Source of the DNA: a virus
Taxonomy: Duplodnaviria > Heunggongvirae > Uroviricota > Caudoviricetes
IMG/VR virus record: IMGVR_UViG_3300002756_000060
Location: 1 to 32,694 of that record
DNA length: 32,694 nucleotides
Strand: one strand, 5' to 3'
This document shows, in pieces, positions 1 through 32,694 of the stretch (positions are counted from its first letter, which is position 1; each line of letters begins with the position of its first letter). The translations under genes were made by a program, and so were the position numbers. The notes beneath the pieces are model-generated. The model did not search any database, had not been told where the DNA came from, and saw nothing but the letters and a program-made list of their open reading frames with translations.

Positions 1-36
1 CCAGCCGACGCGCATCTGCGCGTCGAGGAACGCCCG

Positions 37-354
37 ATGTATGGCGGGCGGGACATTCGCGTCGGATCGGAGATTTTCCTCTGGTCGTCCGAGACGCAGG
101 GCGGCGTCGGCTTGTGGGGCAAGGGAACCGTCACGGCGGTTGACCCTGGCGGTGCAAAGCCGGTGGTCACCGTCCGCGTCGATCAGCGCGTCAATTCCGG
201 CAACTTCGGCCTCAACGAGATCGCGCCGCATCGGGACAGCACGCAGGACACACCAATCGTCGGCCTGGCCCGCAAGCTCTACAAGCATGCCCACAACAAG
301 ATTGCCGAACTGACGAACGCCGAAGCAGAATTGCTGCAACAGAATTTCGAGTAG
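37..354 (+). CDS. hypothetical protein (possibly 5'-partial; reading frame is open back to window start)
   Basis: 105-aa ORF; no in-frame stop between position 1 and the ATG at 37; no recognisable motif. Confidence 0.3.
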   Translation: MYGGRDIRVGSEIFLWSSETQGGVGLWGKGTVTAVDPGGAKPVVTVRVDQRVNSGNFGLNEIAPHRDSTQDTPIVGLARKLYKHAHNKIAELTNAEAELLQQNFE

Positions 355-400
355 TTGAGCCGGGCATCATTCATCCCACCCATTTTCGAGGTCAAACCGC

Positions 401-828
401 ATGAGCACACCCGAAATCAATCTCACGAACCTGAAACGAGCCATCGTCATGCGGCTCGACCGCGAGGCGAAGGAGCATTCCAAGGGCCACCAGAAGAGCT
501 ACGCGAACCGCTATTCGATGCGATCCTCCGACGGCGCGCTGGTCGAGCTGATGTTCGAGAAGGGCGACAAGTCCCCCGGCAACCTCTGGGTCAGACAGGA
601 CTTCGTGAGGGACCTTCTGGATGGCAGCATTCCGTTCACCCCTTCGCCCGCGTCAAAGCTGTACCAGACCGTCGGCAAGACGGGCGAGAAGCAATATGGG
701 CGGCACTCGGCGCTTGAGGAGATGATGCAACTCGGCAAGGCAGACCTTGTCTGTTTCGCGTTGCGCAACATGGCGGATCTGGACCGGGTTCTGGCAACGT
801 TGGCACAGGTCACGAGGCCAGTGCGCGC

Positions 829-832
<4 letters not shown>
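401..832 (+). CDS. hypothetical protein
   Basis: 143-aa ORF; its stop overlaps the hsdR start (ATGA at 829-832), suggesting translational coupling; no recognisable domain. Confidence 0.45.
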
Positions 833-3960
<3,128 letters not shown>

Positions 3961-4220
3961 TCGTGGCCACAAAAATATTGGTGGCAAAGGCCGAAAATCG
4001 GGCATTCGCTGTGGTTTTCACCGAGGTCTACTTTGCGGATAAAGTGAGCTTTCGCTGGGCACGCGCGAGTGTGCGCTTATCCTAAAATGACTTCGGAGAG
4101 ACTGGGTCGTTTGGAACCGTTCGCTCACTCGGCCTTGTCTGGCGGCCATGGCCCTTCGCCGACGATCATCCGCGCGGAAGACCATCATTGCCGTTTTTTG
4201 AGAATACTACATAATGCACA

Positions 4221-5219
4221 GTGGAGGTGACTTTTTTGGATTCTTACCTGCAGATCGCGCAGACAGTTCTGAGATCGGCCCGCCGCCCTATGGGGGCAAA
4301 GGCCATTCTCGACGTGGCCTATCAAGCGGGAGTGGTGCCCAAGCACTTATACGGAAAGACTCAGCAAAAAACCCTCCAGGCACGGTTGAGCGAGGAAATT
4401 CTTCATCATCGCGAGACATCCCCGTTCTACCGGACCAAGCCAGGGCAGTTTTTCCTGACCGAGTTTCTCGATGCCGATGATGTCCCGGTGGAGTGGAAGA
4501 CGCCCTTTCCCGCCCGTCGTCGGACGCGCGATCTGACGCGTGACAACACGCTGGCCGTGAGGGGGTCATTCCTTGACCGGTGGCGCCGGAGGACGGCGGA
4601 CGCGGACAGTTTCTTCCAAGCGGCGGAGGCCGAGGGTGCGATGGCCTATATGCATCCCAAAGAGATGAGTGCGCAAGGCTACTGCGCCACGTGGACCTTT
4701 GCAATGGTCGTTAAGGACGACTGCACCCTTGCCTATAGGGTTGGGCGCTACCGCGACGATCGCGACAACTACGCCATGCAGCGATCGATCGGCTTCCCCG
4801 GTCCACTTACAGTCGAAGACATGACGCTGTTTTCGCGCGACCGGCTCGGAGCCGAGGACAGCGCCGCGGACGTTCTGATCCAAGATTTGGACCTTTCCTA
4901 TGCGTCCTTCCATGGCCGCGAAAAGCACCTCCCGAAGATCGACCATGTCATGGTCGTGGACGAGGCAGAGTCGCTGAACGTTGTGATCGTGCTGTCGTGG
5001 CAGTGTCCCGAATGGTTCGAGCCGACGACGCGGCGCATGTCGCTCAACGACCCGCACTGGCTCTGCACTTCGATCCGGCATAACGATTTAAATGACTTCG
5101 AACCGTGGAGTTCTAGGATTCTGGCCGCGCGGGCCGCGGATAGGGAGCGCACGACAGTTGGCCACGAAACGGATCACGGAACAGCAAGCGGCCTTTCTCG
5201 TGTCAGAGTTGACGAGTAG
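4221..5219 (+). CDS. HARE-HTH-like DNA-binding domain protein (N-terminal winged-helix; C-terminal ~230 aa of unknown function)
   Basis: N-terminus DSYLQIAQTVLRSARRPMGAKAILDVAYQAGVV...TLQARLSEEILHHRETSPFYRTKPGQFFLTEFL fits the HARE-HTH pattern; GGAGG at 4223-4227 upstream of alternative TTG at 4236, so the exact start (GTG 4221 / TTG 4236) is uncertain. Confidence 0.6.
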   Translation: MEVTFLDSYLQIAQTVLRSARRPMGAKAILDVAYQAGVVPKHLYGKTQQKTLQARLSEEILHHRETSPFYRTKPGQFFLTEFLDADDVPVEWKTPFPARRRTRDLTRDNTLAVRGSFLDRWRRRTADADSFFQAAEAEGAMAYMHPKEMSAQGYCATWTFAMVVKDDCTLAYRVGRYRDDRDNYAMQRSIGFPGPLTVEDMTLFSRDRLGAEDSAADVLIQDLDLSYASFHGREKHLPKIDHVMVVDEAESLNVVIVLSWQCPEWFEPTTRRMSLNDPHWLCTSIRHNDLNDFEPWSSRILAARAADRERTTVGHETDHGTASGLSRVRVDE

Positions 5220-6840
5220 GGAAGATTCTCGCCGTCAGAAGGTCGCTCTCCAAAATCTTAGCCGCCTTTATCGAACCGGCCATCGGTTCGCCCCGGAGAC
5301 TGCGCCGCGCGTTGAGCAGCAGATCGTAGGGCTGACCAACATGAGCCGCGACGAAAAGGTCGTGCGGTGGGGACTGAACACCCTTGCGCAACTTGGCACC
5401 AAGGACAGCGCCGAGAGCGTCGAGTTGGCAATCAAGCGCCACGAAACCAAGCCCGAGATCGTGGCGGCAGGCATCTCGGCCCTAGCCCGCCTGCGCGCGG
5501 GCCAACTGTCCGGCATTGCGGCTTTACGTAGCGTCCCGCCGGAGGTTCAGATGCTCGCGGCTATGCAAACCGTAGATCCCAAGCGGTTAGCCGTCGACGG
5601 GCTCCAAATCGACCTCGATGTGGCCGATCCAGAGATATTGAAGCTGGCTCTGATCGTCGTCGGGCTCGATCGGGATGTGCAGCATCTACTCCATCCCAAG
5701 CACGAAAACGGCGTCATTGTGCGGGAACTCGGGCAACACGACGATCCCATCGTGCGCCAATACGCAGTTTGGGCCGTGATCGAAAATCGTCGACTGTCGA
5801 TCGCCCATCTCGGCATCGATATCAATCGCATCGAAGATCAGCCAGCGAACGTGCAGTCGAAGCTACTGCAACTTGTCTCGTCCTCTCTGCCCGACCTCAA
5901 TCAACGGCATGAAGCAATCTTGCGGGGAGCCGATCTTCCTACAGTCGACGCGCGTGAGGGTCTCGCCAAAGGTCTTCTGCACGCACACTATGACGGCCTT
6001 GCAGAGATAACGCTGGACTGGTTCGATATTGAAGGAAGCGGCCGCGTGAAGTTGCATCTAGCAGAACATTTCGCGCGTTTCGCTGACGACCAGCCAAGTT
6101 ATCGCGTCAAGGCCTTGGAACTCGTCGAGAGCGGCGGCAACCTGCGCGAGCGGGTCCTGCTGGGTGCGGAAGGGACAGCCTTCTTCAGCGACATCAGGAA
6201 AGCGGAAGGGCAAGCATCACTGGGACTCTTTGGTCTCGGGGGAGACGAACAAATGGCACGACTGGAGAAGGCGGTTCGCATCATGAATAGGGAAACTGTG
6301 CTGGTGCTCAATGCGACACCCGACGACTTAGGGCGCATTCGGGCAGACAAGGAGGGCGCGTTGCTTGAGCGCCAATTGGAGACCGTTAAGAACCGGGAGC
6401 GCGATCTTCTCGTCGTTCAAAAGTTCGCGGTCCGCCTGCAGGACATCCAAAAGGAGCTCCTTAACCATCGGCCGAAGATCCTGCACTTCAGCGGGCATGG
6501 TGGCGTCGGCGTGCTGTGTTTTGAGAAGGACGACGGGACAGAGGCCTTGATCGCCGGAGACGTTCTTGCTGAGATTCTGGACGTCTATGGAGAGCTTGAG
6601 TGCCTAGTTCTCCACGCTTGCTACACAGAAAGTGTTGCGCGGGCCTGTGCGAAACACGTTGGCGTCGTAATTGGCTCGACAGATGCTATCGACGACGAAA
6701 CCGCTCCGAAGTTCACCTACGCATTCTATCAGGCCTTGGCGAACGGCCGTCCCTACGAGAACGCATTCAGGGCTGGACAGGTCGAAGTCAGAACCGCTAG
6801 CGAGGTGGCCGCAGCCTGCTACAAGCTGTTCACCCGCTAA
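5092..6840 (+). CDS. HEAT-like repeat protein with C-terminal CHAT (caspase-like) protease domain
   Basis: C-terminus ILHFSGHGG...ECLVLHACYTESVARACAKHVGVVIGSTDAIDDETAPKFTYAFYQALANGRPYENAFRAGQ matches the CHAT His/Cys dyad and FY..L..G tail; N-terminal helical repeats (VVRWGLNTLAQLG, IVRQYAVWAVIEN). Start uncertain: ATG 5092 overlaps the upstream gene by 128 nt; GTG 5200, TTG 5209 and ATG 5341 are alternatives. Confidence 0.7.
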   Translation: MTSNRGVLGFWPRGPRIGSARQLATKRITEQQAAFLVSELTSREDSRRQKVALQNLSRLYRTGHRFAPETAPRVEQQIVGLTNMSRDEKVVRWGLNTLAQLGTKDSAESVELAIKRHETKPEIVAAGISALARLRAGQLSGIAALRSVPPEVQMLAAMQTVDPKRLAVDGLQIDLDVADPEILKLALIVVGLDRDVQHLLHPKHENGVIVRELGQHDDPIVRQYAVWAVIENRRLSIAHLGIDINRIEDQPANVQSKLLQLVSSSLPDLNQRHEAILRGADLPTVDAREGLAKGLLHAHYDGLAEITLDWFDIEGSGRVKLHLAEHFARFADDQPSYRVKALELVESGGNLRERVLLGAEGTAFFSDIRKAEGQASLGLFGLGGDEQMARLEKAVRIMNRETVLVLNATPDDLGRIRADKEGALLERQLETVKNRERDLLVVQKFAVRLQDIQKELLNHRPKILHFSGHGGVGVLCFEKDDGTEALIAGDVLAEILDVYGELECLVLHACYTESVARACAKHVGVVIGSTDAIDDETAPKFTYAFYQALANGRPYENAFRAGQVEVRTASEVAAACYKLFTR

Positions 6841-7136
6841 AAGACTCAGGCTTGTCGATTTCTTCCACTCTGATTTGAGCTGACATGACAGCCGCGTTAT
6901 ATACTTCGCCCGTTCCTAACGACTCATTCTGCTTTTCAGAACGTGGCGGGAAGTAGGTCCAGATCGGATCGAAACGCCAACTTGGAAACCCGAGTTTCCT
7001 TGAACCAAACCTTCGCAGCGCATTCCTTGAAGGTCCCCTTGGGCCGAGAGTGCACCCTCCCATTGGTTCCTCCCTGGCCCCGAACGTATACGGGGGGGCG
7101 CAGCGCGGCAGTTTTCCAGCGTCTGGCCTTTTCACC

Positions 7137-7325
7137 GGGGAATCCAGGCGGAATCCACCTGCCGAGTCATCCTGGAAAAAGCGACTCATTATCAAGGACT
7201 TGCCGAATCACGACCTGGCCAGGGTGGATTCTTTTACCGAATCCAGGGAATCCAGTTCGCGGAAGCCACAGCGCCGGAAGCCAGCCAGCGGAAGCCACCT
7301 GATGGGAAGCCATTGAATCCAGGTG
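7137..7325. repeat. Array of at least 10 short GGAA(T/G)CCA motifs in both orientations
   Basis: ggggaatccagg, cggaatccacc, gggtggattc (inverted), ccgaatccaggg, gggaatccag, cggaagccaca, ccggaagccagcc, gcggaagccacc, gggaagccattg, tgaatccaggtg. Confidence 0.6.
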
Positions 7326-7335
7326 CATTTTTCGT

Positions 7336-7419
7336 TTGACAAAGCTGCCCCCCTTGACTCATACCTTGATAATCGAAGAATGGCGCCCGGAGGAAACTCT
7401 CGCGGGCGTTTTTGTTTTT
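7336..7419 (+). promoter_or_regulatory. Promoter-like TTGACA/TTGACT/GATAAT elements followed by a GC stem (CGCCCG 7384-7389 / CGGGCG 7403-7408) and T-run tttttgttttt; candidate leader attenuator or terminator
   Basis: TTGACA at 7336-7341, TTGACT at 7354-7359, GATAAT at 7368-7373; hairpin plus U-tract; the same arrangement is conserved at 22422-22510. Confidence 0.4.
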
Positions 7420-7505
7420 CCAACATCGCGGACCCTGATGCTGTCGCCGACCGGTGCGGTCGCGCTCTCGCGTCTGTCCGCGTCTCACCACAGCAGAGAG
7501 ACCCC

Positions 7506-8768
7506 ATGGACCTTGTCTTCGCGCCAAGCGAGATCGAGGCGTGGCCGATCGAGCGGCTGCGCCCCTATGCCCGCAATGCCAAGATGCATGGTGAGGACCA
7601 GGTGGCCAAGATCGCCGCCAGCATGGCGAAGTTCGGCTGGACGGTGCCCTGCATGGTGTCCGACGATGGCGAGTTGATTGCCGGGCATGGCCGGGTACTG
7701 GCGGCCGCAATGCTGGGGCTGAAGGATGTGCCGGTGATCCGGCTGGCGCATCTGGACGAGGCCGAGCGGCGGGCCTACCGGATCGCCGACAACAAGCTCA
7801 CGGAACTCGGCGATTGGGACGAGACCGTGCTGCGCGACGAGATCGCGGGGCTGCTGGCCGAGGATTTCGACCTGTCGCTGCTGGGGATCGGCGACGATGA
7901 TCTGGATGCGCTGCTGCGCGACCCCGAAGCGCAGGACGGCGACGGCCCGATCGAGGGCGAGGACGACGTTCCGGAACCGCCGGTCACGCCGGTCTCGGTG
8001 GCGGGCGATCTCTGGCAGCTTGGCGCGCATCGACTGATCTGCGGCGACAGCACTGCGGCGGACGTGGTCGGGCGCCTGCTGGGCGATGTGCGCCCCCTGC
8101 TGATGGTGACCGATCCGCCCTATGGCGTGGAATACGATCCGTCCTGGCGAAACCAGGCGGGCGCCGCCAAGACCAAACGCACCGGCAAGGTGCTCAACGA
8201 TGACCGCGCCGACTGGCGCGAGGCCTGGGCGCTGTTTCCGGGCGACGTCGCCTATGTCTGGCACGGTGCGCTGCATGCCGCCGAGGTGGCGGAGTCGCTG
8301 ATCGTCTCGGGTTTTGCCATCCGCTCGCAGATCATCTGGGCCAAGGACCGGCTGGTGCTCAGCCGAGGCGATTACCACTGGCAGCATGAACCGTGCTGGT
8401 ATGCGGTGCGTACCAAGGGCAAGGGCCACTGGGCCGGCGATCGCAAGCAGACGACGCTGTGGCAAATCGCAAACAAGGATCAGGATGTGGCCACCGTCCA
8501 CGGCACGCAAAAGCCCGTCGAGTGCATGCGCCGCCCGATCCTCAACAACTCGAACGCCGGTCAGGCGGTCTATGAGCCCTTCATGGGATCGGGCACGACG
8601 CTGATCGCGGCGGAAACCACCGAACGGATCTGCTACGGGGTCGAGCTCAACCCGGCCTATGTCGATGTCGCCGTCAAGCGCTGGCAGTCCTTCACCGGCG
8701 CGGAAGCGGTGCTGGCGGACACCGGCGAGAGCTTTGCCAGCCTCAAGGCCAAACGGATGGCTGCATGA
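7506..8768 (+). CDS. ParB-like nuclease domain fused to DNA methyltransferase (beta-class, motif IV DPPY; N6-adenine type predicted)
   Basis: N-terminal ParB-type motif (RPYARNAKMHG...IAGHGRVLAA...YRIADNKLTELG); motif IV LMVTDPPYG; motif I YEPFMGSGTTLIAAE. The ORF is open from 7323 but the start is called at ATG 7506 by alignment with the paralog at 22593. Confidence 0.85.
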   Translation: MDLVFAPSEIEAWPIERLRPYARNAKMHGEDQVAKIAASMAKFGWTVPCMVSDDGELIAGHGRVLAAAMLGLKDVPVIRLAHLDEAERRAYRIADNKLTELGDWDETVLRDEIAGLLAEDFDLSLLGIGDDDLDALLRDPEAQDGDGPIEGEDDVPEPPVTPVSVAGDLWQLGAHRLICGDSTAADVVGRLLGDVRPLLMVTDPPYGVEYDPSWRNQAGAAKTKRTGKVLNDDRADWREAWALFPGDVAYVWHGALHAAEVAESLIVSGFAIRSQIIWAKDRLVLSRGDYHWQHEPCWYAVRTKGKGHWAGDRKQTTLWQIANKDQDVATVHGTQKPVECMRRPILNNSNAGQAVYEPFMGSGTTLIAAETTERICYGVELNPAYVDVAVKRWQSFTGAEAVLADTGESFASLKAKRMAA

Positions 8769-10132
8769 GCATGCATTTGCGTCCCAGCCAGATCGAGTTC
8801 TGGCCGCTGGACCGCCTCAAGCCCTATGCCCGCAACGCCAAGACCCATGACGCCGATCAGGTGGCGCGGATCGCCGCCAGCATGGCCGAGTTCGGCTGGA
8901 CCGTGCCCTGCCTGGTTGGCGACGATGGCGACCTGATCGCGGGCCATGGTCGCGTTCTTGCCGCCGCGCAGCTGGGCCTGGCGGAGGCACCCGTCATCGT
9001 GCTGGGCCATCTGACCGAGGCGCAGCGCCGGGCCTATCGCATCGCCGACAACAAGCTGACCGAGTTGGGCGGCTGGGACGAGGGCCTGCTGCTGGAGGAA
9101 CTGCGGGGGCTTATGGCCGCCGAGTTCGACCTCGGGCTGATCGGCATCCCCGAGGACGAGCTGGATGCCCTGCTGCGCGACGCCGATGACGACAGTGTGC
9201 CCATCGACGACGACACAGCCGATACCATCCCGGAGCCCCCGGCCGAGCCGATCACCCGGCCCGGCGATATCTGGGCGCTGGGCGCGCACCGGCTGATCTG
9301 CGGCGATGCCACCGACGCGGATGTCGTGGCCAGGCTTATGGAGGGCGCGCAGTCGTCGCTGATGTTCACCTCGCCGCCCTACGCCCAGCAGCGCGACTAT
9401 GGCGCGGCCAGGGAGACGGTGGGCGACTGGGACGCGCTGATGCAGGGCGTCTTCGCGGCGGCACCGGTCACCGACGCGGCCCAACTGCTGGTCAATCTCG
9501 GCCTCGTGCATCGCGACGGTGAGTGGCTCCCCTATTGGGAGCGCTGGGTCGAGTGGATGCGCAGCTCTGGCTGGCGGCGCTTCGGCTGGTATGTCTGGGA
9601 TCAGGGGCCGGGCCTGCCCGGCGACTGGAATGGCCGCCTCGCGCCCTCGCACGAGTTCATCTTCCACTTCAACCGCCAACCCCGGAAGCCCAACAAGACG
9701 GTGCCGTCCAAGCACGCGGGCGAAACCTTGGGCGGCGGTGGGCTGCGCGGGGTCAACGGCACCGTCCACGCCAAGCGAGGGGCCGGCAACGCGATCCAGA
9801 GCCATCGCATCCCGGACTCGGTGTTTCGTATCATGCGCCACAAGGGCGGGCTGGGTGCTGCCGGATCGCATCCGGCCGTGTTCCCGGTGGCGCTGGTCGA
9901 GGCCGTGCTGACCGCGTTCAGCGATCCAGGCGACCTGATCTACGAGCCGTTCTGTGGCTCCGGCACGCAGATCGTTGCCGCCGAACGCGCTGGGCGGCGC
10001 TGCTTCGCGATGGAGCTGGATCCGGTCTATTGCGACGTCGCCATGCGGCGATGGGAACTGGCGACGGGGCGGACGGCGCAGTTGGAAAATCGCAACGAGA
10101 CCACCATTGGCAAGGAGACAAAACAGCAATGA
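8765..10132 (+). CDS. ParB-like nuclease domain fused to DNA methyltransferase (beta-class, motif IV SPPY; N4-cytosine type predicted)
   Basis: ParB-type N-terminus (KPYARNAKTHDADQVARIAASMAEFGW...); motif IV LMFTSPPYAQQRDYG; motif I YEPFCGSGTQIVAAE; ATGA overlap with the upstream gene at 8765-8768. Confidence 0.85.
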   Translation: MSMHLRPSQIEFWPLDRLKPYARNAKTHDADQVARIAASMAEFGWTVPCLVGDDGDLIAGHGRVLAAAQLGLAEAPVIVLGHLTEAQRRAYRIADNKLTELGGWDEGLLLEELRGLMAAEFDLGLIGIPEDELDALLRDADDDSVPIDDDTADTIPEPPAEPITRPGDIWALGAHRLICGDATDADVVARLMEGAQSSLMFTSPPYAQQRDYGAARETVGDWDALMQGVFAAAPVTDAAQLLVNLGLVHRDGEWLPYWERWVEWMRSSGWRRFGWYVWDQGPGLPGDWNGRLAPSHEFIFHFNRQPRKPNKTVPSKHAGETLGGGGLRGVNGTVHAKRGAGNAIQSHRIPDSVFRIMRHKGGLGAAGSHPAVFPVALVEAVLTAFSDPGDLIYEPFCGSGTQIVAAERAGRRCFAMELDPVYCDVAMRRWELATGRTAQLENRNETTIGKETKQQ

Positions 10133-10638
10133 TCATCGACACCCCGATCTGGCGAAACGCCGACCTCATTCGGATCATTCCGATCACACGCGCGGACCTG
10201 AACCAGGCCATATCCCGAAACGACTTTCAGCCTGAAAACACACCCAAGCCCGGAAAGGCGCGCTGGTACAGCTGGAGAGACGTGGTGTCGGTTGCTGCCG
10301 CACAGGACTTGCGCAAACTTGGCTTTGGTCCGTCCATCGCATTTAGGCTGGTGCAAAACCACCTGTCACCGTTTCTGCGGGGTAGCATAGACGCCCCGGA
10401 CGATTGCGCAGGAGTGCTTTGGCTTATCCGTCCAAGTGACGACCATCTCAACATTGAGACCCCGTGTGAGTTCCTGCGCCACACCGAATACGAGGCACTC
10501 CTTGTCACGCCAGACGAGAGCGCCTGCATCATCGTGAATATCGGTCGCATTGCAGCACGCGTTCGCGATGACCTGCAGGCGACCGAGACCGCCAAGGTCA
10601 TCCGTGAGGAATTTCAGATCACGGGACCGGTGATGTGA
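10129..10638 (+). CDS. hypothetical protein (169 aa)
   Basis: ATG 10129 overlaps the upstream stop (ATGA); AAGGAGA Shine-Dalgarno at 10112-10118; conserved paralog at 25216-25725. Confidence 0.6.
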   Translation: MIIDTPIWRNADLIRIIPITRADLNQAISRNDFQPENTPKPGKARWYSWRDVVSVAAAQDLRKLGFGPSIAFRLVQNHLSPFLRGSIDAPDDCAGVLWLIRPSDDHLNIETPCEFLRHTEYEALLVTPDESACIIVNIGRIAARVRDDLQATETAKVIREEFQITGPVM

Positions 10639-10844
10639 CCCAATCGCGCGGCATGTCGCTGATCGAGGCCATCACCAATGTCGCGGTGGGCTATGCGCTG
10701 GCCGTCGCCGCGCAGATCGCGGTTTTCCCGTGGTTCGGCCTGCATGCGAGCATTGGCGAGAACCTCACCATCGGCGCCCTGTTCACCGGCATCTCGCTGC
10801 TGCGCAGCTACGCGCTGCGCAGGCTGTTCGAACGCTGGTGGTAA
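10635..10844 (+). CDS. small hydrophobic (probable membrane) protein, 69 aa
   Basis: GTG start overlapping the upstream stop (GTGA); two hydrophobic stretches (VAVGYALAVAAQIAVFPWFG, LTIGALFTGISLL); conserved paralog at 25722-25937. Confidence 0.5.
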   Translation: MTQSRGMSLIEAITNVAVGYALAVAAQIAVFPWFGLHASIGENLTIGALFTGISLLRSYALRRLFERWW

Positions 10845-10853
10845 CGCGCGGGA

Positions 10854-11309
10854 TCAAGCCGTGTCGAGCTTGTACACGGTGCCACGCCCGTCAACTTTCT
10901 CGGCAGTGACGGGCAGGCCCAGCTTCTTCTTGAGCCCGCCCGAGATCAGGCCACGTGCACTATGCGGCTGCCACGAGGTCGCCTCGACAATCTCGGCGAT
11001 GGATGCGCCCTCGGGCCGCTGAATGAGCGCGATGATCTGCGCCTGCTTCGTGCCCGAGCGGATGGCGACGGGTTTTGCGGTGTCCGCAGCTTCGGGCGTC
11101 GGTGCGACATCGGGCTTGGGCTTTCCCTTCCGCGCGCTGGCGACAGCGCTGACCACCACCGGCTCGATCCCGATGGCCTCCAGCCCGGCCTCGGTGGCGA
11201 TCAGCGTGGTGCCATGACCGTCACCGGTCTCGCGCCAGAGCGGCTCGCCGCGGCGGCTGTCGGCATCGACCTCCTCGATCCAGCCATTGGTGATCATGCG
11301 AGTGAACAC
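10854..11309 (-). CDS. DUF3489-like protein, probably a 5'-truncated copy
   Basis: Aligns with the C-terminal ~150 aa of the 193-aa paralog at 26938-27519 (WRETGDGHGTTLIATEAGL...SIAEIVEATSW...GRGTVYKL); start abuts a divergent gene at 11312 with no promoter space. Confidence 0.5.
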   Translation of the reverse strand: MFTRMITNGWIEEVDADSRRGEPLWRETGDGHGTTLIATEAGLEAIGIEPVVVSAVASARKGKPKPDVAPTPEAADTAKPVAIRSGTKQAQIIALIQRPEGASIAEIVEATSWQPHSARGLISGGLKKKLGLPVTAEKVDGRGTVYKLDTA

Positions 11310-11311
11310 CG

Positions 11312-12058
11312 ATGAGCCTGCATCCCGGTACGGATCGCTACAACCCGGCTGGGAACAGCGACTTCACCCGCAAGGCGGAGGCGCTGGCGCTGGGCATCCC
11401 CAACTGGTCGACACCGAAGGCGACAGACGGCGCGAAGGGTGGGCCGGGCCAGAGCTATGGCTCGGGCGGGACGCCACCCCTGCCCGCGCAGGCGGCACAA
11501 TGGCAGACGCCGGTGGCCGACGACCAGATGGATCGGCTGCGTGGCAAGATCAACAGCCGGGGCGAGCCGAAGCTATCGGCACAGGCGCTGCAATGGCCGA
11601 CCCCGGCGGCGCAGAACTGGAAGGGGAGCAGCCCGGCCAGCGTGACGCGGGCGGATGGCAAGAGCCGGATGGATATCCTGCATTACCGGGCGGAGCAGGG
11701 CTTCACCCACCCGGCCCCGGCGATCATGCGGCATGGGCGGCAGTGCTCGCGACACGCCCCGATCTCACGCCCGCTGTGGGCTTCGATGATTGCCTCGCAT
11801 GGGCGCGGCGCATGTCGGCGGCTCCTGAAGGGCCGCTCACGGCGGCGGCTGAACCCGCTCTTCGTCGGATGGTTGATGGGCTGGCCCATCGGTCACGCGC
11901 TCTGCGCCTGCTCGGCAACGGAGTTCATCCTCTGGCAGCAGCGCATGCGTGGCGCGCTCTCGCAGCTGCCCATGGCCTCGGGCCCGTGGATCTGGCGGCC
12001 ATCGGACGAGGCCCAGCGCCCCGCGCAGATGACGCTGTTTGAGGTGTGGTCTGAATGA
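11312..12058 (+). CDS. hypothetical protein with three W-x-TP motifs
   Basis: 248-aa ORF; NWSTPKATDGAKGG, QWQTPVADDQ, QWPTPAAQNWKGSS; stop overlaps the next ATG (ATGA at 12055-12058). Confidence 0.5.
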   Translation: MSLHPGTDRYNPAGNSDFTRKAEALALGIPNWSTPKATDGAKGGPGQSYGSGGTPPLPAQAAQWQTPVADDQMDRLRGKINSRGEPKLSAQALQWPTPAAQNWKGSSPASVTRADGKSRMDILHYRAEQGFTHPAPAIMRHGRQCSRHAPISRPLWASMIASHGRGACRRLLKGRSRRRLNPLFVGWLMGWPIGHALCACSATEFILWQQRMRGALSQLPMASGPWIWRPSDEAQRPAQMTLFEVWSE

Positions 12059-12717
12059 CGATACAAGGAAAGATCGGGCGGCCAGGCGGCCAAAAAACCA
12101 AACGCGCGCTGGGCGTGCAGGCGGCGCTGGAATGGGCCTTTGGCGTGGAAAAGGCACAGCTGGAACTGCCCCTACCGAAGGGCGTGGCCGAGGAAGGCTT
12201 CGGCTTTGGGCTCGAATACGTGCTGCTGCAACGCGCCATACTTGGCTGCAAGATCGACGGCGGCCAACACAAGTTGGGTGGCTATGTGCACGTGGACGCC
12301 GAGGTGATCGCCGCCACCGTCGCGGGCATGCCCGACACCTTGGGTGGTAAGCGCATGGCGATCCGGGTCGCGGAACTGGCACGCGCCGGGCTGACCCCGG
12401 ACTGGATGCCCAGGGCCGTGCCGCGCTGCGTGCCCGTCGATATCAAGCGCAACCGGCATGGTGATCGCGCGGTCAGCGTCGTGGTCGGCACCGCCCGCGC
12501 GCTGATCAGCGGCAAGTGGCGCATCGTCGAGGTCCGCGCCTGCCCCGTCACCTTCACCCCAACCCCACACCAGATCGACGCCGCCCGCCAAGCCTATGAC
12601 GACTGGTGGCAGGCACTGGACTGGGTACGGGATGGGCTTATCGCGGGCGACATGCTGCGGGAGATTGATGTGACAGGGGCGATGCCGAGCGTGCGGCCGT
12701 GGGCTGCAAAGCCTTGA
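12055..12717 (+). CDS. hypothetical protein (220 aa)
   Basis: Translationally coupled to the upstream gene; no recognisable motif. Confidence 0.5.
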   Translation: MTIQGKIGRPGGQKTKRALGVQAALEWAFGVEKAQLELPLPKGVAEEGFGFGLEYVLLQRAILGCKIDGGQHKLGGYVHVDAEVIAATVAGMPDTLGGKRMAIRVAELARAGLTPDWMPRAVPRCVPVDIKRNRHGDRAVSVVVGTARALISGKWRIVEVRACPVTFTPTPHQIDAARQAYDDWWQALDWVRDGLIAGDMLREIDVTGAMPSVRPWAAKP

Positions 12718-12778
12718 TCTTGCGCTCGGCACAAAGAATTCACTCGAAGCGCTGGCATTCAGCAAGTAAGCCTAAGGT

Positions 12779-15652
12779 ATGTTCACCGCTTACCATGGCA
12801 AATATACCGCATATGATCTTACGAAGCTGGCGCCGCCCGGCTCGGACGATCAGTTGTCAATGTCGTTGTTCGATGCATCGGTTGATCTCAATCCTCATCA
12901 GATTGAGGCCGCGATGTTCGCGCTTCAATCGCCGCTGGCTGAAGGCGCGATACTTGCGGATGAGGTCGGCCTCGGCAAAACCATCGAGGCAGGCATTGTC
13001 CTTTGCCAGAAATGGGCTGAGCGAAAACGGAAACTAATCATCATCTGCCCAGCGGCCATTCGACAGCAGTGGGCTGCAGAACTGACGAACAAGTTCAATC
13101 TTCCCGCAGTCGTCATTGACGCTCGGACCTATCGACAGATGAAGATGGAAGGCATTCCATTCCCTTTGTCACAGAAGCGGATCGTCGTGCTATCCTATCA
13201 TTATGCTGCAAAGCTTCAGGATGAGCTTCGGCAAGTCGATTGGGATCTGGTTGTTATCGACGAAGCGCACAAGCTTCGTAACTCGTACCGACCCAGCAAT
13301 CGCATCGGGCAAGCTCTTCAACGAGCAGTCGAAGGCCGCAAAAAGCTCCTGCTGACGGCTACTCCCCTCCAAAACAGCTTGATGGAGATATTCGGGCTTA
13401 CGAACTTCATTGATCCAAACATTTTCGGCGATGCCAACAGCTTCCGGTCGAAGTATGTGAATGCCGGTGGCGATCTGCCCGAGCTTCGCGCAAGGCTCGC
13501 GGATTTCTGCAAGCGCACGCTTCGGAAGCAGGTTCTCGAGTATGTCAAATATACTCAGCGCCGTGCCATCACGCAGCCATTCTCGCCGGCGGAGAACGAG
13601 CAGGCGCTGTATGACGGCATTACGCGCTTCCTACAACGAGAGGACACCTATGCAATACCCTCTCAACAGCGCCATCTAACCGTTCTTATCCTGCGGAAGC
13701 TTCTCGCTTCGTCATCACAGGCCATCGCAGGGACGCTTGAGACCCTACGCGCCCGCTTGGTAGCCCTGCAGAAAGGGGAACCGGTAAAGGATGATCTGGC
13801 GGAGGTGATTTCATTCGAGAACGAGCTCGAAGAAGAAATTCTCGACGAATGGGATGATGACGATGCGCAAGACCCCACAGGGGCCGAGCAAATCGACTTC
13901 GCCAAGCTTCGCCTGGAAATCGACGATATTTCAGGTCTGATCCAGCTTGCACATTCGATCCAGATCGATACTAAGTCCAAAGCGCTGCTACAGGCTCTCG
14001 AGATAGGCTTTTCGGAGCAGGAGCGGATGGGCGCACAGAGAAAAGCCCTGATCTTCACAGAGTCGCGCCGCACCCAAGACTATCTCCGCGATTTCCTCGC
14101 GCGCTACGGTTACGCCAATCAAATTGTGACCTTCAGTGGCACTAATTCCGACCGCAAGGCACAGGAAATTTACGAGCGCTGGCTTACCGATCCGAAGAGC
14201 GCCGAGCAGATTACAGGATCGCGCGCCATCGATGTTCGTGCTGCACTGATAGAAGAATTCCGCGACAATGCCTCGATCATGATCGCAACCGAGGCCGCCG
14301 CCGAGGGTGTCAACCTGCAATTCTGCTCGCAGGTCATCAACTACGACCTTCCGTGGAACCCGCAGAGGATCGAACAGCGCATCGGACGCTGCCATCGCTA
14401 TGGGCAGACGCATGATGTGATCGTCGTGAACTTCCTGAACGAACGCAACGATGCAGATAAACGGGTTCACGCGCTTCTAACCGAGAAGTTCAATCTGTTC
14501 GATGGTGTATTTGGGGCTTCAGACGAGGTCTTGGGAACGATTGAGTCCGGCGTCGACTTCGAAAAGCGCATTCTGGCGATTTACCAGGACTGCCGCACTC
14601 CGGAGGCCATCGCCGCAGCTTTTGATGAACTTCAGACCCAGCTCGAGGAACAAATTCGGAGCCGAATGGAGGATACAAGGCGGGCCCTGCTGGAGAACTT
14701 CGACGAGGATGTCCACGCCCGCCTGAAGCTGCGCCTCGCTGACGCCCGCGAACAGTTGGACCGTGTCGGGCGCCGGTTTTGGGATCTGACCACTGCTATC
14801 CTCGCCGACAAGGCCAAATTCGATGAACCAAATCTGGCCTTCGACCTTCTGGCCCCGCCGACCCGCGACCTGCGACCGGGCCGCTATCACCTGATCTCGC
14901 GGAACTCGGCCGCAGACCCGGCCAAGAACGAACACGGCTATTTCCTCTACCGGCTGTCGCACCCTCTTGGCGAGCATGTCATTGAATCGGCCAAGGCCGC
15001 TGACACGCCAGTGGCCGAATTGCGGTTCGATGTGACCAATCACCCCACACGCGTGGCCATCGTCGAGGCGCTGAAAGGGCGGCGCGGCTGGCTGACGCTG
15101 CGCAAACTTGCGGTGACGACCTTCGAGACCGAGGAATACCTGCTATTCTCGGGCATCGACGACAATGGTCGCTCCATCGACCACGAAGCCTGCGCCAAGC
15201 TGTTCTCGGTCGGTGCTGGCGTTCACCCCATCGACATGCCCGCCCCTGCCATCGCCGACCTCCTTCAGGCTGAGGCCGAGCAGCATGCCAAAGCCACCTT
15301 GAACCGGTCGCTGGATGCCAACAACAAGCACTTTGCCTCGGCCCGTGAAAGGCTGGAGCGCTGGGCTGAGGACAAGGTCTACGCGGCAGAGAAGGCGCTG
15401 AAGGACACCAAGGAACAGATCAAGGGGGTGCGTCGCGAGGCGCGGGCAGCTACCACACTCGAAGAAGAAGCCGCCATCCAAGCCAAACTGCAGGAACTGG
15501 AACGTCGCCAGCGCAAGCAGCGGCAGGAAATCTTCAACCAGGAAGACGAAGTGGCCGACAAGCGGGACGAGTTGATCGCCAACCTTCAAAAGCGGCTCAG
15601 CCGTGGCCACTCGGTTGAATCGCTGTTTACGGTCCGCTGGGCCGTCGTGTAG
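12779..15652 (+). CDS. SNF2-family (SF2) helicase/ATPase
   Basis: Motif I LADEVGLGKTIEAG; motif II LVVIDEAHKLRN; motif III LLLTATPLQNSLMEIFGL; C-terminal helicase motifs ALIFTESRRT, IMIATEAAAEGVNLQ, DLPWNPQRIEQRIGRCHRYGQ; AT-richer codon usage than neighbours. Confidence 0.9.
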   Translation: MFTAYHGKYTAYDLTKLAPPGSDDQLSMSLFDASVDLNPHQIEAAMFALQSPLAEGAILADEVGLGKTIEAGIVLCQKWAERKRKLIIICPAAIRQQWAAELTNKFNLPAVVIDARTYRQMKMEGIPFPLSQKRIVVLSYHYAAKLQDELRQVDWDLVVIDEAHKLRNSYRPSNRIGQALQRAVEGRKKLLLTATPLQNSLMEIFGLTNFIDPNIFGDANSFRSKYVNAGGDLPELRARLADFCKRTLRKQVLEYVKYTQRRAITQPFSPAENEQALYDGITRFLQREDTYAIPSQQRHLTVLILRKLLASSSQAIAGTLETLRARLVALQKGEPVKDDLAEVISFENELEEEILDEWDDDDAQDPTGAEQIDFAKLRLEIDDISGLIQLAHSIQIDTKSKALLQALEIGFSEQERMGAQRKALIFTESRRTQDYLRDFLARYGYANQIVTFSGTNSDRKAQEIYERWLTDPKSAEQITGSRAIDVRAALIEEFRDNASIMIATEAAAEGVNLQFCSQVINYDLPWNPQRIEQRIGRCHRYGQTHDVIVVNFLNERNDADKRVHALLTEKFNLFDGVFGASDEVLGTIESGVDFEKRILAIYQDCRTPEAIAAAFDELQTQLEEQIRSRMEDTRRALLENFDEDVHARLKLRLADAREQLDRVGRRFWDLTTAILADKAKFDEPNLAFDLLAPPTRDLRPGRYHLISRNSAADPAKNEHGYFLYRLSHPLGEHVIESAKAADTPVAELRFDVTNHPTRVAIVEALKGRRGWLTLRKLAVTTFETEEYLLFSGIDDNGRSIDHEACAKLFSVGAGVHPIDMPAPAIADLLQAEAEQHAKATLNRSLDANNKHFASARERLERWAEDKVYAAEKALKDTKEQIKGVRREARAATTLEEEAAIQAKLQELERRQRKQRQEIFNQEDEVADKRDELIANLQKRLSRGHSVESLFTVRWAVV

Positions 15653-15685
15653 ACCAGCCGAGTAACATCAAGGAAAACAAGAACA

Positions 15686-18600
15686 ATGAGCAATTTTGAC
15701 GCCCTCGTTGCCAAGCTGCGCGAAATCTTCCAGATCGACCGGCCTGACCTCGATTTTGGCGTCTACCGTATCCTCAACGCCCGCGCGGGGGAAATCGAGG
15801 ATTACCTGTCCAAGCGTCTGAAGGCGCGGGTGGCCGAAGCACTGGCTGCCGGTGCTGCGGCCAATACCGAAACGCTGAAGGCCGCGATTGAGAAAGCGCG
15901 CGAAGCTGCTGAGGCCGCAGGGTACAATTCAGACGAAGCTCCGAGAGTTCTGAGCCTCCAGAAGGAACTTGCAGCCGCCAGCGGGGCCACGTCGGAGCAT
16001 GAAAATCAGGTCTTCTCGCACCTGTTGACCTTCTTCTCGCGCTACTACGACAAGGGCGATTTCATCAGCCAGCGCCGGTACAAGGGTGATACCTATGCCA
16101 TCCCCTATTCCGGGGAAGAGGTCGTGCTGCACTGGGCGAACCGCGATCAGTATTACATCAAAAGCGGAGAATCCTTCTCGAACTTCAGCTTCAAGCTGGA
16201 TGACGGTCGACTTGTGCATTTCCGCCTTGTCGCTGCCGATACGGCCAAAGACAACCGCAAGGATAACGACAAGGAGCGCCGCTTCGTTCTGGCCACCGAG
16301 CGCACGGTCACGCGCCTTGACGAGGAGGGCGAGGGTTTTGAAGAAACCATCCGTCCGATCGAGGAAGAGGATGGCGCGCTGGTCATCCGGTTCGACTTTG
16401 CAGCACAGCCCAAAGGGACCAAGCAAGAAAAACTGGTTGAGGCGGCGGTGGAAACCATTCTGGACAGCGAGACTTTCAAATCGAGATGGCTGGAACTGAC
16501 CAACCGCGCGCCGACGGAAAAGAAACCGCAGCGCACCTTGCTGGAAAAGCACCTGACGACCTACACGCAAAAGAACACCGCCGATTACTTCATTCACAAG
16601 GATCTGGATGGTTTTCTGCGGCGCGAACTGGATTTCTACATCAAGAACGAGGTGATGAACCTGGACGATGTGCAGGAGGCCGGGGCCTTTGCCGCCATCG
16701 AAAGAAACCTACGGATGATCCAATGCCTGCGGGCCATCGCTCTGGACCTGATTACCTTTCTGGCCAGCATCGAGAATCTCCAGAAAAAGCTATGGCTGAA
16801 AAAGAAATTCGTGGTGGCGGCGCAGTATTGCGTGACGCTGGACCGGGTGCCGGAGGCGCTTTACCCGGCTATCGCGGCGAACCCCGCGCAATGGGCGCAG
16901 TGGCATGATCTGGGGATGCGGGCATCCGCGGCGCCGGGGACGGTGGAGGATCTGAAAGCCGCGCCCTTCCTGATGGTGGACACCGCGCTCTTTGATGCGG
17001 GTTTCCGGGCTGACCTGTTGAAGGCGATCCCCGATCTGGATGCTAGCCTCGACGGGCTGCTGGTTCATGGGGACAATTTTCAGGCGCTGAACCTTTTGCA
17101 GGATCGATACCGGGAAAAGGTCAAATCAATCTATATCGACCCGCCTTACAACACTGACGCAGGACCGATCAGTTACAAGAACGGCTACCGGAGTTCGTCG
17201 TGGGTTGCCATGATGCACGACCGCGTGAAACTCGGGCGTGAGCTATTGCCTCTCGACGGGTTGCTCACCGCCACGATCGATGACTATCAGTACCGTGAAT
17301 TGCACTTCGCCATTGAAGAGGTTTTTGGCGCTCAAAACCTCGCAGGTACCGTTGTAATCCGAATGAACCCGTCTGGCCGCCCGCTCCCACAAGGCTTCGC
17401 ACAGTCCCACGAATACGCAATCGTCGCGAAGCGGTCAGACTTAGCTCAGATCGAGAACTTACCGAGAAGCGAGAAGCAGAACGCCAGATATAAGCACCGC
17501 GATGACGACGGTCAGATGTACATGTGGGAACTGTTCAGAAAGCGCGGATCGAATTCCGAAAGAACTGACCGGCCTTCGCTGTATTATCCGATCTATCTCC
17601 GGGGTGAGGACTTTCGGGTTCCCCGAATGACTTATGATCCTGATCGCAAGGATTGGGATATTCATGAAGAACCGGATACCGACGAAAGCGTCATCTACCC
17701 TATTGACGACAACGGAACCTTGCGCACGTGGCGTGGCTCACCGGATGATTTGATCGATAATCCAAGCAACTATCGTGTGAAGATCGAGGACAGCAAAGTC
17801 ACGGTCTACTACAAGTTTCGCCCCAACTCTGAGGGTGTGCTTCCGCTCACCAACTGGATCGATGCCAAATACTCCGCAACGGAGCATGGAACGGGATATC
17901 TCAAGAACTTCTTTTCGGAATACAACGTTTTCTCCTATCCGAAGTCGATCTACGCGGTTGAAGACTGCATCAGGGTTGGTGGCGCAACGGCCAATGCAAC
18001 CGTCCTCGACTATTTTGCAGGATCGGGCACGACTGGACACGCAGTCATAAACTTGAACCGGTCCGACCAAGGGTCTCGAAAGTACATCTTGGCCGAGCAA
18101 GGCGCTTACTTCGAAACTGTCATTAAGCCACGCTTAAAGAAGGCAGTGTTTTCTGCTGATTGGTCAGAGGGTAAACCCACCGCCCCCGAAACCGGCATCA
18201 GCCATGCCTTCAAGGTACTCAAGATCGAGGGCTATGAGGACACGCTGAACAATCTTGATCTGAAGCGTTCGGAGGCGCAGGCCAGTCTTCTGGAACGGTT
18301 CAGCGCCGACAAGCGCGACGACTATTTGATGCGCTACATGCTGGATGTCGAGGGACGCGGCTCGCTCCTGTCCATCTCGGATTTCCGCAAGCCCTTTGAC
18401 TACTCGCTCAAGGTCGCCGTCGACAGCGCCGGGGCCTGGGAGGAGCGCAAGGTCGATCTGGTCGAGACCTTCAACTACCTGATCGGCCTGACCGTCCGCC
18501 ATATCGACATCCAGCTTCGCCAAGGCTTCGCCACGGTCGAGGGCTGGTTGCCAACGGGTGAGCGGACCCTGATCCTGTGGCGCGACTGCGATAAAATCGG

Positions 18601-18805
18601 CTATGAGGAATTGACGCGCCTGTGCGACAAACTGGCGATTAACCCGGCCGACAGCGAATACGACGTGGTCTACATCAACGGCGACCACAATATCCCCTCG
18701 GTGGTGGAAACGACCGAGGAAGAGGGCAGCGTTATCAAGAAGCTGATGCTGCGCCAGATCGAACCCGCCTTCCTCGATGCGATGTTCAACGTGGATGACG
18801 TCTGA
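15686..18805 (+). CDS. Type III Mod-like beta-class DNA methyltransferase with ~480-aa N-terminal extension
   Basis: LLVHGDNFQALNLLQDRYREKVKSIYIDPPYNT (motif IV) precedes VLDYFAGSGTTGHAV (motif I); AAGGAAA Shine-Dalgarno at 15670-15676; 1039 aa. Confidence 0.85.
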   Translation: MSNFDALVAKLREIFQIDRPDLDFGVYRILNARAGEIEDYLSKRLKARVAEALAAGAAANTETLKAAIEKAREAAEAAGYNSDEAPRVLSLQKELAAASGATSEHENQVFSHLLTFFSRYYDKGDFISQRRYKGDTYAIPYSGEEVVLHWANRDQYYIKSGESFSNFSFKLDDGRLVHFRLVAADTAKDNRKDNDKERRFVLATERTVTRLDEEGEGFEETIRPIEEEDGALVIRFDFAAQPKGTKQEKLVEAAVETILDSETFKSRWLELTNRAPTEKKPQRTLLEKHLTTYTQKNTADYFIHKDLDGFLRRELDFYIKNEVMNLDDVQEAGAFAAIERNLRMIQCLRAIALDLITFLASIENLQKKLWLKKKFVVAAQYCVTLDRVPEALYPAIAANPAQWAQWHDLGMRASAAPGTVEDLKAAPFLMVDTALFDAGFRADLLKAIPDLDASLDGLLVHGDNFQALNLLQDRYREKVKSIYIDPPYNTDAGPISYKNGYRSSSWVAMMHDRVKLGRELLPLDGLLTATIDDYQYRELHFAIEEVFGAQNLAGTVVIRMNPSGRPLPQGFAQSHEYAIVAKRSDLAQIENLPRSEKQNARYKHRDDDGQMYMWELFRKRGSNSERTDRPSLYYPIYLRGEDFRVPRMTYDPDRKDWDIHEEPDTDESVIYPIDDNGTLRTWRGSPDDLIDNPSNYRVKIEDSKVTVYYKFRPNSEGVLPLTNWIDAKYSATEHGTGYLKNFFSEYNVFSYPKSIYAVEDCIRVGGATANATVLDYFAGSGTTGHAVINLNRSDQGSRKYILAEQGAYFETVIKPRLKKAVFSADWSEGKPTAPETGISHAFKVLKIEGYEDTLNNLDLKRSEAQASLLERFSADKRDDYLMRYMLDVEGRGSLLSISDFRKPFDYSLKVAVDSAGAWEERKVDLVETFNYLIGLTVRHIDIQLRQGFATVEGWLPTGERTLILWRDCDKIGYEELTRLCDKLAINPADSEYDVVYINGDHNIPSVVETTEEEGSVIKKLMLRQIEPAFLDAMFNVDDV

Positions 18806-21800
18806 TGGCGCGTGCGGCGAAGAAAAAGCGCACCTTCCATCACGAGTTGGTGCTGAACCGCTGGATGCTGAGCCATTTTTACGGTGACGGCCTGATGACG
18901 CTCAAATCGCGGTTGGGCGATGACCGGTTTGAGGGTATCGACGACGATGGCCAGACCAAGTTCTTTCATGAGCTGACGCGCAACCTGTTCAACATGGACC
19001 GCGTCACCGAGGCCGAGCTGCGCCGCTATGACCTGAACATCGTCGCATATTGGCAGAAGATCACCCATCGCCGCAACGCCGCCACGGGCGAATTGCTGAC
19101 GATGAAATATTTTCAGTATCTGTCGCTGCTGTTCACCGAGATCTACCTCGACTGGTATTTCAACCGGCGACAGGACTTGCTGGACGGGCTGAATGCCCAA
19201 ATGGCCGCGTATCGGAAAGAGGACGGGGCCGAACCGTTTCGCGATTATAGCGCCGACGACCTCAACAAGCTCGCCTTCTGGAACGCGACAGGCAGCGGCA
19301 AGACCCTGCTGCTGCATGTGAACATCCTGCAGTACCTGCATTACTTCCAGGCGGGCAACGGCAACCTATTTCCCGACCGGATCATCCTGCTGACCCCAAA
19401 CGAGGGACTGTCACGCCAGCATCTGGAGGAATTCCGCGAGTCCGGCATCAACGCCCATGTCTTCGACAAGAACCAGACAGGTTCGCTGTTCAAGGGCTGG
19501 GTGGATGTGATCGAAGTCACGAAGCTGGCCGACGAGATGGGCGACAAGACCGTCGCCACCGGCGCGTTCGAGGGCAACAACCTGGTGCTGGTCGACGAAG
19601 GCCACCGCGGCACCGGCAGTGCGGGCGGGGTCTGGATGGCGAGGCGCGCGGCGCTGGTGAAGGGCGGCTTTGCTTTTGAATACAGCGCGACCTTCAGCCA
19701 ATCAGTCGCCAAGGGCGCCACGGTTGCAAAGGCCGAGGAAGACATCCTGAAGGCCAAGGCGAAGCGCCTGTTCGACAAGACTTTGAAACAGCTGGACGAC
19801 ACGGAACGCGCACAACTGCAGCTGACCAACGAAGATCGCGCCCGCGCCCGCATCGACGGCATTCGCGAGGCCTACGCCAAGGCGGTGCTGATCGACTACA
19901 GCTACAAGTATTTCTACGCCGACGGTTACGGGAAGGAATCCCTGATCCTGAACCTGGACGACAAGGGCTATGACAACCATGGCGATCTGTATTTCACAGC
20001 GTGCTTGCTCAGCTTCTACCAGCAGCTCTGGCTCTGGGACACGCACCGCGACAAGATCAGGGACTTCAATATCGAGAAGCCGTTGTGGGTCTTCGTGGGC
20101 AACACTGTGGCCGGAGAGGACAGCGATATCCTCGAAGTCATCAAGTTCCTCGCCTGGTTTCTGAACCATCCCAGCGAAGCCACGACATGGATCGCAGACC
20201 TCGTTGCCGACAAGGCGCGGCTGCTGGACCCGAAGGGTAACGACGTATTCGCGGGGCGCTTCTCCCCCTTGATGCAGCGTGATGCCGCGACGATCTATGA
20301 CGATATCCTGAAGCGGCTGTTTAACGCCGATGCGAGGCAGCGGCTGAAGTTGGTGAACCTGAAGAACAGCAAGGGTGAGCTGGCCCTGCGGGTCGGATCG
20401 TTCGATCCCTTTGGCCTGATCAACATCGGCGACGATTCCGGCTTCTTCAAGAACGCCGAGGACAGCAGCGACTTCGATACCGAAGCGGACGATTTCGGGA
20501 CCGGGCTGTTTGGCACGATCAACCAGAAAGATAGCAAGCTGAATGTCCTGATCGGGTCGCGGAAATTCACCGAAGGCTGGTCAAGCTGGCGGGTGTCGAC
20601 CATGGGTCTACTCAACATGGGGCAAGGCGAAGGCTCACAGATCATTCAGCTTTTCGGTCGCGGCGTCCGCCTGAAAGGACGCGGCATGTCGCTGAAACGG
20701 TCACTCCCCGCCGAGCGGCCGAAGGGCACGCACATGGAACGCCTTGAAACGCTGAACATCTTCGGCGTCCGGGCGAACTACATGGCCACCTTCAAGGACT
20801 ACCTGAAGGAGGAAGGCATCACGCCGAGCGACGAAATCATTCAGCTCGACTTCCCGACCAGGACGAACCTGCCGTCCGGGACTAGGCTCAAGACGCTCAA
20901 GCTGAAAGATGGCTATAAGGATAATCAGATCAAGGGCTTCAAGCGCGTCCACTATCCGACGTTATACGAGGTCCCGGCCGAGTTCGCGGGCAAGATCAAG
21001 CCTCCACACGTCCTGCTCGACCTTTATCCGCGAGTCGAAGCGATCACGACCACGGCGAACGCAACGGCGGGCGCACCGGACAAGCGAAATCGTGGCAAAC
21101 TGAGCAAGGCGGCAATCGCCTGCTTTGATTGGGATGCGGTATTCACCGCCGTTCAGGAATACAAGCTCCTGAAAAGCTGGAGCAACCTGAAGGTCGACCG
21201 AGAGCGCCTATACCAGTTCTGTCTTGGCGACAACAGCTGGTACACCCTTTTGATCCCCCAAGCGGAACTGGAAGTGTCGGACTTTTCAGATGTGCTGCGT
21301 CAGCAGGACATCATGCTTCAGCTGCTTACCGACTATACCGACCGTTTCTATCAAGGGCTGAAGGCGGCTTATGAGGGCAAATTCTACGATGTCGCGCCGG
21401 TTACGGAGGACTCCGGCTCGATCATCAAACTGTACCAGTTTGAGATCGAAAACACCGATGTCGGTCTTGAGTACAAGGCAAAGCTTGAGGTCCTTTCCGC
21501 CCTCGTCGCGTCTGGAAAAATCGGCGAGGCCAGCAATTGGAACGCACCCCATATGGTGGCGATCAGCTTCGGACAGCACCTGTATTATCCCCTGCTCTCT
21601 CCGATCAAAGATGCGGTCGTCCCACTAAAGATGCGACCACTGGCAATTGGAGAACCAAGCGAGGTGCAGTTCGTTGAGGACGTCATGGCCTACTACGACT
21701 CGCCTTCAGGGAAAGAGAGGCTGAAAGGCTTCAGCCTTTACCTGCTGCGCAATGCCGACAATCGCGCCAAGGGGCTCGGTTTCGCTCTGGCAGGCAACTT

Positions 21801-22122
21801 CTATCCTGACTTCCTGCTCTGGCTGGTGGACGACAAAACTGGCAAGCAGTGGCTATCATTCATCGATCCTAAGGGCATTCGAAACCTGAACATTTCGGAC
21901 CCGAAGTTTGGCTTGTATAGGGAAATCAAGCAGATCGAGAACCAGCTGGGTGACGGCATGATCAGCCTAAACGCCTTCATCCTGTCCGTGACGACCTTCA
22001 GCGACCTGCTAAATGTCACAGGCTCTACCACGAAATCGGAGCTCGAGGACCGAAATGTCCTATTCATGGGCGACGGGGGGCCGACATATCTTGATAAGCT
22101 GCTGGCCAGAGCCCTCACCTGA
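18805..22122 (+). CDS. Res-like ATPase/helicase with candidate C-terminal PD-(D/E)xK nuclease
   Basis: Walker A FWNATGSGKTLLLHV; Walker B-type LVLVDEGHRG; C-terminal YPDFLLWL...FIDPKG; start overlaps the Mod-like stop (TGATG), so co-operonic; 1105 aa. Confidence 0.75.
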   Translation: MARAAKKKRTFHHELVLNRWMLSHFYGDGLMTLKSRLGDDRFEGIDDDGQTKFFHELTRNLFNMDRVTEAELRRYDLNIVAYWQKITHRRNAATGELLTMKYFQYLSLLFTEIYLDWYFNRRQDLLDGLNAQMAAYRKEDGAEPFRDYSADDLNKLAFWNATGSGKTLLLHVNILQYLHYFQAGNGNLFPDRIILLTPNEGLSRQHLEEFRESGINAHVFDKNQTGSLFKGWVDVIEVTKLADEMGDKTVATGAFEGNNLVLVDEGHRGTGSAGGVWMARRAALVKGGFAFEYSATFSQSVAKGATVAKAEEDILKAKAKRLFDKTLKQLDDTERAQLQLTNEDRARARIDGIREAYAKAVLIDYSYKYFYADGYGKESLILNLDDKGYDNHGDLYFTACLLSFYQQLWLWDTHRDKIRDFNIEKPLWVFVGNTVAGEDSDILEVIKFLAWFLNHPSEATTWIADLVADKARLLDPKGNDVFAGRFSPLMQRDAATIYDDILKRLFNADARQRLKLVNLKNSKGELALRVGSFDPFGLINIGDDSGFFKNAEDSSDFDTEADDFGTGLFGTINQKDSKLNVLIGSRKFTEGWSSWRVSTMGLLNMGQGEGSQIIQLFGRGVRLKGRGMSLKRSLPAERPKGTHMERLETLNIFGVRANYMATFKDYLKEEGITPSDEIIQLDFPTRTNLPSGTRLKTLKLKDGYKDNQIKGFKRVHYPTLYEVPAEFAGKIKPPHVLLDLYPRVEAITTTANATAGAPDKRNRGKLSKAAIACFDWDAVFTAVQEYKLLKSWSNLKVDRERLYQFCLGDNSWYTLLIPQAELEVSDFSDVLRQQDIMLQLLTDYTDRFYQGLKAAYEGKFYDVAPVTEDSGSIIKLYQFEIENTDVGLEYKAKLEVLSALVASGKIGEASNWNAPHMVAISFGQHLYYPLLSPIKDAVVPLKMRPLAIGEPSEVQFVEDVMAYYDSPSGKERLKGFSLYLLRNADNRAKGLGFALAGNFYPDFLLWLVDDKTGKQWLSFIDPKGIRNLNISDPKFGLYREIKQIENQLGDGMISLNAFILSVTTFSDLLNVTGSTTKSELEDRNVLFMGDGGPTYLDKLLARALT

Positions 22123-22124
22123 GC

Positions 22125-22150
22125 CGGGGCAAGTTGAGCTCCCCCCCGGC
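22125..22150 (+). terminator. Weak GC hairpin immediately after the Res-like gene stop
   Basis: GCCGGGG (22125-22131) pairs with CCCCGGC about 13 nt downstream; no clear U-tract. Confidence 0.2.
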
Positions 22151-22225
22151 ATGGTTCCTCCCGGGCGCGATCCGTATACGGGGGGGCTGAGCGCGGCATT
22201 TCGCTAGCGACTGGCTTTTTCACCG

Positions 22226-22427
22226 GGGAATCCACTTGGAAGCCACCCCGGCGGCCCTGCCGGAAATTGTGACTCAATTTCAGAACCTTACCCGACAGCA
22301 TCGGTGGCCAGGGTGGATTCCTTTTGGAAGCCAGGGAATCCACTTGGTGGGTTCTTTTGGCCAGAAAAGCCACCCTCAGGCCAGATCGGCAGAACACCTT
22401 GATTCCAAGCCACAAAATGGATTGACA
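22226..22427. repeat. Array of GGAA(T/G)CCA motifs in both orientations (paralog of 7137-7325)
   Basis: gggaatccacttggaagccacc occurs twice; ggtggccagggtggattcc (inverted); gattccaagccac. Confidence 0.6.
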
Positions 22428-22510
22428 TTTCTAGCCCCCTTGACGTACCCCTTGATTGTCGAAGAGTTGCGCCCGGAGGAAACCCCTCGCGGGCGCTTTT
22501 GCTTTCCCCC
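22422..22510 (+). promoter_or_regulatory. Promoter-like TTGACA/TTGACG/TTGATT elements followed by a GC stem (GCGCCCG 22469-22475 / CGGGCGC 22490-22496) and T-rich tract
   Basis: Same arrangement as 7336-7419; the conserved leader CATCGCGGACCCTGA follows in both copies. Confidence 0.4.
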
Positions 22511-22592
22511 ATCGCGGACCCTGACACAGCAACCGGCGTTTGCCGGGGCTTGCATTGGTCTGTCCGCCCTGCCCCGGATCCGAACCCCACCC

Positions 22593-23855
22593 ATGGACCT
22601 TGTCTTTGCGCCGAGCCAGATCGAGAGCTGGCCGATCGACCGGCTGCGCCCCTATGCCCGCAATGCCAAGATCCACGGCACGGACCAAGTCGCCAAGATC
22701 GCGGCAAGCATGGCCAAGTTCGGCTGGACCGTGCCTTGCTTGGTGGCTGACGATGGCGATCTGATTGCGGGCCACGGTCGGGTGCTGGCCGCCATCATGC
22801 TGGGGCTGACCGAGGTGCCGGTGATCCGGCTCGGCCACCTGGATGAAGCGGAGCGCCGGGCGTACCGGATCGCGGACAACAAATTGACCGAGTTGGGCGA
22901 ATGGGACGAGGCAATGCTGCGCGACGAGATCGCGGGGCTGCTGGCCGAGGATTTCGACCTTACGCTGCTGGGCATCAGCGAGGATGATCTCGATGCGCTG
23001 TTGCGGGATCCCGATGCGCTGGGCGGCGATGGCCCCGTCGAGGGCGAGGACGACGTTCCGGAGTTACCGGTCACCCCGGTCTCGGTGGCGGGTGACCTTT
23101 GGCAGCTTGGATCGCACCGGCTGATCTGCGGCGACAGCACCTCCGCCGATGTCGTCGGGCGGCTGCTCGGCGACGTGAAGCCGTTGCTGATGGTGACGGA
23201 CCCGCCTTACGGCGTGGAGTATGACCCAAGCTGGCGCAACCAGGCGGGCGCGGCCAAAACCAAACGAACCGGCAAGGTGCTGAACGACGACCGGGCCGAC
23301 TGGCGCGAGGCATGGGCGCTGTTCCCCGGCGATGTCGCCTATGTCTGGCACGGCGCGCTGCATGCAGCGACGGTTGCTGAAAGCCTCTTGGTTGCAGGTT
23401 TTGCCATTCGCTCGCAGATTATCTGGGCCAAGGACCGGCTGGTCCTCAGCCGCGGCGATTACCACTGGCAGCATGAGCCCTGCTGGTATGCGGTGCGCGT
23501 CAAGGGCAAGGGGCACTGGGCGGGCGACCGCAAGCAGACCACATTGTGGCAGATCGCCAACCGCGATCAAGATGCCGACACAGTGCACGGCACGCAAAAG
23601 CCGGTCGAATGCATGCGCCGTCCGATCCTGAACAATTCCAGCCCCGGGCAGGCGGTGTTTGAACCCTTTATGGGGTCTGGCACCACGCTGATCGCGGCTG
23701 AAACCACGGGACGCGTCTGCTTTGGGATCGAGTTGAACCCGGCCTACGTTGATGTGGCCATCGAGCGCTGGCAGCAATTCACCGGCGCCAATGCCGTGCT
23801 GGCGGAAACGGGCGAGACCTTCGCCGAGTTGAAGGCCAAAAGGCTGGCCGCATGA
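22593..23855 (+). CDS. ParB-like nuclease domain fused to DNA methyltransferase (DPPY type), paralog of 7506-8768
   Basis: MDLVFAPSQIESWPIDRLRPYARNAK...; LMVTDPPYG; FEPFMGSGTTLIAAE; 8 differences from the first copy in the first 62 residues. Confidence 0.85.
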   Translation: MDLVFAPSQIESWPIDRLRPYARNAKIHGTDQVAKIAASMAKFGWTVPCLVADDGDLIAGHGRVLAAIMLGLTEVPVIRLGHLDEAERRAYRIADNKLTELGEWDEAMLRDEIAGLLAEDFDLTLLGISEDDLDALLRDPDALGGDGPVEGEDDVPELPVTPVSVAGDLWQLGSHRLICGDSTSADVVGRLLGDVKPLLMVTDPPYGVEYDPSWRNQAGAAKTKRTGKVLNDDRADWREAWALFPGDVAYVWHGALHAATVAESLLVAGFAIRSQIIWAKDRLVLSRGDYHWQHEPCWYAVRVKGKGHWAGDRKQTTLWQIANRDQDADTVHGTQKPVECMRRPILNNSSPGQAVFEPFMGSGTTLIAAETTGRVCFGIELNPAYVDVAIERWQQFTGANAVLAETGETFAELKAKRLAA

Positions 23856-25219
23856 ACGCGCCCCTCCTGCCGGGCCGGATCGAACATTGGCCGCTGGCCC
23901 GGCTGAAGCCCTATGCCCGCAACGCCAAGACCCATGACGCCGATCAGGTTGTGAAGATCGCTGCCAGCATGGCCGAGTTTGGCTGGACCGTCCCCTGCCT
24001 CGTCGCCGCCGATGGTGAGTTGATCGCAGGCCATGGCCGCATCCTGGCGGCGGCCCAGCTGGGGCTGTCCGAGGCCCCGGTCATCGTGCTGGACCATCTG
24101 ACCGAGGCGCAACGCCGGGCCTATCGCATCGCCGACAACAAGCTCACCGAGCTGGGCGGCTGGGACGAGGCCCTGCTCCTCGAGGAGCTGCGCGGGCTGT
24201 TGGCCGAGGATTTCGACCTCGGGCTGATCGGGATCCCCGAGGATGAGCTGGACGCGCTGCTGCACGCGGGCGACGAAGAGCGCCCATCGATTTCTGACGA
24301 TGCGGCTGATGCCATCCCCGCCCCGCCTGCCGAACCCATCACTAAGGCGGGCGACATCTGGGCGCTGGGCAAGCACCGGCTATGCTGCGGCGACGCGACC
24401 GATCCGGCCGCTGTCGCCAGGTTGATGCAGGGTGCAGAAGCCGCGCTGATGTTCACCTCGCCACCCTATGCCCAGCAGCGCGACTATGGCGCGGCCAGGG
24501 AAAAACTCGGCGATTGGGATGCGCTGATGCAGGGCGTGTTCACTGCAGCGCCGGTCACCACCGACGCACAGCTGCTGGTCAACCTCGGCCTCGTGCACCG
24601 GGACAGCGAATGGCAACCCTATTGGGAAGGATGGGTCGAATGGATGCGCAAATCTGGCTGGCGACGCTTTGGCTGGTATGTGTGGGATCAGGGCCCGGGC
24701 TTGCCGGGCGACTGGAACGGCCGCCTGGCCCCGTCGCACGAGTTCATTTTCCACTTCAACCGCGCGCCCCGCAAACCGCACAAGACGGTCCAGTCAAAGC
24801 ACGCGGGCGAAACTTTGGGCGGCGGCGGGCTGCGCGGGGCCGACGGCACCGTGCATGCCAAAACCGGCACAGGCAACGCGATCCAGAGCCACCGCATCCC
24901 GGACTCTGTCTTCCGCATCATGCGCCACAAGGGCGGGCTGGGTGCGGCCGGATCGCATCCGGCGGTGTTCCCCGTGGCGCTGGTCGAGGCCGTGCTGACC
25001 GCATTCTCGGATCCGGGCGACCTGATCTACGAGCCGTTCTGCGGCTCCGGCACCCAGATCGTCGCCGCCGAACGCGCTGAGCGGCGCTGCTTCGCGATGG
25101 AACTGGATCCCGTCTATTGCGACGTCGCCGTGCGGCGATGGGAACTGGCGACGGGGCGAAAGGCACAGTTGGAAAATCGCAACGAAACCACCATTGGCAA
25201 GGAGACAAAACAGCAATGA
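23852..25219 (+). CDS. ParB-like nuclease domain fused to DNA methyltransferase (SPPY type), paralog of 8765-10132
   Basis: KPYARNAKTHDADQVVKIAASMAEFGW; LMFTSPPYAQQRDYG; YEPFCGSGTQIVAAE; ATGA overlap with the upstream gene. Confidence 0.85.
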   Translation: MNAPLLPGRIEHWPLARLKPYARNAKTHDADQVVKIAASMAEFGWTVPCLVAADGELIAGHGRILAAAQLGLSEAPVIVLDHLTEAQRRAYRIADNKLTELGGWDEALLLEELRGLLAEDFDLGLIGIPEDELDALLHAGDEERPSISDDAADAIPAPPAEPITKAGDIWALGKHRLCCGDATDPAAVARLMQGAEAALMFTSPPYAQQRDYGAAREKLGDWDALMQGVFTAAPVTTDAQLLVNLGLVHRDSEWQPYWEGWVEWMRKSGWRRFGWYVWDQGPGLPGDWNGRLAPSHEFIFHFNRAPRKPHKTVQSKHAGETLGGGGLRGADGTVHAKTGTGNAIQSHRIPDSVFRIMRHKGGLGAAGSHPAVFPVALVEAVLTAFSDPGDLIYEPFCGSGTQIVAAERAERRCFAMELDPVYCDVAVRRWELATGRKAQLENRNETTIGKETKQQ

Positions 25220-25725
25220 TCATCAACACCCCAATCTGGCGAAACGCTGACCTCATTCGGATCATTCCGATCACGCGCGCGGACCTGAACCAGGCCATAT
25301 CCCGCAACGACTTTCAGCCTGAAAACACACCCAAGCCCGGAAAGGCGCGCTGGTACAGCTGGAGAGACGTAGTGTCGGTTGCTGCCGCACAGGACTTGCG
25401 CAAACTCGGCTTTGGTCCGTCGATCGCATTTGGGCTGGTGCAAAACCACCTGTCACCGTTTCTGCGGGCTAGCATAGACGCCCCGGACGATTGCGCAGGA
25501 GTGCTTTGGCTTATCCGTCCAAGTGACGACCATCTCAACATTGAGACCCCGTGCGAGTTCCTGCGGCACACCGAATACGAGGAACTCCTTGTTACGCCAG
25601 ACGAGAGCGCTTGCATCATCGTGAATATCGGTCGCATTGCAGCCCGCGTTAGCAATGACCTGCAGGCGACCGAGACTGCCAAGATCATCCGTGAGGAATT
25701 TCAGATCACAGGACCGGTGATGTGA
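25216..25725 (+). CDS. hypothetical protein (169 aa), paralog of 10129-10638
   Basis: Near-identical sequence (MIINTPIWRNADLIRIIPITRADLNQAISRNDF...). Confidence 0.6.
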   Translation: MIINTPIWRNADLIRIIPITRADLNQAISRNDFQPENTPKPGKARWYSWRDVVSVAAAQDLRKLGFGPSIAFGLVQNHLSPFLRASIDAPDDCAGVLWLIRPSDDHLNIETPCEFLRHTEYEELLVTPDESACIIVNIGRIAARVSNDLQATETAKIIREEFQITGPVM

Positions 25726-25937
25726 CCCAATCGCGCGGCATGTCGCTGATCGAAGCCGTCACCAACGTGGCGGTGGGCTATGTGCTCGCTGTCGCCACGC
25801 AGATCTTGGTGTTTCCATGGTTCGGCCTGCACCCGAGCCTTGGCGAGAACCTAGCGCTGGGCGGGGTCTTCATCGGCATATCGCTCCTGCGCAGCTACGC
25901 GCTGCGCAGGCTGTTCGAGCGCTGGACGCACTTGTGA
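25722..25937 (+). CDS. small hydrophobic (probable membrane) protein, paralog of 10635-10844
   Basis: MTQSRGMSLIEAVTNVAVGYVLAVATQILVFPWFGLHPSLGENLALGGVFIGISLL. Confidence 0.5.
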   Translation: MTQSRGMSLIEAVTNVAVGYVLAVATQILVFPWFGLHPSLGENLALGGVFIGISLLRSYALRRLFERWTHL

Positions 25938-25989
25938 TGCCAGTTCCTGATAAAAAATGCAGCTGAGAGAAGCGCCGAATTTTTGGCGC

Positions 25990-26010
25990 ATTCCTGCGAT
26001 ACCAGGAATG
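25990..26010. promoter_or_regulatory. Perfect 8-bp inverted repeat CATTCCTG-cgata-CAGGAATG just upstream of the NYN gene (candidate operator)
   Basis: Palindrome read directly at 25990-25997 and 26003-26010; it lies 16-25 nt upstream of the candidate starts. Confidence 0.35.
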
Positions 26011-26025
26011 GAAATCCAGTAGACG

Positions 26026-26712
26026 GTGAGCGATATGACCCAGCCAGTGGCAGTGCTTGTGGATGGCGACAATATCAGCGGCAAGAACGCCGCATCCATC
26101 CTTGGGATCGCCATGAAGCACGGCGATCCCGTTGTGGTGCGGGCCTATCTGGACGCTCAGCGGGCATCCGACTGGCACGGTGCCATCGGGTATCGGCTGG
26201 TCCATGCCGGGTCAGGCAAGAACGCATCGGATATCCTGCTGGCCATTGATGCAATGGACCTTGTTCACGCCAAGACGACCACGAAATTCATCATTGCCAC
26301 CTCTGACGGTGATTTCACTCATCTCGCAGTCCGCCTGCGCGAACTTGGTGCAAAGGTCATAGGCGTCGGAGAAGCGAAAGCACCACATATGTTCAGGGCA
26401 AGTTGCTCCAGCTTTGTGGAACTGGGCACGAAACCGACAGTGAAACTGGTGCCCAAGGCGCCGACAGGCGTCGCGGATATGGACTTGAAAATCCGAGCGA
26501 TGATTGCCGAACACAGCAAGAAGGGGGCCGGCATGCGCATCGTCGAGCTCGCCCCGAAAATGCATGTGGTGCATGGGATCAAGATCAGTACACTGCCGGA
26601 AAAGAACTGGCGAAGCTATCTGACCGCGCGCCCAGCTTTGTTCGATGTTGAGCCGCGCGGCCCCGAAGCAATGGTCAGGTTTCGACCAGAGGGGTTTGCG
26701 ACGGCGGCCTGA
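26026..26712 (+). CDS. NYN (PIN-like) domain protein with possible C-terminal OST-HTH/LOTUS-like domain
   Basis: N-terminus VAVLVDGDNISGKNAASILGIA...FIIATSDGDFTHLAVRLRELGAKVIGVG fits the NYN pattern; start GTG 26026 or ATG 26035. Confidence 0.65.
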   Translation: MSDMTQPVAVLVDGDNISGKNAASILGIAMKHGDPVVVRAYLDAQRASDWHGAIGYRLVHAGSGKNASDILLAIDAMDLVHAKTTTKFIIATSDGDFTHLAVRLRELGAKVIGVGEAKAPHMFRASCSSFVELGTKPTVKLVPKAPTGVADMDLKIRAMIAEHSKKGAGMRIVELAPKMHVVHGIKISTLPEKNWRSYLTARPALFDVEPRGPEAMVRFRPEGFATAA

Positions 26713-26937
26713 CAGGGAAGCTGTGATCGGACCCGTCTCAACCGTCCAGAAGATTGAGTGCCGTGATATAGGGATCGGCGATGTTCCATGACCCTTCTTC
26801 AAGGGTTCAGATCGCATCGCTGTTGGCGGACAAGGCCGCGAAGGCTGCGGATACCGCCGCCTCCGCATTCGACGCCTGAACCGTGACGCTTGTGCTTTCC
26901 GTCACATCGCGGGTGAGCAGGACCGCGAAGCAGGGCA

Positions 26938-27519
26938 TCAGGCGGCCTCGAGTTTGTACACGGTGCCTCTGCCCGCGACCTTCTCCGAGGTAACCGGCAG
27001 GTTCAGCTTCTTCTTGAGGCCGCCCGAAATCAGGCCTCTCGCCGAATGCGCCAACCATCCCGTCGCTTCGACGATCTCGGCGATGGATGCACCCTCGGGT
27101 CGCTGAATGAGTGCGATGATCTCCGCCTGTTTGGTGCCGGTGCGGATGGCAACCGGCTTCGGCGTGGAAGGGTTCGGGGAAGCTTCGGACGCATCCTTGG
27201 GCCCAGTGACCAGCTCCAGCTTTGCCTTGCGCGCGCTGGCGACGGCGCTGGCCACCACCGGCTCGATCCCGATGGCTTGCAGCCCGGCCTCAGTCGCGAT
27301 CAGCGTGGTGCCGTGGCCGTCGCCGGTTTCGCGCCACATGGGCTCGCCTCGGCGCAGGTTGGCCTCGACCTCTTCAAGCCAGCCGCGCGTGATCATCGCG
27401 GTCACCGCCTTCTGGGCGGCGGCGCCATGCAGGCCCTCGGGCAGTGGCATAGCGAGGTTGCCGGGGCGCGTTGCCGCGCGGCTGAGGACGATGGTTTGGG
27501 TGTCGGTGAGTTTGGGCAT
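26938..27519 (-). CDS. DUF3489-like protein (full-length copy, 193 aa)
   Basis: Paralog of 10854-11309 with ~42 extra N-terminal residues. Confidence 0.6.
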   Translation of the reverse strand: MPKLTDTQTIVLSRAATRPGNLAMPLPEGLHGAAAQKAVTAMITRGWLEEVEANLRRGEPMWRETGDGHGTTLIATEAGLQAIGIEPVVASAVASARKAKLELVTGPKDASEASPNPSTPKPVAIRTGTKQAEIIALIQRPEGASIAEIVEATGWLAHSARGLISGGLKKKLNLPVTSEKVAGRGTVYKLEAA

Positions 27520-27556
27520 CTTGGCCTCCTGTCATGGAATGGGGTGTCGGGGATGA

Positions 27557-28003
27557 TCAGTCGCTCTCGGCCATCGCGGCCGCGACTGCGAAATGCTGAA
27601 CCCAGCCAGTCAGGTAGGGCAGCCCTGCGGGGATCCCCTCGTCGCGCTCAAGCTGGCGCGAGATACGCCAGTCCTGCCACGTGCGGATGGACGATCTGAT
27701 GGCGGTTTCGCAGTCGATGTTGCAGCCGGTCATGTTGCCGACCACATCGTCAGCGAAATGGCGGCCCATGCGGCTGTCGAGAAAGTCGCGAATGCCAATC
27801 ATCTCGTCCTCGCTGTTGGCGCAGATGGCGGTGGCGATCAGGGTTGAGGCCAGCACCCAGACCTCGACACTGCGGCGGTCCCGCTGCGGGCAAGTGGTCA
27901 GGGTGCCGAAGAAGCCGTGGTCGGGGTTGCGGCTGGGCAGGATGGGGTGCGTCATGACGGTGGTCCTTTGGGGTGAGTTGCATCGTTTTCCTGTGACAAC
28001 CAT
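27557..28003 (-). CDS. hypothetical protein
   Basis: Minus-strand ORF in a co-directional cluster; internal ATG at 27955 is an alternative start. Confidence 0.4.
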   Translation of the reverse strand: MVVTGKRCNSPQRTTVMTHPILPSRNPDHGFFGTLTTCPQRDRRSVEVWVLASTLIATAICANSEDEMIGIRDFLDSRMGRHFADDVVGNMTGCNIDCETAIRSSIRTWQDWRISRQLERDEGIPAGLPYLTGWVQHFAVAAAMAESD

Positions 28004-28073
28004 CGCTCCAGCCCGCCGATTATCGTAGGCAATTCAGAGCAATATCATGGCTTTATGATCGAGAAGCCTTGGC

Positions 28074-28430
28074 TCAGGCGATGCGATCCGGATCGGTCAG
28101 CGCCGCCTGTTCCGCCTCATGACGCTGGGCGGCGTCGGGCGGGTCACGGCGGGCGTTGACGATGGCGACGAACAGCGCGCGGGCGATGGTAGCGACCTCG
28201 TCAGCCCCGGCGCTGGTCAGGTTGGCATCGTGGATCGCGATGGCCTCGCCCAGATCTGTCAGGGCTGAGAGCGTCGCGAACTCGGCGTCGGTCGGATCGC
28301 AGGTCTCGGTTTCGCGGTCGTGTTCGGACACGGCGACGCTGCGGCAGAAGCGCAGATCAAACCCGATGGCGCATTCGCGGCGGGCCAGATCGGCGAGGGT
28401 TTCGCCCTCAGGCAGGCAATTTGGGGTCAT
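28074..28430 (-). CDS. hypothetical protein
   Basis: Start placed at the ATG whose complement is 28428-28430, which overlaps the upstream gene's stop (ATGA coupling on minus strand); the longest ORF runs to 28478. Confidence 0.4.
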   Translation of the reverse strand: MTPNCLPEGETLADLARRECAIGFDLRFCRSVAVSEHDRETETCDPTDAEFATLSALTDLGEAIAIHDANLTSAGADEVATIARALFVAIVNARRDPPDAAQRHEAEQAALTDPDRIA

Positions 28431-28732
28431 GGGGTTGCTCCTTCGGGGGCGTGGGTTTCGGGGTCGAGTTCGACCCAAGCGTCGTCTTGCCAGACGTAAA
28501 GGTGGCAGAACTGACAGGTCGGGCGTGGCATGATCACCGGGTCGCGGGGCCTCTCAAACGCTTCGATCCCGTCGGCGCGGACCTGCCGAATTTCGCTGGC
28601 GGCGAGGATGTCCTCGGGCGTCCACGGTGCCAGCGCGGGGAGCATGTGGGAGGGGCGGCCGTCGTAGTGGACATATGTGTGTGCCCATTCCTCGGGCCCG
28701 ATCTGGATGGCGATTTGCGCGCGCGTGCTCAT
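28427..28732 (-). CDS. hypothetical protein (101 aa)
   Basis: Minus-strand ORF in the same cluster; no recognisable motif. Confidence 0.4.
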   Translation of the reverse strand: MSTRAQIAIQIGPEEWAHTYVHYDGRPSHMLPALAPWTPEDILAASEIRQVRADGIEAFERPRDPVIMPRPTCQFCHLYVWQDDAWVELDPETHAPEGATP

Positions 28733-28755
28733 GTTGGTCTCCGTTTGGCGACGTT

Positions 28756-28968
28756 TCAGATCAGCCCGTGCTGCTGCAGGACCGGCACGACATCGGCTAA
28801 CTCGATGGTCAGGCAGTCGATCCCGATCCGGCCGGCCATCTCGAAGACCTCTGCGTTCAGGCTCTTGTCATTGAGGTGGCGCTGCAGCGCGGCGGTGCTC
28901 ATGGCCTGAACAAAGCGGGCGCGGTCGATGAAAATGCGGGTCGTGTCAGAAGTGGTGGCGATGTTCAT
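28756..28968 (-). CDS. hypothetical protein (70 aa)
   Basis: Minus-strand ORF in the same cluster. Confidence 0.35.
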   Translation of the reverse strand: MNIATTSDTTRIFIDRARFVQAMSTAALQRHLNDKSLNAEVFEMAGRIGIDCLTIELADVVPVLQQHGLI

Positions 28969-28980
28969 GTGCGTGTCCTT

Positions 28981-29193
28981 TCAGGATTGGGGTGCGGTGG
29001 TTTCAGCGGCGCGGCGTCCCGCCTCGAAAGCGGCCTCCAGCGCGGAGCGGATCGCCCAAACCGCGACGTCGTGGAAATCGAGGCGGTCCCAGTTCCGGGT
29101 TTCGAGCGTTTCCAGAAAGAGGTGGCGTTCGGCGATCTCCATCAGCTGTGCATCGCGGGCGGCGTTGGGGTCGGCGGGTTTGCGCTTGGCCAT
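28981..29193 (-). CDS. hypothetical protein (70 aa)
   Basis: Minus-strand ORF in the same cluster. Confidence 0.35.
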   Translation of the reverse strand: MAKRKPADPNAARDAQLMEIAERHLFLETLETRNWDRLDFHDVAVWAIRSALEAAFEAGRRAAETTAPQS

Positions 29194-29195
29194 GA

Positions 29196-29414
29196 TCAGT
29201 CTTCCCAGCGGTGCTCAGGGTGGGTGGTGCGCGCGCGGGCTTCCTCGCGCATCATCTCTTGCGCCTTGGCCATCTCGACCATCCCGTCCGCCTGGCTCAT
29301 CCGCCCGGACATGACCTCGTCCATCACCCAGTTCATCCGCTCCTGCGCGGGGCTGGTGTGATCCCGCCACCCCTCGCTCATCGAGCTGTGCCCCATCTTC
29401 TCTTGTGCGCGCAT
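29196..29414 (-). CDS. hypothetical protein (72 aa)
   Basis: First gene of the minus-strand cluster, divergent from the terminase genes. Confidence 0.35.
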   Translation of the reverse strand: MRAQEKMGHSSMSEGWRDHTSPAQERMNWVMDEVMSGRMSQADGMVEMAKAQEMMREEARARTTHPEHRWED

Positions 29415-29553
29415 GGCTGTCTCCGATCCGTGTATCCGGGTTGCGATGCACCCGCTTTGTGAGACAATGAATCGCTCTATCGGGGAGTGTAATCAACTCA
29501 AATAGATCGGCTTTCCTGTTTATTTACAATATGTTGAGGACAATCATAGCGCC
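29415..29553. promoter_or_regulatory. AT-richer divergent intergenic region (candidate divergent promoters and/or cos-type packaging site)
   Basis: Lies between the minus-strand cluster and the Nu1-like terminase gene; AT-rich relative to surroundings (ttatttacaatatgttgaggacaatcatag). Confidence 0.3.
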
Positions 29554-30123
29554 ATGGAAGGTCTATCTGAGCGCGCCTATGCGACCCAGTCCGGCCTGTC
29601 GCGCGGGGCGGTGCAGAAGGCCCGTAAGAATGGTCGGCTGGTGCTGTTTGGCGATGGATCAATCAACGCAGCCGCCTCGGATGCGCGGCGCGGGGTGATG
29701 ACAGATCCCGATCAACAGCTGCGGTCACGCGGCGGGTTTGGCGCGGGTGCTGATGGTCCTGGGATTGGCAACAGTGGCGTTTCCGGGCCCGGCGACAGCA
29801 CGTCCTACCTCAAGGCCCGCACGGCGCTGACCGTCTACCAGGCGCAGGAACGCCTGCTGTCGATCCAGCGCAAGAAAGGCGTACTGATCGACCGCGCGCG
29901 GGCCGAAACGCTGGTGTTTCGCCTTGCGCGGCAAGAACGCGACACATGGATCACCTGGCCCACCCGCGTGGCGGCGCTGATGGCAGCGCAATTATCCGCA
30001 GAGATGGAGAAGGCATCGGGGGTGCCCGTGACAATCGAGACTGCGATCCTGCAAAGGGTGCTGGAAACCCATGTCCGAGAGCAGCTCGATGCCCTTGCCG
30101 ACCTCCGGGTCTCGCTTGGATGA
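29554..30123 (+). CDS. phage terminase small subunit (Nu1-like, N-terminal HTH)
   Basis: LSERAYATQSGLSRGAVQKARKNGRLV resembles the Nu1 HTH region; sits immediately upstream of and overlapping the GpA-like large terminase. Confidence 0.65.
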   Translation: MEGLSERAYATQSGLSRGAVQKARKNGRLVLFGDGSINAAASDARRGVMTDPDQQLRSRGGFGAGADGPGIGNSGVSGPGDSTSYLKARTALTVYQAQERLLSIQRKKGVLIDRARAETLVFRLARQERDTWITWPTRVAALMAAQLSAEMEKASGVPVTIETAILQRVLETHVREQLDALADLRVSLG

Positions 30124-32104
30124 CAAGGAAGGTGGAAACGACCACGACCTGACCGAGGGTCTGGATCTCGGGTTTGACGGGGCCGAAGATGTCCTGCGCG
30201 CCTGGCGCCGGGGGATGCGGCCCGATGCTGACCTCACCGTGTCGGAATGGGCCGATGCGCATCGCTGGCTATCCTCACGTGCGGCGGCTGAACCCGGGCG
30301 CTATCGCACGGCGCGCACGCCCTATCTGCGCGCCATCATGGATGCACTCTCGCCCAGCCACCCGGCGCAACGGATCAGCTTCATGAAAGCCGCACAAGTC
30401 GGCGCGACAGAGGCAGGCAACAACTGGATCGGCTTTGTCATTCACCACGCGCCGGGCCCGATGCTGGCGGTACTGCCCACGGTCGAGATGGCCAAGCGCA
30501 CTTCGCGCGGCCGGATTGATCCGCTGATCGAAGACAGCCCAGCGCTGAAGGAGCGCGTGAGCCCCGCACGCTCACGCGATGCAGGCAATTCGATGCTGTC
30601 GAAGGAATTCCCCGGCGGCATTCTGGTGCTGACCGGCGCGAACTCGGCCACTGGCCTGCGTTCAATGCCCGCGCGCTATGTGTTTCTGGATGAGGTCGAT
30701 GCCTATCCGGCCTCGGCCGACGAGGAGGGCGACCCGGTCACGCTGGCCGAGGCAAGGACCACCACCTTCGCGCATCGGCGGAAGGTGTTCATGGTCTCGA
30801 CACCTACAGTGCGCGGGCTGTCGCGCATCGAGCGCGAGTTCGAGGCATCGGACCAGCGCCGCTATTTCGTGCCCTGCCCGCATTGTGGCCATTTGCAGTG
30901 GCTGCAGTTCGAGAGGCTGCGCTGGGGCAAGGGTAAGCCCGAGACGGCCATGTATCACTGCGAAGGCTGCGAGAAGCCCATCGCCGAGCACCACAAGACA
31001 GAAATGCTGGCGCGCGGCGAATGGCGGGCGACGGCAGTGTCGGCGAACCCGAATGCCATCGGCTTCCACCTCTCGGCGCTCTATTCGCCAATCGGCTGGA
31101 AAAGCTGGGAGCAGATTGCGCGGGACTGGCTGGCGGCGCAGGGCTCGGACGAAATGCTGCGCGCCGCGCGCAACACGCTTCTGGGCGAGACGTGGATCGA
31201 GAGCGGCGAAGCGCCGGAATGGCAGCGCCTCGCGGATCGGCGCTTTGCTTTCCCAGCGCAGATCCCCGCAGGCGGGTTGTTCCTGACAGCAGGGGCCGAT
31301 GTGCAGAAGGACCGCATCGAGGTCGATATCTGGGCCTGGGGCCGGGGTATGACCAGCTGGCTCGTCGATCACATCGTCATTCCGGGCGGGCCGGATGATC
31401 CGGCCTGTTGGGACAAGCTGACCGCGCTCCTGGGGCATACATGGGTGCATGAACACGGCGCGGTCATGACACTGGCGAAGCTCGCCATCGATACCGGATA
31501 CGAGTCCGCAGCCGTCTATGCATGGGCCCGCAAGCAGGGCATCGCGCAGGTGGCGCCCGTGAAGGGAATGGAGGGGTTCAACCGGGCAACACCCGTGTCG
31601 GGTCCGACCTACGTCGATGCCACGGTGAATGGCCGCAAGCTCAAGCGCGGCGCGCGGCTTTGGACGGTGGCCACGGCCACCTTCAAGGCGGAGACCTATC
31701 GGTACATGCGGATCGAGCGGCCGTCTGAGCCGGAGGCACCCAGTCCTGCTGGCACGATCCACCTGCCCGACTGGGCCGATAGCGAATGGCTCAAGCAGCT
31801 GGTGGCCGAGCAGCTGGTCACCATCCGCGACAAGCGCGGCTATGCCCGGCAGGAATGGCAGAAGATGCGCGAGCGCAACGAGGCTCTCGACGCAAGGGTC
31901 TATGCCCGGGCCGCAGCGTGGATCCTCGGGGCTGACCGCTTTGACGAACGGATGTGGCGACAACTGGAGAAACAGGCCGGCGTTGAAACGGCCTCATCGG
32001 CTGCGAAACCGGACACTGACAGACCGACGGAACCACAGGCCGGGCGTATCACCGCCCCCCGACGGCGTGGCTGGAAGATCAGCACGCCCCGATACATGGA
32101 ATGA
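30071..32104 (+). CDS. phage terminase large subunit, GpA (lambda) family
   Basis: Recalled lambda gpA motifs are matched in order: YFVPCPHCGHLQWLQF, MYHCEGCEKPIAEHHK, LGETWIESGE, AGADVQKDRIEVDIWAWGRGMTSWLVDHIVI, MRERNEALDARVYARAAA; start may lie downstream of 30071 (overlap with the small subunit). Confidence 0.9.
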   Translation: MSESSSMPLPTSGSRLDDKEGGNDHDLTEGLDLGFDGAEDVLRAWRRGMRPDADLTVSEWADAHRWLSSRAAAEPGRYRTARTPYLRAIMDALSPSHPAQRISFMKAAQVGATEAGNNWIGFVIHHAPGPMLAVLPTVEMAKRTSRGRIDPLIEDSPALKERVSPARSRDAGNSMLSKEFPGGILVLTGANSATGLRSMPARYVFLDEVDAYPASADEEGDPVTLAEARTTTFAHRRKVFMVSTPTVRGLSRIEREFEASDQRRYFVPCPHCGHLQWLQFERLRWGKGKPETAMYHCEGCEKPIAEHHKTEMLARGEWRATAVSANPNAIGFHLSALYSPIGWKSWEQIARDWLAAQGSDEMLRAARNTLLGETWIESGEAPEWQRLADRRFAFPAQIPAGGLFLTAGADVQKDRIEVDIWAWGRGMTSWLVDHIVIPGGPDDPACWDKLTALLGHTWVHEHGAVMTLAKLAIDTGYESAAVYAWARKQGIAQVAPVKGMEGFNRATPVSGPTYVDATVNGRKLKRGARLWTVATATFKAETYRYMRIERPSEPEAPSPAGTIHLPDWADSEWLKQLVAEQLVTIRDKRGYARQEWQKMRERNEALDARVYARAAAWILGADRFDERMWRQLEKQAGVETASSAAKPDTDRPTEPQAGRITAPRRRGWKISTPRYME

Positions 32105-32114
32105 GCAAACCCCG

Positions 32115-32324
32115 ATGACCCTCGACGATCTGAAATCCCGCCACGGCGCGCTGCTGGCCGCACGCTACAGCGGCACGCGGTCGGTCAGCTATGACGGCAA
32201 GACCGTGAATTATGGCTCGGACGCAGAACTTGCCGCGGCCATTTCCGACATCGAACGCCGGATCGCCAAAGCCGAGCGTGGCACCGGGCGTGTGCTGCGC
32301 CCATATGCTGTGAAGGATCTGTGA
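32115..32324 (+). CDS. head-tail joining protein, gpW-like
   Basis: 69 aa, MTLDDLKSRHGALLAARYSGTRSVSYDGKTVNYGSDAELAAAISDIERRIAKAE resembles lambda gpW; sits between terminase and portal. Confidence 0.7.
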   Translation: MTLDDLKSRHGALLAARYSGTRSVSYDGKTVNYGSDAELAAAISDIERRIAKAERGTGRVLRPYAVKDL

Positions 32325-32694
32325 TGAACTGGCGGCAGCGCCTTGGCGCGTTCATCGGTGGGTTCGATGCCGGTCAGCACCATCGCCGCCTGCGCGGGTT
32401 CCGCGCGACGCGCGCCCATGTCAACGCGCTGATTGCAGCCTCGGGCCCCGACATCACCGCCCGTGCCCGTTGGCTGGTGCGCAATAACGGGTATGCCGTG
32501 AACGCAGTGGAAAGCTGGGCCGCCAACACTGTGGGCGACGGGATCAAGCCGATATCAAAAATCGCCGATGCAGCCCGCAAGGAAGAGCTGCAGCGCCTCT
32601 GGCTCGCCTGGACCGACGAGGCCGATGCCGAGGGGCTGACCGATTTCTACGGGCTGCAGCGCCGCGCCGCACGTGAGGTGTTCATGGCGGGCGA
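32324..32694 (+). CDS. phage portal protein, lambda (gpB) family; 3'-partial
   Basis: ARWLVRNNGYAVNAVESWAAN matches the lambda portal N-terminal motif DLVRNNGYAANAI; the ORF runs off the window end. Confidence 0.85.
   Translation, partial: MNWRQRLGAFIGGFDAGQHHRRLRGFRATRAHVNALIAASGPDITARARWLVRNNGYAVNAVESWAANTVGDGIKPISKIADAARKEELQRLWLAWTDEADAEGLTDFYGLQRRAAREVFMAG

Follow-up and report, generated by a model that had tools for sequence, protein, structure and literature searches.

What do the two overlapping genes between a restriction gene and phage DNA in this viral contig encode, and do they act together? The window, i.e. the whole stretch of 32,694 nucleotides that was analysed (IMG/VR record IMGVR_UViG_3300002756_000060), had been described in a sequence-only reading as carrying a candidate defence module of a HARE-HTH protein and a HEAT-CHAT protease. 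The two adjacent and overlapping open reading frames on which that reading was based are present on the + strand at 4221-5219 and 5092-6840, and are called A and B here. Their reported position between a Type I HsdR and phage DNA was borne out by domain searches, which identified the upstream neighbour as a full Type I HsdR, and by the small and large terminase genes at 29554-32104 downstream. Phage-type ParB-methyltransferases were also encoded in the downstream DNA, so that this copy of A-B is flanked by hsdR on one side and by a prophage on the other. The pair does form an AT-richer islet, with a GC content of 0.585-0.597 compared to 0.53-0.56, 0.64 and 0.66 for the flanking spacers, hsdR and the downstream DNA, respectively. 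Likewise, Pfam or PHROGs scans of the larger open reading frames of the window found none of the CRISPR/gRAMP, gasdermin, CBASS cyclase or STAND genes that the reading had reported to be missing nearby.

The longest open reading frames of genes A and B begin at GTG 4221 and ATG 5092, respectively. The lengths of the homologues (327 aa for A and 558-566 aa for B) and their alignments indicated that TTG 4236 and TTG 5158 are the likely starts, and with these starts the two genes overlap by 62 nt and not by 128 nt. The coordinates of all features are listed in Table 1. A consensus scan of the region gave two promoter-like sites where 1.1 were expected by chance, and the site upstream of gene A is therefore weak on its own.

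Table 1. Position of the features of the A-B locus in the window.
Feature	Coordinates	Strand	Basis
Promoter-like site TTGCCG-16-CATAAT, upstream of gene A	4188..4215	+	consensus scan
Ribosome-binding site GGAGGT, 7 nt 5' of the TTG start of A	4223..4228	+	sequence
Gene A, 327 aa: HARE-HTH, basic linker, Nudix-fold domain, variable tail	4236..5219	+	homologue alignments
HARE-HTH winged-helix domain; recognition helix GKTQQKTLQARLSE(D/E)IL nearly invariant	4248..4463	+	
Linker motif FPARRRTRDL	4506..4535	+	alignments
Nudix-fold domain, degenerate Nudix box; motifs YRxGRYRDDRD, LFS, DLDLS, CPxWFEPTTRRLSLN, DFEPWS	4548..5135	+	
Gene B, 560 aa: ARM/HEAT solenoid and CHAT protease; overlaps A by 62 nt	5158..6840	+	
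ARM/HEAT-like helical solenoid, ~360 aa, conserved scaffold of the whole B family	5158..6222	+	Foldseek, Pfam
CHAT caspase-like protease domain	6283..6837	+	Pfam PF12770, PDB 8tl0
Catalytic His447 codon, in HFSGHG	6496..6498	+	invariant in 27 homologues
Catalytic Cys488 codon, in LHACYT (HAC/NAC)	6619..6621	+	invariant in 27 homologues

A homologue search with gene A returned 370 matches, which were typically about 300-330 aa in length. The HARE-HTH domain proposed for the first gene was recovered by the Pfam profile PF05066 above its curated threshold (residues 10-81, E 8e-8, 33 bits compared to a cutoff of 25.9), and its fold is that of a winged helix. The sequence-only reading had described A as a DNA-binding HTH partner. 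The HTH assignment holds for this N-terminal part, but the protein is not just an HTH and also carries a degenerate Nudix-fold domain. This middle domain has the alpha/beta/alpha fold of Nudix proteins. The Nudix box GX5EX7REUXEEXGU is absent from it, since the alignment reads A-x-x-V-L-I-Q-D-L-D-L in the helix where REUxEE is expected, and Pfam NUDIX gave no match to A at E<=0.1; for these two reasons we refer to a Nudix-fold domain and not to a Nudix hydrolase. Two invariant acidic residues, D217 and D219, are retained, and the domain may thus have a non-canonical catalytic activity. A search of PDB sequences with the gene A profile gave nothing significant. The linker between the two domains was modelled with low confidence by AF2 (pLDDT of 58), and its core ARRRxR(D/E)L is retained in the A partners of both CHAT-type and non-CHAT-type B proteins. 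The idea that ARRRxR is a mere CHAT cleavage site was rejected because the motif is equally conserved in the partners of the non-CHAT forms.

Gene B encodes a member of the CHAT / caspase-like clan CD family, as judged from the profile score and the His/Cys dyad. Pfam CHAT (PF12770) matched residues 441-571 of B with an E-value of 1.4e-8 (34.9 bits, cutoff 24), and the H447 and C488 dyad, already pointed out for the C-terminal domain in the sequence-only reading, was invariant in 27 homologues. The HEAT-like repeats assigned to B in the same reading were also recovered, as Foldseek matched the N-terminus to importin-alpha and designed armadillo proteins and Pfam HEAT_2 matched relatives of B. 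The closest solved CHAT domain is not that of separase or Csx29 but that of SAVED-CHAT (PDB 8tl0), with a profile E-value of 1e-21 and a Foldseek E-value of 2.4e-8 over about 190 aligned residues.

The earlier reading had staked the pair on its co-occurrence in other genomes, and the pairing was found to be strict. B or a remnant of B lay directly 3' of A in 40 of 42 genome loci, with a contig end intervening in the other two, and gene A was never seen without a B-type gene in the loci surveyed. The subtypes of A track the subtypes of B. Overlaps of 4 to about 60 nt between the two genes are common among the loci, and because of this overlap the genes look translationally coupled. Clustering of 467 flanking open reading frames revealed no third conserved gene, and the 104-aa open reading frames upstream of the pair in L002 and L003 are unrelated to each other.

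One explanation of such a pair is that A does no more than repress transcription of the operon in response to a ligand, in the manner of the NrtR-type regulators, which combine Nudix and winged-helix domains, or of the WYL/BrxR/CapW-type regulators found in defence loci, and that B alone defends the cell, with its HEAT repeats recognising a phage protein directly. The Nudix and winged-helix fold types of NrtR and AraR are indeed both present in A. However, their order in A is reversed relative to NrtR, the winged helix of A is of the HARE type, and A occurs in strict pairing with a HEAT-effector gene, with whose subtypes it co-diversifies. A search of the regions upstream of A at 49 loci gave no conserved operator in spite of the nearly invariant recognition helix: the best motif occurred in 17 of these regions, which is no better than the 14-18 obtained with shuffled sequences. 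The likely translational coupling of A and B also speaks against a repressor, and the invariant basic linker, together with many invariant surface motifs, exceeds what a repressor usually needs. We consider a repressor role of A to be unlikely.

The B family is larger than its CHAT-bearing members. The exchange of effector modules within it, like the Nudix-fold domain of A, had escaped the sequence-only reading. A profile search with the HEAT scaffold gave 536 representative clusters, in which CHAT-type B forms a monophyletic minority clade. The CHAT module was present in 25 of 37 genome loci but in only 15 of the best 150 of the 536 representative clusters. An uncharacterised C-terminal domain of about 130 aa was found in 12 of the 37 genome loci and in 108 of these best 150 clusters, and a PNP_UDP_1 nucleosidase module was found in four of them. 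A gene A was located upstream of each of the three B types. The conserved scaffold with alternative putative effector domains is the arrangement by which defence systems built from a sensor and a swappable effector are recognised. The exchange of the modules themselves is directly observed. The top-scoring representative (P0242, 484 aa) was considered as a recent module swap and rejected; it is a truncated CHAT-type fragment.

The nucleosidase module of the B relatives was matched by Pfam PNP_UDP_1 with E-values down to 7e-16 and by the PADLOC CBASS model 'Effector PN-superfamily' with an E-value of 3e-16. The uncharacterised module had no Pfam match, and a profile search with it returned a single match; a weak similarity to PDC-M14B (E 1.6e-4) is a lead only. 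As the commonest of the three forms, this domain may represent a new toxic effector. A transmembrane effector is not claimed, since the helix at its C-terminus shows only moderate hydrophobicity (mean Kyte-Doolittle value of 1.15, 60% above 1.0).

The A-B pair is a conserved, mobile cassette of Alphaproteobacteria. A pattern-limited scan of 100,044 species, with one genome per species, gave a patchy distribution of 39 loci, three of which (L009-L011) are near-identical. The hosts belong to the Rhodobacterales, the Hyphomicrobiales (including Agrobacterium Ti plasmids, Sinorhizobium and Rhizobium) and the Sphingomonadales (Zymomonas). To our knowledge, phage defence has been little studied in these alphaproteobacterial hosts. 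Gene A was found in none of the sequenced phage genomes of INPHARED, and six predicted viral contigs of IMG/VR carry the pair, one of them near a terminase gene and one near a tape-measure gene. Within 2.3 kb of the loci, raw counts gave five resolvases, four tyrosine integrases and three Mrr proteins, and MADS, Type I MTase/S, PifA, NYN and transposases were also encoded there. On the Agrobacterium pTi plasmid, the pair is located within an island of TIR, caspase and CHAT genes, and a TIR-caspase pair adjoins A-B. In locus L047, the pair is surrounded by genes for an integrase and a serine recombinase as well as by Type I restriction and toxin-antitoxin genes. Decay of B was also observed, namely a truncation in L005 and an inserted IS in L010.

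From the swappable effectors, the location on islands, plasmids and prophages, and the decay by IS insertion, we infer that A-B is probably a self-contained, horizontally mobile two-gene conflict cassette, directed against phages or plasmids and consisting of a sensor and a swappable effector. To judge from its sequence, the pair looks like an undescribed anti-phage defence system. The interpretation given in the sequence-only reading is supported, with corrections on three points: the closest solved CHAT relative, the domain composition of A, and the minority status of the CHAT version within the B family.

Some of the same observations would suit an addiction module of the toxin-antitoxin kind, which stabilises plasmids, prophages and islands with B as the toxin and A as its neutraliser and senses no phage. 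Copies of the pair are found on plasmids and next to recombinase genes, one case being the 18-kb Zymomonas plasmid pZZ6.01, which is rich in toxin-antitoxin genes; B is inactivated in some genomes in which A is intact, and the toxic C-terminal modules are interchangeable. But A, with its 327 aa and two conserved domains of the sensor type, does not resemble a typical antitoxin, and several copies are chromosomal single-cassette insertions amid housekeeping genes (L001 and L002 are among the loci in such surroundings). Addiction without phage sensing is accordingly quite improbable in our judgement, and it overlaps with the conflict cassette rather than excluding it, since many toxin-antitoxin modules also act in defence. 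The housekeeping neighbourhoods, and the fact that not all CHAT proteins have immune roles, would also agree with an ordinary module of cellular regulatory proteolysis or stress response that has no role in conflict. The patchy distribution argues against such a module, as do the carriage on plasmids and prophages, the forms in which a nucleosidase or an unrelated module stands in place of the protease, and the decay of the genes, and we regard it as highly improbable.

For the conflict cassette, the following mechanism is proposed. A would be the sensing and licensing subunit, whose HARE-HTH winged helix would bind DNA and possibly read its modification state. HARE-HTH domains can bind proteins too, as in the delta subunit of RNA polymerase. 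Reading of adenine-methylated DNA has been proposed for such domains and demonstrated in one case, and the HARE-HTH of ASXL1, which binds 6mA DNA (PMC6591016), is the only precedent for the binding of modified DNA. The Nudix-fold domain of A most likely provides a pocket in which a nucleotide or DNA base is bound, because the canonical hydrolase box is lost. B would act as adaptor and effector, with the ARM/HEAT solenoid holding A and keeping the C-terminal CHAT protease inactive. By analogy with the fold of importin-alpha-type proteins, the invariant ARRRxR(D/E)L linker of A perhaps docks in the repeat groove of B. When A meets its trigger, CHAT would be released or activated and would cleave cellular or phage proteins, so that the infection is stopped through growth arrest or cell death. 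Promiscuous cleavage is how immune caspase-like proteases kill (bioRxiv 10.1101/2024.10.24.620036, 10.1101/2023.06.23.546230). In the sister lineages, the PNP_UDP_1 nucleosidase or the ~130-aa uncharacterised domain would take the role of CHAT. The most specific form of this proposal is tentative and has a smaller chance of being right than the conflict cassette as such. It describes an unnamed alphaproteobacterial immune system in which the pseudo-Nudix/HARE-HTH protein reads DNA modification or a nucleotide-derived alarm, and the ARRRxR linker in the ARM groove licenses CHAT, PNP or ~130-aa killing modules.

If confirmed, A-B would be a defence family with an unusual receptor, in which a HARE-HTH is joined to a Nudix fold lacking the hydrolase box and coupled to a caspase-like protease via an ARM/HEAT adaptor. 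The immune-system proposal, if true, would introduce to bacterial immunity a new class of sensor, in which a Nudix fold without catalytic function serves as the receptor, together with a new effector domain. The B family is also a natural experiment in effector exchange, with CHAT, a PNP nucleosidase and an uncharacterised domain on one scaffold. How regulated cell death originated is a further evolutionary question for which caspase-family proteases that have helical-repeat adaptors are of interest.

The pair had been said to match no system that could be named. None of the PADLOC (2023) and NCBIfam (2026) models matched A or B, the non-CHAT and PNP variants had no system-level match in the same scans, and literature searching returned no paper on a HARE-HTH/CHAT/Nudix/HEAT pair. 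PNP_UDP_1 effectors of CBASS, Detocs and related systems share their module with relatives of B, not with the window copy, and the upstream sensing partner in those systems differs from A. Borvo (BovA), described by Millman et al. (2022) as summarised in PMC10952713, is a single-gene CHAT anti-phage defence outside CRISPR, whereas A-B is a strict two-gene pair with a conserved A and non-CHAT sister forms; B had no PADLOC match at E<=0.1, any Borvo model in that library included. Type IV Thoeris likewise comprises two genes in one operon, and its sensor switches on a protease of the caspase family; many proteins are then cut after Arg, and the infection is aborted (bioRxiv 10.1101/2024.10.24.620036). 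The Thoeris sensor is a TIR enzyme making N7-cADPR, but A has no TIR match, and with no TIR domain and a degenerate Nudix box a signal-generating role for A is not evident.

In Craspase, the type III-E system of gRAMP (Cas7-11) and the TPR-CHAT protein Csx29, a repeat scaffold fused to CHAT binds a separate nucleic-acid-sensing partner that licenses proteolysis (PMC10952713, and general background), and by analogy the same licensing logic may apply to A-B. The repeats of Craspase are TPR and its partner is a crRNA-guided RNA-targeting complex, whereas the repeats of B are ARM/HEAT; Csx29 was not among the top Foldseek matches of B, and neither the scanned open reading frames of the window nor the most frequent families counted among the neighbours included gRAMP-like or cas-type domains, nor did a CRISPR array occur in either. 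The protease domain of B has its closest solved relative in the SAVED-CHAT protein of type III-B CRISPR/CBASS hybrids (Steens et al., bioRxiv 10.1101/2023.06.23.546230), an immune CHAT protease that is inactive until its sensor domain is triggered. This sensor is a SAVED domain fused to the protease, which binds cA3 and forms filaments, while B instead has an ARM/HEAT solenoid and a separate HARE-HTH/Nudix-fold partner, and the structural match to 8tl0 spans only CHAT. In addition, as stated above, no CRISPR or cyclase genes appeared in the window scans.

The sequence-only reading had placed two adjacent, overlapping genes, here called A and B, in an AT-richer islet between a Type I hsdR and phage DNA, and this arrangement was confirmed. 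The longest open reading frames of the pair were located at 4221-5219 (A) and 5092-6840 (B), both on the + strand. Homologues of A were typically about 300-330 aa long, with 327 aa for the closest ones, those of B were mostly 558-566 aa long, and the homologue alignments began at LDSYL and LATKRI, respectively. Based on these lengths and alignment beginnings, the true start of A is likely TTG 4236, with GGAGG 7 nt upstream, and that of B likely TTG 5158, which would give an overlap of 62 nt. The GC content was 0.597 for A, 0.585 for B and 0.53-0.56 for the spacers, compared with 0.64 for hsdR and 0.66 downstream. The hsdR gene was complete, and small and large terminase genes and phage-type ParB-methyltransferases were found downstream of the pair.

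Coordinates of the A-B pair and of other features in the window
Feature	Position	Strand	Remark
Small ORF upstream of hsdR	37-354
Small ORF upstream of hsdR	401-832		overlaps hsdR start codon by 4 nt
Gene A	4236-5219	+	327 aa, from likely TTG start
Invariant basic linker of A, FPARRRTRDL	4506-4535	+
Gene B	5158-6840	+	560 aa, from likely TTG start
Direct duplication, first copy	7064-11300
Two adjacent phage-type genes	11312-12717		phrog_27243 (E 1e-141), phrog_9306
Three very large genes	12779-22122		SNF2-family helicase (957 aa), N6_N4 DNA methyltransferase (1039 aa), ResIII/DEAD helicase (1105 aa)
Direct duplication, second copy	22152-27400
Small terminase	29554-30123		PHROG 57, E 4.5e-28
Large terminase	30071-32104		PHROG 15, E 2e-265

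Protein A is a bona fide HARE-HTH protein, as had been proposed, with a Pfam match at residues 10-81 of the open reading frame (E 8e-8; 33 bits, cutoff 25.9). In the AF2 model (pLDDT 80), a winged helix at the N-terminus was joined by a flexible linker to a domain of about 200 residues, which had the Nudix fold but not the Nudix box. The Pfam NUDIX model gave no match to A even at E 0.1, and in our reading of the alignment the helix at the expected REUxEE position was V-L-I-Q-D-L-D in the family; the domain was therefore named Nudix-fold with a degenerate box, and a role in binding is more likely for it than one in hydrolysis. The recognition helix was near-invariant (GKTQQKTLQARLSE[D/E]IL). 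The main motifs of A, including ARRRxR(D/E)L, were common to loci with and without CHAT, so that ARRRxR(D/E)L as a mere CHAT cleavage site was ruled out.

The AF2 model of B (pLDDT 85.7) showed a helical solenoid from residue 1 to about 355, a short disordered linker and an alpha/beta domain. The solenoid resembled importin-alpha and designed armadillo proteins in Foldseek, and relatives of B matched Pfam HEAT_2, in keeping with the HEAT-like repeats described earlier. Pfam CHAT matched residues 441-571 of the open reading frame (E 1.4e-8; 34.9 bits, cutoff 24), both HFSGHG and LHACYT were present, and the dyad His447 and Cys488 was invariant in 27 homologues with identities to B of the window down to 43%. 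The SAVED-CHAT protease 8tl0 was the sole match to the alpha/beta domain in a profile search of PDB sequences (E 1e-21) and its best Foldseek match (E 2.4e-8, about 190 columns). Profile, dyad and predicted structure thus agree on a bona fide CHAT domain, for which proteolysis is predicted. The closest solved relative of this domain is 8tl0, not separase or Csx29.

Initial searches returned 370 relatives of A and at least 219 of B, many of them on contigs of identical length. Three B-based look-ups and an A-profile scan with one genome per species (39 loci) gave 42 genome loci, of which L009-L011 were near-identical. A B-type gene or remnant lay directly downstream of A in 40 of them, and in the other two (L011 and L030) the contig ended before any B position; the pairing is thus strict across genomes. 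The hosts were almost all Alphaproteobacteria (Rhodobacterales, Hyphomicrobiales, Rhodospirillales, Sphingomonadales, Maricaulales and Parvularculales). Clustering of 467 flanking ORFs revealed no third conserved gene, and two 104-aa ORFs considered for this role were mutually unrelated. A-B is a real, conserved, mobile two-gene cassette. With A intact, B was truncated to 84 codons in Primorskyibacter flagellatus (L005, 10923-11177), and in a Roseobacter MAG (L010, 10923-12893) an IS transposase had split it; both cases are consistent with B being costly or toxic. The pair may also be read as an addiction module, a reading that overlaps with that of defence.

The main new result was the swapping of effectors on a shared scaffold. 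The downstream protein kept the HEAT solenoid without CHAT in 12 of the 37 intact genome loci, where CHAT was replaced by a module of about 130 aa, consisting of an N/G-rich stretch (VTNNN...GxxQxGAxSxxGxAxNxG), helices and an amphipathic C-terminal helix, with no match in Pfam. The solenoid profile, used in a full HMMER search, gave 536 representative clusters, and the C-terminal modules of the best 150 were classified with custom HMMs. The uncharacterised domain of about 130 aa was the majority form (108 of the 150), CHAT was found in 15 and PNP_UDP_1 in 4, in proteins of about 685 aa, while 23 had an unmatched C-terminus and were mostly fragments. The PNP_UDP_1 module matched Pfam with E down to 7e-16 and the PADLOC CBASS model 'Effector PN-superfamily' with E 3e-16. 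At one PNP locus (L045) a HARE-HTH gene abutted the B start and an integrase lay behind; at another (L046) the B start was overlapped by an upstream ORF of 250 aa that ran into the contig end. In a neighbour-joining tree based on the solenoid, the CHAT forms made a single clade (12/12) and the PNP forms were interspersed with the uncharacterised forms. B of the window thus belongs to a derived minority lineage within a larger family. Separately, the module of about 130 aa weakly matched the PADLOC candidate-system protein PDC-M14B (E 1.6e-4 and 2.5e-3) in two non-CHAT B C-termini (L034, 12146-12406; L043, 6111-6389), a hint that the domain may be common to another candidate defence system.

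In 38 loci, the Pfam families found most often at up to 2.3 kb from the pair, as counts with no background distribution, were Resolvase (5), Phage_integrase (4), ResIII (4), UvrB (3) and Mrr_cat (3). PADLOC models matched nearby were Mrr-type restriction, MADS mad2/mad3, Type I MTase/S, PifA and NYN. Some copies sat among housekeeping genes, and a non-CHAT pair lay among toxin-antitoxin genes on the 18-kb Zymomonas plasmid pZZ6.01. On Agrobacterium pTi_AR125 (176431-190098), the pair was surrounded by a dense island of immune-type genes, including TIR proteins, a TIR-caspase pair resembling type IV Thoeris, two further CHAT proteins, a metallophosphoesterase and an S8 peptidase. The pair was present in six IMG/VR contigs, one with a terminase 1.2 kb from it and one with a tape-measure gene 2 kb off, and A was absent from the sequenced phages of INPHARED. 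A 79%-identical pair on metagenome contig L047 was flanked by a tyrosine integrase on one side and a large serine recombinase on the other, near Type I HsdM/S and PIN-FitA. The two phage-type genes of the window recurred on this integrase-bearing island (2699-4008, 73-75% identity), and the cassette and such genes may travel on related mobile elements.

Both terminases confirmed the right part of the window as prophage; a search of the window revealed neither an integrase nor a tRNA gene. B ended (6840) just outside the first copy of a diverged direct duplication (about 4 kb, 75-84% identity, spacing about 15-16 kb), with the three very large genes between the copies. Each copy had a shared 130-nt leader, a promoter-like TTGACA...CTTGAC region, genes for two methyltransferases (one of them ParB-N6/N4) and a DUF3489-type gene, and the copies could be two related tandem elements or the duplicated early region of one prophage. 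The element encoded at least five DNA methyltransferases, counting the 1039-aa enzyme and four ParB-type or stand-alone ones, a heavy self-modification or anti-restriction load, and it adjoins a cassette in which the HARE-HTH domain might be a reader of DNA methylation. On the other side, the two small ORFs immediately upstream of hsdR had no match in Pfam, NCBIfam or PADLOC. The window contained neither hsdM nor hsdS; the Type I system may thus be divided or continue past the left edge.

A and B probably form a conflict or defence cassette, and we lean towards the fuller explanation that A senses and B executes. A would recognise DNA and possibly read its modification state; a role in reading adenine methylation has been proposed for HARE-HTH, and pull-downs showed binding of 6mA DNA by the ASXL1 domain (PMC6591016). 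Additionally or alternatively, the pseudo-Nudix pocket of A might accommodate a nucleotide-like ligand. The solenoid of B would hold A and restrain the C-terminal module, and triggering would free the CHAT protease. The basic linker of A may dock in the ARM groove of B, as suggested by the importin-alpha-like fold, the motif invariance and the low pLDDT of the linker; these docking and trigger details are the least secure. The main rival, in which A is only an NrtR-like repressor, was weakened: despite the near-invariant recognition helix, the regions upstream of A in 49 loci contained no conserved motif (allowing one mismatch, the best 8-mer occurred in 17, compared with 14-18 in shuffles). 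Further points against this rival are that the two genes overlap and that their subtypes strictly co-vary.

No match to A or B was found among PADLOC 2.0 and NCBIfam models, the database names were generic, and no description of the pair was found in a literature search that reached few subscription journals. In line with the sequence-only reading, the pair fits none of the named systems with which it was compared. It differs from Borvo in needing two genes and in lacking a PADLOC match, from Craspase in the absence of cas genes and in having HEAT rather than TPR repeats, from SAVED-CHAT in the lack of a SAVED domain in B, and from type IV Thoeris in the lack of a TIR domain. SAVED-CHAT includes an immune caspase-family protease that cleaves a specific substrate (bioRxiv 10.1101/2023.06.23.546230), and the type IV Thoeris protease shows promiscuous Arg-directed cleavage (bioRxiv 10.1101/2024.10.24.620036); either mode could apply to B. 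A sensor with a swappable effector is a known kind of system; in this case the architecture of the receptor is unusual and the effector of the majority form is uncharacterised.

Follow-up and report, generated by a model that had tools for sequence, protein, structure and literature searches.

The window, that is, the whole 32,694-nt stretch of viral DNA that was analysed, combines parts of two distinct prophages, here designated E1 and E2, and the two copies of a ParB-methyltransferase (ParB-MTase) module that it carries are orthologous modules of these prophages, not products of a duplication (probability above 0.95). Positions 1-11305 are 100.000% identical (0 mismatches, 0 gaps) to the E1 metagenome contigs L081 and L082, and positions 11306-32694 are 100.000% identical to the E2 contigs L083, L106, L093 and L094 as well as to IMG/VR UViG_3300002490_000102. 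The original prediction of two related phage-like elements was correct, E1 and E2 each being an intact prophage, separate from the other, in public metagenome contigs. Their arrangement in tandem, also suggested there, holds only loosely: the elements are adjacent, but E1 is cut within a gene, and no structural gene, integrase or att site lies between the two module copies. Up to base 11305 the window is made up of the E1 cargo and module, and from base 11306 it is E2, bluntly joined; the module appears twice, seemingly bracketing the E2 cargo, because of this single non-homologous junction.

Self-BLAST of the window aligned 7064-10838 with 22152-25925 over 3788 nt (83.7% identity, 27 gap positions, E = 0), and a separate repeat search recovered the same blocks, confirming the ~3.8 kb diverged direct repeat described earlier. 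The starts then given, 7045 and 22125, are accurate to within 20-30 nt of the aligned starts, and the contents then listed (array, promoter-like block, hairpin, two ParB-MTase genes and two small genes) all lie inside the repeat. Pairwise alignment of the two segments showed that similarity spans the regulatory region as well as the genes, and exactly 8 of the first 62 residues differ between the first MTase copies, as had been counted. The view that homology in copy B starts exactly at the stop codon of the Res gene is true only approximately, with weak similarity from ~7035 and 22123, 1-30 nt past the stop codon (22120-22122). The ends had been placed too early, at 10850 and 25937: homology restarts at 10850-11297 versus 26934-27396 (77% identity by self-BLAST). 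This second stretch is the minus-strand DUF3489 gene, and it is split from the first by a ~1 kb indel, an NYN-domain gene being inserted on the copy B side. The copies are unevenly conserved: identity is 60-74% across the regulatory region, 74-87% for the MTase genes and 92-97% over 9816-10615; the longest exact run is 84 nt, and another measures 65 nt. The two copies comprise:

7045-7505, plus strand: copy A regulatory region (array, promoter-like block, hairpin, T-run)
7139-7312, plus strand: copy A GGAAKCCA repeats, n = 7 (motif search)
TTGACA at 7336, TTGACT at 7354, AAGAAT at 7376-7381, plus strand: copy A promoter-like block
7382-7410, plus strand: copy A GC hairpin, followed by a T-run
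7506-8768, plus strand: copy A ParB-fused N6/N4 DNA methyltransferase 1, 420 aa (PF01555, E = 8e-19)
8765-10132, plus strand: copy A ParB-fused N6/N4 DNA methyltransferase 2, 455 aa (Pfam, PHROG)
10129-10638, plus strand: copy A 169-aa protein, no assigned function
10635-10844, plus strand: copy A DUF7220 protein (PF23858, E = 2e-33)
22125-22592, plus strand: copy B regulatory region (array, promoter-like block, hairpin, T-run)
22227-22342, plus strand: copy B GGAAKCCA repeats, n = 5 (motif search)
TTGACA at 22422, TTGACG at 22440, plus strand: copy B promoter-like block
22469-22496, plus strand: copy B hairpin, followed by a T-run
22593-23855, plus strand: copy B ParB-MTase 1
23852-25219, plus strand: copy B ParB-MTase 2
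25216-25725, plus strand: copy B 169-aa protein
25722-25937, plus strand: copy B DUF7220 protein

E1 and E2 are temperate lambda-like prophages and belong to a large Rhodobacterales / Paracoccaceae family. At least about 80 Rhodobacterales prophages have the module in common, with a matching upstream array, promoter-like block and hairpin. Gene order in the family runs from integrase, small early genes, cytosine-5 methyltransferase (C5-MTase)/C1 and C2 to a cargo slot, and from there through the ParB-MTase module, DUF3489 and other minus-strand genes to the terminase and the head/tail genes; more than 60 relatives place the module upstream of the terminase. The flanks of the slot are conserved, C2 forming its left border and the ParB-MTase regulatory block its right border, while its content (1.3-10.5 kb) differs between relatives. 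The right edge of the cargo is sharp in both the window and the relatives, where the conserved block begins (~7050 and 22137, C-run...GTATACGGGGGGG). Across relatives, the defence genes in the slot include DRT UG19, restriction-modification (R-M) systems of types I, II, IIG, III and IV, and a toxin-antitoxin-like pair, and PADLOC matched DRT or type I/II/IIG/III/IV R-M in eight of ten sampled cargos. The helicase/methylase cassette is the E2 cargo within this family-wide variable defence slot; it contrasts with the E1 slot, which holds type I R-M, HARE-HTH and CHAT genes in place of an SNF2 helicase and type III R-M. The remaining features of the two prophages in the window are:

1-6840, plus strand: E1 cargo in the variable slot (Pfam, PADLOC and gene calls on L081)
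5' end beyond the window, plus strand: E1 129-aa gene
401-832, plus strand: E1 143-aa gene
829-3960, plus strand: E1 type I restriction subunit HsdR (Pfam / PADLOC)
4236-5219, plus strand: E1 HARE-HTH protein
5341-6840, plus strand: E1 CHAT-domain protein
10854-11305, minus strand: E1 DUF3489 gene, 5'-truncated, cut at the junction
11306-12717, plus strand: E2 left arm retained in the window (C1 and C2)
11312-12058, plus strand: C1, 248 aa, phrog_27243, target-recognition-like distal part of the C5-MTase locus
12055-12717, plus strand: C2, 220 aa, phrog_9306
12779-22122, plus strand: E2 cargo in the variable slot (100% identity to L083-L086)
12779-15652, plus strand: E2 DrmD-like SNF2 helicase (Pfam; PADLOC DrmD, E = 2e-203)
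15686-18805, plus strand: E2 type III Mod methyltransferase (PADLOC MTase_III PDLC03646)
18805-22122, plus strand: E2 type III Res (PADLOC REase_III PDLC03654)
26026-26712, plus strand: NYN-domain gene, E2 only (PF01936, E = 3e-25)
26938-29414, minus strand: E2 minus-strand block (DUF3489, then small genes including DUF6900)
26938-27519, minus strand: E2 full-length DUF3489, 193 aa
29554-32104, plus strand: E2 terminase region (PF05876, PF20454)
29554-30123, plus strand: E2 terminase small subunit candidate
30071-32104, plus strand: E2 lambda gpA-type terminase large subunit, portal gene next

Identity switches from E1 to E2 at one exact base, 11305/11306 (...GCGAGTGA / ACACCGATG...), with no microhomology and no bases shared with either parent; the nearest long runs common to E1 and E2, those of 84 and 65 nt, lie ~0.9-1.1 kb away. 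Both parents continue across the breakpoint in sequence of their own, and neither has the E1/E2 join. Five independent E1 contigs from four samples (L097-L101) stop matching exactly at 11305 and continue for ~1-9 kb of other sequence, including a full-length DUF3489 gene (188 aa); the long contig L097 also carries E1's own terminase. On the other side, the E2 contigs carry upstream of 11306 an integrase, an HTH_36 gene and the N-terminal half of the C5-MTase. Two genes are interrupted by the junction. The DUF3489 gene of E1 retains its C-terminal ~150 codons and loses its N-terminus and promoter, and the C5-MTase locus of E2 lacks in the window its catalytic N-terminal half, which the E2 parent has farther upstream. 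The junction precedes the start codon of C1 by 6 nt, leaving C1-C2 intact. A 42-mer across the hybrid junction had no match in IMG/VR or the JGI metagenome contigs, collections in which the parental flanks were found, and the queried collections held no record of ORF products specific to the junction. Each parental junction was seen repeatedly, whereas the contigs of the same habitat, more than 25 in number, all lack the hybrid, and all 11 indexed contigs bearing C1 have E2-type neighbours. Among the matches listed, the DUF3489'/C1 junction occurred in none of 80 related genomic loci, all of which show the canonical single-module order.

In our judgement, the E1/E2 junction has a little better than an even chance of being a chimeric join that arose during assembly, scaffolding or sequence handling. 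The earlier suspicion of a misassembly is strengthened by the blunt, unshared junction, although the artefact would not be a collapsed or duplicated repeat. A standard misassembly in a de Bruijn graph would switch inside a shared k-mer, but no k-mer at the junction is common to E1 and E2; an artefact would therefore need another source, which may be a scaffolding or gap-closing step, a long read or amplification product that was itself chimeric, or the handling of the sequence. The same lack of a shared k-mer speaks for a real junction, formed by illegitimate recombination of co-resident or co-infecting E1 and E2 or by deletion between tandemly integrated prophages, which we consider plausible but short of even odds. 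It is accepted that phage mosaicism originates in junctions formed by illegitimate recombination, and in the Hendrix model mosaic phage genomes arise in this way. E1 and E2 co-occur in metagenome samples (both in JGI 3300002490), which makes a recombinant biologically possible; C1 and C2 are spared, a possible effect of selection if the mosaic is real; and the exact 84- and 65-nt runs between the copies would allow RecA-dependent exchange. Moreover, Roseovarius sp. MBR-78 harbours two family members (L028 and L036) that share one orientation and are separated by ~40-43 kb, which could represent a tandem precursor state and resembles tandem polylysogeny in at least one genome. Against a real junction stand the empty searches of the same-habitat contigs and of IMG/VR and JGI, made where both parental configurations were recovered repeatedly. 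Zero divergence from both parents would also require an extremely recent event, and the sequence upstream of the integrase in the E2 parent is not the E1 structural region, so that no tandem exists there. In addition, the hybrid would add ~15.7 kb to a genome packaged by a lambda gpA-type terminase and is probably not packageable. If real, the E1/E2 joint would be a novel non-homologous joint of related temperate phages near a gene start, as in mosaic phages; unlike those, it destroys two genes and duplicates a 4 kb essential-looking module without independent assembly support. Tandem prophages (polylysogeny) as such were rejected for the window: E1 ends within DUF3489, E2 begins within the C5-MTase locus, and two complete elements are absent.

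An internal tandem (segmental) duplication in one prophage, followed by divergence and cargo replacement in one copy, would account for a unit end (DUF3489') joined to a unit start ('C5-MTase/C1), formally a tandem-duplication junction. However, the two halves of the window match two different prophages at 100% identity, both of them intact and assembled independently; the E1 and E2 cargos are unrelated; and it is not credible that copies in one genome would have diverged by 16% while showing no divergence from the external parents. Copy B is also closer to Paracoccus and Pseudogemmobacter modules than to copy A (92%, to L047 and L052, versus 83.7%); copy A is 85% identical to L036 and L037. 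The duplication proposed earlier is thus refuted, and we give it only the slimmest chance. Equally slight is the chance that the helicase/methylase cassette is a transposon- or integron-like mobile unit bounded by repeats and moved by site-specific or transpositional means. The sharp right edge of the cargo would fit such a unit, but the major reading frames scanned in 7045-25937 contain no transposase, integrase or recombinase domain, the left 'repeat' comes from a different phage, the E2 parent has one flanking module only, and the junction falls inside genes and not at a repeat end. A composite transposon was rejected likewise, with no transposase or recombinase in those frames and a left repeat foreign to the E2 unit. 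The chimeric join is our preferred reading; less probable, though well above a remote chance, is a very recent illegitimate recombination between two co-resident prophages, which would have yielded a hybrid with both defence cargos and a pair of ParB-MTase modules. If this arrangement were real, recombination between the copies through the exact runs would be physically possible; these 65-84 nt identical tracts could later recombine, deleting ~15 kb or exchanging cargo, and the window would have caught defence-cargo shuffling in the act in a Rhodobacterales prophage hotspot.

In the parental contig L081, hsdM and hsdS lie immediately upstream of the E1 cargo seen in the window. In E2, the type III Mod and Res genes adjoin at 18805 and are full-length matches to the PADLOC type III models (PDLC03646 positions 1-1054/1057 and PDLC03654 positions 19-1124/1154, both E = 0); the E2 cargo is a type III-like R-M system with an SNF2 partner. 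The helicase matches DrmD of DISARM, and DrmA, DrmB (DUF1998) and DrmC had no match in the reading frames of the interval that separates C2 from the copy B module (12717-22122). DISARM identity was rejected, only the DrmD-like SNF2 helicase being present, with type III Mod and Res as its neighbours. Defence hotspots are reportedly encoded by prophages and satellites, for example P2-like phages and P4-like satellites. The slot of the E1/E2 family resembles these in having conserved flanks around variable content made up largely of defence genes; it differs in phage family and host clade, and in lying between two phage methyltransferase gene sets. A limited literature search found no paper describing the cargo slot in Rhodobacterales prophages.

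The components of the module are ordinary, and the ParB-MTase locus is already known in phages. ParB-MTase genes upstream of the terminase were described in Paracoccus prophages (Decewicz et al. 2019, PMC6536676), and the ParB-terminase large subunit (ParB-Tls) locus in phages generally (Iyer, Zhang and Aravind 2015, PMC4738411); each module copy is of this type. In the passages of these papers that concern the locus, as here, the N6/N4 methyltransferase bears a fused ParB-like domain at its N-terminus and is encoded a few kb before the terminase genes of a temperate phage, with a cytosine-5 MTase nearby, the hosts are Paracoccaceae / Rhodobacterales, and the predicted role is phage DNA modification. 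In contrast, the modules described here have two tandem paralogous ParB-MTases with a conserved 169-aa protein and DUF7220, and their conserved GGAAKCCA array, promoter-like block and hairpin are absent from the descriptions in those passages. The presence of two modules in one window is an effect of the E1/E2 junction, not a property of the ParB-Tls locus.

The copy B module genes were also called on the E2 contig L093. PF01555 was found above the gathering score in all four MTase proteins (E = 5e-20 to 8e-19), and ParB-like PHROGs span residues ~9-210 (phrog_620, E = 3e-48 and 7e-50; phrog_15396), copy A MTase 1 matching phrog_498 and, with E = 3e-48, phrog_620. PF02195 (ParB) gave only 'faint' precomputed matches and was unreported for the MTase proteins by a Pfam search at E <= 0.01. 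Copy A MTase 2 is a paralogue of MTase 1 (43% identity); between copies A and B, amino-acid identity is 88.6% for MTase 1, 95.9% for the 169-aa protein and 80.3% for DUF7220. All 12 GGAAKCCA matches in the window, against a chance expectation of 2.55, fall in the two arrays. The hairpins with their T-runs have energies of -18.2 and -22.5 kcal/mol, and the layout of array, promoter-like block and hairpin is conserved 5' of the first ParB-MTase gene in ~60 related loci. The MTases may protect the phage's own DNA against restriction, possibly in a manner coupled to packaging. Copy B lies 3.6-4.1 kb upstream of the TerS and TerL starts, and copy A lies upstream of a terminase in the parental contig L097, not within the window.

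What appears in the window as a diverged repeat bracketing a defence cassette is two phage modules of a known type, united by one unsupported junction. The repeat itself is real. In a self-comparison of the window, 7064-10838 (copy A) aligned with 22152-25925 (copy B) over 3788 bases, with 83.7% identity and 27 gap positions, and the same blocks were recovered by a separate repeat search. The original prediction had placed the repeat boundaries correctly to within 20-30 nt, and its count of 8 differences between the copies of the first methylase within their first 62 residues is exact. Its extent held for the main block only: homology picks up again at 10850-11297 versus 26934-27396 (77%), separated from the main block in copy B by an insertion of ~1 kb with an NYN-domain gene. 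The resumed homology contains a DUF3489 gene on the minus strand, and not the plus-strand ORFs that a first look would suggest there. Identity varies along the repeat: the non-coding leader has 60-74%, the methylase genes have 74-87% and the stretch 9816-10615 has 92-97%, and the longest exact runs between the copies are 84 and 65 nt.

The parents of the two halves were traced by searching the HsdR, 169-aa protein, SNF2 helicase, C1 (the 248-aa ORF of the cytosine-5 methylase locus) and large terminase subunit of the window against an index of public assemblies. The contigs recovered were 100.000% identical to the window, each on one side only. Positions 1-11305 match contigs that carry an intact phage, E1 (L081/L097 from JGI 3300027640, 59.6 kb; L082/L098 from ENA ERZ27249388; L099 from JGI 3300002490; L100; L101), and 11306-32694 match contigs with another intact phage, E2 (L083 from JGI 3300002490, 72 kb; L106/L093 from ENA ERZ925084, 72.8 kb; L094; IMG/VR UViG_3300002490_000102). 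Both phages are present in sample JGI 3300002490. Every E1 contig matches up to exactly base 11305 and differs from there on, with a DUF3489 gene of full length (188 aa) in its continuation, and the long contig L081/L097 extends into the terminase and head genes of E1 itself. The E2 contigs extend upstream of 11306 with the integrase of E2, its early genes and the catalytic N-terminal half of its cytosine-5 methylase (PF00145, E = 8e-30). At the breakpoint the window reads GCGAGTGA followed directly by ACACCGATG; the E1 parent goes on with CGGCCATC, the E2 parent has CTGGCCC before the breakpoint, and the two share no bases there. The N-terminus of the E1 DUF3489 gene and the catalytic half of the E2 cytosine-5 methylase locus are lost at the junction.

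Some differences between the parents lie away from the junction. The head-gene region of the E1 parent carries CcdA/CcdB and PIN/MazE-type toxin-antitoxin pairs as morons (L097 15300-18281), that of the E2 parent a REase-ARP and a nitroreductase-like gene (L093 16821-19818). Compared with the remainder of the element, the block of integrase, 198-aa protein and WYL protein runs in opposite directions in E1 and E2 (L081 1-1976 versus L083 2445-5550). Further strain variants of E1 exist (L104, L105). In addition, a second, smaller variable spot lies 3' of the module between DUF7220 and DUF3489 (window 25937-26934), with the NYN-domain gene in E2, nothing in E1 and 0.02-4.5 kb in relatives.

The internal duplication offered earlier as one origin of the repeat is not borne out, because the halves are identical to two different phages, their cargos differ, and copy B is closer to loci of other genera (92% to L047/L052) than to copy A (83.7%). 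With duplication excluded, the 16% divergence of the copies shows how far apart two phage lineages are. A mobile cassette or composite transposon bounded by its own repeats was also rejected, since the major reading frames scanned in the interval contain no recombinase and the E2 parent has a single flanking module.

The junction was then sought elsewhere. A 42-nt junction probe had no match in IMG/VR or JGI metagenome contigs, with the parental flanks found; the E1 flank was likewise absent from IMG/VR. All 11 indexed contigs encoding C1 have E2-type left neighbours, and every E1 contig reaching the breakpoint has the parental arrangement. None of the three possible hybrid-specific truncated DUF3489 products is on record, the joint of truncated DUF3489 with C1 was found in 0 of 80 related genomic loci (best 80 of 568), and the reciprocal junction (E2-left to E1-right) was not found in IMG/VR. 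The GenBank phage collection gave distant matches to the methylase domains only (66-74%) and nothing near across the junction. Several short MEGAHIT contigs of E1 (L102, L103, L105) stop at 11179-11184, and the E2 contig L094 begins at 27371. The DUF3489 gene is thus a site where several short-read contigs of both phages end, and E2 contigs also end in C2 (11949-12574), the gene next to C1. The DUF3489/C2 region is therefore break-prone and tangled in the assembly graphs of these samples; the contig ends show no convincing link to 11305.

The remaining explanation is a single non-homologous join of E1 to E2. We put the probability that this join is an artefact at roughly 0.55; the two halves would then have been brought together by scaffolding or gap closing, by a chimeric read, or during sequence handling. 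In favour of this reading, more than 25 contigs from the same habitat lack the junction, each side matches its parent without a difference, no microhomology is present, two genes are destroyed, and, presumably, the genome that a lambda-type terminase packages would be about 15.7 kb larger in the hybrid. A de Bruijn-graph chimera was rejected as the route, as the longest exact runs of E1 and E2 near either breakpoint are at most 45 nt and an ordinary graph error would switch within a shared k-mer, of which there is none at the junction. The latter point speaks for a genuine rare recombinant, to which we give somewhat less than even odds. E1 and E2 co-occur in the same samples, C1 and C2 are spared by the joint, and Roseovarius sp. 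MBR-78 carries two members of the family (L028, L036) that share one orientation and are separated by about 40-43 kb, all of which would fit recombination. Other explanations account for a few percent. If the arrangement were real, repeat-mediated loss of the intervening ~15 kb would be mechanistically reasonable, because identical tracts of 65-84 nt would allow recombination. Still, the repeat-flanked cassette is not a design feature, and read-level proof would be needed before the repeat is taken for a means of amplification or deletion; the main value of the analysis is negative.

Relatives of the module were collected with the second methylase as query and one genome per species, and the best 80 of 568 confirmed relatives were retrieved, almost all of them from Rhodobacterales/Paracoccaceae. 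The module comprises the following parts.

Parts of the ParB-methylase module in copies A and B
7139-7312 and 22227-22342: GGAAKCCA octamer array, within a non-coding region
7336-7420 and 22422-22505: nearly invariant block of ~85 nt, TTGACA-N12-TTGAC-N16-AAGAAT-GCGCCCGGAGG..CCTCGCGGGCG-T-run
within this ~85-nt block, both copies: promoter-like block TTGACA...TTGAC(T/G)...AAGA(A/G)T
within this ~85-nt block, both copies: GC-rich hairpin, then T-run (-18.2 and -22.5 kcal/mol)
both copies: two genes, paralogues with 43% identity, each encoding a ParB-like N-terminal domain fused to an N6/N4 DNA methyltransferase
both copies: 169-aa protein with no assigned function, and a DUF7220 protein

All window proteins were mapped onto these best 80 of 568 loci, which gave a single canonical gene order. 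The left part consists of the integrase, small early genes, an HTH_36 protein, the cytosine-5 methylase locus (C1), C2 and a variable region of 1.3-10.5 kb; the right part starts with the ParB-methylase module, continues with DUF3489 and further genes on the minus strand, and then has the small and the large (lambda gpA-type) terminase subunit, followed by portal, protease, decoration, capsid and tail genes. PMC6536676 describes Paracoccus prophages with ParB-fused m6A/m4C methylases 5' of the terminase genes and cytosine-5 methylases at the same locus, and PMC4738411 describes a phage "ParB-Tls" locus with predicted packaging-connected modification of phage DNA. The window module is of the same kind and in the same position; E1 and E2 are uncharacterised members of this known kind. 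The two ParB-fused methylases are probably orphan enzymes that modify phage DNA, which would probably protect it from restriction by the host or competitors. According to a proposal in the literature, the ParB domain couples this modification to packaging.

The cassette between the copies encodes a DrmD-like SNF2 helicase and type III Mod and Res, the latter two matching PADLOC models over their full length. DISARM was rejected for this cassette because DrmA and DrmB are absent. It fills the variable region of the family between C2 and the ParB-methylase block, and the equivalent cargo of E1 lies to the left of copy A, with HsdR, a HARE-HTH protein and a CHAT protein. Therefore, the window is two units of cargo plus module, not one cassette framed by a repeat. 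A 91%-identical HsdR occupies the same slot in many relatives (best 80 of 568). The slot was seen in both window elements and in L022, L024, L027, L028, L053, L055, L072, L076, L077 and L080; its contents in relatives include a UG19 defence reverse transcriptase (DRT), type I, II, IIG, III and IV restriction-modification genes, and a small toxin-antitoxin-like (HigBA-like) pair. GC content is often lower in the slot, and several slot proteins have no PADLOC match, for example a 1591-aa ORF in L040. The slot looks like a defence hotspot worth mining and, with its conserved boundary element, is analogous to hotspots known in other phages. Such a sharply bounded slot of interchangeable anti-phage systems in a widespread Rhodobacterales/Paracoccaceae prophage family is a modest by-product of the analysis that can help annotation and the search for new defence genes, though it is of a kind already described in other phages.

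The HARE-HTH and CHAT-domain (caspase-like) proteins lie directly 3' of the E1 type I HsdR (window 4221-6840). Neither matched a PADLOC model, and they may be an uncharacterised defence pair. The left edge of the conserved block is marked by an inverted repeat, C-run...GTATACGGGGGGG (window ~7050-7090 and 22137-22185), with an 8-bp GC stem and a ~30-nt loop in E2, which forms the sharp right boundary of every cargo.

All 12 matches to GGAAKCCA in the window (32.7 kb) are inside the two leaders, where chance would give 2.55 matches. Each array has 4-9 GGAA(T/G)CCA octamers, of which two are spaced at 11 nt and are followed by a cluster spaced at 9-15 nt. About 60 loci (best 80 of 568) share the array, promoter-like block and hairpin 5' of the first methylase gene, so these are family features and not products of duplication. 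The array is probably a protein-binding site; a phage DNA-binding protein is a plausible binder, with the ParB domains or the neighbouring DUF3489 winged-helix protein as candidates. A promoter/terminator scanner called the promoter-like site in copy A only and overlooked the hairpin because of its bulge. Folding supports a stable hairpin, the sequence of which is almost invariant across about 60 relatives. When the whole window was compared with Rfam at gathering thresholds, no family matched, indicating that the leader hairpin is not a known RNA. This strong hairpin or terminator sits right at the predicted transcription start in the ~85-nt block, which suggests antitermination control or a very short RNA. 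Because hairpin and T-run come immediately after the promoter-like block, cargo transcripts may be terminated there, or methylase expression may require a terminator to be overcome. The conserved elements may control the methylase genes.

The cytosine-5 methylase locus is oddly organised (window 11287-12058; L083 ~8020-9266; L028 5844-7106). One frame holds the N-terminal catalytic half, with motifs LCAGGGG, PCQPFS, ENV and QRLR (PF00145 positions 4-164). C1 (248 aa, WPTP-repeat, TRD-like, GC3 0.85, phrog_27243) begins in another frame and overlaps that of the catalytic half for about 740 nt. The enzyme could be split, frameshifted or overprinted. The catalytic-half frame is open in 6 of 6 relatives checked and ends with the motif-X-like LLGNGVHP.

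Follow-up and report, generated by a model that had tools for sequence, protein, structure and literature searches.

The window, i.e. the whole stretch of 32,694 nt that was analysed, is part of a Rhodobacterales prophage and carries all its substantial ORFs on the + strand (Table 1). Two long intergenic regions, elements A and B, lie among these genes, each followed by two tandem genes for ParB-domain methyltransferases (ParB-MTases; modules A and B), and the overlapping terminase genes terS and terL (29554-32104) close the gene order. The two elements can be aligned over ~450 bp with 73% identity, from ~75 bp upstream of the first octamer described below to the methyltransferase start codon. 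In both, a G/C-rich 5' block (7065-7138 in copy A, 22153-22226 in copy B) leads into an array of octamers of the form GGAAKCCA, a set of promoter-like boxes and a terminator-like hairpin. The ParB-MTases are composed of an N-terminal ParB/Srx domain (residues ~8-150), an acidic linker and an N6/N4 methyltransferase, and the closest solved relatives of the methyltransferases are DpnA/M1.HpyAVI-type and N4C-type enzymes. A CcrM-like specificity is not supported for them, the match to CcrM covering the C-terminal motif only; a paper on a Paracoccus virome reports no specificity for its ParB-MTases.

Table 1. Features of the window, with positions counted from its first nucleotide.
Feature	Position	Strand	Remarks
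HsdR, HARE-HTH protein, CHAT protein	829-6840	+	
Intergenic element A	6841-7505		
GGTTCCTCC, conserved, opening the 5' block of copy A	7065-7073	+	candidate cosQ-like subsite, ~18-26 bp upstream of the predicted cut
Predicted cosN region, copy A, GTATA|CGGGGGGGCGCAGCGCGGC	7086-7109	+	end-join of relatives maps to 7090|7091, within ~2 nt
O1 and O2, GGAATCCA twice, 11 bp apart	7139-7157	+	at the lambda R3 position, ~48 bp from the predicted cut
TATCAAGGACTTG, match to the IHF consensus WATCARNNNNTTR	7190-7202	+	between O2 and the inverted octamer
Inverted octamer, array A	7225-7232	-	AGAATCCA on the - strand, GGTGGATTC on the + strand; at the lambda R2 position
Seven more direct octamers (7238, 7247, 7261, 7276, 7290, 7305, 7314)	7238-7321	+	
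TTGACA, CTTGAC and TTGAT boxes	7336-7381	+	CTTGAC-N17-AAGAAT is a sigma-70-like promoter candidate
GC-rich hairpin and T-run, intrinsic-terminator-like	7383-7419	+	between array and ParB-MTase gene; dG -18.2 kcal/mol, z -2.45
Module A, two tandem ParB-MTase genes	7506-10132	+	7506-8768, motif IV DPPY; 8765-10132, motif IV SPPY
Small ORFs	10132-12717	+	
SNF2 helicase, large methyltransferase, helicase	12779-22122	+	
Intergenic element B	22123-22592		
5' block, copy B, with GGTTCCTCC (22153-22161) and predicted cosN region	22153-22197	+	end-join equivalent 22178|22179
O1 and O2, copy B, GGAATCCA and GGAAGCCA	22227-22245	+	
IHF-like site, copy B, TTTCAGAACCTTA	22278-22290	+	relaxed consensus; variant present in 4 elements
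Inverted octamer, copy B	22314-22321	-	
Octamers at 22326 and 22335, then degenerate distal sites AAAAGCCA (22365) and TTGATTCC (22399)	22326-22414	+	
TTGAC boxes (22422-22467), hairpin and T-run (22469-22506), copy B	22422-22506	+	
Module B, two tandem ParB-MTase genes	22593-25219	+	
NYN protein	26026-26712	+	
terS, small terminase, N-terminal helix-turn-helix	29554-30123	+	phrog_57, E 4.5e-28
terL, large terminase, lambda gpA type	30071-32104	+	phrog_15, E 2e-265

Array A contains seven exact copies of GGAAKCCA at 7139-7312, every one on the + strand, and allowing one mismatch adds three (7225-7232, which is inverted, 7238-7245 and 7314-7321), giving ten sites in 183 bp (7139-7321). The distal direct octamers are spaced by 9 bp and then by 14-15 bp. 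The initial annotation had counted at least ten octamers in both orientations in less than 200 bp; number and extent stand once a mismatch is admitted, and the second orientation comes down to a single inverted copy. It had also been right about a similar array near 22226-22427: array B has five exact octamers between 22227 and 22342 (22227, 22238, 22314 inverted, 22326 and 22335) and a degenerate distal part. The 'twice-repeated' GGAATCCACTTGGAAGCCA, in turn, is repeated in its first 13 nt, GGAATCCACTTGG, and not in the remaining sequence of the 19-mer. All 12 exact octamers of the 32.7-kb window lie inside the two arrays, whereas dinucleotide-preserving shuffles of the window contain 2.55 on average and 7 at most, i.e. 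the octamers are truly enriched in the arrays. A related GAAATCCA noted at the start of the NYN gene turned out to be a lone copy at 26011 and at chance level (111 matches of the relaxed pattern vs. 99 expected).

The element is non-coding, ~450 bp long and present in more than 100 Rhodobacterales prophages. Pattern scans of Rhodobacterales genomes and proviruses recovered >150 copies, and close homologues are located in a plasmid-borne prophage of Roseicitreum and on a megaplasmid of Paracoccus. Using blastn, no match to the element was found in isolated phages, and the search against plasmids returned two prophage-bearing replicons and nothing else; a scan of the whole window against Rfam gave no hit at gathering thresholds and a text search of the literature for GGAATCCA yielded primer matches only. 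When 148 copies are aligned, hardly any variation is seen at the octamer bases, in contrast to the drifting bases of the spacers. Over 154 non-redundant loci the elements, 50.8 kb in total, contain 909 octamers and the 1.22 Mb outside them 69, which corresponds to 17.9 vs. 0.057 octamers per kb and a ~300-fold difference. Of 678 sites, 675 have G or T at octamer position 5, which is almost never A or C. T and G occur ~50:50 at the first four sites, a given site thus differing between homologues by a T/G transversion; O1 and O2 in particular keep their position and undergo T/G swaps. The inverted octamer always has the GATTC form, an A being found at the variable position in 111 of 126 inverted 7-mers. 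Spacings of 9, 11, 14 and 15 bp recur across the loci, as does one of ~88 bp across the central spacer. ParB-MTase genes lie directly downstream of the element in 157 of 161 loci, i.e. the earlier observation of an octamer array upstream of each ParB-MTase module holds for both copies in the window and far beyond it; in MW202748, which has a different terminase type, no array was found upstream of the ParB-MTase. Downstream of the element terS and terL follow at a median of 4.7-5.2 kb (161 loci), and the genes upstream vary from locus to locus and often are defence-type cargo. With octamer positions conserved, intervening bases drifting and position 5 confined to G or T, there is good support for a clustered protein-binding site as such, and, judging from this pattern, the array is a real and strongly selected protein-binding array.

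The site TATCAAGGACTTG is the sole strict match to the IHF consensus in the window. Moreover, the IHF consensus WATCAR-N4-TTR accounts for the only conserved bases of the ~65-bp spacer between O2 and the inverted octamer: 118 of 122 elements carry CAR-N4-TTR at a constant distance of 32-34 nt from the inverted octamer, as against an expectation of 0.02, with variation at the N4 bases. Downstream of the cut predicted below the order is thus two direct octamers, the IHF-consensus site, the inverted octamer and up to seven direct octamers, the first of which begins 48 bp from the cut and which run toward the side of terS and terL.

Judged by TerL, the nearest isolated phages are RcBaka and RcKemmy, members of the RcC cluster of Rhodobacter capsulatus phages, with a TerL 60.6% identical to that of the window. 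The genome ends of RcC-cluster phages were determined from read termini and have 11-base 5' overhangs (PMC8601537); the repeats of these phages are not discussed there. The RcBaka and RcKemmy records start with CGGGGCGGAAGCGCG...CCCTAGCG, followed by three GGTTTCCAC repeats and a ParB-like gene 1. In RcBaka the start reads CGGGGCGGAAGCGCGTTAAGTCCCTAGCG, the three GGTTTCCAC repeats lie ~45 bp further on, the product of gene 1 is 45% identical to the ParB domain of the window, and terS and terL are 2.2 kb from the genome end. When the right and left ends of RcBaka are joined, they align with the 5' block of the window, with the join, GTATA|CGGGGGGGC, falling on 7090|7091 and 22178|22179; the reported end of RcKemmy lies 2 nt beyond this point. 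A profile of the 5' block from which the octamers were excluded matches the RcBaka join with an E-value of 6.9e-6, the match spanning the join, and also detects a site in Acidithiobacillus phage AcaML1 (E 2.1e-5). There, the homologous block and an array of GGTTTCCACC are followed at once by gp23, which is annotated as hypothetical and proves to be a terS homologue (phrog_57, E 2.6e-31; 31% identity to terS of the window). Further repeats lie within the gp23 gene, and two ParB-MTases come after it. This order of block, array and terS is the layout of lambda and N15, i.e. cosN, cosB, terS (PMC4669245). From the homology to these defined ends, the physical ends of the window phage would be expected at the equivalent positions. 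No related contig starts or ends exactly at the predicted cut; the nearest ones start 6-14 nt upstream and resemble assembly breaks. At its beginning the 5' block contains GGTTCCTCC, which is near-invariant in the 148 elements and has counterparts in RcBaka (AGGTTCTTCC), AcaML1 (GGGTCCTCCC) and Ralstonia YO164_3 (GGGTCCTTCC), and its position makes it a candidate for a cosQ-like element.

The repeat and the start of the terS recognition helix change together across five lineages with homologous terS, the comparison comprising five classes only. GGAAKCCA goes with the helix-turn-helix sequence LSRGAVQKARK in the window and Roseicitreum, GGTTTCCAC with VSHTAVxKAIK in RcBaka, RcKemmy and the distant AcaML1, GGTTCGCAC with VSDAAVRKAIA in Ralstonia YO164_3, GGTTGACC with VSKQAIGKMIK in AmM-1, and GGTTAAC with WSRAYVSKLKS in Pseudomonas phage Haddon. 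RcBaka terS is instructive: its C-terminal part is closer to that of the window, while its helix-turn-helix matches that of AcaML1, in step with the repeat which these two phages share. In Haddon the record end is followed by a CTAGCG palindrome, the array and terS, with no ParB gene in between. This co-variation suggests that the octamers are the binding sites of TerS and, together with the helix-turn-helix pattern of its sequence, is consistent with binding through the N-terminal domain. Directly upstream of terS in the window (29361-29553) there is neither a repeat array nor a G-rich block. A single-sequence AlphaFold model of TerS (pLDDT 45) is too poor to show a winged-helix fold, and a search of PDB sequences with a TerS profile gave chance-level matches only (spurious ubiquitin hits and Cro at E ~0.7).

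As the end homology, the layout in AcaML1, the IHF site and the co-variation of terS and repeat point in the same direction, the elements are probably cos sites of the lambda type, comprising cosQ/cosN and a multi-site cosB bound by TerS and IHF. Each array would then form the cosB part of a cohesive-end packaging site, and the G/C-rich 5' block would hold the terminase nicking site, cosN, with a cut near 7090|7091 in copy A and 22178|22179 in copy B. The octamers would correspond to 'R' sequences and be bound by the N-terminal helix-turn-helix domains of TerS subunits, and host IHF would bind WATCAR-N4-TTR in the spacer that separates octamer 2 from the one inverted octamer. The resulting bend may bring octamers 1 and 2 together with the inverted octamer, as at R3-I1-R2 of lambda, and the octamers at 14-15-bp spacing may provide extra contacts, wrapping around or stabilising the TerS oligomer. 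This would place TerL, the proposed nicking enzyme, for its cut in the G-rich cosN ~48 bp upstream, with packaging then running rightwards through the ParB-MTase genes.

Several features of the locus speak against a cos site. The site is separated from terS by ~7 kb, unlike the adjacent arrangement in lambda, although a distance of 2.2 kb is likewise found in RcBaka, and its ten sites are far above the three of lambda. The array is located just upstream of promoter-like boxes, so that a transcriptional role is conceivable, and in the Rhodobacterales prophage family the arrays always adjoin genes for ParB-domain proteins.

The arrays are also rich in GANTC, a CcrM-type site, which is embedded in about one third of the octamers, in the invariant inverted octamer and in further spacer bases. 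The window contains 42 GANTC sites vs. 162 expected, 15 of them within the two arrays. Over the 154 loci the density is 15.7 per kb inside the element and 1.17 per kb outside, the genome around the element being depleted 3-4 times, and 341 of the 798 sites inside the element lie outside octamers. The variable octamer base toggles strictly between T, which makes the site methylatable, and G, which does not. Thus, one may speculate that the cos site is gated by methylation and coupled to the adjacent ParB-MTases, an extension which we regard as rather unlikely. Whether packaging is initiated would in that case be decided by methylation of the array, in the way Dam methylation controls cleavage at P1 pac, and the ParB domains would recruit the methyltransferases to the terminase-cos complex, with the DNA being modified during packaging. 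GANTC is lacking from the arrays of RcBaka, AcaML1, Haddon and the Ralstonia phage, and methylation sensitivity would therefore be a lineage-specific addition, analogous to P1 pac.

The promoter-like boxes are conserved in canonical elements and absent from RcBaka and the variant elements L157, L162, L192 and L227; the hairpin module is missing from several variants and from RcBaka as well. A simple promoter scan gave one weak promoter-like match, in copy A, and a simple terminator scan no match at the conserved hairpin, the loop of which exceeds the limit of the scanner. Variation at stem position 8 and at the bulge base keeps or improves pairing, and Ralstonia phage YO164_3 has a comparable hairpin and T-run at the equivalent place. 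Given their absence from several variants and RcBaka, boxes and hairpin are treated here as a separate transcription-control module. With low confidence, we suggest that the terminator-like hairpin, together with the local promoter, keeps transcription of the upstream cargo from reading through into the late genes. A divergent small gene on the minus strand starting from GGAGGAACCATG was rejected, its ATG not being conserved. Readings of the element as attP, as a CsrA-sponge RNA, as a partner in long-range RNA pairing between GGTTCCTCC and the hairpin loop, or as a single-stranded-DNA promoter of a conjugative leading region were dropped given the prophage context and the end homology.

For the identity of the binding protein the initial annotation had offered a parS-like centromere bound by the ParB-domain proteins, iterons or an operator array, all of which fit worse than cosB. 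In a parS-like loading site the octamers would be the target of the ParB-MTases, whether for autoregulation or as a point of loading and spreading that leads to methylation of the phage DNA. Such a role might be expected from the position of the array directly upstream of the ParB-MTase genes, which is kept even in the promoter- and hairpin-less L157, L162, L192 and L227, from the ParB-like gene that comes first after the repeats in RcBaka, and from the literature, as a role in steering DNA modification at packaging has been proposed for phage ParB proteins (PMC6536676) and a thymine dioxygenase is activated by the ParB of one phage (PMC13229309). However, no separate ParB-type DNA-binding (helix-turn-helix) domain was detected in the ParB-MTases scanned and no ParA-type hit among the window ORFs scanned, the octamer is asymmetric whereas parS is palindromic, and the repeat sequence tracks the helix-turn-helix of terS rather than the presence of a ParB gene, Haddon having a like array beside terS with no ParB gene there. 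As it also leaves the homology of the 5' block to genome ends unexplained, we consider ParB binding an improbable explanation of the array. The earlier proposals (PMC6536676; PMC13229309) would, in contrast, be compatible with a subsidiary role for the ParB domain at cos.

That the array is an operator or activator region, at which a phage regulator bound to the octamers would switch the CTTGAC-N17-AAGAAT promoter of an operon for ParB-MTases and packaging, appears hardly more convincing in view of the variants and relatives that keep array and 5' block and have neither TTGAC boxes nor hairpin. The array does end 15-30 bp upstream of the conserved TTGAC boxes, the element marks the border between variable cargo and late genes, and IHF sites are commonly located between a promoter and its upstream sites; yet no candidate regulator is conserved beside the element, and end homology and terS co-variation would be left over. 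Least probable of all, in our view, is a replication origin in which the octamers act as iterons or DnaA-box-like sites (ATCCAC core), together with the IHF site, an AT-richer spacer and GANTC. Direct repeats, IHF and clustered methylation sites indeed resemble plasmid and chromosomal origins, GANTC is 13 times denser inside the element than outside, and GGAATCCAC and TTATCCACA agree by inspection at 6 of 9 bases. The spacer, with 44% A+T vs. 39% for the whole element, nevertheless falls short of the AT-rich unwinding element to be expected. Moreover, no gene for a replication initiator, a helicase or a primase adjoins the arrays, the flanks consisting of cargo/defence genes and methyltransferases, and replication-type genes are several kb upstream, past the variable cargo. 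Here, too, the repeat varies with terS, and the homologous site in RcBaka and RcKemmy is a physical genome end.

The window contains two cos-like modules in direct orientation, 15,088 bp apart. Module A, which together with its element spans 7065-11315, is followed by genes that normally sit upstream of the element, suggesting a mosaic or the remnant of a second phage. For one functional phage, a pair of directly oriented cos copies at a 15-kb distance would be a problematic arrangement, and one of the modules may be a remnant.

A cosB-like array is in itself a classical kind of finding. The assignment as a cos site would nonetheless give a concrete function to a conserved non-coding element of more than 100 Rhodobacterales genomes and proviruses, and, by predicting where the virion DNA starts, may aid in calling prophage boundaries and orienting genomes. 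The variable defence cargo would lie at the genome end beside cos and the ParB-domain modification genes would be the first genes after it, and the long-standing idea that ParB directs modification during packaging would gain a specific, testable DNA site. Finally, the five natural pairings of terS helix-turn-helix and repeat may serve as a ready system for the study of packaging specificity.

The elements resemble several known systems to different degrees. With ParB-parS centromeres, including P1 parS with its central IHF site, they share a cluster of short repeats and an IHF site beside a gene for a ParB fold; in the window, however, there is neither ParA nor a detected ParB-type DNA-binding domain, and the repeats are asymmetric and co-vary with terS. 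At P1 pac, the cleavage region lies between clusters of short repeats that carry an adenine-methylation site, and cleavage is stimulated by IHF; P1 encodes its own methyltransferase and packages by the headful mechanism with PacA/PacB. The likeness is that many octamers of the window contain GANTC in a GANTC-depleted genome. Yet PacA/PacB are unrelated, and while GATC is present in all P1 hexamers, of the octamers here those in the T form alone contain GANTC.

The ends of RcBaka and RcKemmy share with the elements the end-join sequence, a ParB-like first gene and a repeat array ~45 bp from the end. They differ in the repeat, GGTTTCCAC in three or four copies with no inverted copy or IHF consensus noted, in a ParB that is not fused to a methyltransferase, and in having no hairpin with T-run. 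With lambda cos, finally, the window has in common a gpA-type large terminase, a small subunit with N-terminal helix-turn-helix, a G/C-rich region for the cut, here a predicted one, and ~50 bp further on, toward the terminase genes, repeated sites that would be bound by TerS. Unlike in lambda, where three 16-bp R sequences are found, there are about ten 8-bp sites, the later ones 14-15 bp apart, two ParB-MTase genes and small ORFs (~7 kb) are inserted between cosB and terS, and downstream of the array there are a promoter-like module and a terminator-like hairpin. In complex cosB sites of the lambda type TerS can dock on R3 and on R2, which has the opposite orientation, owing to an IHF-induced bend (PMC4669245), and the order R3-I1-R2-R1 of lambda cosB is mirrored in the window by direct sites, IHF-consensus site, inverted site and direct sites (PMC4669245).

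The window carries two modules in direct orientation, each composed of a predicted cos site, i.e. a cohesive-end packaging site with an octamer array, and ParB-domain methyltransferase (ParB-MTase) genes downstream. The modules share 73-84% identity and are separated by 15,088 bp. On its 3' side the first module (module A) is trailed by a phrog_27243 and a phrog_9306 gene, which at other loci precede the element, and thus the window looks like a mosaic or, in the alternative reading, like the remnant of a second phage joined to a complete late region. Packaging would suffer interference from two predicted cos sites at such a short distance. Defence-type cargo lies directly 5' of both copies of the element. 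The gene content at this position differs among related loci, and this suggests that the genome end is a hotspot for cargo.

Coordinates of features in the window and in related phages and contigs
Feature	Sequence	Position	Remark
Module A; module B	window	7065-11315; 22153-27400	direct orientation
Cargo 5' of copy A	window	829-6840	type I restriction R subunit, HARE-HTH protein, CHAT protein
Cargo 5' of copy B	window	12779-22122	SNF2 helicase, 1039-aa methyltransferase, 1105-aa helicase
phrog_27243 and phrog_9306 genes	window	11312-12717	3' of module A
Arrays	window	7140-7360; 22228-22405	
GC-rich hairpin and T-run	window	7383-7419; 22469-22506	between array and ParB-MTase start
ParB-MTase pair	window	7506-8768 and 8765-10132	
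Second ParB-MTase pair	window	22593-25219	
gp23; gp33	AcaML1 (L244)	1924-2457; 7681-8142	
GGTTGACC x4, 9-bp spacing	AmM-1 (L242)	3886-3925	just 5' of ParB-MTase
(T)GGAATCCA tandem arrays	contig L133	3847-3920	
	contig L160	about 7979-8019	
	contig L202	about 4621	
	contig L219	about 3348	
	contig L152	about 3124	

The two enzymes of a ParB-MTase pair are unlike in catalytic motif IV. In the first it reads DPPY, as is typical for N6-adenine enzymes; in the second it reads SPPY, a form typical of N4-cytosine enzymes. GANTC, the target of CcrM, occurs only 42 times in the whole window vs 162 expected, and 15 of these sites fall within the arrays. Over the 154 related loci its density is 15.7/kb in the element vs 1.17/kb outside, and 341 of the 798 sites inside the element are located outside the octamers.

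On unrelated viral contigs of lower GC, which came up solely via the octamer-pair pattern, 11-bp tandem arrays of (T)GGAATCCA are found, some followed by GAATGGAA-type repeats; these look like separate arrays of iteron or terminase type. In the Aurantimonas phage AmM-1 a G-rich block similar to the predicted cos block lies 5' of the GGTTGACC repeats. Its deposited record is linearised at the start codon of the small terminase gene (terS), and thus the physical ends are not visible in it. In the Acidithiobacillus phage AcaML1 (JX507079) gp23, annotated as hypothetical, is the small-terminase homologue (phrog_57, E 2.6e-31), and its coding sequence holds repeat copies; gp33, annotated as gpNu1, has no similarity to the terS family of the window.

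The hairpin downstream of each array is conserved and terminator-like (dG -18.2 kcal/mol for 7383-7419), and a similar hairpin can be found at the equivalent place in Ralstonia phage YO164_3 (about 965-1000).

Follow-up and report, generated by a model that had tools for sequence, protein, structure and literature searches.

The two ParB-methyltransferase operons in a 32,694-nucleotide stretch of DNA from a Caudoviricetes virus (IMG/VR record IMGVR_UViG_3300002756_000060; "the window" below is this whole stretch) are each preceded by a leader with promoter-like boxes, a GC-rich hairpin and a T-tract. Together these elements most probably act as a gate for transcription, set between the phage DNA-methylase operon on one side and a variable group of genes for defence against phages on the other. 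The hairpin is conserved as a structure, the leader is linked to the operon, and it lies at the boundary of the defence cargo. As to how such a gate would work, we favour, with confidence slightly short of even, an intrinsic terminator within the promoter region of the operon that would be passed by factor-dependent read-through, by analogy with lambda PR′-tR′ or AlpA/PalpB. In the literature we found no paper on this element, only papers on the comparators.

Layout of the two leaders

As the sequence-only reading had described, both copies have a TTGACA-type element, a GC-rich stem and a U-rich tract about 90 nt 5′ of the start codon of the first ParB-methyltransferase gene; both also carry two more TTGAY boxes after TTGACA. 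From their upstream parts to their methyltransferase genes, the two copies lie on the plus strand. In copy A, box 1 (7336-7341) is TTGACA, a perfect -35-type hexamer, followed by the spacer AAGCTGCCCCCC (7342-7353), for which the relatives give the consensus nnnCTnnCCCC. The sequence CTTGAC occupies 7353-7358, and box 2 (7354-7365) is TTGACn followed by the hexamer at 7360-7365. Box 3, TTGATAAT (7366-7373; CCTTGATAAT when read from 7364), contains GATAAT at 7368-7373, and a second -10-like hexamer, AAGAAT, was found by a consensus promoter scan at 7376-7381, 16 nt 3′ of box 2. Next come hairpin 1 (7383-7409), a stem-loop resembling an intrinsic terminator, the T-tract TTTTGTTTTTC (7410-7420; TTTTGTTTTT for 7410-7419), a three-tier stem-loop in the 5′UTR, hairpin 2 (7427-7482), and the ATG start codon at 7506. 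The boxes of copy B (22422-22467) are 79% identical to those of copy A without a gap, and comprise TTGACA (22422-22427), CTTGAC (22439-22444), TTGATTGT (22452-22459), which includes the -10-like GATTGT, and AAGAGT (22462-22467); hairpin 1 (22469-22496), the T-tract TTTTGCTTT (22497-22505), hairpin 2 (22514-22567) and an ATG at 22593 follow in the same order. The motif TTGACAN3CTN2CCCCCTTGAC occurs in the window only at the two leaders (0.02 expected), and no further match was found elsewhere in it, for example before the terminase. The leader core of 85 nt lies within a conserved noncoding block of about 450 nt (7054-7505).

Hairpin 1 and its conservation

In copy A the stem is formed by GCGCCCG (7383-7389) pairing with CGGGCGT (7403-7409), with an inner helix GAGG/CUCU, so that hairpin 1 has 7 + 3-4 pairs, one bulge and a loop of 4-5 nt. 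It shows the sequence features expected of an intrinsic terminator, namely a short-looped, GC-rich hairpin with some 5-14 pairs and an adjacent U-tract on the 3′ side, and together with the T-tract it begins 47 nt after TTGACA. The folding energy was -22.3 kcal/mol (z -4.1) for copy A and -23.6 kcal/mol (z -3.5) for copy B, and for neither copy did any of 200 shuffles fold as well. When both strands of the window were scanned for hairpins with a T-rich tail, copy B ranked first and copy A third, and the opposite strand of hairpin 1 failed the T-tail criterion of the same scan. A simple terminator scan missed both hairpins, owing only to its limits on bulge and loop.

Relatives of the leader yielded 160 distinct 105-nt cores with an identical layout throughout, and among prophages of Rhodobacterales about 155 distinct sequences showed hardly any variation in the 85-nt core. 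Cultured strains with the element are Antarctobacter heliothermus DSM 11445, Rhodobacter sp. SW2, Roseobacter sp. MED193 and Seohaeicola saemankumensis. The sequence-only reading had pointed to covariation as a check on the stem. Across 94 diverse sequences 99% of stem cells were paired, with 5 compensatory cells against 0.3 expected from shuffles, and for double changes all three measures exceeded each of 500 shuffles, whereas only 40-66% of cells paired when the alignment was slid into other registers. Almost all one-sided changes were G-U wobbles, of which there were 39, and this fits an RNA made from the plus strand. The loop varied among relatives while the stems did not, and most stem pairs were invariant rather than covarying and are thus uninformative either way. 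RNAalifold on the MAFFT alignment recovered hairpin 1 alone, and the T-tract pattern TTTyGTTTT was kept at 80-99%. Between copies A and B the loop differs by one base and more indels occur downstream, which means that conservation is not at the protein level; the earlier claim that it is the nucleic acid that is conserved therefore stands.

The leader is also tied to its operon. Among 93 leaders found by DNA pattern alone, 91 had a ParB-methyltransferase start about 170 nt after TTGACA, and conservation continued unbroken from the T-tract through the structured 5′UTR into the gene. These observations bear on a small RNA gene, the second of two functions suggested by the sequence-only reading, in which the product would be a transcript of about 30-50 nt running from promoter to T-tract and consisting mostly of hairpin 1 with its loop-proximal GGAGGA motif. 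Lambda oop RNA and 6S-like RNAs offer parallels, the element has its own promoter-like boxes and a strong terminator, and the sequence of the stem is more conserved than pairing needs. The linkage to the operon in 91 of the 93 cases and the conservation beyond the T-tract nevertheless make a free-standing small RNA quite improbable, and neither an Rfam family nor a target was identified. An Rfam search returned nothing meaningful, either for the whole window at the gathering threshold or for 6990-7520 at E up to 5. A blastn search of the leader against 50,697 records of cultured phages gave no match, and the closest ParB-methyltransferases in such phages are less than 60% identical.

Promoter-like boxes and their registers

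TTGACA was exact in 143 of 155 distinct relatives, with T7336, T7337 and A7339 invariant. Within the spacer, C7345, T7346 and the C-run were each conserved in at least 90%, and its length was 12 nt in 151 of the 155, the distance from TTGACA to box 2 being off by 1-2 nt in the other four; judged by its sequence, this spacer, between -35 and -10, may be where a factor loads or binds. From box 2 through AAGAAT to the stem, the distances were constant in all 155. At 7360-7365 the hexamer is CATACC here and TACCCC in most relatives; A7361 is conserved in 100%, and at position 6 C occurs in 89% and T in none. It is a candidate for a weak -10 that would serve TTGACA across an 18-nt spacer. The most strictly conserved -10-like element is the hexamer at 7368-7373, GATAAT here and GATCAT in most relatives, with A at position 2 and T at position 6 in 100% of the 155. 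AAGAAT has A at its second position in 99%; at its sixth, T is present in 88% and G in 10%. The consensus scan returned TTGACT-16-AAGAAT as the sole sigma-70-type site; copy B, with AAGAGT, failed the same scan.

These boxes allow three registers. With TTGACA-18-TAcccc the predicted start is at about 7372, and with GATCAT as the -10 it is at about 7380; in both cases the whole of hairpin 1 would be in the transcript. In the third register AAGAAT serves as the -10, the predicted start falls at about 7388-7390, inside the 5′ arm, and transcripts would lack the terminator. This last register is the basis of the main alternative, possible but rather unlikely, in which hairpin 1 is an insulator overlapped by the operon promoter TTGACn(7354)-16-AAGAAT(7376-7381). 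The hairpin would then halt only read-through from constitutively expressed cargo and any weak start from TTGACA, and operon transcripts, being unable to form the terminator, would not be attenuated from their own promoter. That AAGAAT gives the only sigma-70-type site in the scan, that its A2 and T6 are well conserved, and that its distances to box 2 and the stem never vary while that from TTGACA to box 2 does in four sequences, all favour this arrangement. It would also account for sequence conservation of the 5′ arm beyond pairing, as GC-rich sequence right after the -10, and it agrees with a co-oriented cargo that has no terminator of its own and a block start that is unstructured (z +0.5). 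By the same token, what speaks against the gate is that the -10 belonging to TTGACA is poor (TACCCC, position 6 never T) and that the best plain sigma-70 promoter, TTGACn-16-AAGAAT, starts inside the 5′ arm. However, 12% of relatives have G or C in place of T6 in AAGAAT and yet keep hairpin and boxes, and the AAGAGT of copy B does not pass the scan. The insulator leaves unexplained why TTGACA is perfect and why A7361 and the A and T of GATCAT are invariant. Moreover, hairpin 1 lies 330 nt into the block, and a site ahead of the operator-like array, where the block begins, would suit an insulator better.

Upstream array and hairpin 2

The upstream part of block A (7054-7335) contains GGAAKCCA octamers arrayed over 7139-7312, with TGAATCCA following at 7313-7320, an inverted pair TGGATTC-N7-GAATCCA (7225-7245) and a T-rich stretch directly 5′ of TTGACA, and it is conserved in 131 distinct sequences. 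Aligned with copy A, the corresponding part of block B spans 22136-22421, with octamers at 22227-22342, and starts 14 nt past the stop codon of a Type III restriction gene. All 12 matches to GGAAKCCA in the window fall within the two leaders, and the octamer is 58-fold enriched in relatives. From its sequence, the array is probably an operator for a regulator of the leader promoter. By eye, the spacing or key bases of the repeats did not fit CtrA (TTAA-N7-TTAA), alphaproteobacterial LexA (GTTC-N7-GTTC), FNR, sigma-32, sigma-54 or the DnaA box. A second copy of the leader further upstream was recognisable in only 4-8 of 126 loci; it was therefore taken as a vestigial duplication and not as part of the mechanism.

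The array raises the question of whether boxes, inverted repeat and octamers are instead protein-binding DNA, such as an iteron origin or enhancer, a partition-like site or a recombination site. The ori/crr of P4 is a precedent for an iteron origin with an enhancer. The array is dense and unique, with 6-7 octamers in direct and inverted orientation, the sequence of the hairpin 1 stem is invariant, the element sits at a border of frequent gene exchange, and tandem GGTTGACCG repeats occupy the equivalent place in a distantly related phage. We nonetheless consider a purely DNA-level element improbable. RNA from the plus strand is indicated by the G-U changes, since these would read as A-C mismatches from the opposite strand, and by a conserved T-tract that is present on one side only; hairpin 2 covaries as well. 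No second octamer cluster was found within 10 kb, unlike in ori/crr pairs, and the terminase region has an AT-rich intergenic stretch of its own.

Hairpin 2 of copy A consists of an outer tier GCGGAC/GUCCGC, a middle tier GAUGC/GCGUC and a variable inner tier, and copy B has the same three-tier shape; the folding energies were -31 kcal/mol (z -3.15) and -26.4 kcal/mol (z -1.73), respectively. It was misaligned in the MAFFT alignment and was therefore tested sequence by sequence, which showed that relatives keep the shape with differing inner stems and that the hairpin covaries. A naive all-against-all screen for long-range pairing in a 580-nt alignment was dominated by pairs between G-runs and pyrimidines and was discarded.

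The other suggestion of the sequence-only reading, an attenuator, holds in the sense of a terminator gating the methyltransferase operon, which is our best reading, but not in the classical sense of a riboswitch, T-box, leader peptide or thermosensor whose alternative folds choose between termination and read-through. A leader terminator before a biosynthetic-type operon is the usual signature of such devices, and the 3′ strand of hairpin 2 (GUCCGC) could pair with the 3′ arm of hairpin 1. That sole alternative partner lies 3′ of the terminator, however, and would be made too late to prevent termination. With a start at one of the nearby boxes, at most about 12 nt (47 nt from the -35) would precede the stem, leaving no room for an antiterminator helix or an aptamer. 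The upstream block folds no better than shuffles, the Rfam search was null even at E up to 5, and indels between the copies and among relatives shift every frame, so that no leader ORF is conserved. A classical cis attenuator is thus extremely improbable.

The leader borders a defence-gene hotspot

Copy A precedes two overlapping genes for ParB-domain N6/N4 DNA methyltransferases (7506-8768 and 8765-10132; Pfam N6_N4_Mtase, PHROGs DNA methyltransferase and ParB-like), and copy B another two (22593-23855 and 23852-25219; Pfam, and called genes in L200). The array is rich in GANTC, which had raised the idea that these methyltransferases might have a CcrM-like specificity; their PDB matches are of the DpnA type only. 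A separate terminase operon lies beyond a block of minus-strand genes.

The leader block forms the downstream edge of a hotspot of defence cargo, which is bracketed by this block and a phrog_9306 gene. Cargo size runs from 0.8 kb to over 10 kb. Co-oriented with the operon and without a terminator of its own, the cargo runs into the leader block, ending 4-100 nt 5′ of it. The genes of related loci were defined by clustering conserved ORFs. At copy B, the block starts only 14 nt past the stop codon of the cargo, and no other strong terminator is present there. In the window the cargo comprises a Type I restriction enzyme, as well as a DrmD-like SNF2 protein accompanied by a Type III restriction-modification pair. 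Type I restriction subunits recur in 13 related loci, where other recurrent genes are, as we presume from their sequences alone, UvrD-like helicase, AIPR-like, exonuclease-BRCT-like and BREX-PglX-like. The 450-nt block, the co-oriented cargo running into it and the TTGACn-16-AAGAAT register that starts inside the stem had all escaped the sequence-only reading.

At moron boundaries in temperate phages, an intrinsic terminator parts accessory genes expressed in the lysogen from backbone genes, and the terminator described here likewise parts the cargo of the hotspot from the backbone. It differs in belonging to the conserved backbone rather than the cargo, and in lying 330 nt into a regulatory block, 3′ of the boxes.

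Proposed mechanism and search for a factor

From these features we infer the transcription start, termination itself, and the existence and identity of a factor. In the factor-dependent gate that we prefer, hairpin 1 and the U-tract would act as a Rho-independent terminator in a fixed regulatory region of the ParB-methyltransferase operon of temperate Rhodobacterales phages. It would stop polymerase from the adjacent promoter, with TTGACA as the -35, a weak -10 near A7361 or at GATCAT, and a start at about 7371-7380, and also polymerase coming in from the defence cargo that lies upstream in the same orientation. The two streams would transcribe the full hairpin within 10-40 nt and mostly halt at the U-tract, and the adjacent promoter would yield a transcript of about 30-50 nt. 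The operon would be turned on when polymerase becomes resistant to the terminator, in the manner of promoter-loaded antiterminators such as lambdoid Q or Pseudomonas AlpA. The conserved spacer 3′ of the -35 box may be the loading site of the antiterminator, the -10-like hexamers, located at the start or directly past it, may cause a sigma-dependent pause through their invariant A2 and T6, and read-through transcripts would carry a structured 5′UTR with hairpin 2.

Lambda PR′ has a -35 followed by repeated promoter-like hexamers and a conserved stretch inside the promoter, and its terminator tR′ lies at +194. The leader resembles the lambdoid PR′-qut-tR′ regions (lambda, 82, 21) in its -35, its repeated hexamers, a conserved stretch within the promoter-like region and a -10-like element near the predicted start, whose A and T are invariant here and essential in the lambdoid case. 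It differs in that the terminator would lie only about 4-12 nt past the predicted start as against +194 for lambda tR′, in an operon of methyltransferases rather than lysis and head genes, in an alphaproteobacterial host, and in that no Q-family protein (Pfam Phage_antitermQ types) was found among the proteins scanned. A further likeness is the closeness of an intrinsic terminator, which in the lambdoid regions yields a short RNA unless polymerase is modified (PMC9371919).

Q and AlpA alike depend on a binding element within the promoter and on a -10-like pause element with an essential A and T, and both bypass a downstream intrinsic terminator; AlpA binds between -35 and -10, needs a sigma-dependent pause, which at PalpB occurs at CACGAT from -1 to +5, and blocks hairpin formation (PMC9371919, PMC7969949). 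Like AlpA/PalpB-tB of Pseudomonas aeruginosa, the arrangement found here has a small operon behind a leader with an intrinsic terminator, and the invariant GATCAT would fall at about -4 to +4 relative to the predicted start. In addition, a 90-aa protein encoded by the prophage family has a tail at its N terminus and, at its C terminus, an HTH belonging to the same clan as that of AlpA. This protein, however, matches HTH_17 and excisionase and neither Phage_AlpA nor a PDB AlpA chain, and it adjoins the integrase, where an excisionase is expected; with only weak matches, to P2 C and lambda excisionase, it was rejected as an AlpA.

In an alphaproteobacterium, GafZ provides promoter-loaded antitermination in a gene transfer agent, and GafYZ of Caulobacter combines promoter activation with anti-termination through a putative binding element between -35 and -10 (PMC11150451). 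Phage-derived genes in an alphaproteobacterium are common to that system and the present one, but its terminator consists of three 150-bp repeats after the first gene, as opposed to a 27-nt leader hairpin here.

The proteins scanned for a factor were those of the window ORFs, of conserved genes that lie up to about 5 kb 5′ of the phrog_9306 gene, and of two ORFs 5′ of the leader in each of L014 and L034. Among them, no Q or AlpA protein was found by Pfam, NCBIfam or PDB match, and no named regulator family. The phrog_9306 homologue (12055-12717), considered as a Q analogue, likewise had no Pfam, NCBIfam or PDB match, and its AlphaFold model had a pLDDT of 41.6; phrog_9306 has 2583 homologues. 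In a more specific and doubtful version of the mechanism, the leader would be an undescribed antitermination switch of Rhodobacterales phages, in which a factor that is neither Q nor AlpA loads at TTGACA-CTGCCCCC-TTGAC-GATCAT, with the GGAAKCCA array as its operator and the block as the downstream anchor of the hotspot. The candidates for this factor would be the phrog_9306 protein just upstream of the hotspot and the 90-aa HTH protein. Among the conserved prophage ORFs, orf167/169, DUF7220 and the DUF3489/DUF6900 gene block may likewise be considered as sources of an antitermination factor.

Biological significance

The block is a sharply defined noncoding landmark, and with the leader and phrog_9306 as anchors defence systems could be harvested from hundreds of Rhodobacterales prophages. 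Should it prove to be only an insulator and a promoter, it would be ordinary phage wiring, though unusually well conserved. If read-through is factor-dependent, the leader would exemplify antitermination close to a promoter in phages of alphaproteobacteria, and it would show a temperate phage silencing its own methyltransferase operon despite lysogen-expressed cargo being transcribed towards that operon.

Conserved leaders with two hairpins precede both methyltransferase operons

Both leaders in the window, copy A and copy B, carry a TTGACA element (7336-7341 and 22422-22427, respectively), a GC-rich stem-loop (hairpin 1; 7383-7409 and 22469-22496), and a T-tract (7410-7419 and 22497-22505) upstream of the first methyltransferase start codon (7506 and 22593), all on the + strand and as the sequence-only reading had described. 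In copy A, the outer stem pairs GCGCCCG (7383-7389) with CGGGCGT (7403-7409) around an inner GAGG/CUCU helix, and the T-tract, TTTTGTTTTT, follows directly after the stem. The two leaders could be aligned over ~450 nt with indels, and conservation is therefore not at the protein level, bearing out the earlier remark that the stem is kept despite indels. This block comprises GGAAKCCA octamers, TTGAY boxes, -10-like hexamers, hairpin 1 with its T-tract, and a second stem-loop (hairpin 2).

More than 595 ParB-methyltransferase relatives were found in IMG/VR. A 19-base leader pattern that left the hairpin unconstrained gave 119 hits among species-representative genomes, almost exclusively from Rhodobacteraceae or Paracoccaceae, and a profile search recovered 176 leaders with 160 distinct 105-nt cores, whose consensus is TTGACA-N12-TTGACn-N6-TTGATCATCGAAGAATTGCGCCCGGAGGA-loop-CCTCGCGGGCGyTTTyGTTTTCC-CACATCGCGGATCC. 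A ParB-methyltransferase start lay downstream of 91 of 93 leaders, these having been identified from DNA alone. Conservation of the block extends from ~7054 up to the gene, and the core at 7336-7432 is much more conserved than the gene's own wobble positions. We found no match to the leader among cultured phages and no description of it in the literature.

A few relatives have a degenerate second promoter-hairpin-T-tract unit ~370-400 nt upstream, immediately preceding the start of the conserved block (L175, 1293-1397; L123, 3695-3799; L097, 6262-6366; L041, ~2440-2502), and faint remnants of such a unit (CCTTGAACCAAACCTT at 6998-7013) precede copy A. This arrangement suggests that the block arose through tandem duplication of the unit. 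In Aurantimonas phage AmM-1 (L264), a distantly related alphaproteobacterial phage whose methyltransferase is 48% identical, three tandem copies of GGTTGACCG and one more TTGAC (2385-2430) directly precede the ParB-methyltransferase gene. Such operons may therefore carry repeated TTGAC boxes more widely.

The folding energy of hairpin 1 was -22.3 kcal/mol in copy A and -23.6 kcal/mol in copy B (z = -4.1 and -3.5), and no shuffle equalled either value. In a scan of both strands of the 32.7-kb window for hairpins with a T-rich tail, copy B ranked first and copy A third; a standard terminator scan overlooked both because of a bulge. The sequence-only reading had put forward covariation across homologous phages as a check: in 94 diverse sequences, 99% of the hairpin 1 cells were paired, compared to 40-66% in slid registers, and there were 5 compensatory double changes versus 0.3 expected from shuffles. 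Only 9 cells were unpaired, variation being rare and mostly pair-preserving. The loop varies freely among relatives, and the T-tract is present on a single side of the hairpin. Because the changes preserve pairing, the loop is free, and the T-tract is one-sided, these data argue for an RNA hairpin made from the + strand with a U-tract behind it, in other words an intrinsic terminator, at which we infer that transcription would end. A DNA-level element is a less likely reading; 39 of the changes give G-U wobbles, bases that would not match on the opposite strand.

Hairpin 2 is a three-tier stem-loop in the 5′ untranslated region, after the T-tract and ahead of the start codon (7427-7482 in copy A, z = -3.15; 22514-22567 in copy B, z = -1.73), with the outer stem GCGGAy/rUCCGC. 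Its shape is kept in relatives, where the inner stems differ yet remain paired (CGACCG/CGGUCG, CCGGC/GCCGG, GCUGGC/GCCAGC, and CCCCAU/AUGGGG). The halves folded at -16.6 kcal/mol with their own partner versus -14.4 kcal/mol with halves from other sequences (P = 3.5e-4). Compared across relatives, hairpin 2 is a predicted covarying structure, with possible roles in stability, processing, or translation control.

Promoter registers and a candidate transcriptional gate

The position of the transcription start decides the mechanism. Three TTGAY boxes lie in the block at fixed spacing. Among the -10-like hexamers, TACCCC/CATACC (7360-7365) has A at position 2 in 100% of sequences and C at position 6 in 89%, never T; AAGAAT (7376-7381) has A in 99% and T in 88%; and GATCAT (7368-7373) is the only one with both diagnostic bases invariant (100% each). 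Register A (TTGACA, 18 nt, TAcccc) has a predicted start at ~7372, so that hairpin 1 would span transcript positions +12 to +38, and register C (a weak CTGCCC with GATCAT) a predicted start at ~7380, with hairpin 1 wholly in the transcript. A small RNA, also raised by the sequence-only reading, is among the less likely explanations. Register B (TTGACn, 16 nt, AAGAAT) is predicted to start at ~7388-7390, inside the 5′ arm, so its own transcript would lack the terminator. It scored highest under plain sigma-70 rules and was the sole match of a consensus promoter scan; its key T is absent in 12% of relatives, and copy B has AAGAGT. In the main rival explanation, which we consider rather unlikely, hairpin 1 would be an insulator terminator overlapped by this promoter.

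We tentatively favor, at somewhat short of even probability, the terminator as a transcriptional gate for the methyltransferase operon. It would halt polymerase from the adjacent promoter (register A or C) as well as polymerase arriving from the cargo genes upstream, and the operon would be expressed once polymerase had been made terminator resistant. No strong terminator belongs to the cargo itself, and no structure is seen where the block begins (z = +0.5). In its layout the leader resembles the targets of promoter-loaded antiterminators (Q proteins, AlpA, and GafZ). Besides a binding element located inside the promoter, Q proteins and AlpA require a -10-like hexamer with an indispensable A and T (CACGAT at -1 to +5 in PalpB), and they bypass a downstream intrinsic terminator (PMC9371919, PMC7969949); GafZ is the corresponding part for the gene transfer agent in Caulobacter (PMC11150451). 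Against a gate, the -10 element of register A is poor, the promoter registers are predictions, and none of the proteins scanned (window open reading frames [ORFs], conserved upstream genes, and selected ORFs of related loci L014 and L034) was Q-like or AlpA-like. The attenuator of the sequence-only reading would survive as a terminator gating the operon, but its classical form is less likely, as the leader has no room for an aptamer, matches no Rfam family, and contains no leader ORF. In kind, the leader belongs with the promoter-proximal terminators of phage regulatory regions, a known type.

GGAAKCCA has 12 matches in the window, every one of them inside the two leaders (2.55 expected), with 7 exact copies at 7139-7320 in copy A and 5 at 22227-22342 in copy B, mostly as direct repeats spaced ~14-15 nt. 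The copy A array includes an inverted pair, TGGATTC-N7-GAATCCA (7225-7245). In relatives, the 300 nt preceding TTGACA have an octamer density of 19.7 per kb, versus 0.34 per kb elsewhere; most sites share the direct orientation and fall between about -200 and -47, and no second cluster occurs within 10 kb. The T-version of the octamer includes GANTC, the CcrM-type methylation site.

Prophage context and the defence hotspot

The window DNA is prophage. Each leader is followed by two overlapping ParB-domain N6/N4 DNA methyltransferase genes. After the methyltransferases come small genes, then a minus-strand block (DUF3489, DUF6900), and last the terminase operon; downstream of copy B are a lambda-type large terminase (GpA), a portal, and an S49 protease. 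Since the minus-strand block separates the terminase operon, the leader would control the short methyltransferase operon rather than structural genes. A truncated minus-strand DUF3489 homologue (ending at ~11297) abuts a 5′-truncated C5 DNA methyltransferase gene (11290-11994), and a phrog_9306 homologue is at 12055-12717, indicating that two related prophages were joined by deletion or recombination; the junction lies within 10850-12717. Copy A belongs to a prophage remnant, in which the leader and methyltransferase genes are nonetheless intact. An NYN-domain gene (26026-26712) follows DUF7220 in copy B and is missing from copy A and the near-identical contig L201; its position may be a second small gain/loss site within the operon. 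An unusually AT-rich divergent intergenic region (29415-29553), between the minus-strand block and a putative small terminase gene, likely holds divergent promoters, a cos site, or both.

Defence cargo in the same orientation precedes each leader: a Type I restriction enzyme, a HARE-HTH protein, and a CHAT protein for copy A (829-6840), and a DrmD-like SNF2 protein, a Type III methyltransferase, and a Type III restriction enzyme for copy B (12779-22122). The genes immediately upstream of the block vary between related loci, where cargo is all on the same strand and ends 4-100 nt upstream of the block. Type I restriction subunits are found repeatedly, in 13 related loci; further recurrent cargo comprises UvrD-like, AIPR-like, exonuclease-BRCT-like, and BREX-PglX-like proteins, names assigned by eye from sequence only. 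The last conserved backbone gene upstream of the cargo is phrog_9306 (220 amino acids), at 1.08 kb to >10 kb from the leader, with 0.8 kb to >10 kb of cargo between it and the block; farther upstream are, in order, an integrase, a 90-amino-acid HTH_17 protein, a VRR-NUC nuclease, an HTH_36 protein, and a C5 methyltransferase. In Paracoccus methylovorus (L262; CP070371.1), the phrog_9306 gene is just downstream of the type IV secretion genes TraG, TrbB, TrbC, and VirB3 and upstream of a FitA/PIN toxin-antitoxin pair, a Type I restriction system that includes a Fic protein, and DUF6119; conjugative elements may therefore also carry, or adjoin, this gene and the hotspot downstream of it.

We regard the leader as moderately interesting for its exceptional conservation, unique octamer array, second covarying hairpin, and hotspot-edge position. 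These features also make the block, which bounds the defence hotspot at a fixed point, useful as a landmark.

Follow-up and report, generated by a model that had tools for sequence, protein, structure and literature searches.

Why would a phage encode, side by side, two ParB-domain methyltransferases (MTases) that differ in catalytic motif IV? A sequence-only reading of the stretch of viral DNA analyzed here (the window; 32,694 nt) had noted translationally coupled pairs of such enzymes, one with DPPY and one with SPPY, in four genes overall, and had proposed that one module writes two different protective modifications, N6-methyladenine (m6A) and N4-methylcytosine (m4C), as an anti-restriction strategy. 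We refer to the DPPY enzymes as A and the SPPY enzymes as B.

7506 to 8768, plus strand: MTase A1, 420 aa, predicted N6-adenine enzyme (DPPY, HGTQKP, FMGSGT)
8765 to 10132, plus strand: MTase B1, 455 aa, probable N4-cytosine enzyme (SPPY-x2-QR-x-Y, HPAVFP, FCGSGT)
22593 to 23855, plus strand: MTase A2 (DPPY), 88.6% identity to A1
23852 to 25219, plus strand: MTase B2 (SPPY), 86.4% identity to B1, ATGA overlap with A2

The tandem ParB-domain architecture was borne out by domain profiles, motifs and the junction of the genes, in that the stop codon of A1 and the start codon of B1 share ATGA (a 4-nt overlap), as do those of A2 and B2. A1 consists of a ParB/Srx N-domain (about residues 8-135), an acidic linker and a beta-class amino-MTase core; B1 likewise has a ParB/Srx N-domain and a beta-class core, with a larger variable insert. 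Both scored above the gathering cut-off (26.7) of the Pfam family N6_N4_Mtase (PF01555), A with 69.4 bits and B with 72.9 bits. The motif order is permuted in both, with DPPY at residue 203 of A (MVTDPPYGV in A1) before FMGSG at ~358, and SPPY at residue 203 of B (MFTSPPYAQ in B1) before FCGSG at ~396. Neither enzyme lacks its catalytic residues: both keep motifs I and IV as well as the acidic residue that follows beta-2. Moreover, dN/dS was 0.11 (A) and 0.14 (B), and low in each domain, indicating purifying selection. A start for A at GTG 7323 was rejected, since the extension would hold a hairpin and T-run and since all gene calls and homologues start at ATG 7506. The minus-strand ORFs at 7485-8510 and 8657-10129, which lie antisense to the conserved MTase frames, were taken as by-products of high G+C.

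The count of four genes holds for the window, but not for any single phage, since the two modules come from two different prophage sequences.

11305 to 11306, no strand: prophage-prophage junction, with no microhomology at the join
10854 to 11305, minus strand: DUF3489 gene, 5' end lost at the junction (151 aa, compared to 188 aa in contig L002)

Two separate public contigs, each with one pair, match the window with 100% identity, L002 over 1-11305 and L007 over 11306-25652, and the exact 40-mer across 11305/11306 did not occur in any of three collections (metagenome, viral, genome). Thus, the window is composed of two related prophage sequences that meet at 11305/11306, and each natural phage has one A+B pair.

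The suggestion that the pair belongs to a phage module could be made more specific from its surroundings, since small (TerS) and large (TerL) terminase genes lie downstream, which identifies it as a packaging-region module.

10129 to 10638, plus strand: 169-aa ORF overlapping the B1 stop codon, without a family match, also found in some of the related loci
10635 to 10844, plus strand: DUF7220 protein, 69 aa (phrog_4276), last gene of the plus-strand unit
25216 to 25937, plus strand: module-2 homologues of these two, the 169-aa ORF (25216-25725) and DUF7220 (25722-25937)
26938 to 27519, minus strand: DUF3489 gene of the second phage, full length, transcribed in the opposite direction
29554 to 32104, plus strand: small-terminase gene at 29554-30123 (phrog_57) and gpA-type large-terminase gene at 30071-32104, which make up the 'Tls' end of the ParB-Tls locus

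Module 2 lies ~4.9 kb upstream of TerL (start 30071), and module 1 has the same pair-to-terminase arrangement in its native contig, L002. Of the 80 related loci that we compared, from many genera of Rhodobacterales, about 78 have A followed by B, with DUF3489, TerS and a gpA-type TerL after them; TerL was visible downstream in about 60 of the 80. The A and B genes are thus a conserved two-gene unit that opens the packaging region in a widespread family of temperate Rhodobacterales phages, whose terminase is of the gpA type. To the left of the pair is cargo that differs between the two phages: a Type I restriction-modification (R-M) system with a CHAT protein in one, SNF2 with a Type III R-M system in the other. 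Both R-M systems come with modification subunits of their own, and we detected no nuclease signature in the neighboring ORFs (the 169-aa ORF, DUF7220 and DUF3489). Since a cognate nuclease gene was not identified beside the pair, it is best called an orphan pair, and since both phages carry restriction systems just upstream, anti-restriction need not be its sole role.

Loci of this kind have been described. In the ParB-Tls locus of Iyer, Zhang, Burroughs and Aravind (2013), as presented by later authors (PMC6536676; PMC4738411), modification genes lie between a ParB domain, which may be fused to an MTase, and the large terminase, and a packaging-linked modification of phage DNA was predicted; the A+B pair falls within this definition. 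As presented there, the concept is general and computational, without the SPPY plus DPPY pair, the co-evolution of N-domains or the upstream array considered below. In Paracoccus prophages, 36 ParB-fused MTases upstream of the terminase were reported under the name 'ParB-Tls locus', with a proposed role in packaging-linked DNA modification (PMC6536676; PMC4738411). Three of the Paracoccus pairs, pd49_p22/p23, pd17_p43/p42 and pd47_p44/p43 (Decewicz et al. 2019, PMC6536676), are from the same host order and closely resemble ours, with a 420-aa DPPY protein, a 4-nt overlap, an SPPY protein of ~440-455 aa, ParB N-domains and the terminase downstream, and they had already been annotated 'DPPY motif' and 'SPPY motif' (PMC6536676). 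In our genome scan, Paracoccus yeei and other Paracoccus genomes contained close homologues, with 85-87% identity to B; P. yeei CCUG 46822 carries two such loci. Compared to the Paracoccus pairs, A and B represent other alleles, whose hosts are uncultured and Roseovarius/Roseinatronobacter-like; the Paracoccus paper does not discuss the D/S pairing, assign the base or report activity (PMC6536676). Acidithiobacillus phage AcaML1 similarly has overlapping ParB-fused genes, Gp24 (SPPY) and Gp25 (DPPY), upstream of gpNu1 and gpA, and the core of B is 57% identical to Gp24 and that of A 44% identical to Gp25. AcaML1 differs in that SPPY comes first, the host is of a different class and the annotation is 'DNA modification methylase' only. 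Papers on Pseudomonas ANT_H14, C. difficile 078, S. equi, Serratia phages and Bibersteinia contained no ParB-fused MTases. Thus, both ParB-fused MTases upstream of the terminase and the DPPY/SPPY pair were already known, and their observation in the window adds little by itself.

The explanation that we favor, to which we give somewhat better than an even chance as a whole, is that this orphan pair pre-protects phage DNA. A and B would be made together during lytic growth, a timing drawn only from consensus-level promoter and terminator features; their ParB domains would recruit the two enzymes to phage DNA that is replicating or concatemeric; A would write m6A and B m4C before packaging; and virion DNA would then reach the next host already shielded from a wider set of restriction systems than a single mark would cover.

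We examined the N-domains on which such targeting would depend. Residues 8-150 matched PHROG ParB-like families (E 1e-48 to 1e-50), and the matches to phrog_620 and phrog_15396 had E 1e-45 to 1e-50; the Pfam ParB_N match of A and B was under the cut-off (E 0.002 to 0.005), and many homologues carry precomputed PF02195 hits. In Foldseek searches with the B1 model, the predicted N-domain (pLDDT 75-92) matched Noc, ParB with CTP-gamma-S, and PadC. GHGR aligned to the GERR motif of Spo0J/ParB and ADN to VEN, and G60, H61, G62, R63, D95 and N96 are invariant. Here, Gly replaces the first Arg of GERR, so that CTP binding should not be taken for granted. In trees, the N-domains of partners were sisters at 100% bootstrap in two lineages and formed lineage-level clades in two more. 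Partner N-domains thus co-evolve, and the catalytic cores are old paralogues. Recent gene conversion inside the window was rejected, since the N-domain DNA of A1 is 74% identical to that of B1 and B2 and 83% identical to that of A2.

DPPY was present in all A homologues (70 of 70, in 80 genome loci) and SPPY in all B homologues (80 of 80, from 80 genome loci); thus, the pairing is not due to chance. Among 150 more distant B-family representatives, SPPY was found in about 132 of the 134 that cover the motif region. Furthermore, every pair examined (32 of 32 loci, from about 10 lineages) consisted of one SPPY and one DPPY enzyme, and in none of them were the two alike. This constant composition, together with the co-evolving ParB domains of the partners, suggests that the two enzymes work as a unit.

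We weighed, as an unlikely alternative to two independent marks, that A and B are a single functional unit, perhaps a heterodimer formed through the ParB N-domains, which would place m6A and m4C on opposite strands of one asymmetric site. Type IIS M1/M2 pairs (M1/M2.MboII, M1/M2.HpyAVI) are adjacent beta-class amino-MTases that act on one asymmetric site, some of them with m6A and m4C; they come with a restriction enzyme and lack a ParB domain. A tandem m4C pair for ACGGC has also been described (PMC5154133; PMC3459991). Unlike the M1/M2 pairs, A+B has ParB domains; that a Type IIS nuclease was not identified beside it argues against this alternative. The closest solved relative of A is M1.HpyAVI, an N6-adenine enzyme aligned over the entire core (E 1e-10), which is the m6A half of an m6A/m4C pair; M.MboIIA is also among its best solved relatives. 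The pairing rule, the 4-nt overlap (which would favor co-production), the co-evolving N-domains and the existence of natural proteins in which a B-type core is fused to a DPPY-type MTase (e.g., P0194) are all consistent with a single unit, as is the REBASE-based annotation of the Paracoccus pairs as 'putative Type IIS' (PMC6536676). Two independent protective marks are thus only one reading of the pair, and one asymmetric site methylated on both strands fits that annotation equally well. Against a single unit, the gene order is reversed between lineages, an extra ORF separates A and B in 7 of ~78 loci, and B is intact in five loci where A is split and in one where A is missing, so that A and B can be uncoupled. 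Moreover, the likeness of partner N-domains could also come from gene conversion between tandem paralogues without selection.

We examined which base each enzyme is likely to modify. The rule in the literature is that S in motif IV denotes N4-cytosine and D denotes N6-adenine enzymes (PMC8885841; PMC10406627; PMC12898733); it holds for 'most' enzymes, not all, and in N4CMT, mutation of SPPY abolishes 4mC formation (PMC8885841). A B-core profile searched against the PDB ranked TTHA0409 (2.4e-29), N4CMT (5.9e-22) and M.PvuII (1.1e-20) first and the N6-adenine enzymes M.BceJIV, M1.HpyAVI, CcrM, MboIIA and RsrI lower (E about 1e-20 to 1e-19), a shallow ranking in which the N4-cytosine class (E about 1e-22 to 1e-21) leads by 1-3 orders of E-value and in which TTHA0409 is deposited as a 'putative' methylase. 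B shares HPAxFP with TTHA0409, N4CMT and M.PvuII; A has HGTQKP instead. The AlphaFold2 model of B1 (mean pLDDT 68.6) was built on a shallow alignment (27 sequences, with identities of 65-89%), and its residues 280-372, the target-recognition insert, are unreliable; in Foldseek, it matched TTHA0409, CcrM, M.BceJIV, N4CMT, RsrI and PvuII (E 4e-11 to 3e-9; target TM-scores ~0.44-0.64), which mixes the two classes. It is plausible, on these motifs and profiles, that A writes m6A and B writes m4C. The D versus S difference on which the earlier interpretation relied is maintained, both across the B family and in 32 of 32 pairs, and the cores are intact and under selection, but the attribution of four such genes to one phage is not.

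We think it quite unlikely that the motif IV difference does not translate into different bases, either because both enzymes methylate adenine, with relaxed or no specificity, or because B is little active in vivo. The S/D rule is a tendency rather than a law, the NCBIfam models nearest to both A and B are adenine MTases (far under the cut-offs), Foldseek places CcrM and M.BceJIV beside TTHA0409 for B, and the prophage MTases Nham_0569 and BCE_0392 were multi-specific or weak in the MoDMP study (PMC3459991). However, Ser hardly varies across hundreds of clusters at 50% identity (the B-core family comprises 722), B groups with SPPY/SPPF enzymes and has HPAxFP in common with them, B is under purifying selection, and a functionally neutral residue would not readily account for pairs that are strictly S plus D. 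The Paracoccus annotation leaves both enzymes as 'N4-cytosine or N6-adenine' (PMC6536676). As to target site, GANTC does not carry over to A: the protein for which the Paracoccus paper gives GANTC specificity, YP_009146999 of Aurantimonas phage AmM-1, is not the A homologue of that phage, YP_009147004, and no specificity for A follows from it.

The region upstream of the pair bears on both the timing of expression and the role of the pair.

7064 to 7135, plus strand: GC-rich non-coding element (GGTTCCTCCC...GTATACGGGGGGGCGCAGCGCGGC...), recurring at 22152-22282
7139 to 7321, plus strand: direct-repeat array, ~9 8-mers GGAA(T/G)CCA, spacing 9-15 bp
7336 to 7381, plus strand: promoter-like element from a consensus scan, a consensus match only (TTGACA ... 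TTGACT, 16 nt, AAGAAT)
7383 to 7419, plus strand: GC-rich hairpin, then TTTTTGTTTTT, ~90 nt before the A start codon
22152 to 22505, plus strand: module-2 upstream copy, with the element, GGAAKCCA repeats (22227-22342), a promoter-like element, and a hairpin and T-run (22469-22505)

The GC-rich element marks the left limit of homology among related prophages and occurs in >30 Rhodobacterales loci, as well as in distant S-then-D lineages (L100-L115); it corresponded to no Rfam family at the gathering threshold. The repeats are confined to these regions: the window has 12 exact matches, all at 7139-7312 or 22227-22342, compared to a chance expectation of 2.55. In 54 of 58 loci, A is preceded by at least three copies, and other lineages have analogous arrays, each lineage-specific. 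The sequence of the promoter-like element is kept across loci, as is the hairpin (-22.6 kcal/mol, z -3.3; module-2 copy, -24.1 kcal/mol), the latter with paired changes, such as GGAGG/CCTC to GGAAG/CTTCC in locus L040. The hairpin looks like a promoter-proximal terminator. The positions of cos and the cosB-like site of lambda-type phages served as our comparison for the GC-rich element, a candidate for a cos-like, a regulator-binding or a ParB-binding site.

That the main role of the pair is not protection from restriction, but rather DNA marking or processing for packaging (nicking by the ParB domain, or terminase recruitment, at the nearby array) or epigenetic control of phage genes, seems to us highly doubtful. 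This role would suit the fixed position beside the terminase genes, the GC-rich element and array directly upstream, where cos/cosB-like sites would sit, the packaging link proposed by Iyer et al., and the nicking-associated concatenation activity reported for BCE_0392 (PMC3459991). However, a structural role would not require the full conservation and selection seen in both catalytic cores; the repeats could be regulator or small-terminase sites unrelated to the MTases; and the element had no blastn match among 50,697 phage records and is absent from those with mapped ends. BCE_0392, from a Bacillus cereus ATCC 10987 prophage and compared here by description, is a ParB-fused amino-MTase with an adjoining MTase gene, and differs in being a single ParB-MTase beside a C5-MTase, with no S/D pair (PMC3459991). 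It displayed only weak m6A activity, protected against none of ~30 restriction enzymes, and was reported to have a nicking-associated activity (PMC3459991), findings that weigh against pre-protection by A and B. In our literature search, it was the only ParB-fused MTase with experimental data.

We also considered a more speculative reading, in which we place little confidence: A and B might form a heterodimeric, nucleotide-gated ParB-type clamp that loads at the lineage-specific repeat array beside their genes, slides on concatemers, and deposits m6A and m4C ahead of the terminase. Partner N-domains would then be kept alike within a phage because A and B load together.

What goes beyond the published annotation is the SPPY plus DPPY rule over at least 10 lineages, the co-evolution of N-domains, and the upstream array and hairpin. 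The region to the left of the pair is a site of interchangeable defense cargo and can serve as a landmark for phage-borne defense genes. The family is very large, with thousands of homologues, and among Rhodobacterales of sea and soil the two genes are a very common prophage pair. The pairing rule and ParB co-evolution provide a testable handle on the job of a ParB domain in a methyltransferase; if the sliding clamp were true, the pair would be a packaging-coupled, dual-mark methyltransferase rather than two ordinary site-specific enzymes.

We found that the tandem ParB-domain methyltransferases (MTases) described in the sequence-only reading, a DPPY-type enzyme (A) followed by an SPPY-type enzyme (B), are borne out as open reading frames with an ATGA common to the A1 stop and the B1 start. 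Both match Pfam N6_N4_Mtase above its cut-off of 26.7 bits (69.4 bits for A1, 72.9 bits for B1). The two copies of the pair are:

7506-8768, plus strand: A1, ORF of 420 aa, with MVTDPPYGV and motif I FMGSGT
8765-10132, plus strand: B1, ORF of 455 aa, with MFTSPPYAQ and motif I FCGSGT
22593-23855: A2, second copy, 88.6% identical to A1
23852-25219: B2, second copy, 86.4% identical to B1, overlapping A2 as B1 does A1

Motif I is kept in both enzymes, and dN/dS values of 0.11 (A) and 0.14 (B) indicate purifying selection across all domains of both genes. Residues 1-140 of A and B are a ParB/Srx domain. The Pfam ParB_N match of this region falls below threshold, while PHROG ParB-like families match it with E-values of 1e-45 to 1e-50, the GERR motif of Spo0J/ParB aligns with GHGR and VEN with ADN, and the N-domain of an AlphaFold2 model of B1 (pLDDT 75-92) resembles Noc, CTP-bound ParB and PadC. 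The two proteins share ~50% identity overall, and their N-domains (~70%) are more alike than their catalytic cores (<40%); both belong to phrog_498 and both match PADLOC model PDLC03229.

The combination of motifs is strict. Among IMG/VR contigs, our search gave 32 loci that encode a pair of ParB-fused MTases and represent about 10 lineages, and every pair (32/32) had one SPPY and one DPPY enzyme; SPPY came first in 28, with DPPY first only in the Rhodobacterales lineage. Partner N-domains are 57-84% identical. N-domains of one type, compared between lineages, average 32-55%, a mean that the partners exceed in each of the 10 lineages; in 6, they exceed the maximum as well. Partner cores are 30-40% identical in 9 of 10 lineages (57% in L129), and in those 9 they are less alike than same-type cores from different lineages are on average. 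In a neighbour-joining tree of N-domains, partners were sisters at 100% bootstrap in 2 lineages and formed lineage-level clades in 2 more, and a split between SPPY and DPPY types appeared in 0 of 100 replicates. In the core tree, a single clade held all SPPY cores plus one misplaced DPPY core, with a clean split by type in 43 of 100 replicates. These comparisons point to concerted evolution, in which the N-domain would have been homogenised or replaced repeatedly inside each phage; this could reflect selection for a common partner or DNA site, or simply gene conversion between the tandem paralogues.

The comparison set comprised the 32 viral loci (L094-L152) together with L001 and L093, and in it the catalytic cores group by type. 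We also noted protein P0194 (749 aa), a natural single-chain fusion that lacks a ParB domain: its B-type core, whose motif is a degenerate SPNY, is joined to another beta-class MTase, which carries DPPY.

SPPY is taken as the mark of N4-cytosine (N4C) enzymes and DPPY as that of N6-adenine (N6A) enzymes, a rule that covers "most" enzymes, and 4mC formation by N4CMT requires SPPY (PMC8885841). Clustering at 50% identity sorted relatives of the B core with E up to 1e-30 into 722 clusters; in the top 150, 134 representatives cover the motif region and ~132 of them have SPPY, and the wider TSPPYxxQRxY is conserved. A profile built from 27 diverse B cores matched TTHA0409 (2.4e-29), which is deposited only as "putative", rotifer N4CMT (5.9e-22) and M.PvuII (1.1e-20), and ranked M.BceJIV, M1.HpyAVI, CcrM, MboIIA and RsrI below them, with a small E-value gap between N4C and N6A enzymes. 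The motif HPAxFP is common to B and the three top matches; A has HGTQKP at that position, and among solved enzymes the N6A methylase M1.HpyAVI is its best relative over the full core. A fold search with the B1 model did not separate the two classes. From these sequence comparisons, it is likely but unproven that m6A is the product of A and m4C that of B; that both methylate the same base, or that B is only weakly active, seems very unlikely.

The window joins two prophage sequences at 11305/11306. Positions 1-11305 match a 59.6-kb metagenome contig (L002) with 100.000% identity; there, the pair is followed by DUF3489, small minus-strand genes, the small terminase gene (TerS), a gpA-type large terminase gene (TerL), ccdAB and the portal gene. 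Positions 11306-25652 are 100.000% identical to a separate 72-kb contig (L007), with the order integrase, early genes, 248-aa and 220-aa proteins, SNF2 helicase, Type III Mod and Res, A2 and B2. The join lacks microhomology, lies 6 nt ahead of the next start codon and truncates the DUF3489 gene, leaving 151 aa (188 aa in L002), and a 40-mer across it had zero matches in metagenome, viral and genome collections. The window is explained either by a tandem arrangement of prophages that has undergone a deletion or by a chimeric assembly. Since each half matches its own contig, a natural phage carries one pair; the earlier count of four genes overall holds for the window but not for any single phage.

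Upstream of A, the elements occur in the order GC-rich element, repeats, promoter-like element and hairpin:

7064-7135 and 22152-22225: GC-rich non-coding element, ~70 nt, GGTTCCTCCC..ATRCGGGGGGGCGCRAGCGCGGC..CTAGCG
7139-7321 and 22227-22342: GGAA(T/G)CCA (GGAAKCCA) repeat array, ~9 copies upstream of A1
7383-7419 and 22469-22505: GC-rich hairpin with T-run, after the promoter-like element and ahead of the start codon of A

The GC-rich element is shared between Rhodobacterales phages and distant lineages (L100-L115) whose proteins are only ~50% identical, and in the latter it precedes the first MTase by ~100-200 nt; it matched no Rfam family and nothing among phage records, and could be a cos-like site. 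All 12 exact GGAA(T/G)CCA matches in the window fall in the two upstream regions (2.55 expected), and the repeats precede A in 54 of 58 related loci. Other lineages (L096, L102, L106, L110) carry tandem repeats of a different sequence (GGTTACCACC, GGTTCGCAC, GGTTTGCA) upstream of the first MTase, such that the repeat sequence varies by lineage and the array position is kept; the array might be bound by the small terminase, by a regulator or by the ParB domains. The hairpin (-22.6 kcal/mol, z -3.3) is kept across loci with paired base changes, and distant lineages also have a hairpin immediately ahead of the first MTase. The position of the hairpin and T-run, past the promoter-like element, suggests that the MTase genes may be under terminator or antiterminator control.

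Homology between loci starts abruptly at the GC-rich element (~7055), with variable cargo to its left; thus, this region looks like an exchangeable cargo hotspot. The defence cargo is:

1-6840 (phage 1): Type I hsdS/hsdR, a HARE-HTH protein and a CHAT-domain protein
12779-22122 (phage 2): SNF2 (DrmD-like) helicase, Type III Mod and Res

Separately, the 248-aa protein (phrog_27243; 11312-12058) has repeated W-x-T-P motifs and partially matches the target-recognition region of the C5-MTase family phrog_1008, without an MTase catalytic domain. An NYN-domain (RNase-like) gene (26026-26712) lies between DUF7220 and DUF3489 in module 2 and is absent from module 1.

A scan for B relatives, with one genome per species, returned >568 loci. 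The best 80, which we examined, are spread over many Rhodobacterales genera. A precedes B in ~78 of these 80, mostly with the 4-nt overlap, and the loci continue with DUF3489 (minus strand), TerS and TerL; DPPY is present in 70/70 A homologues and SPPY in 80/80 B homologues. In 7 of the ~78 loci (L031, L033 at 7504-8001, L042, L046, L076, L077, L086), an extra ORF of ~165 aa, of no recognised family, breaks the overlap. A is split or frameshifted in 5 loci and absent in 1 (L023, L045, L061, L083, L091 and L090) with B intact, and some of these are MAGs in which sequencing error is possible.

The A-B unit corresponds to the "ParB-Tls locus" of the literature. In 59 Paracoccus prophages, Decewicz et al. 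counted 36 MTases fused to ParB, every one of them upstream of the terminase, and their supplementary annotation already marks overlapping pairs as "DPPY motif" and "SPPY motif" (PMC6536676). ParB has been proposed to direct DNA modification during packaging (cited in PMC6536676; PMC4738411). A like kind of pair occurs in Acidithiobacillus phage AcaML1 (Gp24, Gp25) and in a Ralstonia phage. The architecture is of a known kind, already annotated in close relatives.

On balance, we favour a reading in which the ParB domains would bring a co-expressed orphan pair onto phage DNA, where, before packaging, A would write m6A and B m4C, widening protection against host restriction. It is unlikely, in our view, that A and B are a single functional unit that methylates the two strands of one asymmetric site, and a main function in packaging or regulation is, to our minds, the least probable reading. 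We infer the timing of expression, the function of the ParB domains and both products. The earlier interpretation, in which the pair would write two protective marks, is reasonable as a hypothesis. The strict pairing of SPPY with DPPY, the co-evolution of the N-domains and the conserved upstream elements go beyond the published annotation and bring the role of the ParB domain within reach of experiment.

What the first reader, a model, noticed from the sequence alone, without database searches (positions are those of the whole stretch)
10854..11320. Probable rearrangement junction: truncated DUF3489 copy abuts a divergent gene with no intergenic space
DUF3489 copy A lacks about 42 N-terminal residues present in copy B. 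Its start (11309) and the start of the divergent plus-strand gene (11312) are 2 nt apart, leaving no room for promoters. This is consistent with a recombination breakpoint where the helicase/methylase-bearing segment joined the module.
Basis: seen in the sequence. Interest (0 to 1): 0.35.

Follow-up and report, generated by a model that had tools for sequence, protein, structure and literature searches.

The report
Blunt join of two prophage genomes
The shortened gene marks the exact base (11305|11306) where the sequences of two different but related bacterial viruses are butted together out of register; this is either a sequence-assembly or handling artefact or a very recent accidental recombination, and not a new biological system.

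Summary
A 151-codon DUF3489 ORF (10854..11309, minus strand) lacks the conserved N-terminus, and a plus-strand ORF starts 2 nt away at 11312.

The cause is a blunt breakpoint with no shared bases, between 11305 and 11306.
- Window 1..11305 is 100% identical to prophage "P1" contigs. These continue with an intact 188-aa DUF3489 gene, its upstream operon and the terminase genes.
- Window 11306..32694 is 100% identical to prophage "P2" contigs. There the upstream DNA encodes the catalytic N-terminal half of a C5 cytosine methyltransferase.

So both genes at the junction are truncated, and neither ORF start is a native divergent start. The GTG at 11309 lies in P2-derived DNA. The ATG at 11312 starts an ORF nested in another frame of the methyltransferase gene, an architecture like M.EcoHK31I.

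P1 and P2 are collinear relatives joined about 16 kb out of register. That is why the methylase-DUF3489 module appears twice.

The junction is absent from about 100 related loci and from every collection I could search. I lean towards a technical chimera (about 0.55) over a very recent illegitimate recombination (about 0.38). Either way it is ordinary.

The parts
7064..10844 (+). Module copy 1, from P1. It holds two ParB-like N6/N4 DNA methylases (7506..8768 and 8765..10132), a 169-aa ORF (10129..10638) and a DUF7220 gene (10635..10844).
   Evidence: Self-BLAST matches 7064..10838 to 22152..25925 at 83.7%. The region is 100% identical to P1 contigs L004, L011, L012 and L013.
10854..11305 (-). 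The 3' 452 nt of the P1 DUF3489 gene: codons 39 (partial) to 188 plus the stop. It is a 5'-truncated remnant that has lost its start codon, its conserved N-terminal 38 residues, its upstream operon and its promoter.
   Evidence: Pfam DUF3489 at 4e-25. In P1 contigs the gene runs on to 188 aa. 115 nt are lost. The N-terminus is nearly invariant in homologues.
11305..11306 (.). The breakpoint: a blunt join with no shared bases (...GCGAGTGA|ACACCGATG...).
   Evidence: P1 contigs match up to 11305 and then continue CGGCCATC.... P2 contigs match from 11306 and are preceded by ...CCTGGCCC.
11306..11311 (+). The only 6 nt of native P2 sequence left upstream of ATG 11312. On the minus strand this DNA supplies the fortuitous GTG (11309-11307) that opens the 151-aa ORF.
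11312..12058 (+). A 248-aa ORF in 'frame B' (phrog_27243). It is nested, in the +1 frame, inside the C5 methyltransferase gene. It carries WxTP repeats and a motif-IX-like RRRLNPLFVGWLMGWP (11840..11887). I read it as a beta-like polypeptide of an M.EcoHK31I-type two-polypeptide enzyme.
   Evidence: Third-position substitution periodicity in frame B. PHROG hits. The start codon is conserved in 72 of 74 loci (ATG 70, TTG 1, GTG 1). The precedent is described in PMC2836561.
11306..12042 (+). The 3' remnant of the C5 methyltransferase ORF in 'frame A' (alpha-like; 437 aa in P2). Motifs I-VIII are deleted and only the motif X region (LLGNGVHP, 11908..11931) remains. In the window this frame runs back to a spurious TTG at 11287 inside P1 DNA.
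   Evidence: In P2, ORF L001 9418..10731 hits Pfam PF00145 at 9.5e-30 over residues 33-196. It also hits phrog_363 at 1.7e-53 and M.HhaI/HaeIII.
12055..12717 (+). A conserved phage gene of unknown function (phrog_9306). It is the last backbone gene before the P2 cargo.
   Evidence: PHROG hit. It is 76% identical at protein level to the P1 orthologue.
12779..22122 (+). P2 defence cargo: a DrmD-like SNF2 helicase (12779/12914..15652), a Type III methylase (15686..18805) and a Type III restriction enzyme (18805..22122). GC content is lower here (0.52-0.60).
   Evidence: PADLOC hits DrmD 2e-203, MTase_III and REase_III. Pfam hits. Composition profile.
22152..25937 (+). Module copy 2, native to P2: methylases 22593..23855 and 23852..25219, a 169-aa ORF 25216..25725, and DUF7220 25722..25937.
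26938..27519 (-). The intact DUF3489 gene, copy B (193 aa). It is the last gene of a leftward operon (27557..29414) that diverges from the terminase genes at a 139-nt control region (29415..29553).
   Evidence: Pfam hit at 3.9e-25. Gene context comes from the P2 contig L017. The region is 100% identical to L017.

Best explanation
Shown: window 11305|11306 is a blunt join, with no shared bases, between two different but related and collinear Rhodobacterales prophage genomes.
- P1 (window 1..11305) carries a Type I restriction-modification system plus HARE-HTH and CHAT genes as cargo.
- P2 (window 11306..32694) carries an SNF2 helicase plus a Type III restriction-modification system as cargo.

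The join links a point inside P1's DUF3489 gene to a point about 16 kb 'earlier' in P2's gene order, 6 nt before the nested beta-like ORF of P2's C5 methyltransferase. This explains three features:
1. The methylase-DUF7220-DUF3489 module occurs twice.
2. DUF3489 copy A lacks 38 codons and everything upstream of it.
3. The C5 methyltransferase has lost its catalytic half.

The two ORF starts 2 nt apart are by-products of the join, not a divergent promoter-less gene pair.

Inferred: the join was most likely made outside a cell. Candidates are end-to-end joining of two contigs during binning, scaffolding or dataset construction, or a chimeric template. I put this at about 0.55, against about 0.38 for a genuine recombinant.
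For: The breakpoint itself.
- Window 1..11305 matches L011, L012 and L013 with 0 mismatches over 11,305 nt.
- Window 11306..22058 matches L001 at 100%, and 16938..32694 matches L017 at 100%. L001 and L017 come from the same 72.7-kb contig.
- Each parent continues natively past the junction position.

Evidence for a technical origin.
- The junction 42-mer has no exact match in IMG/VR, in the JGI metagenome contigs or in the GTDB representative genomes.
- None of four junction-specific ORF products (151, 147, 101 and 251 aa) is on record in the ENA/JGI/NCBI/Logan gene index.
- All 98 related loci checked have methyltransferase DNA upstream of the ATG: 12 JGI and IMG/VR contigs, the 4 P1 and P2 contig loci themselves, 8 GTDB genomes and 74 IMG/VR loci.
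- All P1-type contigs that reach that far have the full DUF3489 gene.
- One JGI sample (3300027640) holds both parents as separate contigs of 59.6 and 98 kb, each 100% identical to its half of the window.
- P2's left flank in those contigs is an integrase and chromosomal or defence genes, not P1's right arm. The parents are therefore not in tandem there.
- There are no substitutions relative to either parent.
- The right breakpoint falls immediately after a site that is polymorphic among relatives (C/T at -1), and 7 nt from the end of another public contig (L036). Contigs tend to end at such places.
- The product would be about 16 kb longer than either parent, and both junction genes are destroyed.
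Against: - There is no repeat at the junction: 0 nt are shared, and the longest exact repeat between the two module copies is 84 nt and lies elsewhere. A de Bruijn-graph mis-join, the commonest kind of assembly chimera, is therefore mechanistically unlikely.
- The two halves are joined in the same orientation and come from phages that do meet and recombine in this community. L003 is a natural in-register P2/P1 recombinant.
- The left breakpoint does not coincide with any recognisable contig-end signal.
- I do not know the window's provenance and I have no reads.
Confidence: 0.55

Rival explanations
1. The junction is a genuine, very recent illegitimate (non-homologous) recombination in a cell carrying both prophages. 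It would be either an out-of-register crossover between P1 and P2 genomes, or a deletion between two same-orientation prophages. The result is a hybrid, probably defective, prophage. It stacks both defence cargos, keeps one intact and one truncated DUF3489 gene, and leaves the P2 methyltransferase without its catalytic half.
For: - A blunt junction without a repeat is what end-joining or template switching gives, and is hard to obtain from a de Bruijn-graph assembler.
- Both parents co-occur in the same samples.
- Recombination between these two lineages is documented by L003.
- The two halves are in the same orientation and belong to the same phage family.
Against: - The junction was not seen in any independent contig or collection, although each parent was recovered many times.
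- The parents are not adjacent in the long parental contigs.
- The hybrid would exceed either parent by about 16 kb, so it is unlikely to be packaged.
- There is no divergence from either parent.
- The right breakpoint lies 6 nt before a conserved ORF start. A random break would land within 10 nt upstream of some gene start only a few percent of the time.
Confidence: 0.38
2. A helicase/methylase cassette inserted into a single phage's module at the DUF3489 gene.
For: The GC content drops over 12.8-22 kb, and defence genes lie to the right of the junction.
Against: - An insertion needs two junctions and the remainder of the target gene on the far side. Here there is one junction only. Everything to its right, out to 32694, is contiguous native P2 including its own complete module and DUF3489 gene.
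- The cargo sits at its normal place in P2, between the phrog_9306 gene and the methylase pair. P1 carries different cargo at the same place.
Confidence: 0.03
3. A natural short DUF3489 isoform and a natural divergent gene pair that share a compact or overlapping control region.
For: Both ORFs are open and have start codons 2 nt apart.
Against: - All 120 best homologues are 183-204 aa long with a nearly invariant N-terminus.
- The 100%-identical allele is 188 aa long in every other contig.
- The GTG start lies in DNA of the other parent.
- No promoter-like site was found near the junction.
Confidence: 0.02

Closest known systems
Mosaic junctions between temperate phages made by illegitimate recombination (the modular, mosaic view of phage genome evolution; established knowledge, cited from memory)
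   Same: There is an abrupt switch between two recognisable parental sequences, with no homology at the join. The joined segments are gene modules of related phages.
   Different: Junctions that persist in nature usually lie at gene boundaries and keep genes intact, and they are found in more than one genome. This one cuts two genes, duplicates 16 kb, shows no divergence from the parents and is seen only once. The natural recombinant in this family (L003) is in register and lies in a 93%-identical stretch.
Chimeric or concatenated contigs in metagenome assemblies and bins
   Same: Two sequences that exist separately in the same community are joined. The join has no independent support. One breakpoint lies right after a polymorphic site and close to a public contig end.
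   Different: Typical assembler chimeras pass through a shared repeat of at least k bases, and there is none here. Bin concatenations normally carry an N spacer, and there is none here.
M.EcoHK31I, a two-polypeptide C5 cytosine methyltransferase whose beta chain is encoded in another reading frame inside the alpha gene (PMC2836561, PMC3404938)
   Same: In parental P2 and P1, one long ORF (frame A) carries motifs I-VIII and motif X. A second ORF nested in the +1 frame carries a motif-IX-like segment. The ORF starting at window 11312 is that nested ORF.
   Different: Here the nested ORF also carries the WxTP-repeat region, which matches the middle of single-chain phage methyltransferases (phrog_1008). 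The alpha frame shows no amino-acid-level constraint there. Homology to M.EcoHK31I itself was not tested. The two-polypeptide expression is inferred, not shown. In the window the alpha ORF is truncated.
DUF3489 (PF11994) proteins of alphaproteobacterial prophages
   Same: The C-terminal DUF3489 domain is intact (residues 84-147 of the remnant). In the model of copy B this domain folds as a helix-helix-helix-strand-strand unit.
   Different: The remnant lacks the conserved N-terminal 38 residues, the native start and the operon context found in all relatives.

Membership tests
Full-length prophage DUF3489 protein (PF11994) | C-terminal DUF3489 domain | tested here: met
   Pfam hit at 4e-25 over residues 84-147 of the remnant.
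Full-length prophage DUF3489 protein (PF11994) | Conserved N-terminal segment MPKLTDTQ..AAAKMAV and a length of about 183-204 aa | tested here: not met
   The segment is absent from copy A. It is present and nearly invariant in the homologues aligned, and all 120 best hits are 183-204 aa long.
Full-length prophage DUF3489 protein (PF11994) | Position as the last gene of the leftward small-gene operon that diverges from the terminase genes | tested here: not met
   This context is present for copy B and in all P1 contigs. For copy A it is replaced by P2 methyltransferase DNA.
In-vivo illegitimate recombination junction between phages | Two identifiable parental sequences with different continuations on each side of one point | tested here: met
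In-vivo illegitimate recombination junction between phages | Independent observation of the junction (another contig, genome or reads) | tested here: not met
   No exact match in three collections, no junction-specific protein on record, and none of 98 related loci carries it. Reads could not be tested.
De Bruijn-graph assembly chimera | A shared repeat of at least k bases at the join | tested here: not met
   0 nt are shared at the junction. The longest exact repeat between the module copies is 84 nt, at 10383/25470.
Technical chimera of any kind | Lack of spanning reads in the source data | not testable with these tools
   No reads are available and the window's provenance is unknown.
M.EcoHK31I-type two-polypeptide C5 methyltransferase | An alpha ORF with motifs I-VIII and X in one frame | tested here: not met
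   The feature is met in parental P2 (L001 9418..10731; PF00145 at 9.5e-30; phrog_363 over residues 33-414) and in 72 of 74 IMG/VR loci. In the window the ORF is cut after motif VIII, so only the motif X part remains.
M.EcoHK31I-type two-polypeptide C5 methyltransferase | A beta ORF nested in another frame of alpha and carrying motif IX | tested here: met
   Frame B is the frame under third-position-type variation from 0 to +420 and from +540 to +600. Frame B residues 174-196 match phrog_10223 positions 36-58, while frame A matches positions 54-101. The start codon is kept in 72 of 74 loci.
M.EcoHK31I-type two-polypeptide C5 methyltransferase | Both polypeptides are made and both are required for methylation; sequence homology to M.EcoHK31I | not testable with these tools
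   No expression data are available, and the M.EcoHK31I sequence is not held. In three distant relatives (L120, L122, L124) coding-like frame-B sequence extends upstream of the ATG, so the mode of expression remains open.

The most novel reading that the evidence does not exclude
The join is a real, very recent out-of-register recombination between two co-resident Rhodobacterales prophages, and it stacks two different defence cargos in one element: Type I restriction-modification plus HARE-HTH/CHAT, and SNF2 plus Type III restriction-modification. Its right breakpoint sits at the start of the nested beta ORF of an EcoHK31I-like C5 methyltransferase because that conserved stretch acts as a module boundary or exchange point. 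The result is an orphan beta (specificity) ORF that could pair with the P1 alpha chain.
Probability: 0.08. Interest if true: 0.5.

Novelty: already known. Interest (0 to 1): 0.2.

Why it matters
The practical point is that the window is a composite of two genomes. Any inference that reads across 11305|11306 is unsafe until the join is verified. Examples are "this phage has two DUF3489 genes and two methylase modules", "two defence systems are carried in one element", or claims about operon structure.

If the join is real, it is a snapshot of how prophages can double their defence cargo through an accidental out-of-register crossover, before selection has tidied the product.

Separately, the work exposed a systematic mis-annotation. 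In this widespread prophage family the C5 methyltransferase is called as a "hypothetical" 217/248-aa protein plus a spurious antisense ORF. It is in fact a two-frame (alpha plus nested beta) gene.

Tried and rejected
- Exact look-ups of four possible junction-specific products found nothing on record: DUF3489 remnants of 151, 147 and 101 aa, and the 251-aa alpha remnant.
- Exact scans for the 42-nt junction in IMG/VR, GTDB genomes and JGI metagenome contigs found nothing.
- Megablast of 9800..12800 against GenBank phages (INPHARED) found no match.
- tBLASTn for internal paralogues of the two ORFs right of the junction found none.
- An AlphaFold model of copy B, meant to show what the lost N-terminus folds into, gave a confident C-terminal domain only. 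Residues 1-31 had pLDDT below 50, so no structural argument is made.
- The promoter and terminator scan found nothing near the junction. It is uninformative for this organism type.
- A programmed +1 frameshift was considered as the explanation for the two-frame methyltransferase. I rate it below the nested-ORF reading because the frame-B start codon is conserved, including ATG to TTG and ATG to GTG changes that alter frame A, and because no slippery motif is evident. It is not excluded.
- The primary M.EcoHK31I paper (PMC306636) is not held.
- A tandem-prophage deletion was considered as the route to a real hybrid. The long parental contigs do not show P1 and P2 adjacent.

Full report
**1. The observation**

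The minus-strand ORF 10854..11309 (GTG start, 151 aa) is a DUF3489 protein, with a Pfam hit at 4e-25. The plus-strand ORF 11312..12058 (ATG start, 248 aa, no Pfam hit) starts 2 nt away.

Copy A aligns to residues 39-193 of copy B (26938..27519, minus strand, 193 aa) at 75% identity. All 120 best homologues of copy B are 183-204 aa long. Their first 38 residues (MPKLTDTQ..AAAKMAV) are nearly invariant. Copy A really does lack a conserved part of the protein.

**2. The window contains a large direct duplication**

Self-comparison gives two matches:
- 7064..10838 matches 22152..25925 at 83.7% identity.
- 10850..11297 matches 26934..27396 at 77% identity.

The repeated unit is a 4.2-kb module: two ParB-like N6/N4 methylases, a 169-aa ORF, a DUF7220 gene and a DUF3489 gene. 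The homology of copy 1 stops exactly where DUF3489 copy A is cut. The ORFs right of the cut have no paralogue elsewhere in the window.

**3. Both halves exist separately, intact, in public data**

- Left half. Window 1..11305 is identical (0 mismatches over 11,305 nt) to three contigs: JGI Ga0209347_1000909, ENA ERZ27249388 k141_134684 and JGI Ga0209024_1000663. I call this prophage P1. Its gene order is:
  - integrase and early genes;
  - the C5 methyltransferase and a phrog_9306 gene;
  - Type I restriction-modification genes HsdM, HsdS and HsdR, then HARE-HTH and CHAT genes;
  - the methylase module and an intact 188-aa DUF3489 gene;
  - four more small minus-strand genes;
  - terminase small and large subunits, CcdAB and the portal gene.
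- Right half. Window 11306..32694 is identical to a single 72.7-kb contig, ENA ERZ925084 k127_124827. I call this prophage P2. Its gene order is:
  - integrase and early genes;
  - the C5 methyltransferase and a phrog_9306 gene;
  - a DrmD-like SNF2 helicase (PADLOC 2e-203), a Type III methylase and a Type III restriction enzyme;
  - the methylase module, a NYN-domain gene and DUF3489 copy B;
  - six small minus-strand genes;
  - the terminase genes.

P1 and P2 are collinear relatives. Their backbone is about 75-93% identical at nucleotide level, and they carry different defence cargo at the same position.

**4. The junction**

Laying the sequences side by side shows that P1 contigs follow the window up to 11305 (...GCGAGTGA) and then continue CGGCCATC.... 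P2 contigs are preceded by ...CCTGGCCC and follow the window from 11306 (ACACCGATG...). No base is shared.

- The P1 DUF3489 gene loses its first 115 nt.
- The GTG at 11309-11307 lies in P2-derived DNA, so the 151-aa ORF has a fortuitous start.
- On the P2 side only 6 nt remain upstream of ATG 11312.

**5. What the plus-strand gene is**

In P1, P2, 12 further metagenome and IMG/VR contigs, 8 GTDB genomes and 74 IMG/VR loci, the DNA just upstream of this ATG encodes the N-terminal catalytic half of a C5 cytosine methyltransferase on the same strand. The genomes include Roseovarius autotrophicus, Pseudorhodobacter antarcticus and other Rhodobacterales.
- The motifs are I (LCAGGGGLDLG), IV (PCQPFS), VI (ENV) and VIII (QRLRVF).
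- Pfam PF00145 hits at 9.5e-30, and the region matches M.HhaI/HaeIII.

That ORF (frame A, 437 aa in P2) stays open through to motif X, LLGNGVHP. Substitution periodicity, however, shows that the coding frame changes along the gene:
- Frame A is the coding frame up to about 10 nt before the ATG.
- Frame B (the 11312 ORF) is the coding frame from the ATG to about +420, and again over the motif-IX-like RRRLNPLFVGWLMGWP.
- Frame A is the coding frame again over motif X.

PHROG profiles agree with this pattern.

The arrangement matches that described for M.EcoHK31I, whose beta chain (motif IX) is encoded in another frame inside the alpha gene (motifs I-VIII, TRD, X) (PMC2836561, PMC3404938). The frame-B start codon is kept in 72 of 74 loci (ATG in 70). 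The two non-ATG cases are TTG and GTG, changes that alter the frame-A amino acid.

ATG 11312 is therefore probably a genuine internal start, but it is not the start of a free-standing divergent gene. At the junction the alpha ORF has lost motifs I-VIII. The minus-strand ORFs of 123 and 166 aa that public pipelines call over the alpha N-terminus look spurious.

**6. Consequences of the join**

Both genes at the join are broken, and neither ORF start marks a promoter problem that needs a biological solution.
- The DUF3489 remnant has lost its start, its N-terminus, the upstream genes of its operon and the 139-nt divergent control region. Copy B keeps all of these (27557..29553).
- Because the join links a late point of P1's gene order to an earlier point of P2's, the segment from the methyltransferase to DUF3489 is present once from each parent. 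The two copies are 77-84% identical rather than identical.

**7. Real or technical?**

For a technical origin:
- The junction 42-mer has no match in IMG/VR, the JGI metagenome contigs or the GTDB genomes.
- Four junction-specific ORF products are not on record in the ENA/JGI/NCBI/Logan gene index.
- Every related locus has the native arrangement.
- One JGI sample holds both parents as separate long contigs, each 100% identical to its half of the window.
- The parents are not adjacent in those contigs.
- There is no divergence from either parent.
- The product would be about 16 kb oversized.
- The right breakpoint lies directly after a polymorphic site and 7 nt from another contig's end.

For a real event:
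- There is no repeat at the join, so a graph mis-join is unlikely.
- The two halves are in the same orientation.
- These two lineages do recombine in nature. L003 is a P2-left/P1-right recombinant, but it is in register and its crossover lies in a 93%-identical stretch.

I put a technical chimera at about 0.55, a real recent illegitimate recombination at about 0.38, and the remaining readings at about 0.05 together. That the site is a breakpoint between two parental genomes I hold at above 0.95.

**8. Novelty**

Nothing here lies outside known kinds. Both parental prophages are already in public data, and mosaic junctions and chimeric contigs are both familiar. The one thing of wider interest is incidental: the two-frame C5 methyltransferase is conserved across about 100 prophage loci and is routinely mis-annotated. 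It has a described precedent in M.EcoHK31I.

Noticed in passing
window 11306..12058; L001 9418..10747; L011 1..966; 74 IMG/VR loci L047-L125; GTDB loci L039-L046: The C5 cytosine methyltransferase of this Rhodobacterales prophage family is a two-frame gene. Frame A carries motifs I-VIII and X in one open ORF. A nested +1-frame ORF (217-248 aa, phrog_27243) carries the WxTP-repeat region and a motif-IX-like segment, and it is the frame under selection there. This resembles M.EcoHK31I alpha/beta, but the repeat (TRD-like) region appears to sit in the nested ORF. Public annotations call the locus 'hypothetical protein' plus a spurious antisense ORF. In three distant relatives (L120, L122, L124) coding-like frame-B sequence extends upstream of the ATG, so recoding is not excluded.
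   Followed up: partly
window 1..7063 versus 12718..22151: P1 and P2 carry different defence cargo at the same backbone position, between the phrog_9306 gene and the ParB-methylase pair. P1 has Type I HsdM/S/R plus a HARE-HTH protein and a CHAT-domain protein. P2 has a DrmD-like SNF2 helicase plus a Type III Mod and Res. Both cargo blocks have lower GC than the backbone. This looks like a prophage defence hot spot.
   Followed up: partly
window 25926..26933: An insert of about 1 kb, with a NYN-domain gene (26035..26712, plus strand) and a 43-aa ORF, lies between DUF7220 and DUF3489 in module copy 2. It is absent from P1 and from the P2-like contig L003.
   Followed up: partly
L003 (ENA ERZ27249376 k141_34056), about 9150..9650: L003 is a natural in-register recombinant. 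It has P2-type Type III restriction-modification genes and methylase module (99.6% identical to window 15722..25925), then switches to 100% P1-type sequence from the 169-aa ORF onwards (DUF7220, 188-aa DUF3489 and downstream genes). The crossover lies in the stretch where P1 and P2 are about 93% identical.
   Followed up: yes
L024 1..2404 versus L001 3912..7017: The block of integrase, a 198-aa ORF and a WYL-domain regulator is inverted between P1 and P2 relative to the early genes. The block is about 73-74% identical at nucleotide level in reverse orientation.
   Followed up: no
window 7506..8768 and 8765..10132; also 22593..23855 and 23852..25219: Each module holds two tandem, overlapping paralogous ParB-like N6/N4 DNA methylase genes that are about 73% identical to each other at nucleotide level.
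   Followed up: no
L011 20088..20629; L020 113..756: Toxin-antitoxin pairs sit at variable places around the terminase genes in relatives. A CcdB/CcdA pair follows the large terminase in P1. A PIN/PhdYeFM pair lies next to the small-terminase-like gene in a Logan contig. Neither is present in the window.
   Followed up: no
window 10844..10854: The convergent DUF7220 (plus strand) and DUF3489 (minus strand) genes end only 9 nt apart, with no terminator-like hairpin. In the window, transcription from the methylase operon could therefore read through the antisense DUF3489 remnant into the P2 genes.
   Followed up: no

Follow-up and report, generated by a model that had tools for sequence, protein, structure and literature searches.

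We propose that the 248-codon open reading frame (ORF) at positions 11312-12058 is the back part of the beta frame of a two-frame C5 cytosine methyltransferase gene, whose product would be an enzyme of two polypeptides and whose catalytic front has been deleted at this locus; we put the probability of this reading at roughly 0.6. The window, that is, the whole stretch of 32,694 nucleotides of the viral record IMGVR_UViG_3300002756_000060 analysed here, carries the ORF to the right of a junction between two prophage-like sequences (Table 1). By sequence comparison, the ORF is the 3' 59% of frame A, the beta frame, of a phage-type C5 cytosine methyltransferase gene: its ATG at 11312 corresponds to an internal Met of an intact 420-aa frame A ORF, and its 248 residues are 100% identical to the last 248 codons of such an ORF (positions 1985-3247) on another IMG/VR contig, UViG_3300002490_000102.

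Table 1. Features of the window around the truncated methyltransferase gene (positions in nucleotides of the window)
Feature	Position	Strand	Remarks
DUF3489 gene	10854..11309	-	left flank of junction, N-truncated
Frame B ORF, alpha-frame relic	11287..12042	+	251 aa, mostly unconstrained passenger, without catalytic domain
Deletion/rearrangement junction	11298..11306		break between 11305 and 11306
Frame A ORF	11312..12058	+	248 aa, ATG start; 5'-truncated 3' part of the beta frame
Three tandem units of ~31 aa	11369..11650	+	residues 20-113, core W-x-TP-x-A in each
Motif IX-like segment, RRRLNPLFVGWLMGWP	11840..11887	+	best-conserved segment of frame A
Constrained C-terminal segment of frame B, RRMVDGLAHRSRALRLLGNGVHPLAAAHAWRALAAAHGL	11863..11979	+	purifying selection in relatives
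Motif X-like segment, LLGNGVHP...WRAL	11908..11961	+	in frame B
Frame A tail, LPMASGPWIWRP...AQMTLFE	11972..12058	+	ends in ATGA stop/start overlap, 12055-12058
Downstream partner gene, phrog_9306	12055..12717	+	translationally coupled to frame A

Frame A is a conserved coding frame in this region. The ORF has more than 1,400 close relatives and 2,707 representatives of 50%-identity clusters, among relatives its pN/pS is 0.15-0.19 over codons 1-195, and its GC3 is 0.78-0.93 along the whole length as compared with 0.50-0.68 in the frame 11287-12042. An earlier sequence-only reading of this DNA had drawn attention to a W-x-TP repeat, and the repeat is real and non-random: the motifs lie at residues 32, 64 and 95 (nucleotides 11405-11416, 11501-11512 and 11594-11605), spaced 31-32 residues apart, in the contexts NWSTPKATDGAKGG, QWQTPVADDQ and QWPTPAAQNWKGSS, each unit being preceded by (L)xAQAxQ, and three W.TP motifs arose in just 1 of 200,000 shuffles of the 248-aa protein. 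The number of units differs between relatives, of which there are 186-, 217-, 248- and 255-258-aa forms with one to four tandem units apiece, and the same units are found in distant phage homologues; they are presumed to be target-recognition elements resembling the target-recognition domain (TRD) of C5 methyltransferases. The translational coupling to the next ORF suggested by that reading is likewise borne out, the TGA stop of frame A (12056-12058) overlapping the ATG (12055-12057) of the ORF at 12055-12717, an overlap kept in relatives as CCATGAGC. The repeat could not be placed in a known family by that reading, and there is indeed no curated model for the protein, Pfam and NCBIfam giving no match for either window ORF (frame A or frame B), but it matches phrog_27243 at 1.1e-141 (residues 1-244 of 248) and the 'DNA methyltransferase' profile phrog_1008 at 2.2e-14 (residues 28-151 against profile positions 131-250 of 329). 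Nor does the family stay nameless once intact relatives are considered, as in about 150 loci the ORF shares a gene with a PF00145 domain that is read one base out of frame with it.

In the intact relatives, a single stretch of about 0.9-1.25 kb is covered by two co-extensive ORFs, of which A lies in the +1 frame of B, and some 150 related loci as well as five distant phages have this two-frame gene intact. Among 80 genome loci and 80 viral loci, 73 and 76, respectively, have the PF00145 half directly upstream, in a frame one base back, and both frames open across the whole gene, as they also are in the 5 phages; the third frame and the reverse frames contain 5-10 stops each. Intact frame B matches PF00145 at 1e-30 over positions 4-164 of 324, i.e. 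the N-terminal half, and features motifs I (GGGGLDLG), IV (PCQ), VI (ENV) and VIII, with QRLRIF also present; after motif VIII it continues for about 190 aa without amino-acid constraint and then ends in a conserved C-terminal GNGV segment. Frame A consists of about 170 unconstrained codons followed by the W-x-TP units, the RRLNPxFVxWLMGWP segment and a short tail, and in nearly all loci 16 nt separate the end of frame B from the frame A stop. Why beta should be translated through these approximately 170 unconstrained codons, instead of from an internal start, has no ready explanation in the two-polypeptide view and counts against it. The layout is shared by Synechococcus, Acidovorax, Acinetobacter and Escherichia phages and by an E. 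coli lambdoid prophage, the phage and prophage examples spanning Alpha-, Beta- and Gammaproteobacteria and Cyanobacteria. In-frame fusions of the catalytic and beta parts do exist but are rare (P0050, P0242 and 3 of 50 long representatives); they, too, count against that view. The possibility entertained at the outset, that the overlapping frame 11287-12042 is the real gene, is thus half right: frame B is real in the intact family, but frame A is equally so.

In the intact family, selection switches between the two frames along the gene. The pN/pS values of frames A and B are 1.66 and 0.16 in the catalytic part, 0.19 and 1.64 in the part with the W-x-TP units and the IX-like segment, 0.91 and 0.17 in the GNGV zone (relative positions +594 to +659) and 0.41 and 1.72 in the tail, purifying selection following the order B, A, B, A, and codon-position diversity gives the same pattern. 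Selection also keeps both frames stop-free. Third-position T that would create a stop in frame B occurs in 1 of 1829 cases, versus 1193 of 9501 (12.6%) elsewhere (1 of 15 versus 88 of 118 when columns are counted; Fisher p=4e-7), the converse test for frame A gives 0 of 281 versus 36.7% (p=0.019), and synonymous resampling in five lineages yields joint probabilities of 7e-10 for an open frame A and at most 7e-14 for an open frame B. This strong frame-specific purifying selection and stop avoidance, together with the retention of the offset and of both open frames in five phage lineages, which come from different bacterial phyla, as well as in about 150 loci, speak against a decaying family of frameshifted pseudogenes in which the W-x-TP ORF would be an annotation artefact. 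Such decay would account for the way PGAP splits the E. coli homologue into two pseudogene pieces labelled 'incomplete' and for the failure of curated domain libraries to recognise frame A, but we consider it scarcely credible.

The arrangement of the start codons suggests how both frames may be translated. A TGA at -519 and the frame A ATG at -516 are present in 72 of 72 loci. Outside the enterobacterial clade this ATG lies 4-7 nt past the frame B start (GTGAATG), and it is created by an AAT Asn codon, AAT making up only 7% of Asn codons elsewhere; a single Shine-Dalgarno-like element with two close starts is also found in three of the phages. In the enterobacterial clade, frame A starts 70-120 nt after frame B, and a shared ribosome-binding site is therefore not universal. 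From these sequence patterns we infer a family that makes two polypeptides rather than one recoded protein. Ribosomes would initiate in frames A and B off one ribosome-binding site; the frame B product, alpha, would supply the large catalytic domain with motifs I-VIII and X, the frame A product, beta, would supply the small DNA-recognition domain with the TRD-like W-x-TP units and motif IX, and the two would associate into the active enzyme, as in the heterodimeric M.EcoHK31I. Each product would then comprise a constrained part and a long passenger constrained solely to lack stop codons. That this is a very large and ancient family, in which a C5 methyltransferase is encoded by two co-extensive same-strand ORFs that are both translated from adjacent start codons and whose products assemble into one enzyme, we hold to be an even bet.

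The constrained segments would also restore the canonical order of motifs I-VIII, TRD, IX and X if they were joined as B-A-B in a single polypeptide by recoding, with a +1 shift from B into A after motif VIII and a -1 shift back to B after the IX-like segment, and the window ORF would in that case be the middle of a canonical single-chain C5 methyltransferase. Consistent with such a fusion, positions 36-58 of phrog_10223 match frame A and positions 53-101 match frame B, contiguously across the second junction. However, inspection of the 72-locus alignment by eye revealed no slippery heptamer, stop codon or conserved stimulator at either junction, and recoding leaves unexplained why frame B is stop-free through the W-x-TP region, why frame A is stop-free across the catalytic region and has its own conserved ATG, and why the tail of frame A shows both constraint and coupling to the next gene. 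We give recoding little credence and retain two separately initiated polypeptides as the preferred explanation.

The assignment of motifs IX and X deserves comment. In C5 methyltransferases, motif IX follows the variable region with the pattern R-x-L-T/S-x-x-E-x-x-R-L-Q/M-G-F-P, and motif X (GN-A/S-V) is found at the C-terminus. The segment RRRLNPLFVGWLMGWP of frame A, with invariant or near-invariant columns R179, L180, N181, P182, F184, W187, L188, M189, G190, W191 and P192, fits motif IX by pattern only, Pfam and hhalign giving no significant match. The LLGNGVHP region of frame B matches the C-termini of four 'DNA methyltransferase' PHROGs weakly (E 0.001-0.03), and an annotated Synechococcus phage methylase aligns, at its C-terminus, with this end of frame B. 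Pfam searches with conceptual B-A-B fusions from Rhodobacteraceae and an Acinetobacter phage brought no improvement over frame B alone, those with the isolated IX-like and X-like peptides brought no gain, leaving the C-terminal half of PF00145 unmatched in either frame, and when the beta profile was compared by hhalign with five canonical C5 methylases that related loci carry as cargo, the probabilities were below 1%. A PDB sequence search with a 72-sequence profile retrieved chance matches to MS2 coat protein only. AlphaFold2 modelled the 248-aa protein, with that 72-sequence alignment, at pLDDT 56 and pTM 0.22 with residues 1-150 disordered, and a full frame B protein (P0392, 75-sequence alignment) at pLDDT 47, with a catalytic core of moderate confidence, residues 172-307 at about 25-30 and the GNGV region below 50, which is compatible with a disordered passenger; neither model provides structural support for a small domain or for motif X packing. 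The motif IX and X assignments are therefore candidates that rest on pattern, position and weak PHROG matches.

Several known methyltransferases offer points of comparison. Intact frame B shares its N-terminal half with the canonical monomeric C5 methyltransferases (PF00145) such as M.HhaI and Dcm, but, unlike in these enzymes, no single frame here holds TRD, motif IX and motif X. The Bacillus phages SPR, phi3T and rho11s encode multispecific C5 methyltransferases with tandem TRDs in the variable region; the genes described here are likewise phage-borne with tandem modules in the variable region, a resemblance only, and the units here are of about 31 aa. The closest precedent of a two-frame gene, going by its description, is M.EcoHK31I from E. 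coli HK31 (recognition sequence YGGCCR; Lee, Kam and Shaw 1995), a heterodimeric C5 methyltransferase in which, according to PMC2836561 and PMC3404938, the gene for alpha also encodes the beta chain in another reading frame; motifs I-VIII and X reside in alpha and motif IX in beta, and activity requires both chains. As far as such a comparison by description goes, the present genes are alike in having a second same-strand ORF within the alpha ORF in a different frame, and their constrained segments would fit the division into alpha (I-VIII and X) and beta (IX), with IX and X being candidates. They differ in three respects: the beta of M.EcoHK31I is reported to be a shorter nested chain with its own internal starts, whereas frame A is co-extensive with frame B; the TRD of M.EcoHK31I is assigned to alpha, whereas the sole constrained sequence between motifs VIII and X here is that of the frame A W-x-TP units; and M.EcoHK31I belongs to a restriction-modification system, whereas the two-frame genes are orphan prophage genes. 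M.AquI from Agmenellum quadruplicatum is described in PMC3404938 as a C5 methylase naturally split in the variable region into two reassembling polypeptides. A split of the M.AquI kind, with consecutive ORFs, was considered and is ruled out, since frame B, unlike in M.AquI, reads through the split point and runs on to its motif X-like end. Our search of the literature on overlapping frames in phage C5 methylases found only the EcoHK31I and AquI papers.

In the window itself, the gene has lost its front. To the left of the junction lies the truncated DUF3489 gene of one prophage-like module (PF11994 at 4e-25; tblastn, query 34-194; repeats D3 and D4), which has about 40 N-terminal codons fewer than its paralogue at 26938-27519 and whose repeat D4 ends at 11297; to the right, methylase homology begins inside the first WPTP unit, of which only 'TP' is left, at 11306-11311. 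Motifs I, IV (PCQ), VI (ENV) and VIII are absent from the window, tblastn with the catalytic half of the C5 methyltransferase found no match in any of its frames, and frames A and B are both present as 3' remnants only, frame B being open and a shadow frame over most of its length. We propose that two tandem related prophage-like elements underwent an illegitimate deletion or rearrangement in which all sequence upstream of 11306 was lost, including the entire catalytic half, the start region shared by the two frames and the W-P that opens the first WPTP unit, and that an intact-looking 248-codon fragment starting at a fortuitous internal ATG was left behind.

The contig UViG_3300002490_000102 is informative about the age of this event: by blastn its positions 2495-5744 equal window positions 11306-14555 at 100% identity over 3,250 nt, with no match further upstream, where it has the intact gene. 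Because so identical a contig keeps the gene intact, the window copy either became a relic only recently or is an assembly chimera. In the case of a chimera, the real locus would be an intact gene as in that contig, which on the right of the junction is identical to the window over 3,250 nt or more and on the left is unrelated to it, and the two modules of the window, 75-86% similar, could have misled an assembler. However, the break falls outside any shared repeat, the DUF3489 and methylase coding sequences meeting there with no more than about 4 nt of possible microhomology, and in six further loci from independent assemblies the gene is truncated from its 5' end at different points, which shows that 5' deletions of the methylase gene do occur; a search for exact matches to the junction 34-mer in metagenome contigs found none and is uninformative. 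A chimera thus appears unlikely to us, and deletion is the explanation we carry forward.

It may be asked whether the 248-aa protein still functions by itself, either as a truncated beta that uses the alpha of another copy or as a DNA-binding factor. The ORF is intact, its ATG is present in 72 of 72 relatives, its pN/pS against them (0.16) is not elevated, the elements are multi-copy in several genomes (e.g. four in Yoonia vestfoldensis and three in Cypionkella sp.), and the beta part is intact in most of the other truncated loci. The intactness of the window ORF is nevertheless uninformative, because the absence of any substitution relative to the intact parent over 3.25 kb means that there has been no time for decay. 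Moreover, no obvious ribosome-binding site precedes 11312, the gene adjoins a divergent truncated gene without promoter space, its first WPTP unit is gone, and the protein alone is predicted to be largely disordered, so a stand-alone function seems doubtful at best. We infer that the window copy alone would be incapable of DNA methylation and is a recent relic, unless another genomic copy supplies alpha.

The conservation of the ORF that the sequence-only reading had asked about is amply confirmed; the association it suggested with the downstream SNF2/Mod/Res operon is not. The phrog_9306 gene follows the methylase pair in about 78 of 81 loci, and the position after it is a variable cargo slot. 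A role for the ORF product as an accessory protein of that defence operon would draw on their adjacency in the window and in two other loci (L004 and L056), but SNF2 occurs after the phrog_9306 gene in only 3 of 81 loci, an incidental co-occurrence, with other methylases, hsdR or nothing recognisable in that position elsewhere, and PADLOC gave no model match for the ORF; we regard such a role as extremely improbable.

The W-x-TP protein of the window is thus explained as a methylase fragment, clipped at a deletion junction between prophages. To our knowledge, genes that overlap over a long stretch on the same strand are rarely accepted in prokaryotes, and the evidence in this case is unusually clean, with four alternating selection blocks, stop avoidance in both frames in five deep lineages and a start created by a disfavoured codon. 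With the two-frame methyltransferases, the one precedent known from biochemistry, M.EcoHK31I, would be joined by thousands of genes of phages and prophages. If the proposal is true, they would rank with the longest and most widespread of the overlapping gene pairs on one strand that are known from bacteria and their viruses, and their current annotation ('hypothetical protein', lone 'DNA cytosine methyltransferase' or pseudogene) would be systematically incomplete, the DNA-recognition part being predicted to lie in the frame that annotation pipelines often drop or mislabel. The family would also offer a testable system for dual initiation, and for phages that may vary their methylation specificity through the number of W-x-TP units while leaving the catalytic frame untouched.

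The ORF at 11312..12058 can be explained, by comparison with its relatives, as a 5'-clipped remnant of a two-frame prophage C5 methylase, from the frame that would encode its recognition subunit. Its three W-x-TP motifs, reported by the sequence-only reading, are present at residues 32, 64 and 95 (nt 11405-11416, 11501-11512 and 11594-11605); they open three ~31-aa units, with xAQAxQ ahead of each, and three such motifs arose in just 1 of 200,000 shuffles of the 248-aa protein. That reading could assign the repeat to no known family, and Pfam, NCBIfam and PADLOC gave no match for the ORF; PHROGs, however, places it at full length in phrog_27243 (1e-141) and more distantly in phrog_1008, 'DNA methyltransferase' (2e-14). 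A doubt about its conservation is dispelled by >1,400 relatives in Rhodobacteraceae/Paracoccaceae found by protein search, mostly of 248 or 217 aa and some of 344-420 aa; an exhaustive search returned 2,707 representatives of 50%-identity clusters. The short forms differ in W-x-TP unit number (186, 217, 248 and 255-258 aa), the 217-aa form being short of exactly one unit, and this variability hints at a possible route to altered specificity. Among the long forms, protein P0050 has a genuine PF00145 N-terminus (LDLG, PCQ, ENV, QRLRIF) fused to the W-x-TP part, and the Ser/Pro-rich N-terminus of the 420-aa forms is an out-of-frame reading of a P0050-type catalytic domain (IRANLSARPESAA, for example, is the +1 reading of YPCQPFSAAGKRGG). 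In-frame fusions of the two parts account for 3/50 long representatives. P0050, P0061, P0242 and P0357 are rare predicted proteins with both parts in one frame, showing a 1-nt difference near the junction or an extra linker; all four lack the GNGV end, and they may reflect either natural fusion or errors in sequencing.

Intact relatives carry two co-extensive ORFs. We compared 80 genome and 80 viral loci; the frame of the ORF is called A (putative product beta), and the frame that overlaps it, with its phase set one base upstream, is called B (putative product alpha). In 73/80 genome and 76/80 viral loci the W-x-TP part is immediately preceded by the catalytic half, which is read in frame B at -520..+10 relative to the Met at 11312, and in those 73 + 76 loci both frames are open over the entire gene (A from -516 to +745, B from -520 or earlier to +730). 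Stops number 5-10 in each of the other four frames, the third forward one and the three on the reverse strand. The suggestion that the overlapping frame, 11287..12042, is the real gene stands in part: GC3 favours frame A (0.78-0.93 across the whole ORF vs 0.50-0.68 in 11287..12042), but both frames are constrained in the intact relatives.

Features of the window and frame-specific selection along the two-frame gene (signed positions count from the Met at 11312)
Feature	Position	Strand	pN/pS A	pN/pS B	Remark
Frame A ORF	11312..12058	+			ATG start, 248 aa
DUF3489 gene	10854..11309	-			directly left of junction
Catalytic part	-510..-1		1.66	0.16	
W-x-TP + RRLNPLFVGWLMGWP	+3..+590		0.19	1.64	
LLGNGVHPLAAAHAWRAL (GNGV) zone	+594..+659		0.91	0.17	
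Tail	+660..+726		0.41	1.72	

Purifying selection alternates between the frames along the gene, as frame-specific pN/pS from 42 ungapped loci shows (Table) and codon-position diversity agrees; in the GNGV zone the changes AAC/AAT, CAC/CAT, CCT/CCA/CCG and GCA/GCG are synonymous in B and radical replacements in A. The stop tests asked whether dual openness goes beyond a by-product of high G+C. By synonymous resampling, the per-sequence probability is ~0.10 that B stays open inside the A-constrained part and ~0.15 that A stays open inside the B-constrained part; the observed figure is 71/72 in each case. Where a T at a third position would introduce a stop into frame B, the site varies among A, C and G, and T occurs there in 1/1,829 instances vs 12.6% elsewhere (by columns 1/15 vs 88/118, Fisher p=4e-7); the mirror-image test, on frame A within the catalytic part, gives T in 0/281 instances vs 36.7% (0/3 vs 19/24 columns, p=0.019). 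Stops are avoided in both frames.

The second start codon is also conserved. The gene begins [G/A]TGAATG in 72/72 Rhodobacteraceae loci, the B start codon overlapping the frame A TGA with which the upstream gene stops, and the frame A ATG coming immediately after. This ATG requires AAT as the second codon of B, and AAT stands there in 72/72 loci, as against just 7% of Asn codons elsewhere in these genes. The corresponding sequences are ATGAATG in an Acinetobacter phage, GTGAACCATG in a Synechococcus phage and ATGTG in an Acidovorax phage, one SD-like element preceding each start pair; in the enterobacterial clade, frame A begins 70-120 nt after the B start, yet ahead of motif I. At the other end, frame A is coupled to the next gene, as the sequence-only reading held: its TGA stop and the ATG of 12055..12717 (the phrog_9306 gene) overlap as ATGA, and the phrog_9306 gene, with this overlap, comes after the methylase pair in nearly all (~78) of 81 loci. 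This conserved partner encodes 220 aa without a curated domain.

Deeply diverged phages lend independent support to the two-frame layout. In Synechococcus phages Yong-M2-251 and Ssp-JY39, Acidovorax phage Alfacinha1, Acinetobacter phage ABMM1 (50% G+C) and Escherichia phage EcoPhCCP1, a single stretch of DNA shows homology to B in one frame and to A in the +1 frame, both open throughout. Resampling in five lineages gives probabilities of 0.0013, 0.019, 0.039, 0.014 and 0.047 for an open A (product 7e-10) and <3e-4, 0.0013, 0.001, 0.0067 and 0.025 for an open B (product <=7e-14). Of the five phage genes, two were annotated in frame A, two in frame B and one as a hypothetical protein, and NCBI lists both ORFs in some genomes, e.g. 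Paracoccus yeei P0445 and P0081. An E. coli lambdoid prophage has the same layout (L166; strain 914033, NZ_CP158353.1 2817721-2818890); PGAP lists it as two 'incomplete' pieces of a DNA cytosine methyltransferase pseudogene, yet both of its frames are open (B 814-2028, A 926-1957 of the locus), with four W-x-TP units in frame A.

No catalytic half was found anywhere in the window. Methylase-gene homology starts at 11306, inside the first WPTP unit, where intact genes read ...SSSWPTPMSLHPG vs ...*TPMSLHPG in the window, and the adjoining DUF3489 gene has ~40 N-terminal codons fewer than its paralogue at 26938..27519. Two related modules, 7064-11300 and 22152-27400, share two ParB-N6/N4 methylase genes, DUF7220 and a minus-strand DUF3489 gene, with aa identities of 82-86% (methylase copies 82% and 86%), and each also has a 168-aa gene. 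Only the right-hand module has a gene for an NYN-domain (RNase-like) protein (26026-26712), placed between DUF7220 and DUF3489. Relatives usually show the order methylase pair, phrog_9306 gene, cargo, ParB-methylases, DUF7220, DUF3489 (minus strand) and terS/terL; from this order and the two modules, the window is read as a tandem of two prophage-like elements, fused by a deletion with one end within the element 1 DUF3489 gene and the other within the element 2 methylase gene. IMG/VR contig UViG_3300002490_000102 is 100% identical to window 11306-14555 (0 mismatches in 3,250 nt) and instead keeps, upstream of that, the catalytic half in intact form together with genes for a VRR-NUC-like protein and a 320-aa protein, so the truncation is either very recent or an assembly chimera. 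The pN/pS of the window copy against relatives, 0.16, is not raised, which says nothing about function because there is no divergence from the parent. Six further loci carry independent 5' truncations at other positions (L018, L034, L044, L045, L048 and L075; break points -181 to -30), with unrelated sequence upstream and the beta part intact in 5/6. Truncation of this gene is recurrent, the catalytic half being removed every time.

The proposed tie to the SNF2/Mod/Res operon does not hold: such cargo follows the phrog_9306 gene in only 3/81 loci, so the association is incidental. The downstream SNF2 protein is DrmD-like (PADLOC DrmD 2e-203), and Type III Mod and Res genes come after its gene; this defence cluster (12779-22122; Mod 1039 aa, Res 1105 aa) sits in a slot of variable content, where related loci have other methylases or hsdR. 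Region 829-6840, encoding a Type I restriction HsdR (HSDR_N, SWI2_SNF2, T1RH-like_C), a HARE-HTH protein and a CHAT-domain protein, is probably the cargo slot of the left-hand element. In seven loci (L012, L030, L033, L040, L042, L067 and L077) the slot holds, about 0.7-1 kb downstream of the phrog_9306 gene, a canonical single-frame C5 methylase of 324-429 aa with PCQ, ENV, motif IX and GNA[VLF]P; elements of this kind often have a conventional cytosine methylase as a second one.

We infer from these sequence patterns that both frames are translated. Alpha would supply motifs I-VIII and a motif X-like helix, joined by a ~190-aa passenger (AlphaFold pLDDT 25-30); beta would supply recognition and small-domain elements behind a ~170-aa passenger leader; and the two would associate. 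The split would mirror the logic of C5 methylases, which place I-VIII and X in the large domain and the TRD and IX in the small one. Neither Pfam nor an hhalign comparison with canonical methylases confirmed the motif IX and X labels, both AlphaFold models are poor, and a PDB search found no relative. The main rival, a double programmed frameshift yielding one chain, accounts for the B-A-B order but leaves the stop-free passengers, the frame A ATG and the constrained A tail unexplained; at both frame junctions no slippery heptamer and no 0-frame stop were seen. The proposed two-polypeptide mechanism has one biochemical precedent in M.EcoHK31I. The architecture of the family is a variation on the EcoHK31I arrangement that the literature searched does not seem to describe as such, and the two-frame family is much more extensive and widespread than that single precedent.

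What the first reader, a model, noticed from the sequence alone, without database searches (positions are those of the whole stretch)
12779..22122. Phage-embedded operon: SNF2 helicase + Type III Mod-like methyltransferase + Res-like ATPase/nuclease
Three large genes form a tight operon (33-nt gap, then TGATG overlap) with AT-richer codon usage than the surrounding phage genes, suggesting a horizontally acquired cargo cassette. The methyltransferase has motif IV (DPPY) before motif I (FAGSGTT), the beta-class order of Type III Mod. That argues against DISARM DrmMI or BREX PglX, which I recall as gamma-class. The third protein has Walker A/DEGH plus a C-terminal PD..DxK-like motif, like Type III Res. 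An SNF2 helicase fused into such an operon, inside phage DNA and flanked by direct repeats, looks like a Type III-like restriction or defence variant that I cannot assign to a named system.
Basis: partly seen in the sequence, partly recalled or inferred. Interest (0 to 1): 0.8.

Follow-up and report, generated by a model that had tools for sequence, protein, structure and literature searches.

The report
Phage-borne Type III-like restriction system with SNF2 partner
A temperate-phage-like element carries an intact restriction-modification operon (DNA methylase plus helicase-nuclease) that is regularly accompanied, here and in dozens of unrelated bacteria, by a third gene for an SNF2 DNA motor, a combination that is common in genomes but that I could not find named or studied.

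Summary
Three long + strand ORFs (12779-15652, 15686-18805, 18805-22122) form a tight, AT-richer operon (GC 0.56-0.57 against 0.64-0.70 in the flanks), and every cited motif is present.

Profile searches split the trio. Mod and Res each match a full-length PADLOC 'Type III' model. By sequence and fold, Mod is closest to solved Type III Mod subunits, including EcoP15I Mod. The SNF2 protein matches DISARM DrmD only over its ATPase core, falls below NCBIfam's cut-off, and has its own 300-aa C-terminal domain.

The trio is a conserved unit. SNF2 is adjacent in 53 of 62 informative genome loci across many phyla and persists when the gene order changes. It co-varies with Mod and Res, while the Mod target-recognition region is shuffled. 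Distant members of the same SNF2 family also sit next to shorter, canonical-size Mod/Res pairs.

No DISARM, BREX or Hma partner genes are present.

The 'direct repeats' are diverged paralogous ParB-methyltransferase gene blocks. A contig with a 100% identical cassette lacks the upstream copy, so they are not insertion scars.

Verdict: an uncharacterised three-gene variant of Type III restriction-modification, carried as phage cargo. The role of the SNF2 protein is inferred, not shown.

The parts
12779..15652 (+). SNF2-family ATPase gene (957 aa), DrmD-like
   Evidence: Pfam SNF2-rel_dom 4.5e-38 and Helicase_C 6.9e-20. PADLOC DrmD PDLC02619 2e-203 over aa 29-660 only. NCBIfam DISARM_DrmD_b scores 683 bits, below its cut-off of 950. 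Best solved relative is RapA.
12863..14758 (+). SNF2 ATPase core (aa 29-660) with invariant motifs I GLGKT, II DEAH, III TATP and VI QRIGRCHRYGQ
   Evidence: Invariant columns in the alignment of 34 orthologues; motif positions.
14759..15649 (+). SNF2 C-terminal domain (aa 661-957), specific to this family, with no Pfam model
   Evidence: Not covered by the DrmD models. No Pfam hit. 1628 representatives carry it, nearly always at the C-end of SNF2 proteins of 920-1000 aa.
15686..18805 (+). Type III Mod-like N6-adenine methyltransferase gene (1039 aa)
   Evidence: PADLOC MTase_III PDLC03646, 1128 bits, full length. Pfam N6_N4_Mtase 5e-19. PDB sequence hits Mbo45V Mod, H. pylori Mod and EcoP15I Mod. 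Foldseek top hit EcoP15I Mod 4zcf_A at 3.9e-19.
15686..17035 (+). Mod N-terminal extension (aa 1-450), conserved, unknown fold family
   Evidence: Strongly conserved in 41 homologues. No Pfam hit. Pairwise identities correlate with those of Res, r = 0.95.
17138..17149 (+). Methyltransferase motif IV, DPPY (aa 485-488)
   Evidence: D485, P486 and P487 are invariant and Y488 nearly so.
17243..17935 (+). Variable target-recognition region of Mod (about aa 520-750)
   Evidence: Mean pairwise identity is 22%, against 60-63% for the rest of Mod, and it is uncorrelated with the other parts (r 0.13-0.17). Closest relatives with 93% identical Res do not align at 17218-18095.
18014..18034 (+). Methyltransferase motif I, FAGSGTT (aa 777-783)
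   Evidence: conserved columns D775, F777, G779, S780, G781, T782, T783.
18113..18802 (+). Mod C-terminal extension (aa 810-1039), conserved, no Pfam model
   Evidence: Correlates with Res, r = 0.92.
18805..22122 (+). Res-like SF2 ATPase-nuclease gene (1105 aa)
19291..19305 (+). Res Walker A, GSGKT (aa 163-167)
   Evidence: invariant or near-invariant in 47 homologues.
19594..19605 (+). Res motif II, DEGH (aa 264-267)
   Evidence: D264, E265 and H267 invariant.
20647..20670 (+). Res helicase motif VI, QLFGRGVR (aa 615-622)
   Evidence: All eight residues invariant.
21652..21990 (+). Predicted PD-(D/E)xK nuclease domain of Res (about aa 950-1062): E953, P1001-D1002, D1021-P-K1023, K1034
   Evidence: These residues are invariant or at least 90% conserved. 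DSSP of the model gives helix 951-972, strands 976-982, 1003-1009 and 1015-1021, helix 1033-1048 and strand 1053-1061. D1002 sits at the start of the second strand and DxK at the end of the third.
11312..12717 (+). Two phage-backbone genes (phrog_27243, phrog_9306) that precede the cassette in related Rhodobacteraceae elements; context, not part of the system
   Evidence: GC 0.67-0.70, like the backbone. Absent next to the trio outside that clade.
7064..11297 (+). Upstream copy of the diverged repeat: ParB-MTase A1 and B1, and an N-terminally truncated DUF3489 gene (context)
   Evidence: Absent from the 100% identical sibling contig L088.
22152..27396 (+). Downstream copy of the repeat: ParB-MTase A2 and B2, an extra NYN-domain gene, and full-length DUF3489 (context)
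   Evidence: The same cassette-then-ParB-MTase order occurs in L041 and L088.

Best explanation
This is an intact, horizontally acquired, three-gene restriction-modification module carried as cargo by a temperate siphophage-like element of a Rhodobacteraceae host.

Shown:
- Mod is a beta-class, Type III-type DNA methyltransferase. Its central recognition region is swapped between relatives.
- Res is an SF2 ATPase with every helicase motif intact and a conserved C-terminal E/PD/DxK motif.
- The SNF2 gene has intact ATPase motifs. It is a conserved, co-varying neighbour of such Mod/Res pairs in many phyla.

Inferred:
- Mod, probably as a dimer, reads a short asymmetric sequence, methylates adenine N6 and so marks the DNA of the lysogen and of the phage.
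- Mod holds Res through its conserved N- and C-terminal extensions.
- On unmethylated incoming DNA, Res uses ATP to move or slide along the DNA and cuts with its PD-(D/E)xK domain, as EcoP15I does.
- The SNF2 protein is an auxiliary double-strand DNA translocase, recruited through its family-specific C-terminal domain. It makes restriction more effective, for instance by clearing bound proteins, helping two complexes meet, or countering anti-restriction, much as DrmD accompanies DrmMI in class 1 DISARM.
- The benefit to the phage is exclusion of competing phages and plasmids from its lysogen.
For: Operon and motifs.

Mod is Type III-type:
- Full-length PADLOC MTase_III model, 1128 bits.
- PDB sequence hits to Mbo45V, H. 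pylori and EcoP15I Mod.
- Foldseek top hits EcoP15I Mod at 3.9e-19, then 6k0w and 7dsu.

Res:
- Full-length PADLOC REase_III model, 1538 bits.
- Invariant motifs I, II, III, V and VI, plus E953, PD1001-2, D1021, K1023 and K1034.
- The model has the alpha-beta-beta-beta-alpha-beta unit at 951-1061.

Specificity shuffling typical of R-M systems: the recognition region has 22% mean identity and is uncorrelated with the rest of the protein. It fails to align even between loci whose Res proteins are 93% identical.

SNF2 linkage:
- Adjacent in 53 of 62 informative genome loci, 47 upstream and 6 downstream in Neisseria, Moraxella and Cardiobacterium.
- Present in about 14 of 22 informative viral loci.
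- Identity correlations are 0.75 for SNF2-Res and 0.78-0.81 for SNF2-Mod.
- The ATPase motifs are invariant.
- Distant members of the same SNF2 family lie next to short Mod (534-555 aa) and ResIII (805-892 aa) pairs or long-type pairs.

Defence context:
- Variable defence-type genes are inserted between the three genes in other loci.
- The Blastomonas plasmid copy sits among toxin-antitoxin, PIN and IS genes.

Phage context.

DrmD precedent: in class 1 DISARM, deleting drmD together with drmMI nearly abolishes protection against one phage (10.1101/2021.12.28.474362).
Against: - No experiment bears on any step.
- Nine of 62 informative loci have Mod-Res without an SNF2 gene within 10 kb. SNF2 may therefore be dispensable, or encoded elsewhere in those genomes.
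- Neither single-sequence nor profile searches detect similarity between this Res and EcoP15I Res or any other solved protein. It hits no other PADLOC REase_III model.
- Its fold matches to EcoP15I Res are no better than those to other SF2 enzymes.
- The nuclease domain found no match in PDB by profile. I could not search it alone by fold.
- The functions of the Mod extensions and of the SNF2 C-terminal domain are unknown.
- The SNF2-Res correlation (0.75) is weaker than the Mod-Res correlation (0.92-0.95). One locus pairs an 88% identical Res with a 60% identical SNF2 (L004), which shows some exchange of partners.
Confidence: 0.65

Rival explanations
1. Mod and Res alone are the complete restriction-modification enzyme. 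The SNF2 protein is a separate add-on that works in parallel, for example as a back-up layer or a counter to anti-restriction proteins, and does not take part in the core reaction.
For: Nine informative loci have Mod-Res but no SNF2. The same SNF2 family partners with at least two unrelated Res families and with an HNH/two-methylase cluster, as a modular accessory would. One family member stands alone, without R-M genes (L124). The SNF2-Res correlation is weaker than the Mod-Res correlation.
Against: Adjacency is 85%, with tight spacing of 21-76 nt in most loci. The gene is retained when the gene order changes. The family-specific C-terminal domain is conserved. These points argue for a dedicated partnership rather than loose co-location.
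Confidence: 0.25
2. The locus is a reduced or variant class 1 DISARM system.
For: The SNF2 protein's best profile matches are DrmD models: PADLOC 2e-203 and NCBIfam DISARM_DrmD_b 5e-205. Like class 1 DISARM, the locus combines an SNF2 protein, an adenine methylase, a second helicase and a nuclease.
Against: The DrmD match covers the ATPase core only and scores 683 bits, below the curated cut-off of 950. Mod hits only Type III and Type II methylase models, not DrmMI. No DrmA, DrmB (DUF1998) or DrmC (PLD) match was found among the three proteins or the neighbouring proteins that were scanned.
Confidence: 0.03
3. The SNF2 gene is a chance neighbour, and the 'operon' is merely a defence island in which unrelated genes pile up.
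For: The window is rich in defence genes (HsdR, CHAT, NYN, four methylases). R-M operons of this family accept unrelated inserted genes.
Against: The co-occurrence of 53 in 62 spans Alpha-, Beta- and Gammaproteobacteria, Chlorobi, Nitrospira, Spirochaetes and others. Partner sequences co-vary. The reverse association, starting from distant SNF2 homologues, also holds.
Confidence: 0.05
4. The module serves the phage offensively or for its own DNA metabolism. Mod would act as an anti-restriction methylase, like the neighbouring ParB-methyltransferases, and Res and SNF2 would act in host-DNA degradation or replication, not in defence of the lysogen.
For: The element already carries four orphan-type ParB-methyltransferase genes. 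The cassette lies between phage early and packaging genes.
Against: Most family members sit in bacterial chromosomes and plasmids with no phage genes nearby, often among toxin-antitoxin and other defence genes. The composition marks the cassette as foreign cargo, not phage backbone.
Confidence: 0.07

Closest known systems
Type III restriction-modification systems (EcoP1I of phage P1, EcoP15I; Mod2Res1-2 complexes)
   Same: The mod gene directly precedes and overlaps res. Mod is a beta-class N6_N4 methyltransferase with an internal variable recognition region, and its best sequence and fold matches are solved Type III Mod subunits, including EcoP15I Mod. Res combines an SF2 ATPase with a C-terminal PD-(D/E)xK-type motif. 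A public defence library files both under 'Type III' with full-length models. Carriage by a phage has the classical precedent of P1 (my own knowledge).
   Different: A third conserved gene (SNF2) is present in 85% of loci. Mod is about 400 aa longer at the N-end and about 230 aa longer at the C-end than EcoP15I Mod (644 aa chain). Res shows no detectable sequence similarity to EcoP15I Res or to other REase_III models. No simple-sequence repeats of the phase-variation kind are present.
Class 1 DISARM (DrmD, DrmMI, DrmA, DrmB, DrmC)
   Same: The SNF2 ATPase core is a close relative of DrmD (2e-203). Both systems pair an SNF2 motor with an adenine methylase, a second helicase and a nuclease.
   Different: The C-terminal third of the SNF2 protein differs, and the protein fails the curated DrmD cut-off. 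The methylase is beta-class Type III-type, not DrmMI (pfam13659, as stated in 10.1101/2021.12.28.474362). No DrmA, DrmB or DrmC is present; a single Res protein supplies both helicase and nuclease.
BREX type 3 and the BREX-related / Hma systems (SNF2 helicase BrxHII or HmaA, an N6-methylase, and a BrxC- or DUF499-type ATPase)
   Same: An SNF2-family helicase paired with an adenine methylase in a modification-based defence (10.1101/2025.10.09.681413). The SNF2 protein here gives secondary PADLOC hits to BrxHI|BrxHII (2.1e-71) and HmaA (4.6e-53).
   Different: No BrxC/DUF499 ATPase, PglZ or BrxA was detected. Mod gives no hit to BREX or Hma methylase models. The SNF2 protein starts about 28 residues before its ATPase core, which leaves no room for the N-terminal Tudor domain described for BrxHII.
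Type I and Type ISP restriction enzymes (HsdR, LlaBIII)
   Different: The nuclease is C-terminal, not N-terminal. There is no HsdS-type specificity subunit, and the methylase is beta-class with its own recognition region. The separate, genuine HsdR in this window (829-3960) is a different protein.

Membership tests
Type III restriction-modification | Adjacent mod and res genes, with mod first, expressed as one unit | tested here: met
   Mod 15686-18805 and Res 18805-22122 overlap in TGATG. The same order holds in all the related genome loci that hold both genes.
Type III restriction-modification | Mod is a beta-class (motif IV before motif I) N6-adenine methyltransferase homologous to known Mod subunits, with the recognition domain between the motifs | tested here: met
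   DPPY at 485 and FAGSGTT at 777. PDB hits to Mbo45V, H. pylori and EcoP15I Mod. Foldseek EcoP15I Mod 3.9e-19. Thirteen PADLOC MTase_III models hit. The variable region 520-750 lies between the motifs.
Type III restriction-modification | Res has SF2 helicase motifs followed by a C-terminal PD-(D/E)xK endonuclease | tested here: met
   Helicase motifs are invariant. E953, PD1001-2, D1021-x-K1023 are conserved and lie on a predicted alpha-beta-beta-beta-alpha-beta unit. Caveat: no database fold or profile match was obtained for the nuclease domain on its own.
Type III restriction-modification | Res is homologous to characterised Res subunits (EcoP1I/EcoP15I family) | tested here: inconclusive
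Type III restriction-modification | Two-component system (Mod and Res only) | tested here: not met
   A third gene, SNF2, is adjacent in 53 of 62 informative loci and co-varies with the other two.
Type III restriction-modification | ATP-dependent cleavage that needs two inversely oriented unmethylated sites, cutting about 25-27 bp from a site, with hemimethylation of an asymmetric site | not testable with these tools
   Needs biochemistry and a methylome.
Class 1 DISARM | Core genes drmA (helicase), drmB (DUF1998) and drmC (PLD) | tested here: not met
   No such hits among the trio or the neighbouring window proteins that were scanned. The definition is taken from 10.1101/2021.12.28.474362.
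Class 1 DISARM | DrmD SNF2 helicase passing the curated model | tested here: not met
   NCBIfam DISARM_DrmD_b scores 683 bits against a cut-off of 950, and the match covers aa 29-663 only.
Class 1 DISARM | DrmMI-type (pfam13659) methylase | tested here: not met
   Mod is PF01555 N6_N4_Mtase and has no DrmMI hit in PADLOC.
BREX type 3 / BREX-related (Hma) systems | BrxC- or DUF499-type ATPase (plus PglZ in BREX) next to the SNF2 helicase and methylase | tested here: not met
   No such proteins were found among those scanned in the window. The definition is taken from 10.1101/2025.10.09.681413.

The most novel reading that the evidence does not exclude
The SNF2-Mod-Res module is a distinct, widespread three-component class of ATP-dependent restriction system. 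In it, a DrmD-like SNF2 translocase is an obligatory subunit: it is needed either for DNA cleavage or long-range site communication, or to keep the enzyme from attacking host DNA. This SNF2 family would be a general plug-in motor for beta-class-methylase R-M systems, and DISARM's DrmD-DrmMI pair would be another instance of the same principle.
Probability: 0.35. Interest if true: 0.7.

Novelty: new variant of a known kind. Interest (0 to 1): 0.5.

Why it matters
Type III restriction enzymes are the textbook case of a helicase-like ATPase used for long-range communication on DNA, and they are described as two-subunit machines. Here a large, phylogenetically broad set of Type III-like operons, found in 79 genome loci and 35 viral contigs from a single query, regularly includes a second motor of the SNF2 class.

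If that motor takes part in restriction, it gives a simple three-gene model for what SNF2 proteins do in modification-based immunity. That question is still open for DrmD in DISARM, BrxHII in BREX and HmaA.

The module is also carried by temperate phages next to several orphan methyltransferases. It is therefore a clear example of a phage that both arms its lysogen and protects its own DNA.

Current defence-annotation tools would report only 'RM type III' plus a stray DrmD hit, and so miss the linkage.

Tried and rejected
1. DISARM, BREX and Hma membership were rejected on missing core genes and sub-threshold or absent profile hits.
2. Insertion-derived direct repeats or att sites were rejected. 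The repeats are 77-84% identical paralogous gene blocks, and a sibling contig with an identical cassette lacks the upstream copy.
3. Sequence and profile searches of Res, and of its C-terminal domain, against PDB found nothing significant.
4. hhalign of the Res C-domain against single PD-(D/E)xK sequences (HsdR N-domain, a PDDEXK_3 protein) was uninformative, as expected without deep template alignments.
5. Whole-chain fold searches of Res returned only generic SF2 cores, so the nuclease domain could not be matched separately.
6. Lax-threshold Pfam scans of the Mod N- and C-extensions, the SNF2 C-domain and the Res N, middle and C regions gave only noise.
7. I looked for Rosetta-stone fusions of the SNF2 C-domain with Mod or Res. 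The few longer proteins carry unrelated extensions, for example wHTH + HATPase_c_2 + DUF4325, and no Mod or Res parts.
8. Megablast against the phage collection found no close relative of the cassette. Thermus phage phiLo holds only a truncated Res homologue and fragmentary methylase genes.
9. The promoter/terminator scan around the operon was at or below the shuffle expectation.
10. No phase-variation-type tandem repeats were found.
11. Five literature searches found no paper describing this gene trio. That is absence of evidence within an open-access library, not proof that it is undescribed.

Full report
OBSERVATION

The window holds three long ORFs on the + strand at the stated coordinates: 12779-15652 (957 aa), 15686-18805 (1039 aa) and 18805-22122 (1105 aa). 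The first two are separated by 33 nt. The second and third overlap in TGATG.

- Mod: DPPY at residue 485, ahead of FAGSGTT at 777.
- Res: GSGKT at 163, DEGH at 264, PD at 1001-1002 and D-P-K at 1021-1023.
- SNF2: GLGKT at 64 and DEAH at 161.

The three genes are AT-richer than their surroundings. Their GC is 0.56-0.57 and their GC3 0.68-0.78. The flanking ParB-methyltransferase, DUF3489, terminase and backbone genes have GC 0.64-0.70 and GC3 0.77-0.86.

WHAT THE THREE PROTEINS ARE

SNF2. The first protein has Pfam SNF2-rel_dom and Helicase_C.
- Its best profile matches are DISARM DrmD models: PADLOC PDLC02619 at 2e-203 and NCBIfam DISARM_DrmD_b at 5e-205.
- Both matches cover only residues 29-663, and the NCBIfam score of 683 bits is below the curated cut-off of 950.
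- The last 300 residues are not covered by DrmD models or by Pfam.
- In an alignment of 34 orthologues the ATPase motifs I, II, III and VI are invariant.

Mod. The second protein matches a full-length PADLOC 'Type III methyltransferase' model (1128 bits, residues 1-1035) and twelve further MTase_III models.
- By sequence it hits the solved Mod subunits of Mbo45V, H. pylori and EcoP15I.
- An AlphaFold model (pLDDT 80) has EcoP15I Mod as its top Foldseek match at 3.9e-19.
- The N-terminal 450 residues and the C-terminal 230 residues are conserved extensions with no Pfam model.

Res. The third protein matches one full-length PADLOC 'Type III restriction enzyme' model (1538 bits) and no other PADLOC family.
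- It has Pfam ResIII at its N-terminal ATPase lobe.
- Motifs I, II, III, V and VI are invariant across 47 homologues.
- It has no detectable sequence similarity to any solved protein, including EcoP15I Res, even with a family profile.
- At the C-end, E953, P1001-D1002, D1021-P-K1023 and K1034 are invariant or nearly so.
- These residues sit on a predicted helix / three strands / helix / strand unit, with the first Asp at the start of the second strand and DxK at the end of the third. That is the canonical PD-(D/E)xK arrangement.
- I could not confirm this fold with a database match for the domain alone.

THE TRIO IS A CONSERVED UNIT

A scan of one genome per species with Res returned 79 loci, in Alpha-, Beta- and Gammaproteobacteria, Chlorobi, Nitrospira, Planctomycetes, Verrucomicrobia, Spirochaetes and others.

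- Of 62 loci with enough flanking DNA, 53 have a full-length orthologue of the SNF2 gene, C-terminal domain included, next to Mod-Res. It lies upstream in 47 loci. In 6 loci (Neisseria, Moraxella, Cardiobacterium) it lies downstream, so the linkage survives a change of gene order.
- Nine loci have Mod-Res but no SNF2 within 10 kb, and nothing comparable takes its place.
- Across 19 loci, pairwise identities correlate at 0.95 for Res against the Mod N-domain, 0.92 for Res against the Mod C-domain, 0.75 for SNF2 against Res, and 0.78-0.81 for SNF2 against the Mod domains.
- The central Mod region (residues 520-750) has only 22% mean identity and correlates with nothing. It also fails to align between loci whose Res proteins are 93% identical. 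Such shuffling of recognition domains is typical of restriction-modification systems.
- In many loci, unrelated defence-type genes are inserted between the three genes: RhuM, YhcG/DUF1016, AbiEii-like ATPases, Schlafen/AlbA, GmrSD and PDDEXK_3.
- A Blastomonas plasmid carries the module among toxin-antitoxin, PIN and IS genes.

The reverse association also holds.
- The SNF2 C-terminal domain defines a family of 1628 representative proteins. Nearly all the full-length ones are SNF2 proteins of 920-1000 aa.
- I sampled seven distant members. Two contigs were too short to show the full context, although one of these ends inside a long-type Mod gene.
- Of the five informative contexts, two lie next to short, canonical-size Mod (534-555 aa) and ResIII (805-892 aa) pairs whose Res is unrelated to the one here. 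One lies next to a long-type pair, one next to two methylases and an HNH nuclease, and one stands alone.
- This SNF2 family therefore appears to be a recurrent partner of beta-class-methylase restriction modules, not of one Res family only.

CONTEXT

- TerS and TerL lie at 29554-32104. TerL is about 60% identical to that of Rhodobacter capsulatus siphophages, whose left arm has the same ParB / small minus-strand genes / TerS / TerL layout.
- IMG/VR contig UViG_3300002490_000102 is 100% identical to window 11306-32119. Upstream of that point it carries excisionase-like, VRR-NUC-like and HTH_36 genes, which are shared with related Rhodobacteraceae loci. In that relative the cassette sits between phage early genes and the packaging module.
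- In the window itself, the sequence upstream of 11306 is different. It holds a full-length Type I HsdR, a HARE-HTH protein, a CHAT-domain protein and a second copy of the ParB-methyltransferase block.
- The 'direct repeats' are these two blocks, 7064-11297 and 22152-27396. They are 77-84% identical, and each encodes two ParB-N/methyltransferase fusions and a DUF3489 gene. The upstream DUF3489 copy is cut at the 11305/11306 junction. They are paralogous phage genes, not insertion scars.

MECHANISM

Shown: gene order, intact catalytic motifs, Type III-type Mod, an SF2 ATPase with a nuclease motif in Res, recognition-domain shuffling, and conserved, co-varying SNF2 linkage.

Inferred:
- Mod methylates adenine in an asymmetric site and binds Res through its conserved extensions.
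- Res uses ATP to communicate along unmethylated DNA, and cuts it.
- SNF2 is an auxiliary dsDNA translocase docked through its C-terminal domain.

The nearest functional precedent is class 1 DISARM. There drmD and drmMI precede drmABC, and deleting drmD together with drmMI nearly abolishes protection against one phage (10.1101/2021.12.28.474362). I put 0.65 on this account as a whole, and about 0.35 on SNF2 being obligatory.

COMPARISON WITH KNOWN SYSTEMS

- The module works like, and mostly qualifies as, a Type III system. It fails the 'two components only' criterion, and its Res cannot be shown to be homologous to characterised Res subunits beyond the shared SF2 fold.
- It is not DISARM. DrmA, DrmB and DrmC are absent, the methylase is of the wrong class, and the SNF2 protein is below the DrmD threshold.
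- It is not BREX type 3 or a BREX-related/Hma system as defined in 10.1101/2025.10.09.681413, because no BrxC/DUF499 ATPase or PglZ is present.
- Public sources name the orthologues only 'SNF2-related protein', 'site-specific DNA-methyltransferase' and 'DEAD/DEAH box helicase'.
- Five full-text searches found no paper on this trio.

VERDICT

This is a real, intact, phage-borne restriction-modification operon. It is best described as a new (unnamed, uncharacterised) three-gene variant of a known kind. Interest is moderate (0.5). The individual parts are familiar, and SNF2 motors are already known partners of modification-based defences. But the linkage is broad and cleanly defined, it is missed by current annotation schemes, and it offers a compact system for asking what such motors do.

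Noticed in passing
window 829-3960 (+), 4221-5219 (+), 5092-6840 (+): A full-length Type I restriction subunit HsdR (Pfam HSDR_N, SWI2_SNF2, T1R_D3, T1RH-like_C; PADLOC REase_I 1132 bits) is followed by a HARE-HTH protein and a CHAT-domain protein. No hsdM or hsdS gene is visible; the two small ORFs before hsdR (37-354, 401-832) have no family hit. This is a second defence cluster in the same element.
   Followed up: partly
window 11305/11306; L088 2501/2502: The window and IMG/VR contig UViG_3300002490_000102 are 100% identical from 11306 to at least 32119 and unrelated upstream. The breakpoint truncates the N-terminus of the upstream DUF3489 gene (151 aa against 193 aa). Whether this is a real recombinant between two related phages or an assembly join is open.
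   Followed up: partly
window 7323-8768, 8765-10132, 22236-23855, 23852-25219 (+): Four genes encode fusions of a ParB-like N-terminal domain with an N6_N4 DNA methyltransferase (phrog_498), arranged as two tandem pairs. A1/A2 are 82% and B1/B2 86% identical as proteins; A against B is about 60% in the ParB part. They are probably orphan methylases protecting phage DNA.
   Followed up: partly
window 25925-26934, gene 26026-26712 (+): The downstream repeat copy holds about 1 kb that the upstream copy lacks. It encodes a NYN-domain (RNase-like) protein with low GC (0.58), which looks like another small cargo insert.
   Followed up: no
L010, L017, L023, L026, L034, L035, L069, L073 (between the SNF2, Mod and Res genes): The operon tolerates inserted genes between its three genes: AbiEii-like AAA_21 ATPases, RhuM, PDDEXK_3, YhcG/DUF1016, Schlafen-AlbA with HATPase_c_4, and GmrSD. 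The operon acts as a docking site for other defence genes.
   Followed up: partly
L050, L052, L060, L062, L065, L080: In Neisseria, Moraxella catarrhalis and Cardiobacterium the gene order is Mod-Res-SNF2 instead of SNF2-Mod-Res.
   Followed up: partly
L118 3058-14494: A distant SNF2 family member is followed by a short Mod (534 aa), a ResIII protein (805 aa) and a 95-aa TnsA-like fragment. Next come an OLD-family ATPase-TOPRIM protein and a UvrD helicase, a Gabija-like pair, all downstream of an integrase.
   Followed up: no
L078 and L098, Res C-terminal domain (alignment A4, columns around 131-133): Two distant Res homologues have E-P-H in place of the D-P-K nuclease motif, so both residues are changed together.
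   Followed up: no
P0215, P0133, P0262, P0137: Rare relatives of the SNF2 protein carry extra regions. P0215 has an N-terminal wHTH + HATPase_c_2 + DUF4325 (STAS-like) module. P0133 and P0262 have N-terminal extensions of 380-530 aa with no Pfam hit. P0137 has 494 extra C-terminal residues with no Pfam hit.
   Followed up: partly
L081 (Thermus phage phiLo, MH673673, 15376-20582): A lytic Thermus phage carries a truncated Res homologue (858 aa, 38% identity) preceded by short 'restriction endonuclease' and 'DNA methylase' ORFs and a transposase. This looks like a decayed copy of a related system.
   Followed up: no
L007 (CP059262.1, labelled MAG Exiguobacterium profundum): A record labelled as a Firmicute chromosome holds the cassette and its phage flanks at 83-94% identity to this Rhodobacteraceae-type sequence. 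This suggests contamination or mis-binning of that MAG.
   Followed up: no
window 11312-12058 and 12055-12717 (+): Two overlapping genes of unknown function (phrog_27243, with weak similarity to a methyltransferase PHROG, and phrog_9306) always precede the SNF2 gene in the related Rhodobacteraceae elements (L002, L007, L009, L088). They have backbone-like GC and are absent elsewhere.
   Followed up: partly
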